Part shown: positions 1 through 64,000 of the stretch, in pieces
How the letters are laid out: each line of letters opens with the position of its first letter
How positions within the stretch are numbered: position 1 is the first letter of the stretch
Assembly (NCBI GenBank): GCA_964016885.1
Contig: OZ024742.1
Location: 167,772,001 to 167,836,000 of the forward strand
Direction: 5' to 3'
From: Eledone cirrhosa
Lineage: Eukaryota
Length of the DNA: 64,000 nt
Notes under the pieces: model-generated
Told to the model about the DNA's origin: nothing
Databases searched by the model: none
The model's input: only the letters and a program-made list of their open reading frames with translations
Translations under genes and position numbers: made by a program

Positions 1-363
1 GTAAAAAAAATCAGAGGGAGATAATTTGTAAAAAAATCAGGGGGAGATAATTTGTAAAAAAAAAATCAGGGGGAGATAATTTGTAAAAAAAATCAGGGGG
101 AGATAATTTGTAAAAAAAAATCAGGGGTAGATAATTTGTAAAAAAAAATCAGGGGGAGATAATTTGTAAAAAAAAATCAGGGGGAGATAATTTGTAAAAA
201 AAATCAAGGGGAGATAATTTCCAGCCGTCCAAGGAGAGATAATTTTAAAAAAAAATCAGGCGGAGATAATTTGTAAAAAAAATCAAGGGGAGATAATTTG
301 TAAAAAAAAATCAGGGGGAGATAATTTGTAAAAAAAATCAAGGGGAGATAATTTCCAGCCGTC

Positions 364-480
364 CAAGGGAAGATAATTTCCAGCACTCCAAGGGGCTATA
401 ATTTCCAGTGTCCAAGGGGAGATAATTTCCAGCCAGCGAAGGGGAGATAATTTTTTTTAAAAAATCAGGGGGAGATATGT
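364..480 (+). repeat. Variant cassette Y, first instance: GGGAAGATAA..C(C/A)CTCC / GGGGCTATAA..CAG(CG/TG/CA)TCC / ..CCAGCCAGCGAAGGGG / TnAm tract
   Basis: The same ordered variant monomers recur at about 1685, 1860, 3230, 3890, 4630, 5335, 6100, 7635, 9130 and throughout the window. Confidence 0.9.
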
Positions 481-515
481 AAAAAAAATCAGAGGGAGAT
501 AATTTCTAAAAAAAA

Positions 516-885
516 TCAAAGGGAGATAATTTCCAGCCGTCCAAAGAGAGATAATTTCTAGCCGTCCAAGGGGAGATAATTTCCAGCCAAGGGAAGATAA
601 TTTCCAGCCGTCCAAGGGGAGATAATTATTTAAAAAATCAGGTGGAGATAATTTGTAAAAAAAATCAGGGGGAGATAATTTGTAAAAACAAAATCAAGGG
701 CAGATAATTTCCAGCTGTCCAAGGGGAGATAATTTCCAGCCGTGCAAGGGGAGATAATTTCCAGCCGTCCAAGGGGAGATAATTTCCATCCTTCCAAGGG
801 GAGATAATCTCCAGCCGTCCAAGGGGAGATAATTTCCCGCCAGCCAAGGGAAGATAATTTTTAAAAAAATCAGGCGGAGATTGTA
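516..885 (+). repeat. Variant cassette Z, first instance: CAAAGGGAG / CCAAAGAGAG..CTAG / 21-bp short monomer / CAGGTGGAG / AAAAACAAAATCAAGGGCAG / CTGTCC / CCGTGCAAG / CCATCCTTCC / CCCGCCAGCC / GGCGGAGATTGT
   Basis: It recurs in the same order near 7785, 11730, 17935, 24560, 31360, 36740, 40890, 43985, 57570 and 59480. It underlies the repeated 60-aa 'MAGGKLSP...KDGNY' ORFs. Confidence 0.9.
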
Positions 886-1113
886 AAAAAAATCAGGGGG
901 AGATAATTTGTAAAAAAATCAGGGGGAGATAATTTGTAAAAAAAAAATCAGGGGAGATAATTTGTAAAAAAAAATCAGGGGGAGATAATTTGTAAAAAAA
1001 AAATCAGGGGGAGATAAATTGTAAAAAAAAATCAGGGGGAGATAATTTGTAAAAAAAAATCAAGGGGAGATAATTTGTAAAAAAAATCAGGGGGAGATAA
1101 TTAGTAAAAAAAT

Positions 1114-1340
1114 CAAGGGGAGATAATTTCCAGCCGTCCAAGGGGAGGTAATATCTAGCCGTCCAAGGGGAGATAATTTCCAGCCGTCCAAGGGGAGATA
1201 ATTTCCAGCCGTCCAAGGGCAGATAATATCCAGCCGTCCAAGTAGACATATTTTCCAGCCGTCCAAGAAGAGGTAATTTCTAGCCGTCCAAGGGGAGATA
1301 AATTCCAGCCTCCAAGGGGAGATAATTTCCAGCCAGCCAA
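1114..1340 (+). repeat. Variant cassette X, first instance: nine type-A monomers including GGAGGTAATATCTAG, GG(T/C)AGATAATATCC, AG(T/G)AGACA(TA)TTTTCC, GAGGTAATTTCTAG, GATAAATTCCAGCCTCC and CCAGCCAGCC
   Basis: It recurs with ends at 2237, 2915, 9531, 13429, 16364, 19657, 22491, 26281, 28125, 35842, 37773, 40094, 41922, 43220, 48571, 50446, 51770, 55341, 60307 and 61857. These are the ORF ends 'MAGWKLSPLGGWNL'. Confidence 0.92.
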
Positions 1341-4300
1341 GGGGAGATAATTTGTAAAAAAATCAGGGGGAGATAATTTGTAAAAAAAATCAGGGGGAGA
1401 TGATTTGTAAAAAAAAATCAGGGGGAGATAATTTGTAAAAAAAATCAGGGGGAGATAATTTGTAAAAAAAAATCAGGGGGTGATAATTTGTAAAAAAAAA
1501 TCAGGGGGAGATAATTTGTAAAAAAAAATCAGGGGGAGATAATTTGTAAAAAAAATCAAGGGGAGATAATTTCCAGCCGTCCAAGGGGAGATAATTTCCA
1601 GCCGTCCAAGGGGAGGTAATATCTAGCCGTCCAAGGGGAGATAATTTCCAGCCGTCCAAGAGGAGATAATTTCCAGCCGTCCAAGGGAAGATAATTTCAA
1701 GCCCTCCAAGGGGCTATAATTTCCAGTGTCCAAGGGGAGATAATTTCCAGCCAGCGAAGGGGAGATAATTTTTTTTTAAAAATCAGGGGGAGATTTGTAA
1801 AAAAAATCAGGGGGAGATAATTTGTAAAAAAAATCAAGGGGAGATAATTTCCAGCCGTCGAAGGGAAGATAATTTCCAGCCCTCCAAGGGGCTATAATTT
1901 CCAGCGTCCAAGGGGAGATAATTTCCAGCCAGCGAAGGGGAGATAATTTTTTAAAAAAAATCATTGGGAGATTTGTAAAAAAAATCAGGGAGAGATAATT
2001 TGTAAAAAAAATCAAGGGGAGATAATTTCCAGCCGTCCAAGGGGAGGTAATATCTAGCCGTCCAAGGGGAGATAATTTCCAGCCGTCCAAGGGGAGATAA
2101 TTTCCAGCCGTCCAAGGGTAGATAATATCCAGCCGTCCAAGTAGACATTTTCCAGCCGTCCAAGGAGAGGTAATTTCTAGCCGTCCAAGGGGAGATAAAT
2201 TCCAGCCTCCAAGGGGAGATAATTTCCAGCCAGCCAAGGGGAGATAATTTGTAAAAAAATCAGGGGGAGATAATTTGTAAAAAAAATCAGGGGGAGATAA
2301 TTTGTAAAAAAAATCAGGGGGAGATAATTTGTAAAAAAAAATCAGGGGGAGATAATTTGTAAAAAAAAATCAGGGGGAGATAATTTGTAAAAAAAATCAA
2401 GGGGAGATAATTTCCAGCCGTCCAAGGGGAGATAATTTTCAGCCGTCCAAGGGGAGATAATTTCCAGCCGTCCAAGGGGAGATAATTTCCAGCCGTCCAA
2501 GGGGAGATAATTTCCAGCCGTCCAAGGGGAGATAGTTTTTTTAAAAAAATCAGGCGGAGATAATTTGTAAAAAAAAAATCAGGGGGAGATAATTTGTAAA
2601 AAAAAATCAGGGGGAGATAATTTGTAAAAAAAAATCAAGGGGAGATAATTTGTAAAAAAAATCAGGGGGAGATAATTAGTAAAAAAATCAAGGGGAGATA
2701 ATTTCCAGCCGTCCAAGGGGAGGTAATATCTAGCCGTCCAAGGGGAGATAATTTCCAGCCGTCCAAGGGGAGATAATTTCCAGCCGTCCAAGGGTAGATA
2801 ATATCCAGCCGTCCAAGTAGACATATTTTCCAGCCGTCCAAGGAGAGGTAATTTCTAGCCGTCCAAGGGGAGATAAATTCCAGCCTCCAAGGGGAGATAA
2901 TTTCCAGCCAGCCAAGGGGAGATAATTTGTAAAAAAATCAGGGGGAGATAATTTGTAAAAAAAATCAGGGGGAGATAATTTGTAAAAAAAATCAGGGGGA
3001 GATAATTTGTAAAAAAAAATCAGGGGGAGATAATTTGTAAAAAAAAATCAGGGGGAGATAATTTGTAAAAAAAAATCAGGGGGAGATAATTTGTAAAAAA
3101 AATCAAGGGGAGATAATTTCCAGCCGTCCAAGGGGAGATAATTTCCAGCCGTCCAAGGGGAGGTAATATCTAGCCGTCCAAGGGGAGATAATTTCCAGCC
3201 GTCCAAGAGGAGATAATTTCCAGCCGTCCAAGGGAAGATAATTTCAAGCCCTCCAAGGGGCTATAATTTCCAGTGTCCAAGGGGAGATAATTTCCAGCCA
3301 GCGAAGGGGAGATAATTTTTTTTTAAAAATCAGGGGGAGATTTGTAAAAAAAATCAGGGGGAGATAATTTGTAAAAAAAATCAAGGGGAGATAATTTCCA
3401 GCCGTCGAAGGGGAGATAATTTCCAGCCAGCGAAGGGGAGATAATTTTTTTTTAAAAATCAGGGGGAGATTTGTAAAAAAAATCAGGGGGAGATAATTTG
3501 TAAAAAAAAATCAGGGGGAGATAATTTGTAAAAAAAATCAATTGGAGATAATTTCCAGCCGTCCAAGTAGAGATAATTTAAAAAAAAAATCAGGCGGAGA
3601 TAATTTGTAAAAAAAAATCAGGGGGAGATAATTTGTAAAAAAAAATCAGGGGTAGATAATTTGTAAAAAAAAATCAGGGGGATGATAATTTGTAAAAAAA
3701 TCAGGGGGAGATAATTTGTAAAAAAAATCAAGGGGAGATAATTTCCAGCCGTCCAAGGAGAGATAATTTTAAAAAAAAATCAGGCGGAGATAATTTGTAA
3801 AAAAAAATCAGGGGGAGATAATTTGTAAAAAAAAATCAGGGGGAGATAATTTGTAAAAAAAATCAAGGGGAGATAATTTCCAGCCGTCGAAGGGAAGATA
3901 ATTTCCAGCCCTCCAAGGGGCTATAATTTCCAGCGTCCAAGGGGAGATAATTTCCAGCCAGCGAAGGGGAGATAATTTTTTTTAAAAAATCATTGGGAGA
4001 TTTGTAAAAAAAATCAGGGGGAGATAATTTGTAAAAAAAATCAAGGGGAGATAATTTCCAGCCGTCCAAGGGGAGGTAATATCTAGCCGTCCAAGGGGAG
4101 ATAATTTCCAGCCGTCCAAGGGGAGATAATTTCCAGCCGTCCAAGGGTAGATAATATCCAGCCGTCCAAGTAGACATTTTCCAGCCGTCCAAGGAGAGGT
4201 AATTTCTAGCCGTCCAAGGGGAGATAAATTCCAGCCTCCAAGGGGAGATAATTTCCCGCCAGCCAAGGGAAGATAATTTTAAAAAAAATCAGGCGGAGAT

Positions 4301-7300
4301 TGTAAAAAAAATCAGGGGGAGATAATTTGTAAAAAAATCAGGGGGAGATAATTTGTAAAAAAAAAATCAGGGGGAGATAATTTGTAAAAAAAAATCAGGG
4401 GGAGATAATTTGTAAAAAAATCAAGGGGAGATAATATGCAGCTGTCCAAGGGGAGATAATTTTCAGCCGTCCAAGGGGAGATAATTTCCCGCCAGCCAAG
4501 GGAAGATAATATTTAAAAAAATCAGGGGGAGATAATTTGTAAAAAAAAATCAGGGGGAGATAATTTGTAAAAAAAATCAGGGGGAGATAATTTGTAAAAA
4601 AAATCAAGGGGAGATAATTTCCAGCCGTCCAAGGGAAGATAATTTCCAGCCCTCCAAGGGGCTATAATTTCCAACGTCCAAGGGGAGATAATTTCCAGCC
4701 AGCGAAGGGGAGATAATTTTTTTAAAAAAATCACTGGGAGATTTGTAAAAAAAATCAGGGGGAGATAATTTGTAAAAAAAATCAAGGGGAGATAATTTCC
4801 AGCCGTCCAAAGAGAGATAATTTCTAGCCGTCCAAGGGGAGATAATTCCCAGCCAAGGGGAGATAATTTCCAGCCGTCCAAGGGGAGATAATTTTTAAAA
4901 AATCAGGTGGAGATAATTTGTAAAAAAAATCAGTGGAAGATAATTTGTAAAAACAAAATCAAGGGCAGATAATTTCCAGCCGTCCAAGGGGAGATAATTT
5001 CCCGCCAGCCAAGGTAGGATAATATTTAAAAAAATCAGGCGGAGATAATTTGTAAAAAAAATCAGGGGGAGATAATTTGTGAAAAAATCAGGGGGAGATA
5101 ATTTGTAAAAGAAAAATCAGGGTCAGATAATTTGTAAAAAAAATCAGGGGGAGATAATTTGTAAAAAAAAATCAGGGGTAGATAATTTGTAAAAAAAAAT
5201 CAGGGGGAGATAATTTGTAAAAAAAATCAAGAGGAGATAATTTCCAGCCGTCCAAGGAGAGATAATTTAAAAAAAAAATCAGGCGGAGATAATTTGTAAA
5301 AAAATCAAGGGGAGATAATTTCCAGCCGTCCAAGGGAAGATAATTTCCAGCCCTCCAAGGGGCTATAATTTCCAGTGTCCAAGGGGAGATAATTTCCAGC
5401 CAGCGAAGGGGAGATAATTTTTTTAAAAAAATCAGGGGGAGATTTGTAAAAAAAATCAGAGGGAGATAATTTGTAAAAAAAATCAAAGGGAGATAATTTC
5501 CAGCCGTCCAAAGAGAGATAATTTCTAGCCGTCCAAGGGGAGATAATTTCCAGCCAAGGGGAGATAATTTCCAGCCGTGCAAGGGGAGATAATTTCCAGC
5601 CGTCGAAGGGGAGATAATTTCCATCCTTCCAAGGGGAGATAATTTCCAGCTGTCCAAGGGGAGATAATTTCCCGCCAGCCAAGGGAAGATAATTTTTTAA
5701 AAAATCAGGCGGAGATTGTAAAAAAATTCAGGGGGAGATAATTTGTAAAAAAATCAGGGGCAGATAATTTGTAAAAAAAAAATCAGGGGGAGATAATTTG
5801 TAAAAAAAAATCAGGGGGAGATAATTTGTAAAAAAAAATCAGGGGGAGATAATTTGTAAAAAAGATTAAGGGGAGATAATTTGCAGCCGTCCAAGGGGAG
5901 ATAATTTTCAGCCGTCCAAGGAGAGGTAATTTCTAGCCGTCCAAGGGGAGATAATTTCCAGCCGTCCAAGGGGAGATAATTTCCAGTCGTCCAAGGGAAG
6001 ATAATTTTTTTAAAAAAATCAGGCGGAGATAATTTGTAAAAAAAAATCAGGGGGAGATAATTTGTAAAAATTCAAGGGGAGATAATTTCCAGCCGTCCAA
6101 GGGAAGATAATTTCCAGCCCTCCAAGGGGCTATAATTTCCAGCGTCCAAGGGGAGATAATTTCCAGCCAGCGAGGGGGAGATAATTTTTTTTAAAAAAAT
6201 CAGGGGGAGATAATTTGTAAAAAAAATCAGGGGGAGATAATTTGTAAATAAAATCAAGGGGAGATAATTTCCAGCCGTCCAAAGAGAGATAATTTCTAGC
6301 CGTCCAAGGGGAGATAATTTCCAGCCAAGGGGAGATAATTTCCAGCCGTCCAAGGGGAGATAATTTTTTAAAAAATCAGGTGGAGATAATTTGTAAAAAT
6401 AATCAGGGGAAGATAATTTGTAAAAACAAAATCAAGGGCAGATAATTTCCAGCCGTCCAAGGGGAGATAATTTCCAGCAGTGCAAGGGGAGATAATTTCC
6501 AGCCGTCCAAGGGGAGATAATTTCCATCCTTCCAAGGGGAGATAATTTCCAGCCGTCCAAGGGGAGATAATTTCCCGCCAGCCAAGGAGAGATAATATTT
6601 AAAAAAATCAGGCGGAGATAATTTGTAAAAAAAATCAGGGGGAGATAATTTGTAAAAAAATCAGGGGGAGATAATTTGTAAAAAAAATCAGGGGGAGATA
6701 ATTTGTAAAAAGAAAATCAGGGGTAGATAATTTGTAAAAAAAAATCAGGGGGAGATAATTTGTAAAAAAAAAATCAGGGGGAGATAATTTGTAAAAAAAT
6801 CAAGGGGAGATAATTTGCAGCCGTCCAAGGGGAGATAATTTTCAGCCGTCCAAGGAGAGGTAATTTCTAGCCGTCCAAGGGGAGATAATTTCCAGCCGTC
6901 CAAGGGGAGATAATTTCCAGCCGTCCAAGGGGAGATAATTTTTAAAAAGAAATCAGGCGGAGATAATTTGTAAACAAAAATCAGGGGGAGATAATTTGTA
7001 AAAAAAAATCAGGGGGAGATAATTTGTAAAAAAAATCAGGGGGAAATAATTTGTAAAAAAAATCAAGCGGAGATAATTTCCAGCCGTCCAAGGGGAGGTA
7101 ATATCTAGCCATCCAAGGGGAGATAATTTCCAGCCGTCCAAGGGGAGATAATTTCCAGCCGTCCAAGGGGAGATAATTTCCAGCCGTCCAAGGAGACATA
7201 TTTTCCAGCCGTCCAAGGAGAGGTAATATCTAGCCGTACAAGGGGAGATAAATTCCAGCATCCAAGGGGAGATAATTTCCAGCCAGCCAAGGGGAGATAA

Positions 7301-10300
7301 TTTGTAAAAAAATCAGGGGGAGATAATTTGTAAAAAAAATCAGGGGGAGATAATTTGTAAAAAAAATCAGAGGGAGATAATTTGTAAAAAAAAATCAGGG
7401 GGAGATAATTTGTAAAAAAAATCAAGGGGAGATAATTTCCAGCCGTCCAAGGGGAGATAATTTGCAGCCGTCCAAGGGGAGATAATTTCCAGCCGTCCAA
7501 GGGGAGATAAGTTGTAAAAAAAAATCAGGCGGAGATAATTTGTAAAAAAAATCAAGGGGAGATAATTTGTAAAAAAAAATCAGGGGGAGATAATTTGTAA
7601 AAAAAATCAAGGGGAGATAATTTCCAGCCGTCCAAGGGAAGATAATTTCCAGCACTCCAACGGCCTATAATTTGCAGTGTCCAAGGGGAGATAATTTCCA
7701 GCCAGCGAAGGGGAGATAATTTTTTTAAAAAAATCAGGGGGAGATATGTAAAAAAAATCAGAGGGAGATAATTTCTAAAAAAAATCAAAGGGAGATAATT
7801 TCCAGCCGTCCAAAGAGAGATAATTTCTAGCCGTCCAAGGGGAGATAATTTCCAGCCAAGGGGAGATAATTTCCAGCCGTCCAAGGGGAGATAATTATTT
7901 AAAAAATCAGGTGGAGATAATTTGTAAAAAAAATAAGGGGGAGATAATTTGTAAAAACAAAATCAAGGGCAGATAATTTCCAGCTGTCCAAGGGGAGATA
8001 ATTTCCAGCCGTGCAAGGGGAGATAATTTCCAGCCGTCCAAGGGGAGATAATTTCCATCCTTCCAAGGGGAGATAATTTCCAGCCGTCCAAGGGGAGATA
8101 ATTTCCCGCCAGCCAAGGAAAGATAATTTTTTAAAAAATCAGGCGGAGATTGTAAAAAAAATCAGGGGGAGATAATTTGTAAAAAAATCAGGAGGAGATA
8201 ATTTGTAAAAAAATCAAGGGGAGATAATTTCCAGCTGTCCAAGGGGAGGTAATATCTAGCCGTCCAAGGGGAGATAATTTTCAGCCGTCCAAGGGGAGAT
8301 AATTTCCAGCCGTCCAAGGGTAGATAATATCCAGCCGTCCAAGGAGACATATTTTCCAGCCGTCCAAGGAGAGGTAATTTCTAGCCGTCCAAGTGGAGAT
8401 AAATTATAGCCTCCAAGGGGAGATAATTTCCAGCCAGCCAAGGGGAGATAATTTGTAAAAAAATCAGGGGGAGATAATTTGTAAAAAAAATCAGGGGGAG
8501 ATAATTTGTAAAAAAAAATCAGGGGGAGATAATTTGTAAAAAAAATCAGGGGGAGATAATTTGTAAAAAAATCAAGGGGAGATAATTTCCAGCCGTCCAA
8601 GGAGAGATAATTTAAAAAAAAAATCAGGCGGAGATAATTTGTAAAAAAAAATCAGGGGGAGATAATTTGTAAAAATAAATCAGGGGGAGATAATTTATAA
8701 AAAAAATCAAGGGGAGATAATTTCCAGCCGTCCAAGGGGAGATAATTTTCAGCCGTCCAAGGGGAGATAATTTCCAGCCGTCCAAGGGGAGATAATTTTA
8801 AAAAAAAATCAGGCGGAGATAATTTGTAAAAAAAATCAAGGGTAGATAATTTGCAACCGTCCAAGGGGACATAATTTTCAGTCGTCCAAGGAGAGGTAAT
8901 TTCTAGCCGTACAAGGGGAGATAATTTCCAGCCGTCCAAGGGGAGATAATTTCCAGCCGTCCAAGGGGAGATAATTTTTTTTTAAAAATCAGGCGGAGAT
9001 AATTTGTAAAAAAAAAATCAGGGGGAGATAATTTGTAAAAAAAAATCAGGGGGAGATAATTTGTAAAAAAAAATCAGGGGGAGATAATTTGTAAAAAAAA
9101 TCAAGGGGAGATAATTTCCAGCCGTCCAAGGGAAGATAATTTCCAGCCCTCCAAGGGGCTATAATTTCCAGCGTCCAAGGGGAGATAATTTCCAGCCAGC
9201 GAAGGGGAGATAATTGTTTTAAAAAAATCATTGGGAGATTTGTAAAAAAAATCAGGGGGAGATAATTAATAAAAAAAATCAAGGGGAGATAATTCCCAGC
9301 CGTCCAAGGGGAGGTAATATCTAGCCGTCCAAGGGGAGATAATTTCCAGCCGTCCAAGGGGAGATAATTTCCAGCCGTCCAAGGGTAGATAATATCCAGC
9401 CGTCCAAGGGTAGATAATATCCAGCCGTCCAAGGAGACATATTTTCCAGCCGTCCAAGGAGAGGTAATTTCTAGCCGTCCAAGGGGAGATAAATTCCAGC
9501 CTCCAAGGGGAGATAATTTCCAGCCAGCCAAGGGGAGATAATTTGTAAAAAAATCAGGGGGAGATAATTTGTAAAATAAATCAGGGGTAGATAATTTGTA
9601 AAAAAAAATCAGGGGGAGATAATTTGTAAAAAAAAATCAGGGGGAGATAATTTGTAAAAAAAATCAAGGGGAGATAATTTCCAGCCGTCCAAGGAGAGAT
9701 AATTTTAAAAAAAAATCAGGCGGAGATAATTTGTAAAAAAAAATCAGGGGGAGATAATTTGTAAAAAAAAATCAGGGGGAGATAATTTGTAAAAAAAATC
9801 AAGGGGAGATAATTTCCAGCCGTCCAAGGGGAGATAATTTCCAGCCGTCCAAGGGGAAATAATTTTTTTAAAAAAATCAGGCGGAGATAATTTGTAAAAA
9901 AAATCAGGGGGAGATAATTTGTAAAAAAAAATCAGGGGGAGATAATTTGTAAAAAAAAATCAGGGAGAGATAATTTCCAGCCGTCCAAGGTAAGATAATT
10001 TCCAGCCCTCCAAGGGGCTATAATTTCCAGCATCCAAGGGGAGATAATTTCCAGCCGTCCAAGGGTAGATAATATCCAGCCGTCCAAGTAGACATATTTT
10101 CCAGCCGTCCAAGGAGAGGTAATTTCTAGCCGTCCAAGGGGAGATAAATTACAGCCTCCAAGGGGAGATAATTTCCAGCCGTCCAAGGGGAGATAATTTA
10201 AAAAAAAAAACAGGCGAAGATAATTTGTAAAAAAAAAATCAGGGGGAGATAATTTGTAAAAAAAAATCAGGGGGAGATAATTTGTAAAAAAAAATCAGGG

Positions 10301-13300
10301 GGAGGTAATTTGTGAAAAAAAATCAAGGGGAGATAATTTCCAGCCGTCCAAGGGAAGATAATTTCCAGCCCTCCAAGGGGCTATAATTTCCAGCGTCCAA
10401 GGGGAGATAATTTCCAGCCAGCGAAGGGGAGATAATTTTTTTTTTTTAAATCAGGGGGACATAATTTGTAAAAAAAATCAGGGGGAGATAATTTGTAAAA
10501 AAAATCAGGGGGAGATAATTTGTAAAAAAAATCAAGGGTAGATAATTTGTAAAAAAAAATCAAGGGGAGATAATTTCCAGCCGTCCAAGGGGAGATAATT
10601 TTCAGCCGTCCAAGGGGAGATAATTTCCCGCCAGCCAAGGAAAGATAATATTTAAAAAAATCAGGCGGAGATAATTTGTAAAAAAAATCAGGGGGAGATA
10701 ATTTGTAAAAAAATCAGGGGGAGATAATTTGTAAAAAAAAATCAGGGGGAGATAATTTGTAAAAAAAATCAGGGGGAGATAATTTGTAAAAAAAAATCAG
10801 GGGGAGATAATTTGTAAAAAAAAATCAGGGGGAGATAATTTGTAAAAAAAATCAATTGGAGATAATTTCCAGCCGTCCAAGGGGAGATAATTTTCAGCCG
10901 TCCAAGGAGAGGTAATTTCTAGACGTCCAAGGGGAGATAATTTCCAGCCGTCCAAGGGGAGATAATTTCCAGCCGTCCAAGGGTAGATAATATCCAGCCG
11001 TCCAAGGAGACATATTTTCCAGCTTTCCAAGGAGAGGTAATTTCTAGCCGTCCAAGGGGAGATAAATTCCAGCCTCCAAGGGGAGATAATTTCCAGCCAG
11101 CCAAGGGGAGATAATTTGTAAAAAAATCAGGGGGAGATAATTTGTAAAAAAAAATCAGGGGCAGATAATTTGTAAAAAAAATCAGGGGGAGATAATTTGT
11201 AAAAAAAATCAGGGGGAGATAATTTGTAAAAAAAATCAAGGGGAGATAATTTCCAGCCGTCCAAGGGGAGATAATTTTCAGCCGTCCAAGGGGAGATAAT
11301 TTCCCGCCAGCCAAGGGAAGATAATATTTAAAAAATGAGGCGGAGATAATTTGTAAAAAAAATCAGGGGGAGATAATTTGTAAAAAAATCAGGGGGAGAT
11401 AATTTGTAAAAAAAAAATCAGGGAGAGATAATTTGTAAAAAAAATCAGGGGGAGATAATTTGTAAAAAAAAATCAGGGGTAGATAATTTGTAAAAAAAAA
11501 TCAGGGGGAGATAATTTGTAAAAAAAATCAGGGGGAGATAATTTGTAAAAAAAATCAAGGGGAGATAATTTCCAGCCGTCCAAGGGAAGATAATTTCAAG
11601 CCCTCCAAGGGGCTATAATTTCCAGTGTCCAAGGGGAGATAATTTCCAGCCAGCGAAGGGGAGATAATTTTTTTTTTTAAATCAGGGGGAGATTTGTACA
11701 AAAAATCAGGGGGAGATAATTTGTAAAAAAAATCAAAGGGAGATAATTTCCAGCCGTCCAAAGAGAGATAATTTCTAGCCGTCCAAGGGGAGATAATTTC
11801 GAGCCAAGGGGAGATAATTTCCAGCCGTCCAAGGGGAGATAATTTTTTAAAAAATCAGGTGGAGATAATTTGTAAAAAAAATCAGGGGGAGATAATTTGT
11901 AAAAACAAAATCAAGGGCAGATAATTTCCAGCTGTCCAAGGGGAGATAATTTCCAGCCGTGCAAGGGGAGATAATTTCCAGCCGTCCAAGGGGAGATAAT
12001 TTCCATCCTTCCAAGGGGAGATAATTTCCAGCCGTCCAAGGGGAGATAATTTCCCGCCAGCCAAGGGAAGATAATTTTTTAAAAAATCAGGCGGAGATTG
12101 TAAAAAAAATCAGGGGGAGATAATTTGTAAAAAAATCAGGGGGAGATAATTTCCAGCTGTCCAAGGGGAGGTAATATCTAGCCGTCCAAGGGGAGATAAT
12201 TTCCAGCCGTCCAAGGGGAGATAAATTCCATCCGTCCAAGGGTAGATAATATCCAGCCGTCCAAGGAGACATATTTTCCAGCCGTCCAAGGAGAGGTAAT
12301 TTCTAGCCGTCCAAGTGGAGATAAATTCCAGACTCCAAGGGGAGATAATTTCCAGCCAGCCAAGGGGAGATAATTTGTAAAAAAATCAGGGGGAGATAAT
12401 TTGTAAAAAAAATCAGGGGGAGATAATTTGTAAAAAAAAATCAGGGAGAGATAATTTGTAAAAAAAATCAGGGGGAGATAATTTGTAAAAAAAATCAAGG
12501 GGAGATAATTTCCAGCCGTCCAAGGAGAGATAATTTTAAAAAAAAATCAGGCGGAGATAATTTGTAAAAAAAAATCAGGGGGAGATAATTTGTAAAAAAA
12601 AATCAGGGGGAGATAATTTGTAAAAAAAATCAAGGGGAGATAATTTCCAGCCGTCCAAGGGGAGATAATTTTCAGCCGTCCAAGGGGAGATAATTTCCAG
12701 CCGTCCAAGGGGAGATAATTTAAAAAAAAAATCAGGCGGAGATAATTTGTAAAAAAAATCAAGGGGAGATAATTTGCAACCGTCCAAGGGGACATAATTT
12801 TCAGTCGTCCAAGGAGAGGTAATTTCTAGCCGTACAAGGGGAGATAATTTCCAGCCGTCCAAGGGGAGATAATTTCCAGCCGTCCAAGGGGAGATAATTT
12901 TTTTTTAAAAATCAGGCGGAGATAATTTGTAAAAAAAAAATCAGGGGGAGATAATTTGTAAAAAAAAATCAGGGGGAGATAATTTGTAAAAAAAAATCAG
13001 GGGGAGATAATTTGTAAAAAAAATCAAGGGGAGATAATTTCCAGCCGTCCAAGGGAAGATAATTTCCAGCCCTCCAAGGGGCTATAATTTCCAGCGTCCA
13101 AGGGGAGATAATTTCCAGCCAGCGAAGGGGAGATAATTGTTTTAAAAAAATCATTGGGAGATTTGTAAAAAAAATCAGGGGGAGATAATTAATAAAAAAA
13201 ATCAAGGGGAGATAATTTCCAGCCGTCCAAGGGGAGGTAATATCTAGCCGTCCAAGGGGAGATAATTTCCAGCCGTCCAAGGGGAGATAATTTCCAGCCG

Positions 13301-13739
13301 TCCAAGGGTAGATAATATCCAGCCGTCCAAGGAGACATATTTTCCAGCCGTCCTAGGAGAGGTAATTTCTAGCCGTCCAAGGGGAGATAAATTCCAGCCT
13401 CCAAGGGGAGATAATTTCCAGCCAGCCAAGGGGAGATAATTTGTAAAAAAATCAGGGGGAGATAATTTGTAAAAAAAATCAGGGGTAGATAATTTGTAAA
13501 AAAAAATCAGGGGGAGATAATTTGTAAAAAAAAATCAGGGGGAGATAATTTGTAAAAAAAATCAAGGGGAGATAATTTCCAGCCGTCCAAGGAGAGATAA
13601 TTTTAAAAAAAAATCAGGCGGAGATAATTTGTAAAAAAAAATCAGGGGGAGATAATTTGTAAAAAAAAATCAGGGGGAGATAATTTGTAAAAAAAATCAA
13701 GGGGAGATAATTTCCAGCCGTCCAAGGGGAGATAATTTC

Positions 13740-15680
13740 CAGCCGTCCAAGGGGAGATAATTTTTTTAAAAAAATCAGGCGGAGATAATTTGTAAAAAAA
13801 ATCAGGGGGAGATAATTTGTAAAAAAAAATCAGGGGGAGATAATTTGTAAAAAAAAATCAGGGGGAGATAATTTCCAGCCGTCCAAGGTAAGATAATTTC
13901 CAGCCCTCCAAGGGGCTATAATTTCCAGCATCCAAGGGGAGATAATTTCCAGCCGTCCAAGGGTAGATAATATCCAGCCGTCCAAGTAGACATATTTTCC
14001 AGCCGTCCAAGGAGAGGTAATTTCTAGCCGTCCAAGGGGAGATAAATTCCAGCCTCCAAGGGGAGATAATTTCCAGCCAGCCAAGGGGAGATAATTTGTA
14101 AAAAAATCAGGGGGAGATAATTTGTAAAAAAAATCAGGGGGAGATAATTTGTAAAAAAAAATCAGGGGGAGATAATTTGTAAAAAAAAATCAGGGGGAGA
14201 TAATTTGTAAAAAAAAATCAGGGGGAGATAATTTCCAGCCGTCCAAGGGGAGATAATTTCCAGCCGTCCAAGGGTAGATAATATCCAGCCGTCCAAGTAG
14301 ACATTTTCCAGCCGTCCAAGGAGGGGTAATTTCTAGCCGTCCAAGGGGAGATAAATTCCAGCCTCCAAGGGAAGATAATTTCCAGCCAGCCAAGGGGAGA
14401 TAATTTGTAAAAAAATCAGGGGGAGATAATTTGTAAAAAAAATCAGGGGGAGATAATTTGTAAAAAAAAATCAGGGGGAGATAATTTGTAAAAAAAATCA
14501 GGGGGAGATAATTTGTAAAAAAAATCAAGGGGAGATAATTTCCAGCCGTCCAAGGGGAGATAATTTTCAGCCGTCCAAGGGGAGATAATTTCCAGCCGTC
14601 CAAGTGGAGATAATTTCCATCCTTCCAAGGGGAGATAATTTCCAGCCGTCCAAGGGGAGATAATTTTCAGCCGTCCAAGGGGAGATAATTTCCAGCCGTC
14701 CAAGGGGAGATAATTTCCAGCCGTCCAAGGGGAAATAATTTTTTTAAAAAAATCAGGCGGAGATAATTTGTAAAAAAAATCAGGGGGAGATAATTTGTAA
14801 AAAAAAATCAGGGGGAGATAATTTGTAAAAAAAAATCAGGGGGAGATAATTTCCAGCCGTCCAAGGTAAGATAATTTCCAGCCCTCCAAGGGGCTATAAT
14901 TTCCAGCATCCAAGGGGAGATAATTTCCAGCCGTCCAAGGGTAGATAATATCCAGCCGTCCAAGTAGACATATTTTCCAGCCGTCCAAGGAGAGGTAATT
15001 TCTAGCCGTCCAAGGGGAGATAAATTCCAGCCTCCAAGGGGAGATAATTTCCAGCCAGCCAAGGGGAGATAATTTGTAAAAAAATCAGGGGGAGATAATT
15101 TGTAAAAAAAATCAGGGGGAGATAATTTGTAAAAAAAAATCAGGGGGAGATAATTTGTAAAAAAAAATCAGGGGGAGATAATTTGTAAAAAAAAATCAGG
15201 GGGAGATAATTTCCAGCCGTCCAAGGGGAGATAATTTTCAGCCGTCCAAGGGTAGATAATATCCAGCCGTCCAAGTAGACATTTTCCAGCCGTCCAAGGA
15301 GAGGTAATTTCTAGCCGTCCAAGGGGAGATAAATTCCAGCCTCCAAGGGGAGATAATTTCCAGCCAGCCAAGGGGAGATAATTTGTAAAAAAATCAGGGG
15401 GAGATAATTTGTAAAAAAAAATCAGGGGGAGATAATTTGTAAAAAAAAATCAGGGGGAGATAATTTGTAAAAAAAAATCAGGGGGAGATAATTTGTAAAA
15501 AAAATCAAGGGGAGATAATTTCCAGCCCTCCAAGGGGAGATAATTTTCAGCCGTCCAAGGGGAGATAATTTCCAGCCGTCCAAGGGGAGATAATTTCCAT
15601 CCTTCCAAGGGGAGATAATTTCCAGCCGTCCAAGGGGAGATAATTTTCAGTCGTCCAAGGGGAGATAATTTCCCGCCAGC
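13740..15680 (+). repeat. ~978-bp local tandem duplication (two copies)
   Basis: ORF pairs 13830/14808 and 14190/15168 share offset 978. Markers AAGGTAAGAT and CCAGCATCC occur in both copies. Confidence 0.8.
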
Positions 15681-16469
15681 CAAGGGAAGATAATATTTTA
15701 AAAAATCAGGCGGAGATAATTTGTAAAAAAAATCAGGGGGAGATAATTTGTAAAAAAATCAGGGGGAGATAATTTGTAAAAAAAAAATCAGGGGGAGATA
15801 ATTTGTAAAAAAAATCAGGGGGAGATAATTTGTAAAAAAAAAATCAGGGGTAGATAATTTGTAAAAAAAAATCAGGGGGAGATAATTTGTAAAAAAAAAA
15901 TCAGGGGGAGATAATTTGTAAAAAAAATCAGGGGGAGATAATTTGTAAAAAAAAATCAGGGGGAGATAATTTCCAGCCGTCCAAGGGGAGATAATTTTCA
16001 GCCGTCCAAGGGGAGATAATTTCCCGCCAGCCAAGGGAAGATAATATTTAAAAAAATCAGGCGGAGATAATTTGTAAAAAAAATCAGGGGGAGATAATTT
16101 GTAAAAAAATCAGGGGGAGATAATTTGTAAAAAAAATCAAGGGGAGATAATTTCCAGCCGTCCAAGGGGAGGTAATATCTAGCCGTCCAAGGGGAGATAA
16201 TTTCCAGCCGTCCAACAGGAGATAATTTCCAGCCGTCCAAGGGTAGATAATATCCAGCCGTCCAAGGAGACATATTTTCCAGCCGTCCAAGGAGAGGTAA
16301 TTTCTAGCCGTCCAAGGGGAGATAAATTCCAGCCTCCAAGGGGAGATAATTTCCAGCCAGCCAAGGGGAGATAATTTGTAAAAAAAATCAGGGGGAGATA
16401 ATTTGTAAAAAAAATCAGGGGGAGATAATTTGTAAAAAAAAATCAGGGGGAGATAATTTGTAAAAAAAA

Positions 16470-19400
16470 TCAGGGGGAGATAATTTGTAAAAAAAAATCA
16501 AGGGGAGATAATTTCCAGCCGTCCAAGGGGAGATAATTTTCAGCCGCCCAAGGGGAGATAATTTTCCGCCAGCCAAGGGAAGATAATATTTAAAAAATCA
16601 GGCGGAGATAATTTGTAAAAAAAATCAGGGGGAGATAATTTGTAAAAAAATCAGGGGGAGATAATTTGTAAAAAAAAAATCAGGGGGAGATAATTTGTAA
16701 AAGAAATCAGGGGGAGATGATTTGTAAAAAAAAATCAGGGGTAGATAATTTGTAAAAAAAAATCAGGGGGAGATAATTTGTAAAAAAAAATCAGGGGGAG
16801 ATAATTTGTAAAAAAAATCAAGGGGAGATAATTTCCAGCCGTCGAAGGGAAGATAATTTCCAGCCCTCCAAGGGGCTATAATTTCCAGCGTCCAAGGGGA
16901 GATAATTTCCAGCCGTCCAAGGGGAGATAATTTCCAGCCGTCCAAGGGTAGATAATATCCAGCCGTCCAAGTAGACATTTTCCAGCCGTCCAAGGAGAGG
17001 TAATTTCTAGCCGTCCAAGGGGAGATAAATTCCAGCCTCCAAGGGAAGATAATTTCCAGCCAGCCAAGGGGAGATAATTTGTAAAAAAAAATCAGGGGGA
17101 GATAATTTGTAAAAAAAAATCAGGGGGAGATAATTTGTAAAAAAAAATCAGGGGGAGATAATTTGTAAAAAAAATCAGGGGGAGATAATTTGTAAAAAAA
17201 ATCAAGGGGAGATAATTTCCAGCCGTCCAAGGGGAGATAATTATCAGCCGTCCAAGGGGAGATAATTTCCAGCCGTCCAAGGGGAGATAATTTCCATCCT
17301 TCCAAGGGGAGATAATTTCCAGCCGTCCAAGGGGAGATAATTTTCAGCCGTCCAAGGGGAGATAATTTCCCGCCAGCCAAGGGAAGATAATATTTTAAAA
17401 AATCAGGCGGAGATAATTTGTAAAAAAAATCAGGGGGAGATAATTTGTAAAAAAATCAGGGGGAGATAATTTGTAAAAAAAAAATCAGGGGGAGATAATT
17501 TGTAAAAAAAATCAGGGGGAGATAATTTGTAAAAAAAAATCAGGGGTAGATAATTTGTAAAAAAAAATCAGGGGGAGATAATTTGTAAAAAAAAAATCAG
17601 GGGGAGATAATTTGTAAAAAAAATCAAGGGGAGATAATTTCCAGCCGTCCAAGGAGAGATAATTTTTAAAAAAAATCAGGCGGAGATAATTTGTAAAAAA
17701 AATCAAGGGGAGATAATTTGTAAAAAAAAATCAGGGGGAGATAATTTGTAAAAAAAATCAAGGGGAGATAATTTCCAGCCGTCCAAGGGAAGATAATTTC
17801 CAGCACTCCAACGGGCTATAATTTGCAGTGTCCAAGGGGAGATAATTTCCAGCCAGCGAAGGGGAGATAATTTTTTTAAAAAAATCAGGGGGAGATATGT
17901 AAAAAAAATCAGAGGGAGATAATTTCTAAAAAAAATCAAAGGGAGATAATTTCCAGCCGTCCAAAGAGAGATAATTTCTAGCCGTCCAAGGGGAGATAAT
18001 TTCCAGCCAAGGGGAGATAATTTCCAGCCGTCCAAGGGGAGATAATTATTTAAAAAATCAGGTGGAGATAATTTGTAAAAAAAATCAGGGGGAGATAATT
18101 TGTAAAAACAAAATCAAGGGCAGATAATTTCCAGCTGTCCAAGGGGAGATAATTTCCAGTCGTGCAAGGGGAGATAATTTCCAGCCGTCCAAGGGGAGAT
18201 AATTTCCATCCTTCCAAGGGGAGATAATTTCCAGCCGTCCAAGGGGAGATAATTTCCCGCCAGCCAAGGAAAGATAATTTTTTAAAAAATCAGGCGGAGA
18301 TTGTAAAAAAAATCAGGGGGAGATAATTTGTAAAAAAATCAGGAGGAGATAATTTGTAAAAAAATCAAGGGGAGATAATTTCCAGCTGTCCAAGGGGAGG
18401 TAATATCTAGCCGTCCAAGGGGAGATAATTTTCAGCCGTCCAAGGGGAGATAATTTCCAGCCGTCCAAGGGTAGATAATATCCAGCCGTCCAAGGAGACA
18501 TATTTTCCAGCCGTCCAAGGAGAGGTAATTTCTAGCCGTCCAAGTGGAGATAAATTCCAGCCTCCAAGGGGAGATAATTTCCAGCCAGCCAAGGGGAGAT
18601 AATTTGTAAAAAAATCAGGGGGAGATAATTTGTAAAAAAAATCAGGGGGAGATAATTTGTAAAAAAAAATCAGGGGGAGATAATTTGTAAAAAAAATCAG
18701 GGGGAGATAATTTGTAAAAAAAATCAAGGGGAGATAATTTCCAGCCGTCCAAGGAGAGATAATTTAAAAAAAAAATCAGGCGGAGATAATTTGTAAAAAA
18801 AAATCAGGGGGAGATAATTTGTAAAAAAAAATCAGGGGGAGATAATTTGTAAAAAAAATCAAGGGGAGATAATTTCCAGCCGTCCAAGGGGAGATAATTT
18901 TCAGCCGTCCAAGGGGAGATAATTTCCAGCCGTCCAAGGGGAGATAATTTTAAAAAAAAATCAGGCGGAGATAATTTGTAAAAAAAATCAAGGGTAGATA
19001 ATTTGCAACCGTCCAAGGGGACATAATTTTCAGTCGTCCATGGAGAGGTAATTTCTAGCCGTACAAGGGGAGATAATTTCCAGCCGTTCAAGGGGAGATA
19101 ATTTCCAGCCGTCCAAGGGGAGATAATTTTTTTTTAAAAATCAGGCGGAGATAATTTGTAAAAAAAAAATCAGGGGGAGATAATTTGTAAAAAAAAATCA
19201 GGGGGAGATAATTTGTAAAAAAAAATCAGGGGGAGATAATTTGTAAAAAAAATCAAGGGGAGATAATTTCCAGCCGTCCAAGGGAAGATAATTTCCAGCC
19301 CTCCAAGGGGCTATAATTTCCAGCGTCCAAGGGGAGATAATTTCCAGCCAGCGAAGGGGAGATAATTGTTTTAAAAAAATCATTGGGAGATTTGTAAAAA

Positions 19401-22400
19401 AAATCAGGGGGAGATAATTAATAAAAAAATCAAGGGGAGATAATTCCCAGCCGTCCAAGGGGAGGTAATATCTAGCCGTCCAAGGGGAGATAATTTCCAG
19501 CCGTCCAAGGGGAGATAATTTCCAGCCGTCCAAGGGTAGATAATATCCAGCCGTCCAAGGAGACATATTTTCCAGCCGTCCAAGGAGAGGTAATTTCTAG
19601 CCGTCCAAGGGGAGATAAATTCCAGCCTCCAAGGGGAGATAATTTCCAGCCAGCCAAGGGGAGATAATTTGTAAAAAAATCAGGGGGAGATAATTTGTAA
19701 AATAAATCAGGGGTAGATAATTTGTAAAAAAAAATCAGGGGGAGATAATTTGTAAAAAAAAATCAGGGGGAGATAATTTGTAAAAAAAATCAAGGGGAGA
19801 TAATTTCCAGCCGTCCAAGGAGAGATAATTTAAAAAAAAAATCAGGCGGAGATAATTTGTAAAAAAAAATCAGGGGGAGATAATTTGTAAAAAAAAATCA
19901 GGGGGAGATAATTTGTAAAAAAAATCAAGGGGAGATAATTTCCAGCCGTCCAAGGGGAGATAATTTCCAGCCGTCCAAGGGGAAATAATTTTTTAAAAAA
20001 ATCAGGCGGAGATAATTTGTAAAAAAAATCAGGGGGAGATAATTTGTAAAAAAAAATCAGGGTGAGATAATTTGTAAAAAAAAATCAGGGGGAGATAATT
20101 TCCAGCCGTCCAAGGTAAGATAATTTCCAGCCCTCCAAGGGGCTATAATTTCCAGCATCCAAGGGGAGATAATTTCCAGCCGTCCAAGGGTAGATAATAT
20201 CCAGCCGTCCAAGTAGACATATTTTCCAGCCGTCCAAGGAGAGGTAATTTCTAGCCGTCCAAGGGGAGATAAATTCCAGCCTCCAAGGGGAGATAATTTC
20301 CAGCCAGCCAAGGGGAGATAATTTGTAAAAAAATCAGGGGGAGATAATTTGTAAAAAAAATCAGGGGGAGATAATTTGTAAAAAAAAATCAGGGGGAGAT
20401 AATTTGTAAAAAAAAATCAGGGGGAGATAATTTGTAAAAAAAAATCAGGGGGAGATAATTTCCAGCCGTCCAAGGGGAGATAATTTTCAGCCGTCCAAGG
20501 GTAGATAATATCCAGCCGTCCAAGTAGACATTTTCCAGCCGTCCAAGGAGAGGTAATTTCTAGCCGTCCAAGGGGAGATAAATTCCAGCCTCCAAGGGAA
20601 GATAATTTCCAGCCAGCCAAGGGGAGATAATTTGTAAAAAAATCAGGGGGAGATAATTGGAAAAAAAATCAGGGGGAGATAATTTGTAAAAAAAAATCAG
20701 GGGGAGATAATTTGTAAAAAAAATCAGGGGGAGATAATTTGTAAAAAAAATCAAGGGGAGATAATTTCCAGCCGTCCAAGGGGAGATAATTTTCAGCCGT
20801 CCAAGGGGAGATAATTTCCAGCCGTCCAAGGGGAGATAATTTCCAGCCGTCCAAGGGGAAATAATTTTTTTAAAAAAATCAGGCGGAGATAATTTGTAAA
20901 AAAAATCAGGGGGAGATAATTTGTAAAAAAAAATCAGGGGGAGATAATTTGTAAAAAAAAATCAGGGGGAGATAATTTCCAGCCGTCCAAGGTAAGATAA
21001 TTTCCAGCCCTCCAAGGGGCTATAATTTCCAGCATCCAAGGGGAGATAATTTCCAGCCGTCCAAGGGTAGATAATATCCAGCCGTCCAAGTAGACATATT
21101 TTCCAGCCGTCCAAGGAGAGGTAATTTCTAGCCGTCCAAGGGGAGATAAATTCCAGCCTCCAAGGGGAGATAATTTCCAGCCAGCCAAGGGGAGATAATT
21201 TGTAAAAAAATCAGGGGGAGATAATTTGTAAAAAAAATCAGGGGGAGATAATTTGTAAAAAAAAATCAGGGGGAGATAATTTGTAAAAAAAAATTAGGGG
21301 GAGATAATTTGTAAAAAAAAATCAGGGGGAGATAATTTCCAGCCGTCCAAGGGGAGATAATTTTCAGCCGTCCAAGGGTAGATAATATCCAGCCGTCCAA
21401 GTAGACATATTCCAGCCGTCCAAGGAGAGGTAATTTCTAGCCGTCCAAGGGGAGATAAATTCCAGCCTCCAAGGGGAGATAATTTCCAGCCAGCCAAGGG
21501 GAGATAATTTGTAAAAAAATCAGGGGGAGATAATTTGTAAAAAAAAATCAGGGGGAGATAATTTGTAAAAAAAAATCAGGGGGAGATAATTTGTAAAAAA
21601 AAATCAGGGGGAGATAATTTGTAAAAAAAATCAAGGGGAGATAATTTCAAGGCCGTCCAAGGGGAGATAATTTTCAGCCGTCCAAGGGGAGATAATTTCC
21701 AGCCGTCCAAGGGGAGATAATTTCCATCCTTCCAAGGGGAGATAATTTCCAGCCGTCCAAGGGGAGATAATTTTCAGTCGTCCAAGGGGAGATAATTTCC
21801 CGCCAGCCAAGGGAAGATAATATTTTTAAAAATCAGGCGGAGATAATTTGTAAAAAAAATCAGGGGGAGATAATTTGTAAAAAAATCAGGGGGAGATAAT
21901 TTGTAAAAAAAAAATCAGGGGGAGATAATTTGTAAAAAAAATCAGGGGGAGATAATTTGTAAAAAAAAAATCAGGGGTAGATAATTTGTAAAAAAAAATC
22001 AGGGGGAGATAATTTGTAAAAAAAAAATCAGGGGGAGATAATTTGTAAAAAAATCAGGGGGAGATAATTTGTAAAAAAAAAATCAGGGGGAGATAATTTC
22101 CAGCCGTCCAAGGGGAGATAATTTTCAGCCGTCCAAGGGGAGATAATTTCCCGCCAGCCAAGGGAAGATAATATTTAAAAAAATCAGGCGGAGATAATTT
22201 GTAAAAAAAATCAGGGGGAGATAATTTGTAAAAAAATCAGGGGGAGATAATTTGTAAAAAAAATCAAGGGGAGATAATTTCCAGCCGTCCAAGGGGAGGT
22301 AATATCTAGCCGTCCAAGGGGAGATAATTTCCAGCCGTCCAACAGGAGATAATTTCCAGCCGTCCAAGGGTAGATAATATCCAGCCGTCCAAGGAGACAT

Positions 22401-25400
22401 ATTTTCCAGCCGTCCAAGGAGAGGTGATTTCTAGCCGTCCAAGGGGAGATAAATTCCAGCCTCCAAGGGGAGATAATTTCCAGCCAGCCAAGGGGAGATA
22501 ATTTGTAAAAAAAATCAGGGGGAGATAATTTGTAAAAAAAATCAGGGGGAGATAATTTGTAAAAAAAATCAGGGGGAGATAATTTGTAAAAAAAAATCAG
22601 GGGGAGATAATTTGTAAAAAAAATCAGGGGGAGATAATTTGTAAAAAAAATCAAGGAGAGATAATTTCCAGCCGTCCAAGGGGAGATAATTTTCAGCCGT
22701 CCAAGGGGAGATAATTTCCCGCCAGCCAAGGGAAGATAATATTTAAAAAATGAGGCGGAGATAATTTGTAAAAAAAATCAGGGGGAGATAATTTGTAAAA
22801 AAATCAGGGGGAGATAATTTGTAAAAAAAAAATCAGGGGGAGATGATTTGTAAAAAAAATCAGGGGGAGATAATTTGTAAAAAAAAATCAGGGGTAGATA
22901 ATTTGTAAAAAAAAATCAGGGGGAGATAATTTGTAAAAAAAATCAAGGGGAGATAATTTCCAGCCGTCCAAGGGAAGATAATTTCAAGCCCTCCAAGGGG
23001 CTATAATTTCCAGTGTCCAAGGGGAGATAATTTCCAGCCAGCGAAGGGGAGATAATTTTTTTTTAAAAATCAGGGGGAGATTTGTAAAAAAAATCAGGGG
23101 GAGATAATTTGTAAAAAAAAATCAAGGGGAGATAATTTCCAGCCGTCCAAGGGGAGATAATTTTCAGCCGCCCAAGGGGAGATAATTTTCCGCCAGCCAA
23201 GGGAAGATAATATTTAAAAAATCAGGCGGAGATAATTTGTAAAAAAAATCAGGGGGAGATAATTTGTAAAAAAATCAGGGGGAGATAATTTGTAAAAAAA
23301 AAATCAGGGGGAGATAATTTGTAAAAGAAATCAGGGGGAGATGATTTGTAAAAAAAAATCAGGGGTAGATAATTTGTAAAAAAAAATCAGGGGGAGATAA
23401 TTTGTAAAAAAAAATCAGGGGGAGATAATTTGTAAAAAAAATCAAGGGGAGATAATTTCCAGCCGTCGAAGGGAAGATAATTTCCAGCCCTCCAAGGGGC
23501 TATAATTTCCAGCGTCCAAGGGGAGATAATTTCCAGCCGTCCAAGGGGAGATAATTTCCAGCCGTCCAAGGGTAGATAATATCCAGCCGTCCAAGTAGAC
23601 ATTTTCCAGCCGTCCAAGGAGAGGTAATTTCTAGCCGTCCAAGGGGAGATAAATTCCAGCCTCCAAGGGAAGATAATTTCCAGCCAGCCAAGGGGAGATA
23701 ATTTGTAAAAAAAAATCAGGGGGAGATAATTTGTAAAAAAAAATCAGGGGGAGATAATTTGTAAAAAAAAATCAGGGGGAGATAATTTGTAAAAAAAATC
23801 AGGGGGAGATAATTTGTAAAAAAAATCAAGGGGAGATAATTTCCAGCCGTCCAAGGGGAGATAATTATCAGCCGTCCAAGGGGAGATAATTTCCAGCCGT
23901 CCAAGGGGAGATAATTTCCATCCTTCCAAGGGGAGATAATTTCCAGCCGTCCAAGGGGAGATAATTTTCAGCCGTCCAAGGGGAGATAATTTCCCGCCAG
24001 CCAAGGGAAGATAATATTTTAAAAAATCAGGCGGAGATAATTTGTAAAAAAAATCAGGGGGAGATAATTTGTAAAAAAATCAGGGGGAGATAATTTGTAA
24101 AAAAAAAATCAGGGGGAGATAATTTGTAAAAAAAATCAGGGGGAGATAATTTGTAAAAAAAAATCAGGGGTAGATAATTTGTAAAAAAAAATCAGGGGGA
24201 GATAATTTGTAAAAAAAAAATCAGGGGGAGATAATTTGTAAAAAAAATCAAGGGGAGATAATTTCCAGCCGTCCAAGGAGAGATAATTTTTAAAAAAAAT
24301 CAGGCGGAGATAATTTGTAAAAAAAATCAAGGGGAGATAATTTGTAAAAAAAAATCAGGGGGAGATAATTTGTAAAAAAAATCAAGGGGAGATAATTTCC
24401 AGCCGTCCAAGGGAAGATAATTTCCAGCACTCCAACGGGCTATAATTTGCAGTGTCCAAGGGGAGATAATTTCCAGCCAGCGAAGGGGAGATAATTTTTT
24501 TTAAAAAATCAGGGGGAGATATGTAAAAAAAATCAGAGGGAGATAATTTCTAAAAAAAATCAAAGGGAGATAATTTCCAGCCGTCCAAAGAGAGATAATT
24601 TCTAGCCGTCCAAGGGGAGATAATTTCCAGCCAAGGGGAGATAATTTCCAGCCGTCCAAGGGGAGATAATTATTTAAAAAATCAGGTGGAGATAATTTGT
24701 AAAAAAAATCAGGGGGAGATAATTTGTAAAAACAAAATCAAGGGCAGATAATTTCCAGCTGTCCAAGGGGAGATAATTTCCAGTCGTGCAAGGGGAGATA
24801 ATTTCCAGCCGTCCAAGGGGAGATAATTTCCATCCTTCCAAGGGGAGATAATTTCCAGCCGTCCAAGGGGAGATAATTTCCCGCCAGCCAAGGAAAGATA
24901 ATTTTTTAAAAAATCAGGCGGAGATTGTAAAAAAAATCAGGGGGAGATAATTTGTAAAAAAATCAGGAGGAGATAATTTGTAAAAAAATCAAGGGGAGAT
25001 AATTTCCAGCTGTCCAAGGGGAGGTAATATCTAGCCGTCCAAGGGGAGATAATTTTCAGCCGTCCAAGGGGAGATAATTTCCAGCCGTCCAAGGGTAGAT
25101 AATATCCAGCCGTCCAAGGAGACATATTTTCCAGCCGTCCAAGGAGAGGTAATTTCTAGCCGTCCAAGTGGAGATAAATTCCAGCCTCCAAGGGGAGATA
25201 ATTTCCAGCCAGCCAAGGGGAGATAATTTGTAAAAAAATCAGGGGGAGATAATTTGTAAAAAAAATCAGGGGGAGATAATTTGTAAAAAAAAATCAGGGG
25301 GAGATAATTTGTAAAAAAAATCAGGGGGAGATAATTTGTAAAAAAAATCAAGGGGAGATAATTTCCAGCCGTCCAAGGAGAGATAATTTAAAAAAAAAAT

Positions 25401-28400
25401 CAGGCGGAGATAATTTGTAAAAAAAAATCAGGGGGAGATAATTTGTAAAAAAAAATCAGGGGGAGATAATTTGTAAAAAAAATCAAGGGGAGATAATTTC
25501 CAGCCGTCCAAGGGGAGATAATTTTCAGCCGTCCAAGGGGAGATAATTTCCAGCCGTCCAAGGGGAGATAATTTTAAAAAAAAATCAGGCGGAGATAATT
25601 TGTAAAAAAAATCAAGGGTAGATAATTTGCAACCGTCCAAGGGGACATAATTTTCAGTCGTCCATGGAGAGGTAATTTCTAGCCGTACAAGGGGAGATAA
25701 TTTCCAGCCGTTCAAGGGGAGATAATTTCCAGCCGTCCAAGGGGAGATAATTTTTTTTTAAAAATCAGGCGGAGATAATTTGTAAAAAAAAAATCAGGGG
25801 GAGATAATTTGTAAAAAAAAATCAGGGGGAGATAATTTGTAAAAAAAAATCAGGGGGAGATAATTTGTAAAAAAAATCAAGGGGAGATAATTTCCAGCCG
25901 TCCAAGGGAAGATAATTTCCAGCCCTCCAAGGGGCTATAATTTCCAGCGTCCAAGGGGAGATAATTTCCAGCCAGCGAAGGGGAGATAATTGTTTTAAAA
26001 AAATCATTGGGAGATTTGTAAAAAAAATCAGGGGGAGATAATTAATAAAAAAATCAAGGGGAGATAATTCCCAGCCGTCCAAGGGGAGGTAATATCTAGC
26101 CGTCCAAGGGGAGATAATTTCCAGCCGTCCAAGGGGAGATAATTTCCAGCCGTCCAAGGGTAGATAATATCCAGCCGTCCAAGGAGACATATTTTCCAGC
26201 CGTCCAAGGAGAGGTAATTTCTAGCCGTCCAAGGGGAGATAAATTCCAGCCTCCAAGGGGAGATAATTTCCAGCCAGCCAAGGGGAGATAATTTGTAAAA
26301 AAATCAGGGGGAGATAATTTGTAAAATAAATCAGGGGTAGATAATTTGTAAAAAAAAATCAGGGGGAGATAATTTGTAAAAAAAAATCAGGGGGAGATAA
26401 TTTGTAAAAAAAATCAAGGGGAGATAATTTCCAGCCGTCCAAGGAGAGATAATTTAAAAAAAAAATCAGGCGGAGATAATTTGTAAAAAAAAATCAGGGG
26501 GAGATAATTTGTAAAAAAAAATCAGGGGGAGATAATTTGTAAAAAAAATCAAGGGGAGATAATTTCCAGCCGTCCAAGGGGAGATAATTTCCAGCCGTCC
26601 AAGGGGAAATAATTTTTTTAAAAAAATCAGGCGGAGATAATTTGTAAAAAAAATCAGGGGGAGATAATTTGTAAAAAAAAATCAGGGGGAGATAATTTGT
26701 AAAAAAAAATCAGGGGGAGATAATTTCCAGCCGTCCAAGGTAAGATAATTTCCAGCCCTCCAAGGGGCTATAATTTCCAGCATCCAAGGGGAGATAATTT
26801 CCAGCCGTCCAAGGGTAGATAATATCCAGCCGTCCAAGTAGACATATTTTCCAGCCGTCCAAGGAGAGGTAATTTCTAGCCGTCCAAGGGGAGATAAATT
26901 CCAGCCTCCAAGGGGAGATAATTTCCAGCCAGCCAAGGGGAGATAATTTGTAAAAAAATCAGGGGGAGATAATTTGTAAAAAAAATCAGGGGGAGATAAT
27001 TTGTAAAAAAAAATCAGGGGGAGATAATTTGTAAAAAAAAATTAGGGGGAGATAATTTGTAAAAAAAAATCAGGGGGAGATAATTTCCAGCCGTCCAAGG
27101 GGAGATAATTTTCAGCCGTCCAAGGGTAGATAATATCCAGCCGTCCAAGTAGACATTTTCCAGCCGTCCAAGGAGAGGTAATTTCTAGCCGTCCAAGGGG
27201 AGATAAATTCCAGCCTCCAAGGGGAGATAATTTCCAGCCAGCCAAGGGGAGATAATTTGTAAAAAAATCAGGGGGAGATAATTTGTAAAAAAAAATCAGG
27301 GGGAGATAATTTGTAAAAAAAAATCAGGGGGAGATAATTTGTAAAAAAAAATCAGGGGGAGATAATTTGTAAAAAAAATCAAGGGGAGATAATTTCCAGC
27401 CGTCCAAGGGGAGATAATTTTCAGCCGTCCAAGGGGAGATAATTTCCAGCCGTCCAAGGGGAGATAATTTCCATCCTTCCAAGGGGAGATAATTTCCAGC
27501 CGTCCAAGGGGAGATAATTTTCAGTCGTCCAAGGGGAGATAATTTCCCGCCAGCCAAGGGAAGATAATATTTTTAAAAATCAGGCGGAGATAATTTGTAA
27601 AAAAAATCAGGGGGAGATAATTTGTAAAAAAATCAGGGGGAGATAATTTGTAAAAAAAAAATCAGGGGGAGATAATTTGTAAAAAAATCAGGGGGAGATA
27701 ATTTGTAAAAAAAAAATCAGGGGGAGATAATTTCCAGCCGTCCAAGGGGAGATAATTTTCAGCCGTCCAAGGGGAGATAATTTCCCGCCAGCCAAGGGAA
27801 GATAATATTTAAAAAAATCAGGCGGAGATAATTTGTAAAAAAAATCAGGGGGAGATAATTTGTAAAAAAATCAGGGGGAGATAATTTGTAAAAAAAATCA
27901 AGGGGAGATAATTTCCAGCCGTCCAAGGGGAGGTAATATCTAGCCGTCCAAGGGGAGATAATTTCCAGCCGTCCAACAGGAGATAATTTCCAGCCGTCCA
28001 AGGGTAGATAATATCCAGCCGTCCAAGGAGACATATTTTCCAGCCGTCCAAGGAGAGGTAATTTCTAGCCGTCCAAGGGGAGATAAATTCCAGCCTCCAA
28101 GGGGAGATAATTTCCAGCCAGCCAAGGGGAGATAATTTGTAAAAAAAATCAGGGGGAGATAATTTGTAAAAAAAATCAGGGGGAGATAATTTGTAAAAAA
28201 AATCAGGGGGAGATAATTTGTAAAAAAAAATCAGGGGGAGATAATTTGTAAAAAAAATCAGGGGGAGATAATTTGTAAAAAAAATCAAGGGGAGATAATT
28301 TCCAGCCGTCCAAGGGGAGATAATTTTCAGCCGTCCAAGGGGAGATAATTTCCCGCCAGCCAAGGGAAGATAATATTTAAAAAATGAGGCGGAGATAATT

Positions 28401-28730
28401 TGTAAAAAAAATCAGGGGGAGATAATTTGTAAAAAAATCAGGGGGAGATAATTTGTAAAAAAAAAATCAGGGGGAGATGATTTGTAAAAAAAATCAGGGG
28501 GAGATAATTTGTAAAAAAAAATCAGGGGTAGATAATTTGTAAAAAAAAATCAGGGGGAGATAATTTGTAAAAAAAATCAAGGGGAGATAATTTCCAGCCG
28601 TCCAAGGGAAGATAATTTCAAGCCCTCCAAGGGGCTATAATTTCCAGTGTCCAAGGGGAGATAATTTCCAGCCAGCGAAGGGGAGATAATTTTTTTTTAA
28701 AAATCAGGGGGAGATTTGTAAAAAAAATCA
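16470..28730 (+). repeat. Tandem higher-order duplication: copy 1 ~16470-23095 (6,624 bp) and copy 2 ~23095-28730 (~5.63 kb)
   Basis: Offset 6,624 holds for ORFs 16763/23387 through 19472/26096, then 5,748 and 5,634. Private markers include CCATGG (19038/25662), CCGTTCAAG, CAGTCGTGC and ATTTTCCGCC. Confidence 0.92.
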
Positions 28731-31700
28731 GGGGGAGATAATTTGTAAAAAAAATCAAGGGGAGATAATTTCCAGCCGTCGAAGGGAAGATAATTTCCAG
28801 CCCTCCAAGGGGCTATAATTTCCAGCGTCCAAGGGGAGATAATTTCCAGCCAGCGAAGGGGAGATAATTTTTTTAAAAAAATCATTGGGAGATTTGTAAA
28901 AAAAATCAGGGAGATAATTTGTAAAAAAAATCAAGGGGAGATAATTTCCAGCCGTCCAAGGGGAGATAATTTCCAGCCGTCCAAGGGGAGGTAATATCTA
29001 GCCGTCCAAGGGGAGATAATTTCCAGCCGTCCAAGGGGAGATAATTTCCAGCCGTCCAAGGGTAGATAATATCCAGCCGTCCAAGTAGACATTTTCCAGC
29101 CGTCCAAGGAGAGGTAATTTCTAGCCGTCCAAGGGGAGATAAATTCCAGCTTCCAAGGGGAGATAATTTCCAGCCAGCCAAGGGGAGATAATTTGTAAAA
29201 AAATCAGGGGGAGATAATTTGTAAAAAAATCAGGGGGAGATAATTTGTAAAAAATAATCAGGGGGAGATAATTTGTAAAAAAAAATCAGGGGGAGATAAT
29301 TTGTAAAAAAAAATCAGGGGGAGATAATTTGTAAAAAAAATCAAGGGGAGATAATTTCCAGCCGTCCAAGGGGAGATAATTTTCAGCCGTCCAAGGGGAG
29401 ATAATTTCCAGCCGTCCAAGGGGAGATAATTTCCATCCTTCCAAGGGGAGATAATTTCCAGCCGTCCAAGGGGAGATAATTTCCCGCCAGCCAAGGGAAG
29501 ATAATTTTTAAAAAAATCAGGGGGAGATAATTTGTAAAAAAATCAGGGGGAGATAATTTGTAAAAAAAAAATCAGGGGGAGACAATTTGTAAAAAAAATC
29601 AGGGGGAAATAATTTGTAAAAAAAAATCAAGGGGAGATAATTTGTACAAAAAATCAGGGGTATATAATTTGTAAAAAAAATCAGGGGGAGATAATTTGTA
29701 AAAAAAAATCAGGGGGAGATAATTTGTAAAAAAAATCAAGGGGAGATAATTTGCAGCCGTCCAAGGGGAGATAATTTTCAGCCGTCCAAGGAGAGGTAAT
29801 TTCTAGCCGTCCAAGGGGAGATAATTTTTAAAAAAAAACAGGCGAAGATAATTTGTAAAAAAAAAATCAGGGGGAGATAATTTGTAAAAAAAAATCAGGG
29901 GGAGATAATTTGTAAAAAAAAATCAGGGGGAGGTAATTTGTAAAAAAAATCAAGGGGAGATAATTTCCAGCCGTCCAAGGGAAGATAATTTCCAGCCCTC
30001 CAAGGGGCTATAATTTCCAGCGTCCAAGGGGAGATAATTTCCAGCCAGCGAAGGGGAGATAATTTTTTTTTTTTTAAATCAGGGGAACATAATTTGTAAA
30101 AAAAATCAGGGGGAGATAATTTGTAAAAAAAATCAAGGGGAGATAATTTGTAAAAAAAAATCAGGGGGAGATAATTTGTAAAAAAAAATCAGGGGGAGAT
30201 AATTTGTAAAAAAAATCAAGGGGAGATAATTTGTAAAAAAAAATCAAGGGGAGATAATTTCCAGCCGTCCAAGGGGAGATAATTTTCAGCCGTCCAAGGG
30301 GAGATAATTTCCCGCCAGCCAAGGAAAGATAATATTTAAAAAAATCAGGCGGAGATAATTTGTAAAAAAAATCAGGGGGAGATAATTTGTAAAAAAATCA
30401 GGGGGAGATAATTTGTAAAAAAAAAATCAGGGGTAGATAATTTGTAAAAAAAAATCAGGGGGAGATAATTTGTAAAAAAAAATCAGGGGGAGATAATTTG
30501 TAAAAAAAATCAATTGGAGATAATTTCCAGCCGTCCAAGGGGAGATAATTTTCAGCCGTCCAAGGAGAGGTAATTTCTAGACGTCCAAGGGGAGATAATT
30601 TCCAGCCGTCCAAGGGGAGATAATTTCCAGCCGTCCAAGGGTAGATAATATCCAGCCGTCGAAGGAGACATATTTTCCAGCTTTCCAAGGAGAGGTAATT
30701 TCTATCCGTCCAAGGGGAGATAAATTCCAGCCTCCAAGGGGAGATAATTTCCCGCCAGCCAAGGGGAGATAATTTGTAAAAAAATCAGGGGGAGATAATT
30801 TGTAAAAAAAATCAGGGGGAGATAATTTGTAAAAAAAATCAGGGGGAGATAATTTGTAAAAAAAAATCAAGGGGAGATAATTTCCAGCCGTCCAAGGGGA
30901 GATAATTTTCAGCCGTCCAAGGGGAGATAATTTCCCGCCAGCCAAGGGAAGATAATATTTAAAAAATGAGGCGGAGATAATTTGTAAAAAAAATCAGGGG
31001 GAGATAATTTGTAAAAAAATCAGGGGGAGATAATTTGTAAAAAAAAAATCAGGGGGAGATAATTTGTAAAAAAAATCAGGGGGAGATAATTTGTAAAAAA
31101 AAATCAGGGGTAGATAATTTGTAAAAAAAAATCAGGGGGATAATTTGTAAAAAAAATCAGGGGGAGATAATTTGTAAAAAAAATCAAGGGGAGATAATTT
31201 CCAGCCGTCCAAGGGAAGATAATTTCAAGCCCTCCAAGGGGCTATAATTTCCAGTGTCCAAGGGGAGATAATTTCCAGCCAGCGAAGGGGAGATAATTTT
31301 TTTTTAAAAATCAGGGGGAGATTTGTAAAAAAAATCAGGGGGAGATAATTTGTAAAAAAAATCAAACGGAGATAATTTCCAGCCGTCCAAAGAGAGATAA
31401 TTTCTAGCCGTCCAAGGGGAGATAATTTCGAGCCAAGGGGAGATAATTTCCAGCCGTCCAAGGGGAGATAATTTTTTAAAAAATCAGGTGGAGATAATTT
31501 GTAAAAAAAATCAGAGGGAGATAATTTGTAAAAACAAAATCAAGGGCAGATAATTTCCAGCTGTCCAAGGGGAGATAATTTCCAGCCGTGCAAGGGGAGA
31601 TAATTTCCAGCCGTCCAAGGGGAGATAATTTCCATCCTTCCAAGGGGAGATAATTTCCAGCCGTCCAAGGGGAGATAATTTCCCGCCAGCCAAGGAAAGA

Positions 31701-34700
31701 TAATTTTTTAAAAAATCAGGCGGAGATTGTAAAAAAAATCAGGGGGAGATAATTTGTAAAAAAATCAGGGGGAGATAATTTGTAAAAAAATCAAGGGGAG
31801 ATAATTTCCAGCTGTCCAAGGGGAGATAATATCTAGCCGTCCAAGGGGAGATAATTTCCAGCCGTCCAAGGGGAGATAATTTCCAGCCGTCCAAGGGTAG
31901 ATAATATCCAGCCGTCCAAGGAGACATATTTTCCAGCCCTCCAAGGAGAGGTAATTTCTAGCCGTCCAAGTGGAGATAAATTCCAGCCTCCAAGGGGAGA
32001 TAATTTCCAGCCAGCCAAGGGGAGATAATTTGTAAAAAAATCAGGGGGAGATAATTTGTAAAAAAAATCAGGGGGAGATAATTTGTAAAAAAAAATCAGG
32101 GGGAGATAATTTGTAAAAAAAATCAGGGGGAGATAATTTGTAAAAAAAATCAAGGGGAGATAATTTCCCGCCGTCCAAGGGGAGATAATTTTCAGCCGTC
32201 CAAGGGGAGATAATTTCCCGCCAGCCAAGGGAAGATAATATTTAAAAAATGAGGCGGAGATAATTTGTAAAAAAAATCAGGGGGAGATAATTTGTAAAAA
32301 AATCAGGGGGAGATAATTTGTAAAAAAAAAATCAGGGGGAGATAATTTGTAAAAAAAATCAGGGGGAGATAATTTGTAAAAAAAAATCAGGGGTAGATAA
32401 TTTGTAAAAAAAAATCAGGGGGAGATAATTTGTAAAAAAAATCAAGGGGAGATAATTTCCAGCCGTCCAAGGGAAGATAATTTCAAGCCCTCCAAGGGGC
32501 TATAATTTCCAGTGTCCAAGGGGAGATAATTTCCAGCCAGCGAAGGGGAGATAATTTTTTTTTAAAAATCAGGGGGAGATTTGTAAAAAAAATCAGGGGG
32601 AGATAATTTGTAAAAAAAATCAAGGGGAGATAATTTCCAGCCGTCGAAGGGGAGGTAATATCTAGCCGTCCAAGGGGAGATAATTTCCAGCCGTCCAAGG
32701 GGAGATAATTTCCAGCCGTCCAAGGGTAGATAATATCCAGCCGTCCAAGTAGACATTTTCCAGCCGTCCAAGGAGAGGTAATTTCTAGCCGTCCAAGGGG
32801 AGATAAATTCCAGCCTCCAAGGGGAGATAATTTCCAGCCGTCCAAGGGGAGATAATTTCCATCCTTCCAAGGGGAGATAATTTCCAGCCGTCCAAGGGGA
32901 GATAATTTCCCGCCAGCCAAGGGAAGATAATTTTTAAAAAAATCAGGCGGAGATTGTAAAAAAAATCAGTGGGAGATAATTTGTAAAAAAATCAGGGGGA
33001 GATAATTTGTAAAAAAAAAATCAGGGGGAGACAATTTGTAAAAAAAATCAGGGGGAAATAATTTGTAAAAAAAAATCAAGGGGAGATAATTTGTACAAAA
33101 AATCAGGGGTATATAATTTGTAAAAAAAATCAGGGGGAGATAATTTGTAAAAAAAAATCAGGGGGAGATAATTTGTAAAAAAAATCAAGGGGAGATAATT
33201 TGCAGCCGTCCAAGGGGAGATAATTTTCAGCCGTCCAAGGAGAGGTAATTTCTAGCCGTCCAAGGTGAGATAATATCCAGCCGTCCAAGGGGAGATAATT
33301 TTTAAAAAAAAACAGGCGAAGATAATTTGTAAAAAAAAAATCAGGGGGAGATAATTTGTAAAAAAAAATCAGGGGGAGATAATTTGTAAAAAAAAATCAG
33401 GGGGAGGTAATTTGTAAAAAAATTCAAGGGGAGATAATTTCCAGCCGTCCAAGGGAAGATAATTTCCAGCCCTCCAAGGGGCTATAATTTCCAGCGTCCA
33501 AGGGGAGATAATTTCCAGCCAGCGAAGGGGAGATAATTTTTTTTTTTTAAATCAGGGGAACATAATTTGTAAAAAAAATCAGGGGGAGATAATTTGTAAA
33601 AAAAATCAAGGGGAGATAATTTGTAAAAAAAAATCAGGGGGAGATAATTTGTAAAAAAAAATCAGGGGGAGATAATTTGTAAAAAAAATCAAGGGGAGAT
33701 AATTTGTAAAAAAAAATCAAGGGGAGATAATTTCCAGCCGTCCAAGGGGAGATAATTTTCAGCCGTCCAAGGGGAGATAATTTCCCGCCAGCCAAGGAAA
33801 GATAATATTTAAAAAAATCAGGCGGAGATAATTTGTAAAAAAAATCAGGGGGAGATAATTTGTAAAAAAATCAGGGGGAGATAATTTGTAAAAAAAAAAT
33901 CAGGGGTAGATAATTTGTAAAAAAAAATCAGGGGGAGATAATTTGTAGCCGTCCAAGGGGAGATAATTTTCAGCCGTCCAAGGAGAGGTAATTTCTAGAC
34001 GTCCAAGGGGAGATAATTTCCAGCCGTCCAAGGGGAGATAATTTCCAGCCGTCCAAGGGTAGATAATATCCAGCCGTCCAAGGAGACATATTTTCCAGCT
34101 TTCCAAGGAGAGGTAATTTCTATCCGTCCAAGGGGAGATAAATTCCAGCCTCCAAGGGGAGATAATTTCCAGCCAGCCAAGGGAAGGAAATATTTAAAAA
34201 AATCAGGCGGAGATAATTTGTAAAAAAAATCAGGGGGAGATAATTTGTAAAAAAATCAGGGGGAGATAATTTGTAAAAAAAAAATCAGGGGGAGATAATT
34301 TGTAAAAAAAAATCAGGGGTAGATGATTTGTAAAAAAAAATCAGGGGGAGATAATTTGTAAAAAAAAATCAGGGGGAGATAATTTGTAAAAAAAATCAAG
34401 GGGAGATAATTTCCAGCCGTCCAAGGAGAGATAATTTTTTAAAAAAATCAGGCGGAGATAATTTGTAAAAAAAATCAAGGGGAGATAATTTGTAAAAAAA
34501 AATCAGGGGGAGATAATTTGTAAAAAAAATCAAGGGGAGATAATTTCCAGCCGTCCAAGGGAAGATAATTTCCAGCACTCCAAGGGGCTATAATTTCCAG
34601 TGTCCAAGGGGAGATAATTTCCAGCCAGCGAAGGGGAGATAATTTTTTTAAAAAAATCAGGGGGAGATATGTAAAAAAAATCAGAGGGAGATAATTTCCA

Positions 34701-36179
34701 GCCGTCCAAAGAGAGATAATTTCTAGCCGTCCAAGGGGAGAAAATTTCCAGCCAAGGGGAGATAATTTCCAGCCGTCCAAGGGGAGATAATTTTTTAAAA
34801 AATCAGGGGGAGATAATTTGTAAAAACAAAATCAAGGGCAGATAATTTCCAGCTGTCCAAGGGGAGATAGTTTCCAGCCGTGCAAGGGGAGATAATTTCC
34901 AGCCGTCCAAGGGGAGATAATTTCCATACTTCCAAGGGGAGATAATTTCCAGCCGTCCAAGGGGAGATAATTTCCCGCCAGCCAAGGGAAGATAATTTGT
35001 AAAAAAATCAGGGGGAGATAATTTGTAAAAAAAAAATCAGGAGGAGATAATTTGTAAAAAAAAAATCAGGGGTAGATAATTTGTAAAAAAAATCAGGGCT
35101 AGATAATTTGTAAAAAAAAATCAGGGGGAGATAATTTGTAAAAAAAAATCAGGGGGAGATAATTTGTAAAAAAATCAAGGGGAGATAATATGCAGCCGTC
35201 CAAGGGGAGATAATTTTCAGCCGTCCAAGGAGAGGTAATTTCTAGCCGTCCAAGGGGAGATAATTTCCAGCCGTCCAAGGGGAGATAATTTCCAGCCGTC
35301 CAAGGGGAGATAGTTTTTTTAAAAAATCAGCCGGAGATAATTTGTAAAAAAAAAATCAGGGGGAGATAATTTGTAAAAAAAAATCAGGGGGAGATAATTT
35401 GTAAAAAAAAATCAGGGGGAGATAATTTGTAAAAAAAATCAAGGGGAGATAATTTCCAGCCGTCCAAGGGAAGATAATTTCCAGCCCTCGAAGGGGCTAT
35501 AATTTCCAGCGTCCAAGGGGAGATAATTTCCAGCCAGCGAAGGGGAGATAATTTTTTTAAAAAAATCATTGGGAGATTTGTAAAAAAAATCAGGGGGAGA
35601 TAATTAGTAAAAAAAATCAAGGGGAGATAATTTCCAGCCGTCCAAGGGGAGGTAATATCTAGCCGTCCAAGGGGAGATAATTTCCAGCCGTCCAAGGGGA
35701 GATAATTTCCAGCCGTCCAAGGGTAGATAATATCCAGCCGTCCAAGTAGACATTTTCCAGCCGTCCAAGGAGAGGTAATTTCTAGCCGTCCAAGGGGAGA
35801 TAAATTCCAGCCTCCAAGGGGAGATAATTTCCAGCCAGCCAAGGGGAGATAATTTGTAAAAAAATCAGGGGGAGATAATTTGTAAAAAAAATCAGGGGGA
35901 GATAATTTGTAAAAAAAAATCAGGGGGAGATAATTTGTAAAAAAAAATCAGGGGGAGATAATTTGTAAAAAAAATCAGGGGGAGATAATTTGTAAAAAAA
36001 ATCAAGGGGAGATAATTTCCAGCCGTCCAAGGGGAGATAATTTTCAGCCGTCCAAGGGGAGATAATTTCCAGCCGTCCAAGGGGAGATAATTTCCATCCT
36101 TCCAAGGGGAGATAATTTCCAGCCGTCCAAGGGGAGATAATTTTCAGCCGTCCAAGGGGAGATAATTTCCCGCCAGCCA

Positions 36180-39100
36180 AGGGAAGATAATATTTTAAAA
36201 AATCAGGCGGAGATAATTTGTAAAAAAAATCAGGGGGAGATAATTTGTAAAAAAATCAGGGGGAGATAATTTGTAAAAAAAAAATCAGGGGGAGATAATT
36301 TGTAAAAAAAATCAGGGGGAGATAATTTGTAAAAAAAAATCAGGGGTAGATAATTTGTAAAAAAAAATCAGGGGGAGATAATTTGTAAAAAAAAAATCAG
36401 GGGGAGATAATTTGTAAAAAAAATCAAGGGGAGATAATTTCCAGCCGTCCAAGGAGAGATAATTTTTTAAAAAAATCAGGCGGAGATAATTTGTAAAAAA
36501 AAATCAAGGGGAGATAATTTGTAAAAAAAAATCAAGGGGAGATAATTTGTAAAAAAAATCAAGGGGAGATAATTTCCAGCCGTCCAAGGGAAGATAATTT
36601 CCAGCACTCCAAGGAGCTATAATTTCCAGTGTCCAAGGGGAGATAATTTCCAGCCAGCGAAGGGGAGATAATTTTTTTTTAAAAATCAGGGGGAGATATG
36701 TAAAAAAAATCAGAGGGAGATAATTTCTAAAAAAAATCAAAGGGAGATAATTTCCAGCCGTCCAAAGAGAGATAATTTCTAGCCGTCCAAGGGGAGATAA
36801 TTTCCAGCCAAGGGGAGATAATTTCCAGCCGTCCAAGGGGAGATAATTATTTAAAAAATCAGGTGGAGATAATTTGTAAAAAAAATCAGGGGGAGATAAT
36901 TTGTAAAAACAAAATCAAGGGCAGATAATTTCCAGCTGTCCAAGGGGAGATAATTTCCAGCCGTGCAAGGGGAGATAATTTCCAGCCGTCCAAGGGGAGA
37001 TAATTTCCATCCTTCCAAGGGGAGATAATGTCCAGCCGTCCAAGGGGAGATAATTTCCCGCCAGCCAAGGGAAGATAATTTTTAAAAAAATCAGGCGGAG
37101 ATTGTAATAAAAATCAGGGGGAGATAATTTGTAAAAAAAAAATCAGGGGGAGATAATTTGTAAAAAAAATCAGGGGTAGATAATTTGTAAAAAAAAATCA
37201 GGGGGAGATAATTTGTAAAAAAAAATCAGGGGGAGATAATTTCTAAAAAAATCAAGGGGAGATAATATGCAGCCGTCCAAGGGGAGATAATTTTCAGCCG
37301 TCCAAGGAGAGGTAATTTCTAGCCGTCCAAGGGGAGATAATTTCCAGCCGTCCAAGGGGAGATAATTTCCCGCCGTCCAAGGGGAGATAGTTTTTTTAAA
37401 AAAATCAGGCGGAGATAATTTGTAAAAAAAAAATCAGGGGGAGATAATTTGTAAAAAAAAATCAGGGGGAGATAATTTGTGAAAAAAAAATCAGGGGGAG
37501 ATAATTTGTAAAAAAAAATCAGGGGGAGATAATTAGTAAAAAAAATCAAGGGGAGATAATTTCCAGCCGTCCAAGGGGAGGTAATATCTAGCCGTCCAAG
37601 GGGAGATAATTTCCAGCCGTCCAAGGGGAGATAATTTCCAGCCGTCCAAGGGTAGATAATATCCAGCCGTCCAAGTAGACATATTTTCCAGCCGTCCAAG
37701 GAGAGGTAATTTCTAGCCGTCCAAGGGGAGATAAATTCCAGCCTCCAAGGGGAGATAATTTCCAGCCAGCCAAGGGGAGATAATTTGTAAAAAAATCAGG
37801 GGAGATAATTTGTAAAAAAAATCAGGGGGAGATAATTTGTAAAAAAAAATCAGGGGGAGATAATTTGTAAAAAAAAATCAGGGGGAGATAATTTGTAAAA
37901 AAAATCAGGGGGAGATAATTTGTAAAAAAAAATCAGGGGGAGATAATTTGTAAAAAAAAATCAGGGGGAGATAATTTGTAAAAAAAAATCAGGGGGAGAT
38001 AATTTGTAAAAAAAATCAAGGGGAGATAATTTCCAGCCGTCCAAGGGGAGATAATTTCCAGCCGTCCAAGGGGAGGTAATATCTAGCCGTCCAAGGGGAG
38101 ATAATTTCCAGCCGTCCAAGAGGAGATAATTTCCAGCCGTCCAAGGGTAGATAATATCCAGCCGTCCAAGGAGACATATTTTCCAGCCGTCCAAGGAGAG
38201 GTAATTTCTAGCCGTCCAAGGGGAGATAAATTCCAGCCTCCAAGGGGAGATAATTTGTAAAAAAATCAGGGGGAGATAATTTGTAAAAAAAATCAGGGGG
38301 AGATAATTTGTAAAAAAAAATCAGGGGGAGATAATTTGTAAAAAAAATCAGGGGGAGATAATTTGTAAAAAAAATTCAAGGGGAGATAATTTCCAGCCGT
38401 CCAAGGGGAGATAATTTTCAGCCGCCCAAGGGGAGATAATTTCCCGCCAGCCAAGGGAAGATAATATTTAAAAAATCAGGCGGAGATAATTTGTAAAAAA
38501 AATCAGGGGGAGATAATTTGTAAAAAAATCAGGGGGAGATAATTTGTAAAAAAAAAATCAGGGGGAGATAATTTGTAAAAAAAATCAGGGGGAGATGATT
38601 TGTAAAAAAAATCAGGGGTAGATAATTTGTAAAAAGAAATCAGGGGGAGATAATTTGTAAAAAAAAATCAGGGGGAGATAATTTGTAAAAAAAATCAAGA
38701 GGAGATAATTTCCAGCCGTCGAAGGGAAGATAGTTTCCAGCCCTCCAAGGAGCTATAATTTCCAGCGTCCAAGGGGAGATAATTTCCAGCCAGCGAAGGG
38801 GAGATAATTTTTTTAAAAAAATCATTGGGAGATTTGTAAAAAAAATCAGGGGGAGATAATTTGTAAAAAAAAATCAGGGGGAGATAATTTGTAAAAAAAA
38901 TCAGGGGGAGATAATTTGTAAAAAAAAATCAGGGGGAGATAATTTGTAAAAAAAAATCAGGGGGAGATAATTTGTAAAAAAAAATCAGGGGGAGATAATT
39001 TGTAAAAAAAATCAAGGGGAGATAATTTCCAGCCGTCCAAGGGGAGATAATTTCCAGCCGTCCAAGGGGAGGTAATATCTAGCCGTCCAAGGGGAGATAA

Positions 39101-42100
39101 TTTCCAGCCGTCCAAGAGGAGATAATTTCCAGCCGTCCAAGGGTAGATAATATCCAGCCGTCCAAGGAGACATATTTTCCAGCCGTCCAAGGAGAGGTAA
39201 TTTCTAGCCGTCCAAGGGGAGATAAATTCCAGCCTCCAAGGGGAGATAATTTGTAAAAAAATCAGGGGGAGATAATTTGTAAAAAAAATCAGGGGGAGAT
39301 AATTTGTAAAAAAAAATCAGGGGGAGATAATTTGTAAAAAAAATCAGGGGGAGATAATTTGTAAAAAAAAATCAAGGGGAGATAATTTCCAGCCGTCCAA
39401 GGGGAGATAATTTTCAGCCGCCCAAGGGGAGATAATTTCCCGCCAGCCAAGGGAAGATAATATTTAAAAAATCAGGCGGAGATAATTTGTAAAAAAAATC
39501 AGGGGGAGATAATTTGTAAAAAAATCAGGGGGAGATAATTTGTAAAAAAAAAATCAGGGGGAGATAATTTGTAAAAAAAATCAGGGGGAGATGATTTGTA
39601 AAAAAAATCAGGGGTAGATAATTTGTAAAAAGAAATCAGGGGGAGATAATTTGTAAAAAAAAATCAGGGGGAGATAATTTGTAAAAAAAATCAAGAGGAG
39701 ATAATTTCCAGCCGTCGAAGGGAAGATAGTTTCCAGCCCTCCAAGGGGCTATAATTTCCAGCGTCCAAGGGGAGATAATTTCCAGCCAGCGAAGGGGAGA
39801 TAATTTTTTTAAAAAAATCATTGGGAGATTTGTAAAAAAAATCAGGGGGAGATAATTGGTAAAAAAAATCAAGGGGAGATAATTTCCAGCCGTCCAAGGG
39901 GAGGTAATATCTAGCCGTCCAAGGGGAGATAATTTCCAGCCGTCCAAGGGGAGATAATTTCCAGCCGTCCAAGGGTAGATAATATCCAGCCGTCCAAGTA
40001 GACATTTTCCAGCCGTCCAAGGAGAGGTAATTTCTAGCCGTCCAAGGGGAGATAAATTCCAGCCTCCAAGGGGAGATAATTTCCAGCCAGCCAAGGGGAG
40101 ATAATTTGTAAAAAAATCAGGGGGAGATAATTTGTAAAAAAAATCAGGGGGAGATATTTTGTAAAAAAAAATCAGGGGGAGATAATTTGTAAAAAAAATC
40201 AGGGGGAGATAATTTGTAAAAAAAAATCAGGGGGAGATAATTTGTAAAAAAAATCAAGGGGAGATAATTTCCAGCCGTCCAAGGGGAGATAATTTTCAGC
40301 CGTCCAAGGGGAGATAATTTCCCGCCAGCCAAGGGAAGATAATATTTAAAAAAATCAGGCGGAGATAATTTGTAAAAAAAATCAGGGGGAGATAATTTGT
40401 AAAAAAATCAGGGGGAGATAATTTGTAAAAAAAAAATCAGGGGGAGATAATTTGTAAAAAAAATCAGGGGGAGATAATTTGTAAAAAAAAATCAGGGGTA
40501 GATAATTTGTAAAAAAAAATCAGGGGGAGATAATTTGTAAAAAAAAATCAGGGGGAGATAATTTGTAAAAAAAATCAAGGGGAGATAATTTCCAGCCGTC
40601 CAAGGAGAGATAATTTAAAAAAAAATCAGGCGGAGATAATTTGTAAAAAAAAATCAAGGGGAGATAATTTGTAAAAAAAAATCAGGGGGAGATAATTTGT
40701 AAAAAAAATCAAGGGGAGATAATTTCCAGCCGTCCAAGGGAAGATAATTTCCAGCACTCCAAGGGGCTATAATTTCCAGTGTCCAAGGGGAGATAATTTC
40801 CAGCCAGCGAAGGGGAGATAATTTTTTTAAAAAAATCAGGGGGAGATATGTAAAAAAAATCAGAGGGAGATAATTTCTAAAAAAAATCAAAGGGAGATAA
40901 TTTCCAGCCGTCCAAAGAGAGATAATTTCTAGCCGTCCAAGGGGAGATAATTTCCAGCCAAGGGGAGATAATTTCCAGCCGTCCAAGGGGAGATAATTAT
41001 TTAAAAAATCAGGTGGAGATAATTTGTAAAAAAAATCAGGGGGAGATAATTTGTAAAAACAAAATCAAGGGCAGATAATTTCCAGCTGTCCAAGGGGAGA
41101 TAATTTCCAGCCGTGCAAGGGGAGATAATTTCCAGCCGTCCAAGGGGAGATAATTTCCATCCTTCCAAGGGGAGATAATGTCCAGCCGTCCAAGGGGAGA
41201 TAATTTCCCGCCAGCCAAGGGAAGATAATTTTTTAAAAAATCAGGCGGAGATTGTAAAAAAAATCAGGGGGAGATAATTTGTAAAAAAAAAATCAGGGGG
41301 AGATAATTTGTAAAAAAAATCAGGGGTAGATAATTTGTAAAAAAAAATCAGGGGGAGATAATTTGTAAAAAAAAATCAGGGGGAGATAATTTCTAAAAAA
41401 ATCAAGGGGAGATAATATGCAGCCGTCCAAGGGGAGATAATTTTCAGCCGTCCAAGGAGAGGTAATTTCTAGCCGTCCAAGGGGAGATAATTTCCAGCCG
41501 TCCAAGGGGAGATAATTTCCAGCCGTCCAAGGGGAGATAGTTTTTTTTAAAAAATCATGCGGAGATAATTTGTAAAAAAAAAAATCAGGGGGAGATAATT
41601 TGTAAAAAAAATCAGGGGGAGATAATTTGTGAAAAAAAAATCAGGGGGAGATAATTTGTAAAAAAAATCAGGGGGAGATAATTAGTAAAAAAAATCAAGG
41701 GGAGATAATTTCCAGCCGTCCAAGGGGAGGTAATATCTAGCCGTCCAAGGGGAGATAATTTCCAGCCGTCCAAGGGGAGATAATTTCCAGCCGTCCAAGG
41801 GTAGATAATATCCAGCCGTCCAAGTAGACATATTTTCCAGCCGTCCAAGGAGAGGTAATTTCTAGCCGTCCAAGGGGAGATAAATTCCAGCCTCCAAGGC
41901 GAGATAATTTCCAGCCAGCCAAGGGGAGATAATTTGTAAAAAAATCAGGGGAGATAATTTGTAAAAAAAATCAGGGGGAGATAATTTGTAAAAAAAAATC
42001 AGGGGGAGATAATTTGTAAAAAAAAATCAGGGGGAGATAATTTGTAAAAAAAATCAGGGGGAGATAATTTGTAAAAAAAAATCAGGGGGAGATAATTTGT

Positions 42101-44700
42101 AAAAAAAAATCAGGGGGAGATAATTTGTAAAAAAAAATCAGGGGGAGATAATTTGTAAAAAAAATCAAGGGGAGATAATTTCCAGCCGTCCAAGGGGAGA
42201 TAATTTCCAGCCGTCCAAGGGGAGGTAATATCTAGCCGTCCAAGGGGAGATAATTTCCAGCCGTCCAAGAGGAGATAATTTCCAGCCGTCCAAGGGTAGA
42301 TAATATCCAGCCGTCCAAGGAGACATATTTTCCAGCCGTCCAAGGAGAGGTAATTTCTAGCCGTCCAAGGGGAGATAAATTCCAGCCTCCAAGGGGAGAT
42401 AATTTGTAAAAAATCAGGGGGAGATAATTTGTAAAAAAAATCAGGGGGAGATAATTTGTAAAAAAAAATCAGGGGGAGATAATTTGTAAAAAAAATCAGG
42501 GGGAGATAATTTGTAAAAAAAAATCAAAGGGAGATAATTTCCAGCCGTCCAAGGGGAGATAATTTTCAGCCGCCCAAGGGGAGATAATTTCCCGCCAGCC
42601 AAGGGAAGATAATATTTAAAAAATCAGGCGGAGATAATTTGTAAAAAAATCAGGGGGAGATAATTTGTAAAAAAAAAATCAGGGGGAGATAATTTGTAAA
42701 AAAAATCAGGGGGAGATGATTTGTAAAAAAAAATCAGGGGTAGATAATTTGTAAAAAAAAATCAGGGGGAGATAATTTGTAAAAAAAAATCAGGGGGAGA
42801 TAATTTGTAAAAAAAATCAAGAGGAGATAATTTCCGGCCGTCGAAGGGAAGATAGTTTCCAGCCCTCCAAGGGGCTATAATTTCCAGCGTCCAAGGGGAG
42901 ATAATTTCCAGCCAGCGAAGGGGAGATAATTTTTTTAAAAAAATCATTGGGAGATTTGTAAAAAAAATCAGGGGGAGATAATTGGTAAAAAAAATCAAGG
43001 GGAGATAATTTCCAGCCGTCCAAGGGGAGGTAATATCTAGCCGTCCAAGGGGAGATAATTTCCAGCCGTCCAAGGGGAGATAATTTCCAGCCGTCCAAGG
43101 GTAGATAATATCCAGCCGTCCAAGTAGACATTTTCCAGCCGTCCAAGGAGAGGTAATTTCTAGCCGTCCAAGGGGAGATAAATTCCAGCCTCCAAGGGGA
43201 GATAATTTCCAGCCAGCCAAGGGGAGATAATTTGTAAAAAAATCAGGGGGAGATAATTTGTAAAAAAAATCAGGGGGAGATATTTTGTAAAAAAAAATCA
43301 GGGGGAGATAATTTGTAAAAAAAAATCAGGGGGAGATAATTTGTAAAAAAAATCAAGGGGAGATAATTTCCAGCCGTCCAAGGGGAGATAATTTTCAGCC
43401 GTCCAAGGGGAGATAATTTCCCGCCAGCCAAGGGAAGATAATATTTAAAAAAATCAGGCGGAGATAATTTGTAAAAAAAATCAGGGGGAGATAATTTGTA
43501 AAAAAATCAGGGGGAGATAATTTGTAAAAAAAAAATCAGGGGGAGATAATTTGTAAAAAAAATCAGGGGGAGATAATTTGTAAAAAAAAATCAGGGGTAG
43601 ATAATTTGTAAAAAAAAATCAGGGGGAGATAATTTGTAAAAAAAAATCAGGGGGAGATAATTTGTAAAAAAAATCAAGGGGAGATAATTTCCAGCCGTCC
43701 AAGGAGAGATAATTTAAAAAAAAAATCAGGCGGAGATAATTTGTAAAAAAAAATCAAGGGGAGATAATTTGTAAAAAAAAATCAGGGGGAGATAATTTGT
43801 AAAAAAAATCAAGGGGAGATAATTTCCAGCCGTCCAAGGGAAGATAATTTCCAGCACTCCAAGGGGCTATAATTTCCAGTGTCCAAGGGGAGATAATTTC
43901 CATCCAGCGAAGGGGAGATAATTTTTTTTAAAAAATCAGGGGGAGATATGTAAAAAAAATCAGAGGGAGATAATTTCTAAAAAAAATCAAAGGGAGATAA
44001 TTTCCAGCCGTCCAAAGAGAGATAATTTCTAGCCGTCCAAGGGGAGATAATTTCCAGCCAAGGGGAGATAATATCCAGCCGTCCAAGGGGAGATAATTTT
44101 TTAAAAAATCAGGTGGAGATAATTTGTAAAAAAAATCAGGGGGAGATAATTTGTAAAAACAAAATCAAGGGCAGATAATTTCCAGCTGTCCAAGGGGAGA
44201 TAATTTCCAGCCGTGCAAGGGGAGATAATTTCCAGCCGTCCAAGGGGAGATAATTTCCATCCTTCCAAGGGGAGATAATCTCCAGCCGTCCAAGGGGAGA
44301 TAATTTCCCGCCAGCCAAGGGAAGATAATTTTTAAAAAAATCAGGCGGAGATTGTAAAAAAAATCAGGGGGAGATAATTTGTAAAAAAATCAGGGGGAGA
44401 TAATTTGTTAAAAAAAAATCAGGGGAGATAATTTGTAAAAAAAAATCAGGGGGAGATAATTTGTAAAAAAAAATCAGGGGGAGATAATTTGTAAAAAAAA
44501 TCAGGGGTAGATAATTTGTAAAAAAAAATCAGGGGGAGATAATTTGTAAAAAAAAATCAGGGGGAGATAATTTGTAAAAAAATCAAGGGTAGATAATATG
44601 CAGCCGTCCAAGGGGAGATAATTTTCTGCCGTCCAAGGAGAGGTAATTTCTAGCCGTCCAAGGGGAGATAATTTCCAGCCGTCCAAGGGGAGATAATTTC
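36180..44700 (+). repeat. ~3.1-4.15 kb higher-order unit in about 2.4 tandem copies
   Basis: Offset 4,150 (36504/40654, 36886/41036, 37170/41320) and offset 3,126 (39636/42762). Markers include GATAATGTCC, GAGATATTTTGT and ATAATTGGT. Confidence 0.85.
37850..39845 (+). repeat. 996-bp tandem duplication nested in the first 4.15-kb unit
   Basis: ORF pairs 37961/38957 and 38640/39636 share offset 996. The marker AAAAAGAAATC occurs at ~38631 and ~39627. Confidence 0.88.
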
Positions 44701-47700
44701 CAGCCGTCCAAGGGGAGATAGTTTTTTTTAAAAAATCAGGGGGAGATTTGTAAAAAAAATCAGGGGGAGATAATTTGTAAAAAAAATCAAAGGGAGATAA
44801 TTTCCAGCCGTCCAAAGAGAGATAATTTCTAGCCGTCCAAGGGGAGATAATTTCGAGCCAAGGGGAGATAATTTCCAGCCGTCCAAGGGGAGATAATTTT
44901 TTAAAAAATCAGGTGGAGATAATTTGTAAAAAAAATCAGGGGGAGATAATTTGTAAAAACAAAATCAAGGGCAGATAATTTCCAGCTGTCCAAGGGGAGA
45001 TAATTTCCAGCCGTGCAAGGGGAGATAATTTCCAGCCGTCCAAGGGGAGATAATTTCCCGCCAGCGAAGAGAAGATAATTTTTTAAAAAATCAGGCGGAG
45101 ATTGTAAAAAAAATCAGGGGGAGATAATTTGTAAAAAAATCAGGGGGAGATAATTTGTAAAAAAATCAAGGGGAGATAATTTCCAGCTGTCCAAGGGGAG
45201 GTAATATCTAGCCGTCCAAGGGGAGATAATTTCCAGCCGTCCAAGGGGAGATAATTTCCAGCCGTCCAAGGGTAGATAATATCCAGCCGTCCAAGGAGAC
45301 ATATTTTCCAGTCCTCCAAGGAGAGGTAATTTCTAGCCGTCCAAGTGGAGATAAATTCCAGCCTCCAAGGGGAGATAATTTCCAGCCAGCCAAGGGGAGA
45401 TAATTTGTAAAAAAATCAGGGGGAGATAATTTGTAAAAAAAATCAGGGGGAGATAATTTGTACAAAAAATCAGGGGTAGATAATTTGTAAAAAAAAATCA
45501 GGGGGAGATTATTTGTAAAAAGAATCAAGGGGAGATAATTTGCAGCCGTCCAAGGGGAGATAATTTCCCGCCAGCCAAGGGAAGATAATATTTAAAAAAA
45601 TCAGGCGGAGATAATTTGTAAAAAAAATCAGGGGGAGATAATTTGTAAAAAAATCAGGGGGAGATAATTTGTAAAAAAAAATCAGGGGGAGATTTGTAAA
45701 AAAAATCAGGGGGAGATAATTTGTAAAAAAAATCAGGGGTAGATAATTTGTAAAAAAAAATCAGGGGTAGATAATTTGTAAAAAAAAATCAGGGGGAGAT
45801 AATTTGTAAAAAAAATCAATTGGAGATAATTTCCAGCCGTCCAAGGGGAGATAATTTTCAGCCGTCCAAGGAGAGGTAATTTCTAGACGTCCAAGGGGAG
45901 ATAATTTCCAGCCGTCCAATGGGAGATAATTTCCAGCCGTCCAAGGGGAGATAATTTTTAAAAAAAAATCAGGCGGAGATAATTTGTAAAAAAAATCTAG
46001 GGGAGATAATTTGCAGCCGTCCAAGGGGAGATAATTTTCAGTCGTCCAAGGAGAGGTAATTTCTAGCCGTCCAAGGGGAGATAATTTCCAGCCGTCCAAG
46101 GGGAGATAATTTCCAGCCCTCCAAGGGGCTATAATTTCCAGCGTCCAAGGGGAGATAATTTCCAGCCAGCGAAGGGGAGATAATTTTTTTTTTTTTAAAT
46201 CAGGGGAACATAATTTGTAAAAAAAATCAGGGGGAGATAATTTGTAAAAAAAATCCAGGGGAGATAATTTGTAAAAAAAAATCAGGGGGAGATAATTTGT
46301 AAAAAAAAATCAGGGGGAGATAATTTGTAAAAAAATCAAGGGGAGATAATTTGTAAAAAAAAATCAAGGGGAGATAATTTCCAGCCGTCCAAGGGGAGAT
46401 AATTTTCAGCCGTCCAAGGGGAGATAATTTCCCGCCAGCCAAGGAAAGATAATATTTAAAAAAATCAGGCGGAGATAATTTGTAAAAAAAATCAGGGGGA
46501 GATAATTTGTAAAAAAATCAGGGGGAGATAATTTGTAAAAAAAAAATCAGGGGTAGATAATTTGTAAAAAAAAATCAGGGGGAGATAATTTGTAAAAAAA
46601 AATCAGGGGGAGATAATTTGTAAAAAAAATCAATTGGAGATAATTTCCAGCCGTCCAAGGGGAGATAATTTTCAGCCGTCCAAGGAGAGGTAATTTCTAG
46701 ACGTCCAAGGGGAGATAATTTCCAGCCGTCCAAGGGGAGATAATTTCCAGCCGTCCAAGGGTAGATAATATCCAGCCGTCCAAGGAGACATATTTTCCAG
46801 CTTTCCAAGGAGAGGTAATTTCTATCCGTCCAAGGGGAGATAAATTCCAGCCTCCAAGGGGAGATAATTTCCCGCCAGACAAGGGAAGGAAATATTTAAA
46901 AAAATCAGGCGGAGATAATTTGTAAAAAAAATCAGGGGGAGATAATTTGTAAAAAAATCAGGGGGAGATAATTTGTAAAAAAAAAATCAGGGGGAGATAA
47001 TTTGTAAAAAAAAATCAGGGGTAGATGATTTGTAAAAAAAAATCAGGGGGAGATAATTTGTAAAAAAAAATCAGGGGGAGATAATTTGTAAAAAAAATCA
47101 AGGGGAGATAATTTCCAGCCGTCCAAGGAGAGATAATTTTAAAAAAAAATCAGGCGGAGATAATTTGTAAAAAAAATCAAGGGGAGATAATTTGTAAAAA
47201 AAAATCAGGGGGAGATAATTTGTAAAAAAAATCAAGGGGAGATAATTTCCAGCCGTCCAAGGGAAGATAATTTCCAGCACTCCAAGGGGCTATAATTTCC
47301 AGTGTCCAAGGGGAGATAATTTCCAGCCAGCGAAGGGGAGATAATTTTTTTAAAAAAATCAGGGGGAGATATGTAAAAAAAATCAGAGGGAGATAATTTC
47401 GAGGCGTCCAAAGAGAGAAAATTTCTAGCCGTCCAAGGAGAGAAAATTTCCAGCCAAGGGGAGATAATTTCCAGCCGTCCAAGGGGAGATAATTTTTTAA
47501 AAAATCAGGGGGAGATAATTTGTAAAAACAAAATCAAGGGCAGATAATTTCCAGCTGTCCAAGGGGAGATAGTTTCCAGCCGTGCAAGGGGAGATAATTT
47601 CCAGCCGTCCAAGGGGAGATAATTTCCATACTTCCAAGGGGAGATAATTTCCAGCCGTCCAAGGGGAGATAATTTCCCGCCAGCCAAGGGAAGATAATTT

Positions 47701-50700
47701 GTAAAAAAATCAGGGGGAGATAATTTGTAAAAAAAAATCAGGGGGAGATAATTTGTAAAAAAAAATCAGGGGGAGATAATTTGTAAAAAAAAAATCAGGG
47801 GTAGATAATTTGTAAAAAAAATCAGGGCTAGATAATTTGTAAAAAAAATCAGGGGGAGATAATTTGTAAAAAAAAATCAGGGGGAGATAATTTGTAAAAA
47901 AATCAAGGGGAGATAATATGCAGCCGTCCAAGGGGAGATAATTTTCAGCCGTCCAAGGAGAGGTAATTTCTAGCCGTCCAAGGGGAGATAATTTCCAGCC
48001 GTCCAAGGGGAGATAATTTCCAGCCGTCCAAGGGGAGATAGTTTTTTTAAAAAATCAGCCGGAGATAATTTGTAAAAAAAAAATCAGGGGGAGATAATTT
48101 GTAAAAAAAAATCAGGGGGAGATAATTTGTAAAAAAAAATCAGGGGGAGATAATTTGTAAAAAAAATCAAGGGGAGATAATTTCCAGCCGTCCAAGGGAA
48201 GATAATTTCCAGCCCTCGAAGGGGCTATAATTTCCAGCGTCCAAGGGGAGATAATTTCCAGCCAGCGAAGGGGAGATAATTTTTTAAAAAAAATCATTGG
48301 GAGATTTGTAAAAAAAATCAGGGGGAGATAATTAGTAAAAAAAAATCAAGGGGAGATAATTTCCAGCCGTCCAAGGGGAGGTAATATCTAGCCGTCCAAG
48401 GGGAGATAATTTCCAGCCGTCCAAGGGGAGATAATTTCCAGCCGTCCAAGGGTAGATAATATCCAGCCGTCCAAGTAGACATTTTCCAGCCGTCCAAGGA
48501 GAGGTAATTTCTAGCCGTCCAAGGGGAGATAAATTCCAGCCTCCAAGGGGAGATAATTTCCAGCCAGCCAAGGGGAGATAATTTGTAAAAAAATCAGGGG
48601 GAGATAATTTGTAAAAAAAATCAGGGGGAGATAACTTGTAAAAAAAAATCAGGGGGAGATAATTTGTAAAAGAAAATCAGGGGGAGATAATTTGTAAAAA
48701 AAATCAGGGGGAGATAATTTGTAAAAAAAATCAAGGGGAGATAATTTCCAGCCGTCCAAGGGGAGATAATTTTCAGCCGTCCAAGGGGAGATAATTTCCA
48801 GCCGTCCAAGGGGAGATAATTTCCATCCTTCCAAGGGGAGATAATTTCCAGCCGTCCAAGGGGAGATAATTTTCAGCCGTCCAAGGGGAGATAATTTCCC
48901 GCCAGCCAAGGGAAGATAATATTTTAAAAAATCAGGCGGAGATAATTTGTAAAAAAAATCAGGGGGAGATAATTTGTAAAAAAATCAGGGGGAGATAATT
49001 TGTAAAAAAAAAATCAGGGGGAGATAATTTGTAAAAAAAATCAGGGGGAGATAATTTGTAAAAAAAAATCAGAGGTAGATAATTTGTAAAAAAAAATCAG
49101 GGGGAGATAATTTGTAAAAAAAAAATCAGGGGGAGATAATTTGTAAAAAAAATCAAGGGAGATAATTTCCAGCCGTCCAAGGAGAGATAATTTTTTAAAA
49201 AAATCAGGCGGAGATAATTTGTAAAAAAAAATCAAGGGGAGATAATTTGTAAAAAAAAATCAAGGGGAGATAAGTTGTAAAAAAAATCAAGGGGAGATAA
49301 TTTCCAGCCGTCCAAGGGAAGATAATTTCCAGCACTCCAAGGGGCTATAATTTCCAGTGTCCAAGGGGAGATAATTTCCAGCCAGCGAAGGGGAGATAAT
49401 TTTTTTAAAAAAATCAGGGGGAGATATGTAAAAAAATCAGAGGGAGATAATTTCTAAAAAAAATCAAAGGGAGATAATTTCCAGCCGTCCAAAGAGAGAT
49501 AATTTCTAGCCGTCCAAGAGGAGATAATTTCCAGCCAAGGGGAGATAATTTCCAGCCGTCCAAGGGGAGATAATTATTTAAAAAATCAGGTGGAGATAAT
49601 TTGTAAAAAAAATCAGGGGGAGATAATTTCCAGCCGTGCAAGGGGAGATAATTTCCAGCCGTCCAAGGGGAGATAATTTCCATCCTTCCAAGGGGAGATA
49701 ATGTCCAGCCGTCCAAGGGGAGATAATTTCCCGCCAGCCAAGGGAAGATAATTTTTAAAAAAATCAGGCGGAGATTGTAAAAAAAATCAGGGGGAGATAA
49801 TTTGTAAAAAAAAAATCAGGGGGAGATAATTTGTAAAAAAAAATCAGGGGTAGATAATTTGTAAAAAAAAATCAGGGGGAGATAATTTGTAAAAAAAAAT
49901 CAGGGGGAGATAATTTCTAAAAAAATCAAGGGGAGATAATATGCAGCCGTCCAAGGGGAGATAATTTTCAGCCGTCCAAGGAGAGGTAATTTCTAGCCGT
50001 CCAAGGGGAGATAATTTCCAGCCGTCCAAGGGGAGATAATTTCCAGCCGTCCAAGGGGAGATAGTTTTTTTAAAAAAATCAGGCGGAGATAATTTGTAAA
50101 AAAAAAATCAGGGGGAGATAATTTGTAAAAAAAAATCAGGGGGAGATAATTTGTGAAAAAAAAATTAGGGGGAGATAATTTGTAAAAAAAATCAGGGGGA
50201 GATAATTAGTAAAAAAAATCAAGGGGAGATAATTTCCAGCCGTCCAAGGGGAGGTAATATCTAGCCGTCCAAGGGGAGATAATTTCCAGCCGTCCAAGGG
50301 GAGATAATTTCCAGCCGTCCAAGGGTAGATAATATCCAGCCGTCCAAGTAGACATATTTTCCAGCCGTCCAAGGAGAGGTAATTTCTAGCCGTCCAAGGG
50401 GAGATAAATTCCAGCCTCCAAGGGGAGATAATTGCCAGCCAGCCAAGGGGAGATAATTTGTAAAAAAATCAGGGGAGATAATTTGTAAAAAAAATCAGGG
50501 GGAGATAATTTGTAAAAAAAAATCAGGGGGAGATAATTTGTAAAAAAAAATCAGGGGGAGATAATTTGTAAAAAAAATCAGGTGGAGATAATTTGTAAAA
50601 AAAAATCAGGGGGAGATAATTTGTAAAAAAAAATCAGGGGGAGATAATTTGTAAAAAAAAATCAGGGGGAGATAATTTGTAAAAAAAATCAAGGGGAGAT

Positions 50701-53700
50701 AATTTCCAGCCGTCCAAGGGGAGATAATTTCCAGCCGTCCAAGGGGAGGTAATATCTAGCCGTCCAAGGGGAGATAATTTCCAGCCGTCCAAGAGGAAAT
50801 AATTTCCAGCCGTCCAAGGGTAGATAATATCCAGCCGTCCAAGGAGACATATTTTCCAGCCGTCCAAGGAGAGGTAATTTCTAGCCGTCCAAGGGGAGAT
50901 AAATTCCAGCCTCCAAGGGGAGATAATTTGTAAAAAATCAGGGGGAGATAATTTGTAAAAAAAATCAGGGGGAGATAATTTGTAAAAAAAAATCAGGGGG
51001 AGATAATTTGTAAAAAAAATCAGGGGGAGATAATTTGTAAAAAAAAATCAAGGGGAGATAATTTCCAGCCGTCCAAGGGGAGATAATTTTCAGCCGCCCA
51101 AGGGGAGATAATTTCCCGCCAGCCAAGGGAAGATAATATTTAAAAAATCAGGCGGAGATAATTTGTAAAAAAAATCAGGGGGAGATAATTTGTAAAAAAA
51201 TCAGGGGGAGATAATTTGTAAAAAAAAAATCAGGGGGAGATAATTTGTAAAAAAAATCAGGGGGAGATGATTTGTAAAAAAAATCAGGGGTAGATAATTT
51301 GTAAAAAAAAATCAGGGGGAGATAATTTGTAAAAAAAAATCAGGGGGAGATAATTTGTAAAAAAAATCAAGAGGAGATAATTTCCAGCCGTCGAAGGGAA
51401 GATAGTTTCCAGCCCTCCAAGGGGCTATAATTTCCAGCGTCCAAGGGGAGATAATTTCCAGCCAGCGAAGGGGAGATAATTTTTTTAAAAAAATCATTGG
51501 GAGATTTGTAAAAAAAATCAGGGGGAGATAATTGGTAAAAAAAATCAAGGGGAGATAATTTCCAGCCGTCCAAGGGGAGGTAATATCTAGCCGTCCAAGG
51601 GGAGATAATTTCCAGCCGTCCAAGGGGAGATAATTTCCAGCCGTCCAAGGGTAGATAATATCCAGCCGTCCAAGTAGACATTTTCCAGCCGTCCAAGGAG
51701 AGGTAATTTCTAGCCGTCCAAGGGGAGATAAATTCCAGCCTCCAAGGGGAGATAATTTCCAGCCAGCCAAGGGGAGATAATTTGTAAAAAAATCAGGGGG
51801 AGATAATTTGTAAAAAAAATCAGGGGGAGATATTTTGTAAAAAAAAATCAGGGGGAGATAATTTGTAAAAAAAAATCAGGGGGAGATAATTTGTAAAAAA
51901 AAATCAGGGGGAGATAATTTGTAAAAAAAATCAAGGGGAGATAATTTCCAGCCGTCCAAGGGGAGATAATTTTCAGCCGTCCAAGGGGAGATAATTTCCC
52001 GCCAGCCAAGGGAAGATAATATTTAAAAAAATCAGGCGGAGATAATTTGTAAAAAAAATCAGGGGGAGATAATTTGTAAAAAAATCAGGGGGAGATAATT
52101 TGTAAAAAAAAAATCAGGGGGAGATAATTTGTAAAAAAAATCAGGGGGAGATAATTTGTAAAAAAAAATCAGGGGTAGATAATTTGTAAAAAAAAATCAG
52201 GGGGAGATAATTTGTAAAAAAAAATCAGGGGGAGATAATTTGTAAAAAAAATCAAGGGGAGATAATTTCCAGCCGTCCAAGGAGAGATAATTTAAAAAAA
52301 AAATCAGGCGGAGATAATTTGTAAAAAAAAATCAGGGGGAGATAATTTGTAAAAAAAATCAAGGGGAGATAATTTCCAGCCGTCCAAGGGAAGATAATTT
52401 CCAGCACTCCAAGGGGCTATAATTTCCAGTGTCCAAGGGGAGATAATTTCCAGCCAGCGAAGGGGAGATAATTTTTTTAAAAAAATCAGGGGGAGATATG
52501 TAAAAAAAATCAGAGGGAGATAATTTCTAAAAAAAATCAAAGGGAGATAATTTCCAGCCGTCCAAAGAGAGATAATTTCTAGCCGTCCAAGGGGAGATAA
52601 TTTCCAGCCAAGGGGAGATAATATCCAGCCGTCCAAGGGGAGATAATTTCCAGCCGTCCAAGGGGAGATAATTTCCAGCCGTGCAAGGGGAGATAATTTC
52701 CAGCCGTCCAAGGGGAGATAATTTCCATCCTTCCAAGGGGAGATAATCTCCAGCCGTCCAAGGGGAGATAATTTCCCGCCAGCCAAGGGAAGATAATTTT
52801 TAAAAAAATCAGGCGGAGATTGTAAAAAAAATCAGGGGGAGATAATTTGTAAAAAAATCAGGGGGAGATAATTTGTTAAAAAAAAATCAGGGGAGATAAT
52901 TTGTAAAAAAAAATCAGGGGGAGATAATTTGTAAAAAAAAATCAGGGGGAGATAATTTGTAAAAAAAATCAGGGGTAGATAATTTGTAAAAAAAAATCAG
53001 GGGGAGATAATTTGTAAAAAAAAATCAGGGGGAGATAATTTGTAAAAAAATCAAGGGGAGATAATATGCAGCCGTCCAAGGGGAGATAATTTTCAGCCGT
53101 CCAAGGAGAGGTAATTTCTAGCCGTCCAAGGGGAGATAATTTCCAGCCGTCCAAGGGGAGATAATTTCCAGCCGTCCAAGGGGAGATAGTTTTTTTTAAA
53201 AAATCAGGCGGATAATTTGTAAAAAAAAAATCAGGGGGAGATAATTTGTAAAAAAAAATCAGGGGGAGATAATTTGTAAAAAAAATCAGGGGGAGATAAT
53301 TTGTAAAAAAAATCAAGGGGAGATAATTTCAAGCCCTCCAAGGGGCTATAATTTCCAGTGTCCAAGGGGAGATAATTTCCAGCCAGCGAAGGGGAGATAA
53401 TTTTTTTTTAAAAATCAGGGGGAGATTTGTAAAAAAAATCAGGGGGAGATAATTTGTAAAAAAAATCAAAGGGAGATAATTTCCAGCCGTCCAAAGAGAG
53501 ATAATTTCTAGCCTTCCAAGGGGAGATAATTTCGAGCCAAGGGGAGATAATTTCCAGCCGTCCAAGGGGAGATAATTTTTTAAAAAATCAGGTGGAGATA
53601 ATTTGTAAAAAAAATCAGGGGGAGATAATTTGTAAAAACAAAATCAAGGGCAGATAATTTCCAGCTGTCCAAGGGGAGATAATTTCCAGCCGTGCAAGGG

Positions 53701-56700
53701 GAGATAATTTCCAGCCGTCCAAGGGGAGATAATTTCCCGCCAGCGAAGAGAAGATAATTTTTTAAAAAATCAGGCGGAGATTGTAAAAAAAATCAGGGGG
53801 AGATAATTTGTAAAAAAATCAGGGGGAGATAATTTGTAAAAAAATCAAGGGGAGATAATTTCCAGCTGTCCAAGGGTAGGTAATATCTAGCCGTCCAAGG
53901 GGAGATAATTTCCAGCCGTCCAAGGGGAGATAATTTCCAGCCGTCCAAGGGTAGATAATATCCAGCCGTCCAAGGAGACATATTTTCCAGCCCTCCAAGG
54001 AGAGGTAATTTCTAGCCGTCCAAGTGGAGATAAATTCCAGCCTCCAAGGGGAGATAATTTCCAGCCAGCCAAGGGGAGATAATTTGTAAAAAAATCAGGG
54101 GGAGATAATTTGTAAAAAAAATCAGGGGGAGATAATTTGTACAAAAAATCAGGGGTAGATAATTTGTAAAAAAAAATCAGGGGGAGATAATTTGTAAAAA
54201 GAATCAAGGGGAGATAATTTGCAGCCGTCCAAGGGGAGATAATTTCCCGCCAGCCAAGGGAAGATAATATTTAAAAAAATCAGGCGGATATAATTTGTAA
54301 AAAAAATCAGGGGGAGATAATTTGTAAAAAAATCAGGGGGAGATAATTTGTAAAAAAAAAATCAGGGGGAGATTTGTAAAAAAAATCAGGGGGAGATAAT
54401 TTGTAAAAAAAAATCAGGGGTAGATAATTTGTAAAAAAAAATCAGGAGTAGATAATTTGTAAAAAAAAATCAGGGGGAGATAATTTGTAAAAAAAATCTA
54501 GGGGAGATAATTTGCAGCCGTCCAAGGGGAGATAATTTTCAGTCGTCCAAGGAGAGGTAATTTCTAGCCGTCCAAGGGGAGATAATTTCCAGCCGTCCAA
54601 GGGGAGATAATTTCCAGCCGTCCAAGGGGAGATAATTTTTTTTTAAAAATCAGGCGGAGATAATTTGTAAAAAAAATCAGGGGGAGATAATTTGTAAAAA
54701 AAAATCAGGGGGAGATAATTTGTAAAAAAAAATCAGGGGGAGATAATTTGTAAAAAAAATCAAGGAGAGATAATTTCCAGCCGTCCAAGGGAAGATAATT
54801 TCAAGCCCTCCAAGGGGCTATAATTTCCAGTGTCCAAGGGGAGATAATTTCCAGCCAGCGAAGGGGAGATAATTTTTTTTTAAAAATCAGGGGGAGATTT
54901 GTAAAAAAAATCAGGGGGAGATAATTTGTAAAAAAAATCAAGGGGAGATAATTTCCAGCCGTCGAAGGGAAGATAATTTCCAGCCCTCCAAGGGGCTATA
55001 ATTTCCAGCGTCCAAGGGGAGATAATTTCCAGCCAGCGAAGGGGAGATAATTTTTTAAAAAAAATCATTGGGAGATTTGTAAAAAAAATCAGGGAGAGAT
55101 AATTTGTAAAAAAAATCAAGGGGAGATAATTTCCAGCCGTCCAAGGGGAGGTAATATCTAGCCGTCCAAGGGGAGATAATTTCCAGCCGTCCAAGGGGAG
55201 ATAATTTCCAGCCGTCCAAGGGTAGATAATATCCAGCCGTCCAAGTAGACATTTTCCAGCCGTCCAAGGAGAGGTAATTTCTAGCCGTCCAAGGGGAGAT
55301 AAATTCCAGCCTCCAAGGGGAGATAATTTCCAGCCAGCCAAGGGGAGATAATTTGTAAAAAAATCAGGGGGAGATAATTTGTAAAAAAAATCAGGGGGAG
55401 ATAATTTGTAAAAAAAAATCAGGGGGAGATAATTTGTAAAAAAAAATCAGGGGGAGATAATTTGTAAAAAAAAATCAGGGGGAGATAATTTGTAAAAAAA
55501 ATCAAGGGGAGATAATTTCCAGCCGTCCAAGGGGAGATAATTTTCAGCCGTCCAAGGGGAGATAATTTCCAGCCGTCCAAGGGGAGATAATTTCCATCCC
55601 TCCAAGGGGAGATAATTTCCAGCCGTCCAAGGGGAGATAATTTCCCGCCAACCAAGGGAAGATAATTTTTAAAAAAATCAGGCGGAGATTGTAAAAAAAA
55701 TCAGGGGGAGATAATTTGTAAAAAAATCAGGGGGAGATAATTTGTAAAAAAAAAATCAGGGGGAGATAATTTGTAAAAAAAATAAGGGGGAGATAATTTG
55801 TAAAAAAAAATCAAGGGGAGATAATTTGTACAAAAAATCAGGGGTATATAATTTGTAAAAAAAAATCAGGGGGAGATAATTTGTAAAAAAAAATCAGGGG
55901 GAGATAATTTGTAAAAAAAATCAAGGGGAGATAATTTGCAGCCGTCCAAGGAGAGATAATTTTCAGCCGTCCAAGGAGAGGTAATTTCTAGCCGTCCAAG
56001 GTGAGATAATATCCAGCCGTCCAAGGGGAGATAATTTCCAGCCGTCCAAGGGGAGATAATTTTAAAAAAAAAACAGGCGAAGATAATTTGTAAAAAAAAA
56101 TCAGGGGGAGGTAATTTGTAAAAAAAATCAAGGGGAGATAATTTCCAGCCGTCCAAGGGAAGATAATTTCCAGCCCTCCAAGGGGCTATAATTTCCAGCG
56201 TCCAAGGGGAGATAATTTCCAGCCAGCGAAAGGGGAGATAATTTTTTTTTTTTTAAATCAGGGGAACATAATTTGTAAAAAAAATCAGGGGGAGATAATT
56301 TGTAAAAAAAATCAAGGGGAGATAATTTGTAAAAAAAAATCAGGGGGAGATAATTTGTAAAAAAAAATCAGGGGGAGATAATTTGTAAAAAAAATCAAGG
56401 GGAGATAATTTGTAAAAAAAAATCAAGGGGAGATAATTTCCAGCCGTCCAAGGGGAGATAATTTTCAGCCGTCCAAGGGGAGATAATTTCCCGCCAGCCA
56501 AGGAAAGATAATATTTAAAAAAATCAGGCGGAGATAATTTGTAAAAAAAATCAGGGGGAGATAATTTGTAAAAAAATCAGGGGGAGATAATTTGTAAAAA
56601 AAAAATCAGGGGTAGATAATTTGTAAAAAAAAATCAGGGGGAGATAATTTGTAAAAAAAAATCAGGGGGAGATAATTTGTAAAAAAAATCAATTGGAGAT

Positions 56701-58966
56701 AATTTCCAGCCGTCCAAGGGGAGATAATTTTCAGCCGTCCAAGGAGAGGTAATTTCTAGACGTCCAAGGGGAGAAAATTTCCAGCCGTCCAAGGGGAGAT
56801 AATTTCCAGCCGTCCAAGGGTAGATAATATCCAGCCGTCCAAGGAGACATATTTTCCAGCTTTCCAAGGAGAGGTAATTTCTATCCGTCCAAGGGGAGAT
56901 AAATTCCAGCCTCCAAGGGGAGATAATTTCCAGCCAGCCAAGGGGAGATAATTTGTAAAAAAATCAGGGGGAGATAATTTGTAAAAAAAATCAGGGGGAG
57001 ATAATTTGTAAAAAAAATCAGGGGGAGATAATTTGTAAAAAAAATCAGGGGGAGATAATTTGTAAAAAAAATCAAGGGGAGATAATTTCCAGCCGTCCAA
57101 GGGGAGATAATTTTCAGCCGTCCAAGGGGAGATAATTTCCCGCCAGCCAAGGGAAGATAATATTTAAAAAATGAGGCGGAGATAATTTGTAAAAAAAATC
57201 AGGGGGAGATAATTTGTAAAAAAATCAGGGGGAGATAATTTGTAAAAAAAAAATCAGGGGGAGATAATTTGTAAAAAAAATCAGGGGGAGATAATTTGTA
57301 AAAAAAAATCAGGGGTAGATAATTTGTAAAAAAAAATCAGGGGGAGATAATTTGTAAAAAAAATCAGGGGGAGATAATTTGTAAAAAAAATCAAGGGGAG
57401 ATAATTTCCAGCCGTCCAAGGGAAGATAATTTCAAGCCCTCCAAGGGGCTATAATTTCCAGTGTCCAAGGGGAGATAATTTCCAGCCAGCGAAGGGGAGA
57501 TAATTTTTTTTTAAAAATCAGGGGGAGATTTGTAAAAAAAATCAGGGGGAGATAATTTGTAAAAAAAATCAAAGGGAGATAATTTCCAGCCGTCCAAAGA
57601 GAGATAATTTCTAGCCGTCCAAGGGGAGATAATTTCGAGCCAAGGGGAGATAATTTCCAGCCGTCCAAGGGGAGATAATTTTTTAAAAAATCAGGTGGAG
57701 ATAATTTGTAAAAAAAATCAGGGGGAGATAATTTGTAAAAACAAAATCAAGGGCAGATAATTTCCAGCTGTCCAAGGGGAGATAATTTCCAGCCGTACAA
57801 GGGGAGATAATTTCCAGCCGTCCAAGGGGAGATAATTTCCATCCTTCCAAGGGGAGATAATTTCCAGCCGTCCAAGGGGAGATAATTTCCCGCCAGCCAA
57901 GGGAAGATAATTTTTTAAAAAATCAGGCGGAGATTGTAAAAAAAATCAGGGGGAGATAATTTGTAAAAAAAATCAAGGGGAGATAATTTCCAGCCGTCCA
58001 AGGGGAGATAATTTCCAGCCGTCCAAGGGGAGATAAATTTTTTAAAAAAAATCAGGCGGAGATAATTTGTAAAAAAAATCAGGGGGAGATAATTTGTAAA
58101 AAAAAATCAGGGGGAGATAATTTGTAAAAAAAATCAGGGGGAGATAATTTCCAGCCGTCCAAGGTAAGATAATTTCCAGTCCTCCAAGGGGCTATAATTT
58201 CCAGCATCCAAGGGGAGATAATTTCCAGCCGTCCAAGGGTAGATAATATCCAGCCGTCCAAGTAGACATATTTTCCAGCCGTCCAAGGAGAGGTAATTTC
58301 TAGCCGTCCAAGGGGAGATAAATTCCAGCCTCCAAGGGGAGATAATTTCCAGCCAGCCAAGGGGAGATAATTTGTAAAAAAATCAGGGGGAGATAATTTG
58401 TAAAAAAAATCAGGGGGAGATAATTTGTAAAAAAAAATCAGGGTGAGATAATTTGTAAAAAAAAATCAGGGGGAGATAATTTCCAGCCGTCCAAGGGGAG
58501 ATAATTATCAGCCGTCCAAGGGTAGATAATATCCAGCCGTCCAAGTAGACATTTTCCAGCCGTCCAAGGAGAGGTAATTTCTAGCCGTCCAAGGGGAGAT
58601 AAATTCCAGCCTCCAAGGGGAGATAATTTCCAGCCAGCCAAGAAGAGATAATTTGTAAAAAAAAATCAGGGGGAGATAATTTGTAAAAAAAAATCAGGGG
58701 GAGATAATTTGTAAAAAAAAATCAGGGGGAGATAATTTGTAAAAAAAATCAAGGGGAGATAATTTCCAGCCGTCCAAGGGGAGATAATTTTCAGCCGTCC
58801 AAGGGGAGATAATTTCCAGCCGTCCAAGGGGAGATAATTTCCATCCTTCCAAGGGGAGATAATTTCCAGCCTTCCAAGGGGAGATAATTTTCAGCCGTCC
58901 AAGGGGAGATGATTTCCCGCCAGCCAAGGGAAGATAATATTTTAAAAAATCAGGCGGAGATAATTT

Positions 58967-61900
58967 GTAAAAAAAATCAGGGGGAGATAATTTGTAAAAA
59001 AATCAGGGGGAGATAATTTGTAAAAAAAAAATCAGGGGGAGATAATTTGTAAAAAAAATCAGGGGGAGATAATTTGTAAAAAAAAATCAGGGGTAGATAA
59101 TTTGTAAAAAAAAATCAGGGGGAGATAATTTGTAAAAAAAAATCAGGGGGAGATGATTTGTAAAAAAAAATCAAGGGGAGATAATTTCCAGCCGTCCAAG
59201 GAGAGATAATTTTAAAAAAAAATCAGGCGGAGATAATTTGTAAAAAAAATCAAGGGGAGATAATTTGTAAAAAAAAATCAGGGGGAGATAATTTGTAAAA
59301 AAAATCAAGGGGAGATAATTTCCAGCCGTCCAAGGGAAGATAATTTCCAGCACTCCAAGGGGCTATAATTTCCAGTGTCCAAGGGGAGATAATTTCCAGC
59401 CAGCGAAGGGGAGATAATTTTTTTTAAAAAATCAGGGGGAGATATGTAAAAAAAATCAGAGGGAGATAATTTCTAAAAAAAATCAAAGGGAGATAATTTC
59501 CAGCCGTCCAAAGAGAGATAATTTCTAGCCGTCCAAGGGGAGATAATTTCCAGCCAAGGGAAGATAATTTCCAGCCGTCCAAGGGGAGATAATTATTTAA
59601 AAAATCAGGTGGAGATAATTTGTAAAAAAAATCAGGGGGAGATAATTTGTAAAAACAAAATCAAGGGCAGATAATTTCCAGCTGTCCAAGGGGAGATAAT
59701 TTCCAGCCGTGCAAGGGGAGATAATTTCCAGCCGTCCAAGGGGAGATAATTTCCATCCTTCCAAGGGGAGATAATCTCCAGCCGTCCAAGGGGAGATAAT
59801 TTCCCGCCAGCCAAGGGAAGATAATTTTTAAAAAAATCAGGCGGAGATTGTAAAAAAAATCAGGGGGAGATAATTTGTAAAAAAATCAGGGGGAGATAAT
59901 TTGTAAAAAAAAAATCAGGGGAGATAATTTGTAAAAAAAAATCAGGGGGAGATAATTTGTAAAAAAAAAATCAGGGGGAGATAATTTGTAAAAAAAAATC
60001 AGGGGGAGATAATTTGTAAAAAAAAATCAAGGGGAGATAATTTGTAAAAAAAATCAGGGGGAGATAATTAGTAAAAAAATCAAGGGGAGATAATTTCCAG
60101 CCGTCCAAGGGGAGGTATTATCTAGCCGTCCAAGGGGAGATAATTTCCAGCCGTCCAAGGGGAGATAATTTCCAGCCGTCCAAGGGCAGATAATATCCAG
60201 CCGTCCAAGTAGACATATTTTCCAGCCGTCCAAGGAGAGGTAATTTCTAGCCGTCCAAGGGGAGATAAATTCCAGCCTCCAAGGGGAGATAATTTCCAGC
60301 CAGCCAAGGGGAGATAATTTGTAAAAAAATCAGGGGGAGATAATTTGTAAAAAAAATCAGGGGGAGATGATTTGTAAAAAAAAATCAGGGGGAGATAATT
60401 TGTAAAAAAAATCAGGGGGAGATAATTTGTAAAAAAAAATCAGGGGGTGATAATTTGTAAAAAAAAATCAGGGGGAGATAATTTGTAAAAAAAAATCAGG
60501 GGGAGATAATTTGTAAAAAAAATCAAGGGGAGATAATTTCCAGCCGTCCAAGGGGAGATAATTTCCAGCCGTCCAAGGGGAGGTAATATCTAGCCGTCCA
60601 AGGGGAGATAATTTCCAGCCGTCCAAGAGGAGATAATTTCCAGCCGTCCAAGGGAAGATAATTTCAAGCCCTCCAAGGGGCTATAATTTCCAGTGTCCAA
60701 GGGGAGATAATTTCCAGCCAGCGAAGGGGAGATAATTTTTTTTTAAAAATCAGGGGGAGATTTGTAAAAAAAATCAGGGGGAGATAATTTGTAAAAAAAA
60801 TCAAGGGGAGATAAATTCCAGCCGTCGAAGGGAAGATAATTTCCAGCCCTCCAAGGGGCTATAATTTCCAGCGTCCAAGGGGAGATAATTTCCAGCCAGC
60901 GAAGGGGAGATAATTTTTTAAAAAAAATCATTGGGAGATTTGTAAAAAAAATCAGGGAGAGATAATTTGTAAAAAAAATCAAGGGGAGATAATTTCCAGC
61001 CGTCCAAGGGGAGGTAATATCTAGCCGTCCAAGGGGAGATAATTTCCAGCCGTCCAAGGGGAGATAATTTCCAGCCGTCCAAGGGTAGATAATATCCAGC
61101 CGTCCAAGTAGACATTTTCCAGCCGTCCAAGGAGAGGTAATTTCTAGCCGTCCAAGGGGAGATAAATTCCAGCCTCCAAGGGGAGATAATTTGTAAAAAA
61201 ATCAGGGGGAGATAATTTGTAAAAAAAATCAGGGGGAGATAATTTGTAAAAAAAATCAGGGGGAGATAATTTGTAAAAAAAAATCAGGGGGAGATAATTT
61301 GTAAAAAAAAATCAGGGGGAGATAATTTGTAAAAAAAATCAAGGGGAGATAATTTCCAGCCGTCCAAGGGGAGATAATTTTCAGCCGTCCAAGGGCAGAT
61401 AATTTCCAGCCGTCCAAGGGGAGATAATTTCCAGCCGTCCAAGGGGAGATAATTTCCAGCCGTCCAAGGGGAGATAGTTTTTTTAAAAAAATCAGGCGGA
61501 GATAATTTGTAAAAAAAAAATCAGGGGGAGATAATTTGTAAAAAAAAATCAGGGGGAGATAATTTGTAAAAAAAAATCAAGGGGAGATAATTTGTAAAAA
61601 AAATCAGGGGGAGATAATTAGTAAAAAAATCAAGGGGAGATAATTTCCAGCCGTCCAAGGGGAGGTAATATCTAGCCGTCCAAGGGGAGATAATTTCCAG
61701 CCGTCCAAGGGGAGATAATTTCCAGCCGTCCAAGGGTAGATAATATCCAGCCGTCCAAGTAGACATATTTTCCAGCCGTCCAAGGAGAGGTAATTTCTAG
61801 CCGTCCAAGGGGAGATAAATTCCAGCCTCCAAGGGGAGATAATTTCCAGCCAGCCAAGGGGAGATAATTTGTAAAAAAATCAGGGGGAGATAATTTGTAA

Positions 61901-64000
61901 AAAAAATCAGGGGGAGATAATTTGTAAAAAAAATCAGGGGGAGATAATTTGTAAAAAAAAATCAGGGGGAGATAATTTGTAAAAAAAAATCAGGGGGAGA
62001 TAATTTGTAAAAAAAAATCAGGGGGAGATAATTTGTAAAAAAAATCAAGGGGAGATAATTTCCAGCCGTCCAAGGGGAGATAATTTCCAGCCGTCCAAGG
62101 GGAGGTAATATCTAGCCGTCCAAGGGGAGATAATTTCCAGCCGTCCAAGAGGAGATAATTTCCAGCCGTCCAAGGGAAGATAATTTCAAGCCCTCCAAGG
62201 GGCTATAATTTCCAGTGTCCAAGGGGAGATAATTTCCAGCCAGCGAAGGGGAGATAATTTTTTTTTTAAAATCAGGGGGAGATTTGTAAAAAAAATCAGG
62301 GGGAGATAATTTGTAAAAAAAATCAAGGGGAGATAATTTCCAGCCGTCGAAGGGGAGATAATTTCCAGCCAGCGAAGGGGAGATAATTTTTTTTTAAAAA
62401 TCAGGGGGAGATTTGTAAAAAAAATCAGGGGGAGATAATTTGTAAAAAAAAATCAGGGGGAGATAATTTGTAAAAAAAATCAATTGGAGATAATTTCCAG
62501 CCGTCCAAGTAGAGATAATTTAAAAAAAAAATCAGGCGGAGATAATTTGTAAAAAAAAATCAGGGGGAGATAATTTGTAAAAAAAAATCAGGGGTAGATA
62601 ATTTGTAAAAAAAAATCAGGGGGATGATAATTTGTAAAAAAATCAGGGGGAGATAATTTGTAAAAAAAATCAAGGGGAGATAATTTCCAGCCGTCCAAGG
62701 AGAGATAATTTTAAAAAAAAATCAGGCGGAGATAATTTGTAAAAAAAAATCAGGGGGAGATAATTTGTAAAAAAAAATCAGGGGGAGATAATTTGTAAAA
62801 AAAATCAAGGGGAGATAATTTCCAGCCGTCGAAGGGAAGATAATTTCCAGCCCTCCAAGGGGCTATAATTTCCAGCGTCCAAGGGGAGATAATTTCCAGC
62901 CAGCGAAGGGGAGATAATTTTTTTTAAAAAATCATTGGGAGATTTGTAAAAAAAATCAGGGGGAGATAATTTGTAAAAAAAATCAAGGGGAGATAATTTC
63001 CAGCCGTCCAAGGGGAGGTAATATCTAGCCGTCCAAGGGGAGATAATTTCCAGCCGTCCAAGGGGAGATAATTTCCAGCCGTCCAAGGGTAGATAATATC
63101 CAGCCGTCCAAGTAGACATTTTCCAGCCGTCCAAGGAGAGGTAATTTCTAGCCGTCCAAGGGGAGATAAATTCCAGCCTCCAAGGGGAGATAATTTCCCG
63201 CCAGCCAAGGGAAGATAATTTTAAAAAAAATCAGGCGGAGATTGTAAAAAAAATCAGGGGGAGATAATTTGTAAAAAAATCAGGGGGAGATAATTTGTAA
63301 AAAAAAAATCAGGGGGAGATAATTTGTAAAAAAAAATCAGGGGGAGATAATTTGTAAAAAAATCAAGGGGAGATAATATGCAGCTGTCCAAGGGGAGATA
63401 ATTTTCAGCCGTCCAAGGGGAGATAATTTCCCGCCAGCCAAGGGAAGATAATATTTAAAAAAATCAGGGGGAGATAATTTGTAAAAAAAAATCAGGGGGA
63501 GATAATTTGTAAAAAAAATCAGGGGGAGATAATTTGTAAAAAAAATCAAGGGGAGATAATTTCCAGCCGTCCAAGGGAAGATAATTTCCAGCCCTCCAAG
63601 GGGCTATAATTTCCAACGTCCAAGGGGAGATAATTTCCAGCCAGCGAAGGGGAGATAATTTTTTTAAAAAATCACTGGGAGATTTGTAAAAAAAATCAGG
63701 GGGAGATAATTTGTAAAAAAAATCAAGGGGAGATAATTTCCAGCCGTCCAAAGAGAGATAATTTCTAGCCGTCCAAGGGGAGATAATTCCCAGCCAAGGG
63801 GAGATAATTTCCAGCCGTCCAAGGGGAGATAATTTTTAAAAAATCAGGTGGAGATAATTTGTAAAAAAAATCAGTGGAAGATAATTTGTAAATACAAAAT
63901 CAAGGGCAGATAATTTCCAGCCGTCCAAGGGGAGATAATTTCCCGCCAGCCAAGGTAGGATAATATTTAAAAAAATCAGGCGGAGATAATTTGTAAAAAA
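58967..64000 (+). repeat. Copy 2 of the segment at 1-5059, truncated by the window end
   Basis: Colinear with 1-5059. It differs by scattered substitutions and lacks one 25-bp CCAGCCAGCC monomer near 61190. Confidence 0.95.

What the first reader, a model, noticed from the sequence alone, without database searches (positions are those of the whole stretch)
1..64000. Two-state satellite: a constant 16-bp core with alternative GC-rich or A-tract spacers, arranged by a reproducible grammar
Seen: every unit is CA(A/G)GGGGAGATAATTT followed by either CCAGCCGTC or GT(A)nT. Runs of roughly 1-9 of each type alternate. The third core base largely predicts the next spacer (CAAG before the GC spacer, CAGG before the A-tract), with exceptions. 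A-to-B exits use dedicated monomers: CCAGCCAGCC, CCCGCCAGCC followed by GGGAAG, or a TnAm tract followed by CAGGCGG. Established: satellite higher-order repeats such as primate alpha satellite usually repeat one fixed monomer string. Inference: this array is instead a mosaic of reusable cassettes, and it may be an undescribed family in which the core is a retained binding site or recombination handle. I cannot assign it to a known family.
Basis: partly seen in the sequence, partly recalled or inferred. Interest (0 to 1): 0.75.

Follow-up and report, generated by a model that had tools for sequence, protein, structure and literature searches.

The report
Two-type octopus satellite, copied-block mosaic
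This is part of a megabase-scale octopus repeat in which short runs of two related 25-28-base units alternate in an ordered but non-repeating pattern, likely inherited by copying longer blocks rather than imposed by a protected core, and likely older forms of the repeat still line the array edges.

Summary
The window is 2,466 monomers of two types in 485 runs (shuffles about 1,235). Dedicated junction monomers exist: 158 of 158 GCCAGC-ending 25-mers sit at GC-to-A exits. But only 41% of units fit the stated formula, and the third core base follows both neighbours (CAGG almost only between two A-spacers). The order is inherited: 66% of the window has a near-identical copy of at least 1 kb nearby, which Markov grammars cannot reproduce. 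The core is not more conserved than the spacers (7.5 vs 7.1 rare variants per site, p=0.76). The genome is an octopus (mitochondrial ND2 identical to Eledone cirrhosa). The family totals roughly 20 Mb in interior arrays on at least six chromosomes, all with the same rules. Two array edges carry likely older layers with the same core and other spacers. No published description was found in 10 paper searches; Dfam, Repbase and nt could not be searched. This scan noted the same family earlier on other DNA of this genome (e1-10323831). Verdict: an apparently undescribed satellite with irregular, multi-level higher-order structure, likely pericentromeric heterochromatin; centromere role untested.

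The parts
1..64000 (+). Two-type satellite array, interior of a roughly 2.0-Mb + strand array (G000:C3 about 165.87-167.89 Mb)
   Evidence: extent from sampled points and hit lists
205..229 (+). Example modal GC-spacer monomer (25 bp; 349 exact copies)
178..204 (+). Example modal A-tract monomer (27 bp; tract of mostly 7-10 A; 581 copies ignoring tract length)
413..465 (+). Example G-to-A junction: exit monomer ending CCAGCCAGC plus TnAm entry monomer
820..893 (+). Example second junction class: CCCGCCAGC exit, GGGAAG core with TnAm, then CAGGCGG core
339..1113 (+). Recurrent three-cycle cassette chain (families D-F-M; D followed by F in 9 of 12, F by M or N in 9 of 9)
1114..1337 (+). Nine-monomer G run of the commonest cycle family (27 of 242 cycles), also seen in C1 and other C3 arrays
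16456..26618 (+). 3.5-kb near-identical block pair, 16456-19994 and 23080-26618 (offset 6,624; longest exact repeat 2,116 bp)
2234..6566 (+). 4.3-kb block copied about 58.9 kb downstream (61176 to beyond the window end)
5802..11258 (+). 5.5-kb block with a 99.9% copy 11.35 kb upstream, just outside the window

Best explanation
The window is a non-coding satellite whose two monomer types alternate in an ordered, non-periodic mosaic, and that order is likely inherited from a small ancestral two-block unit that was diversified and then amplified by in-register duplication and deletion of whole monomers and of 0.5-6 kb blocks, with the shared core likely acting only as passive homology. Shown: ordered runs, junction-bound variants, long near-identical blocks at many offsets, the same rules on six chromosomes, no extra conservation of the core, and related layers at two array edges. 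Inferred: the edge layers are older (19-bp core unit, then a 25-bp GC-only unit with an AT-rich insert, then the present two-type form); junction monomers are frozen because copying rarely homogenises a type boundary; the arrays are pericentromeric or fusion-site heterochromatin. The source of the A-tract spacer is not identified.
For: Repeated 20-monomer words cover 21.5% of positions, against 0% for first-order and about 0% (max 0.6%) for second-order Markov simulations and 0.2% for shuffled cycles. 85%, 66% and 34% of the window has a near-identical copy of at least 0.5, 1 and 2 kb within the 84 kb examined, at offsets from 1 to 70 kb. The same variant cassettes and third-base rule occur in sampled arrays on C1, C2, C3, C4, C7 and C21, while shared 12-monomer words fall from 552 of 1,120 next to the window to 0 on C1 and C2. 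Rare one-step G variants: 7.5 per core site, 7.1 per spacer site, n=184, p=0.76, in 40 sequences totalling 311 kb. A GC-only layer joins the present form in register and without a gap on the 5' side on C3 and C1; it has its own insert-adjacent exit variants (CCAGCAAGC or CCAGCAGGC before 31 of 56 inserts). The modern exit spacer CCAGCCAGC is one change from the edge-layer spacer and two from the modern G spacer (sequence).
Against: My neutral simulations gave junction-bound variants (median 0-3, maximum 6; observed 7) and long shared words, but a smaller entropy drop than observed, mostly shorter runs, and only 14-24 of 30 replicates stayed two-type, so simple neutral copying was not shown to be sufficient. 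The G fraction stays at 0.36-0.59 in all 40 sequences; common ancestry can explain this but so could constraint. Copy-weighted, the G spacer is more variable than the core (10.3% vs 5.7%, or 8.3% vs 6.9% without exit monomers), and the window-only rare-variant test leaned towards core conservation (p=0.08). The core persists across at least four spacer types in this genome. The direction of the layer series is inferred from position and parsimony only. No parent for the A spacer beat shuffles.
Confidence: 0.75

Rival explanations
1. The 16-bp core is a selected protein-binding box (it contains AGATAA, a GATA-type motif, recalled) and spacers are free to be exchanged around it.
For: The core stretch AGGGGAGATAAT persists with spacers CGAGC, CCAGCCGGC, CCAGCCGTC, GT(A)nT and GGGGAAGAA. 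In A monomers the AGATAA positions show 0.3-1.4% substitutions against 3-12% in the G tract. Precedent in Meloidogyne (PMC3694981 section 13; PMC13404089 abstract).
Against: Rare variants hit core and spacer equally, and AGATAA is not spared (6.8 vs 7.5 per site). Edge layers: core 7.5% vs spacer 6.9%, and 8.2% vs 9.4%. Common variants break AGATAA. Three of the spacers are related by small changes, so only the A tract is a clear replacement.
Confidence: 0.1
2. The family is functional centromeric DNA of the four giant chromosomes and a few others.
For: Large arrays at 44-65% of C1-C4 and 50% of C21, layered edges as in alpha satellite (PMC9549924 passages), oppositely oriented arrays around a centre on C2 and C3.
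Against: Four complete hit lists (27, 50, 79 and 13 hits, the first two overlapping) fall on only C2, C3, C4, C7, C21, C27 and five unplaced contigs, plus C1; none on most small chromosomes. C1 and C4 each have two arrays 28-41 Mb apart. Other satellites adjoin the arrays (196-bp, 9-bp AT-rich). Assembly gaps flank the minus C3 array, so its orientation is uncertain.
Confidence: 0.2
3. The order is actively generated by frequent recombination at the shared core, a short-range grammar rather than inheritance.
For: Hybrid junctions exist: CAGG core before a G spacer in 21 of 242 exits from A runs, direct GT(A)n entries in 55 of 242, CAAG core between two A spacers 28 times; edge joins are in register.
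Against: Frequent in-core exchange would put CAGG before most G runs (13 of 15 breakpoint intervals lie after the third base); observed 9%. Markov models fail to give the long shared words.
Confidence: 0.12
4. The multi-kb repeats are assembly artefacts.
For: Some blocks are 99.9-100% identical over 3-5 kb; raw reads were not examined.
Against: Identity is graded (99.2-100%), offsets are many, and sharing decays with distance and between chromosomes; no N in the window.
Confidence: 0.03

Closest known systems
Meloidogyne box-containing satellites (17-bp Box 1, PMC3694981 abstract and section 13; 19-bp box, PMC13404089 abstract)
   Same: Different monomer types share a short motif, and transitions between types fall at the motif; simple and higher-order forms coexist.
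   Different: There the box stays conserved among monomers only 32-64% alike, resembles the CENP-B box and marks CenH3 centromeres. Here the core is 60% of a 25-28 bp unit, is not more conserved than the spacer, and no centromere link is tested.
Primate alpha satellite: A/B monomers, SF3/SF5, higher-order structural variants, layered edges (PMC9549924, passages)
   Same: Two monomer types differing in one short segment, whole-monomer insertions and deletions, hybrid monomers, irregular alternation, older layers at array edges, spread between chromosomes.
   Different: 171-bp monomers with a primary higher-order unit and a proven binding box in the variable segment. Here monomers are 25-28 bp, types come in runs of about five, and no primary period was found.
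Tribolium madens TmSat1/TmSat2 (PMC13081366, abstract)
   Same: Two related satellites from one element intermingled over megabases, conserved transition zones, arrays in both orientations.
   Different: About 110-bp source element, 38% of the genome, all chromosomes. Here about 0.7% of the genome, a subset of chromosomes, and alternation every 130 bp or so.

Membership tests
Satellite DNA | Long head-to-tail non-coding arrays | tested here: met
   2,466 monomers fill the window; array about 2 Mb; longest stop-free stretch 72 codons on + and 197 on -; no Rfam match in bases 1-10,000
Canonical higher-order repeat (alpha-satellite type) | One primary monomer string repeated with a fixed period | tested here: not met
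   36-81 cycle families depending on threshold, no single period; block offsets 1-70 kb
Canonical higher-order repeat (alpha-satellite type) | Multi-monomer blocks more alike than neighbouring monomers; variants are whole-monomer indels and hybrids | tested here: met
   Blocks 99%+ identical while monomers differ by about 6%; hybrids counted
Box-containing satellites (Meloidogyne type) | Shared motif more conserved than the rest of the monomer | tested here: not met
   copy-weighted leans slightly the other way
Box-containing satellites (Meloidogyne type) | Type transitions located at the shared motif | tested here: met
   All type switches and both edge-layer joins are in register at the core; partly true by construction
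Centromeric satellite | CENP-A/CenH3 occupancy | not testable with these tools
   no chromatin data
Centromeric satellite | One array on every chromosome | tested here: not met
   Sampled hits on 7 of about 27 chromosome-sized sequences, two arrays on C1 and on C4; sampling is sparse and unplaced contigs may belong to other chromosomes
Transposon-borne (MITE/Helentron-type) tandem repeat | Repeat is an internal part of dispersed element copies | tested here: not met
   0 of 23 other copies of the dispersed element flanking the small C27 array run into the core (24 of 40 scored matches fetched)
Any named satellite in Dfam, Repbase or nt | Sequence match to a catalogued consensus | not testable with these tools
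   Libraries not available; motif letters found in 0 papers

The most novel reading that the evidence does not exclude
This family is the (peri)centromeric DNA of the giant fused chromosomes of an octopus, and its edges preserve a readable series in which one short core outlived three spacer replacements; the near 1:1 balance of GC-rich and A-tract runs is maintained for a chromatin function rather than by descent alone.
Probability: 0.12. Interest if true: 0.7.

Novelty: new variant of a known kind. Interest (0 to 1): 0.36.

Why it matters
My searches found no description of centromeric or satellite DNA in octopuses, and this lineage has a rearranged karyotype (PMC12682272, passages). A roughly 20-Mb family in the middle of the giant chromosomes gives FISH and CENP-A probes. 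The short monomers with many marked variants, frozen junctions and edge layers also make it a clean natural dataset for testing how higher-order structure arises and how one satellite replaces another.

Tried and rejected
Fixed-period higher-order repeat: not found. Short-range Markov grammar: rejected. Constrained core or GATA motif: rejected on rare variants. A-spacer derived from the adjacent 196-bp repeat or from the edge-layer AT-rich insert: no alignment beat 300 shuffles (best p about 0.06). Mobile-element origin via the dispersed repeat beside the C27 copy: 0 of 23. Phased A-tract bending: tract spacing is 26-28.5 bp, not a multiple of the helical repeat of about 10.5 bp (recalled value). 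Structured RNA: none at Rfam thresholds in the first 10 kb. One search's edge-layer conservation figures came from a biased pattern and were replaced. The blastn step returned nothing, probably from invalid options, and was redone; undercounts duplications because A-tract length changes break matches. Sequencing runs: 20 of 24 listed runs hold some words (4 hold half or more, one organism label); 14 other organism labels and a wastewater run hold 0.10-0.38; none was laid on the sequence, so occurrence in other species stays open; no RNA holder listed. Look-ups of earlier findings by sequence and near this place gave nothing relevant.
Full report
Observation. A dynamic-programming decomposition with the two commonest units as templates gave 2,466 monomers, 1,239 with the GC spacer (G) and 1,227 with the A tract (A), all on the + strand. 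Types form 485 runs against 1,235 +/- 26 in 1,000 shuffles; G runs are 1-12 long and A runs 2-10, both averaging about five. The third core base is A after a G spacer in 1,236 of 1,239 cases regardless of what follows; after an A spacer it is G in 936 of 983 A-to-A steps and A in 221 of 242 A-to-G steps. So it predicts the next spacer only after an A tract. The junction rules are real: 158 of 158 GCCAGC-ending 25-mers are exits (158 of 242 exits), 187 of 242 entries are TnAm, and xAGGCG cores are second in the A run in 111 of 111. Variant-level conditional entropy is 2.15 bits against 3.70 and 3.22 in two shuffle controls.

Where the order comes from. Words of 20 monomers recur at 21.5% of positions; first- and second-order Markov simulations give about 0% and shuffling whole G+A cycles gives 0.2%. 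Cycles fall into 36-81 families depending on threshold, and their order is itself non-random (1.19 vs 2.55 bits) but has no fixed period. Within the window plus 10 kb on each side, 85% of the window has a near-identical copy of at least 500 bp, 66% of at least 1 kb and 34% of at least 2 kb, at offsets from 1 to 70 kb. The same cassettes and rules appear in sampled arrays on C1, C2, C3, C4, C7 and C21, with more CAGG-before-G hybrids in some (10 of 19 at C7, 10 of 29 at one C2 sample), and long-word sharing decays with distance. This is what descent from one diversified mosaic by block copying predicts. Two sets of neutral simulations produced junction-bound variants and long shared words but not the full entropy drop, and some replicates lost one type; the mechanism is therefore likely but not shown sufficient.

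The core. Copy-weighted, G monomers differ by 5.7% in the core and 10.3% in the spacer, but 6.9% and 8.3% without exit monomers; non-entry A monomers have 2.2% substitutions in the core and 0.4% in the spacer. Rare variants in the window alone leaned towards core conservation (p=0.08); pooled over 40 sequences (311 kb, 184 rare one-step variants) the rates were 7.5 and 7.1 per site (p=0.76), and the AGATAA stretch was not spared. The edge layers show the same equality. A minority of junctions are hybrids formed in register within the core (21 of 242, 55 of 242, and 28 CAAG cores inside A runs), so the core serves as homology, but most junctions are inherited.

Genome context. The window is G000:C3:167,772,001-167,836,000 of a 3.0-Gb genome with four giant chromosomes. 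Mitochondrial ND2 from the same assembly is 100% identical to Eledone cirrhosa and at most 77% to other octopods. One exact 41-bp dimer has 54,775 hits and 171 in the window, giving a rough 20 Mb or 0.7%. Arrays were found at C1 251-252 and 279 Mb, C2 244-251 Mb (interrupted), C3 162.7-169.1 Mb, C4 206 and 247 Mb, C7 29.7 Mb, C21 17.6 Mb, a 2.4-kb insert on C27 and five unplaced contigs. They adjoin a 196-bp repeat, 9-bp and 11-14-bp AT-rich satellites and, at C2, C7 and one unplaced contig, telomere-type tracts. Our array ends without a gap in the 9-bp satellite at C3 167.893 Mb.

Edge layers. On the 5' side of our array lie about 3 kb of a composite with 19-bp core units, a palindrome-rich block and an AT-rich block, then about 10 kb of GC-only 25-bp units (spacer CCAGCCGGC) with a 200-400 bp AT-rich insert in the spacer slot, then the present form, joined in register. 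The GC-only layer also lines the 5' edge of the C1 array, with a different join. Its third base is A in 796 of 804 units, and it has its own insert-adjacent exit variants (copies are not independent, so no p-value is claimed). The modern exit spacer is one change from the edge spacer and two from the modern G spacer. I infer that the edge layers are older and that exits are frozen relics; the direction is not proven, and the A spacer's source was not found.

Comparison. It works like an irregular higher-order satellite with structural variants and layered edges (PMC9549924, passages on A/B monomers, structural variants and layers) and resembles Meloidogyne box satellites in layout (PMC3694981, abstract and section 13; PMC13404089, abstract) and T. 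madens intermingled satellites (PMC13081366, abstract). It fails membership of the canonical fixed-period type and of the conserved-box type. Inverted satellite blocks at cichlid centromeres (PMC13652916, abstract) are only a loose parallel, since gaps flank the minus C3 array. Ten paper searches found neither the motif nor an octopus satellite or centromere study; two cephalopod genome papers were term-searched and show no satellite analysis. No supplements were read, and they or subscription papers could hold a description. Dfam, Repbase and nt could not be searched.

Earlier scan notes. e1-10323831 reports the same two-type family on another piece and reaches a similar reading; my preceded seeing it. 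e1-10328835 pointed to composite edge layers, which I saw independently and then examined. e1-10311123 and e1-10347674 name other centromere candidates, which I did not test beyond seeing a 196-bp repeat beside a C2 array.

Verdict. Real and apparently undescribed, unusual in its short two-type run mosaic and readable edge layers, but explained well enough by known satellite dynamics; the constrained-core idea is not supported. Interest 0.36.

Noticed in passing
L098 1-3260 (G000:C3 165.860-165.863 Mb); L143-L146 (C2 192.17 Mb): Composite repeat of about 1 kb: 19-bp core units, a block rich in the palindrome TGCGCATGCGCA, and an AT-rich block; the C2 copy appears isolated among other repeats.
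   Followed up: partly
L084 2200-4660 (G000:C27 1.68 Mb): Isolated 2.4-kb copy of the two-type mosaic in ordinary DNA, abutting a dispersed MITE-like fragment; its 3' end passes through other spacers (GGGGAAGAA, CGAGC).
   Followed up: yes
L103 (G000:C3 179.47 Mb): Small isolated GC-only array running through its AT-rich insert into a different GGGTGCCCCG-type tandem repeat, which also interrupts the C7 array (L083, L165).
   Followed up: no
G000:C3 162.7-167.9 Mb (L072, L069, L007, L070, L054): Mirror-like layout: 9-bp AT-rich satellite, minus array, about 200 kb of 55-, 57- and 88-bp satellites, plus array, 9-bp satellite; N gaps flank the minus array.
   Followed up: partly
L073 and L059 1-590 (G000:C2 244.30 Mb); L154 (245.0 Mb): 196-bp GC-rich satellite joined directly to this family's array and interrupting it.
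   Followed up: partly
L157 (C2 251.2 Mb), L164 (C7 29.45 Mb), L099 and L112 (C1499 start): Telomere-type tracts close to arrays of this family, possibly marking fusion sites or short arms.
   Followed up: no
L010-L012, L055, L056, L150, L151 (G000:C3 167.9-168.7 Mb): About 0.8 Mb of very AT-rich simple satellites (9-bp unit; CCATT plus A-tract unit) between two arrays of this family.
   Followed up: no
L042 and one search hits on C2: Several nuclear copies of mitochondrial COX1 on C2.
   Followed up: no

What the first reader, a model, noticed from the sequence alone, without database searches (positions are those of the whole stretch)
1..64000. ~59 kb super-period: the window end re-enters the window start
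Seen: 58967-64000 matches 1-5059, including variants I saw nowhere else. The copies are not identical. Examples: AAGAAGAGG at 1265 vs AAGGAGAGG at ~60232, GGTAATATC vs GGTATTATC at ~60115, GGGCAG at ~61393, a missing 25-bp monomer at ~61190, and T9A5 vs T10A4 at ~62258. Inference: this could be a very large recent higher-order repeat unit, a concatemer of a ~59 kb circle (rolling-circle amplification or eccDNA), a dispersed segmental copy, or an untrimmed circular or haplotype overlap in the assembly.
Basis: partly seen in the sequence, partly recalled or inferred. Interest (0 to 1): 0.7.

Follow-up and report, generated by a model that had tools for sequence, protein, structure and literature searches.

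The report
Eroded giant duplication in mollusc satellite
The window's end does match its start, but there is no fixed 59-kb period or circle: it is one of several irregular 49–87-kb copies inside a multi-megabase satellite array of a mollusc chromosome, likely left by ordinary repeated duplication and deletion.

Summary
Observation confirmed; interpretation only partly right. Window 1–5,059 matches 58,967–64,000 at 99.8%, with all five quoted differences. The window sits mid-contig (378.9 Mb) in a 25/27-bp satellite array of a mollusc, so an untrimmed circle is excluded. The 58.95-kb diagonal starts about 110 bp before the window and ends near 9.9 kb / 68.8 kb. The block has five full copies nearby, and the closest to the window start lie 11 and 21.5 kb upstream. 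The whole 59-kb stretch is nevertheless a colinear homologue of the next 48.9 kb (41.5 kb aligned, 0.25% substitutions, five net indels of 0.6–10 kb), and of an 80-kb stretch upstream. So this is an irregular macro-repeat, likely made by a large in-register tandem duplication and eroded by younger 3–11-kb duplications and deletions. Such long diagonals occur in 191 of 457 overlapping 64-kb windows of this array. Tandem duplications of 3.6–54 kb and graded age are common here and on another chromosome. The kind is known (human macro-repeats, Arabidopsis kilobase indels), and this scan noted it before in other satellites of this genome. Read support is untested.

The parts
1..64000 (+). Unbroken satellite of two related monomers sharing a GGAGATAATTT core: a 25-bp type and a 26-29-bp poly-A type (2,364 monomers, 295 variants in the window). 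The array runs at least 600 kb upstream and ends near window coordinate 121,260.
1..58966 (+). Macro-unit A: colinear homologue of unit B (58,982-107,900, 48.9 kb) and of unit Z (-107,757 to -27,705)
1..11258 (+). Block X, copy X4 (starts about -110): third member of a local triplication (X2 at -21.5 kb, X3 at -11.3 kb). Its first 9.9 kb match X5.
58967..64000 (+). Block X, copy X5, start of unit B; the 58.95-kb diagonal continues to 68,792, and a further copy X6 begins near 107,900
9904..20034 (+). 10.15 kb present in A and absent from B, bounded by ~2.4-kb direct repeats (about 7,520-9,900 and 17,670-20,030). B carries a hybrid of the two repeats, switching between 9,706 and 9,938; a far-upstream unit (-249 kb) keeps the stretch, so B likely lost it.
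16456..29703 (+). 6,624-bp tandem duplication inside A (5 substitutions in 5,634 aligned bases, one larger indel), likely younger than the A/B split
37842..39746 (+). 996-bp tandem duplication inside A
40547..40686 (+). Site where B carries 5.1 kb more than A (B 87,134-92,344)
44353..47142 (+). 2.8 kb present in A and absent from B
54476..58966 (+). Block Y, which precedes X5 and whose homologues precede the copies at -27.7 kb, -21.5 kb and +107.9 kb

Best explanation
The window spans one copy of an irregular macro-repeat in a 25/27-bp satellite array: neighbouring stretches of 80-87, 59 and 49 kb are colinear homologues about 0.2-0.3% apart, likely made by large in-register tandem duplication through homology-directed repair or unequal exchange and then likely resized by younger 1-11-kb duplications and deletions. 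The 59-kb figure is only the present distance between two copies of block X, and the diagonal seems to begin at base 1 because the window starts about 110 bp inside the third copy of a local 11-kb triplication. Shown: homology, order, divergences, indel sizes, kept monomer register. Inferred: order and direction of events, and the repair mechanism. No function is implied.
For: A vs B: a colinear chain of exact matches covers 39,183 bp (80% of B), against 16.5-19.9 kb on average for 30 block shuffles; 41,521 bp aligned, 105 substitutions (0.253%), 37 indels of 1-3 bp, 20 of 22-210 bp, and 6 large breaks, 5 with a net length change. Chain bases against other parts of the array: 14.8-17.0 kb, against another chromosome 1.2 kb. 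Z, A and B are near-equidistant: 43, 46 and 55 differences in 22,238 columns over nine segments (summed, clustered columns dropped). Nested duplications are less diverged than A/B: 6,145 bp 0, 3,609 bp 0, 6,624 bp 0.09%, 10,249 bp 0.05%, 11,305 bp 0.11-0.16%. All 27 variable columns of five X copies fit one tree, ((X2,X3),X4),X5,X6, matching their order. Monomer register is kept: 5 of 19,342 monomer intervals are shorter than 21 bp. B's lost 10.15 kb is flanked by direct repeats and leaves a hybrid. Tandem duplications of 3.6-53.6 kb (13 chains in 721 kb of C3) and 4-20.7 kb (6 chains in 210 kb of C2) show graded divergence of 0-0.17%. The same outcome is described for human alpha satellite (10.1101/2021.07.12.452052) and measured in Arabidopsis (10.1101/2025.06.02.657473).
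Against: No reads were laid, so the order of units is the assembly's. Z, A and B being equidistant fits one multi-copy burst as well as two separate duplications. Branch lengths of the X copies are uneven (2-4, 8 and 12 private changes). The unit sizes here (30-87 kb) are far above the 1-31 repeat units measured in wild-type Arabidopsis lines, so the mechanism is carried over by analogy. Chain-based divergence leans low because it anchors on exact matches of 100 bp or more. Polarity of the indels rests on one or two outgroup units.
Confidence: 0.8

Rival explanations
1. One amplification burst (rolling-circle or re-replication of a ~45-50-kb piece) made Z, A, B and perhaps C at once; later indels eroded them.
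For: Z, A and B are near-equidistant; only 1 of 27 variable columns resolves X2-4, X5 and X6.
Against: Every other dated duplication has its own boundaries, size and age. The last copy C is more diverged (0.43-0.50%). Two duplications close in time give the same pattern.
Confidence: 0.1
2. A and B are the two alleles of one locus placed in tandem by the assembler (false duplication).
For: 0.25% divergence with multi-kb indels is what alleles of a wild animal could show (general knowledge). No read test was made. A 44.5-kb exact repeat upstream is longer than ordinary accurate long reads (recalled), so the array path may hold errors.
Against: Five distinct versions of X and at least four homologous units exceed two alleles. 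No N in 721 kb. The longest exact match between A and B is 1,426 bp, so long reads can tell them apart. Substitutions outnumber homopolymer indels 105 to 37.
Confidence: 0.07
3. A fixed 59-kb higher-order repeat.
For: The 10-kb diagonal at 58.95 kb and whole-unit colinearity.
Against: Offsets along the unit run 58.9, 48.8, 46.8, 47.2, 46.6, 51.7, 48.8 and 48.9 kb; neighbours are 48.9 and 80-87 kb; only 6 of 457 windows recur at 58-59 kb, all at this one place.
Confidence: 0.02
4. Concatemer of a 59-kb circle (eccDNA), or an untrimmed circular overlap.
For: Inside the window alone, the end re-enters the start.
Against: Mid-position in a 378.9-Mb contig. The diagonal fails about 110 bp upstream and at 9.9 kb. 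The copies differ by 10-kb indels.
Confidence: 0.01

Closest known systems
Macro-repeats and recent nested duplications in human alpha-satellite arrays (cen12, cenX; Altemose et al., bioRxiv 10.1101/2021.07.12.452052; passages and section 8 read)
   Same: Large repeated blocks inside one array, with younger local duplications nested in them; the paper reports eight recent duplications within ~365 kb on chr12.
   Different: Monomers here are 25-29 bp and there is no canonical HOR. CENP-A binding and methylation are unknown. Macro-repeat sizes in that paper's supplements were not seen.
HSat2/HSat3 nested tandem repeats (same paper, section 8)
   Same: Short ancestral unit, multi-kilobase longer periods that vary along the array.
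   Different: Here discrete monomers remain recognisable, and the longest periods are 30-87 kb and present in two to four copies.
Repeat-preserving kilobase indels in Arabidopsis CEN178 arrays (bioRxiv 10.1101/2025.06.02.657473; passages and section 11 read)
   Same: Whole-unit tandem duplications and deletions keeping register, attributed to homology-directed repair; long-distance similarity arises without long-range recombination in their simulations.
   Different: Wild-type events were 1-31 units (mean insertion 1.9 kb); events inferred here reach 30-54 kb, and none was observed as a new mutation.
Large tandem duplications by unequal recombination in einkorn centromeres (PMC10447253; passages read)
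   Same: Very large duplication followed by internal deletions.
   Different: About 700 kb, between retrotransposons, not inside a pure short-monomer satellite.

Membership tests
Canonical higher-order repeat (alpha-satellite type) | Fixed number of monomers per unit, repeated many times at a constant period | tested here: not met
   Units of 80-87, 59.0 and 48.9 kb; offsets shift by up to 10 kb along one unit
Canonical higher-order repeat (alpha-satellite type) | Corresponding monomers of different units far more alike than monomers within a unit | tested here: met
   0.25% between A and B, against 295 monomer variants of two types in the window
Satellite macro-repeat with nested duplications | Tens-of-kb colinear blocks repeated within one array | tested here: met
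Satellite macro-repeat with nested duplications | Younger, smaller duplications inside the blocks | tested here: met
   0-0.16% for nested pairs against 0.25% for A/B
Satellite macro-repeat with nested duplications | Arrangement confirmed on single molecules | not tested
   No reads laid; the runs listed are contigs or short reduced-representation reads
Repeat-preserving indels by homology-directed repair | Breakpoints keep monomer register and lie in homologous sequence | tested here: met
   5 of 19,342 intervals under 21 bp; two junctions read at monomer level; hybrid repeat in B
Repeat-preserving indels by homology-directed repair | Dependence on repair genes, events seen de novo | not testable with these tools
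   Needs pedigree or mutant data
Circle concatemer or untrimmed circular contig | Same unit and same junction repeated; overlap at contig ends | tested here: not met
Functional centromeric satellite | Multi-megabase array at comparable interior places on several chromosomes | tested here: inconclusive
   C3 164.0-169.0 Mb of 378.9, C2 246.7-250.5 Mb of 416.3, C4 247.4 Mb of 378.8; searches give lower bounds only
Functional centromeric satellite | CENP-A binding | not testable with these tools
   No chromatin data

The most novel reading that the evidence does not exclude
In this mollusc a 25-bp satellite turns over in steps of 30-60 kb, over a thousand monomers at a time: the ~45-50-kb units Z, A and B came from one multi-copy burst, and the 53.6-kb and 30.0-kb pairs upstream (2 and 1 substitutions) are real and so young that such events could be caught in a pedigree.
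Probability: 0.2. Interest if true: 0.45.

Novelty: new member of a known kind. Interest (0 to 1): 0.2.

Why it matters
Mostly as a correction: a long diagonal in a satellite window is the expected trace of ordinary array turnover, not a circle or a new period. The array is a clean, dateable record (no other sequence seen in 721 kb) of duplications from 1 to 54 kb in an invertebrate group whose satellites I found no paper on. If reads confirm the near-identical 30- and 54-kb pairs, it extends the size range of repeat-preserving events well beyond the plant measurements.

Tried and rejected
Fixed 59-kb period, circle and untrimmed overlap: rejected by the flanks. The window count (131, 69 and 38 of 457) was discarded because its chaining missed the window's own diagonal; one search repeats it with that positive control. 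The map by B-unique 70-mers was too sparse outside blocks X and Y. The tandem list missed known pairs through strict chaining; one search replaced it. One search measured 11 of the 13 C3 tandem chains and 5 of the 6 C2 chains, plus 6 pairs added by hand. Some per-segment values (X6, 47-51 kb, 55-59 kb) are inflated by misalignment and were not used. RuBisCO small subunit search: no match. Sequencing runs: 7 of 10 rows hold part of the stretch, none laid, so they are no evidence of anything; short reads and contigs could not span the copies. Paper searches for four monomer strings gave 0 papers; the octopus/satellite search listed 15 of 102 papers, none on cephalopod satellites by title. PMC8099727 (passages) added nothing specific. 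Earlier findings near this place: none; by sequence: two unrelated bacterial notes.
Full report
Setting. The window is G000:C3:167,772,001-167,836,000, in a contig of 378.9 Mb of a 3.0-Gb genome. The genome carries multi-domain molluscan haemocyanin genes (39 matches to PF14830) and gave no RuBisCO small-subunit match. Earlier scan notes call it a likely octopus; I checked only the mollusc level. All 64 kb are one + strand satellite of two monomer types with a shared core, 25 bp and 26-29 bp. The array continues for at least 600 kb upstream without an N and ends near window coordinate 121,260, where a 9-bp AT-rich satellite starts abruptly. Spot samples show the same satellite at 164.0-165.5 Mb (reverse), 166.0-167.2 Mb (forward) and 169.0 Mb (reverse) of C3, and on C2 and C4. 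Negative coordinates below are upstream of the window.

The observation. Fourteen monomer variants are confined, within the window, to these two blocks (median 0, maximum 6 for 66 pairs of 5-kb blocks), but all 14 also occur outside the window.

Extent of the diagonal. 50-mer sharing at 58.95 kb is 0.77-1.0 over tiles 1-10,000, and 0.06-0.25 in the five tiles tested on either side (one search agrees by alignment score). At monomer level the shared sequence begins about four monomers before base 1. What lies upstream of it is the end of another copy of the same block, whereas what lies upstream of 58,967 is block Y. The window therefore starts just inside the third copy of a local triplication (X2 at -21.5 kb, X3 at -11.3 kb, X4 at 0). 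Over 5,573 shared columns X4 differs from X3 at 5, X2 at 6, X5 (+59 kb) at 11 and X6 (+107.9 kb) at 15 positions; all 27 variable columns fit the tree ((X2,X3),X4),X5,X6. The copy at 59 kb is thus not the closest relative of the window start.

The macro-repeat. The diagonal stops, but homology does not. A colinear chain of exact matches between A (1-58,966) and B (58,967-107,900) covers 39,183 bp, 80% of B, in nine segments with offsets 58.9, 48.8, 46.8, 47.0, 47.2, 46.6, 51.7, 48.8 and 48.9 kb; shuffling A in 1.5- or 3-kb blocks (15 times each) gives 16.5 and 19.9 kb on average. Aligned: 41,521 bp, 105 substitutions (0.253%), 37 indels of 1-3 bp, 20 of 22-210 bp, mostly whole monomers, and six large breaks, five with a net length change of 0.6-10.2 kb. 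B is also colinear with -107,757 to -27,705 (unit Z, 80 kb; 86.7 kb up to the window start with the X copies) and with -252 to -170 kb, while beyond -260 kb the chain falls to 21-28% of B. Z, A and B differ at 43, 46 and 55 of 22,238 columns in nine segments (summed; clustered columns dropped). A truncated unit C (from 107.9 kb) is 0.43-0.50% from A and B.

Why the units differ in length. A holds a 6,624-bp tandem duplication (0.09%), B one of 3,609 bp (0 substitutions), and the Z/A boundary holds duplications of 6,145 bp (0), 10,249 bp (0.05%) and 11,305 bp (0.11-0.16%), all below the A/B divergence. The largest difference, A 9,904-20,034, is bounded by ~2.4-kb direct repeats. B follows the first repeat up to a shared variant at 9,706 and the second from 9,938 on, and a unit at -249 kb retains the whole stretch; I infer a deletion in B by exchange between the repeats. 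Only 5 of 19,342 monomer intervals are shorter than 21 bp, so breakpoints keep register, as expected of homology-directed events.

How ordinary. In 521 kb of the array, 191 of 457 overlapping 64-kb windows hold a diagonal of 5 kb or more at an offset of 40 kb or more, and in 105 the first 5 kb recur 40-59 kb later (109 and 47 of 285 without the near-perfect pair). Thirteen tandem chains of 3.6-53.6 kb were found in 721 kb of C3 and six of 4-20.7 kb in 210 kb of C2. The 20 smaller or younger pairs measured span 0-0.17%. The most striking are outside the window: 53,569 bp with 2 substitutions and one monomer indel (44,529 bp exact), and 29,972 bp with 1 substitution. These are either very young or assembly errors; I cannot tell without reads.

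Mechanism and rivals. Most likely (0.8): large in-register tandem duplication followed by smaller duplications and deletions. Shown are homology, order, graded divergence and register; inferred are event order, polarity and the repair pathway. One multi-copy burst (0.1) fits the equidistance of Z, A and B. False duplication of alleles (0.07) is weakened by five versions of X, at least four units, no gap, and a longest A/B exact match of 1,426 bp, but was not tested with reads. A fixed 59-kb repeat and a circle are refuted by the flanks.

Comparison with what is known. Altemose et al. (10.1101/2021.07.12.452052; passages, and section 8) describe macro-repeats and recent nested duplications in alpha satellite and locally varying nested tandem repeats in HSat2/3; its supplements, which may give macro-repeat sizes, were not seen. 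The Arabidopsis mutation-accumulation study (10.1101/2025.06.02.657473; passages, and section 11) measured repeat-preserving indels of 1-31 units and tied them to homology-directed repair. Einkorn (PMC10447253; passages) has ~700-kb centromeric duplications with later internal deletions. The structure works like these and fails the test for a canonical higher-order repeat. The monomer strings gave 0 papers, and none of the 15 titles listed for octopus and satellite terms concerns cephalopod satellites; some searches were seen as listings apart from the papers named. Earlier notes of this scan report the same pattern in other satellites of this genome; they are unchecked and were not used as support.

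Verdict. Real, well explained by known array turnover; new member of a known kind; interest 0.2.

Noticed in passing
G000:C3, window coordinates -214,672 to -107,444 (L021-L030, L059-L060): Near-perfect 53,569-bp tandem duplication: 2 substitutions, one 25-bp indel, 44,529 bp exact. Very young or an assembly error.
   Followed up: partly
G000:C3, window coordinates -300,374 to -240,431: Near-perfect 29,972-bp tandem duplication: 1 substitution, one small indel.
   Followed up: partly
L006:7,260 onward (window coordinate ~121,260) through L020: The 25/27-bp array ends abruptly and a 9-bp AT-rich satellite (17% GC) runs on for at least 140 kb, with its own 7-38-kb internal duplications.
   Followed up: partly
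L069, L070 (C3 168.2 and 168.5 Mb): A third, 11-13-bp AT-rich satellite lies between the 9-bp array and an inverted block of the 25/27-bp satellite at 169.0 Mb.
   Followed up: no
L061-L064 (C3 164.0-166.0 Mb): The 25/27-bp satellite switches strand between 165.5 and 166.0 Mb; the whole complex spans at least 5 Mb at 43-45% of the contig, and recurs on C2 and C4. Candidate centromere region, untested.
   Followed up: partly
window coordinates about -260,000: Boundary between two sub-domains of the array: upstream of it, homology to unit B falls to 21-28%.
   Followed up: partly
window coordinates 115,000-121,260 (L006): The last 6 kb of the array are more diverged and hold a further partial copy of block X (offset 113,022).
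   Followed up: no
G000:C1 173.7-173.9 Mb, C26 21.9-22.0 Mb: Haemocyanin gene clusters on two contigs; on C26 two copies in opposite orientation with the same scores.
   Followed up: no
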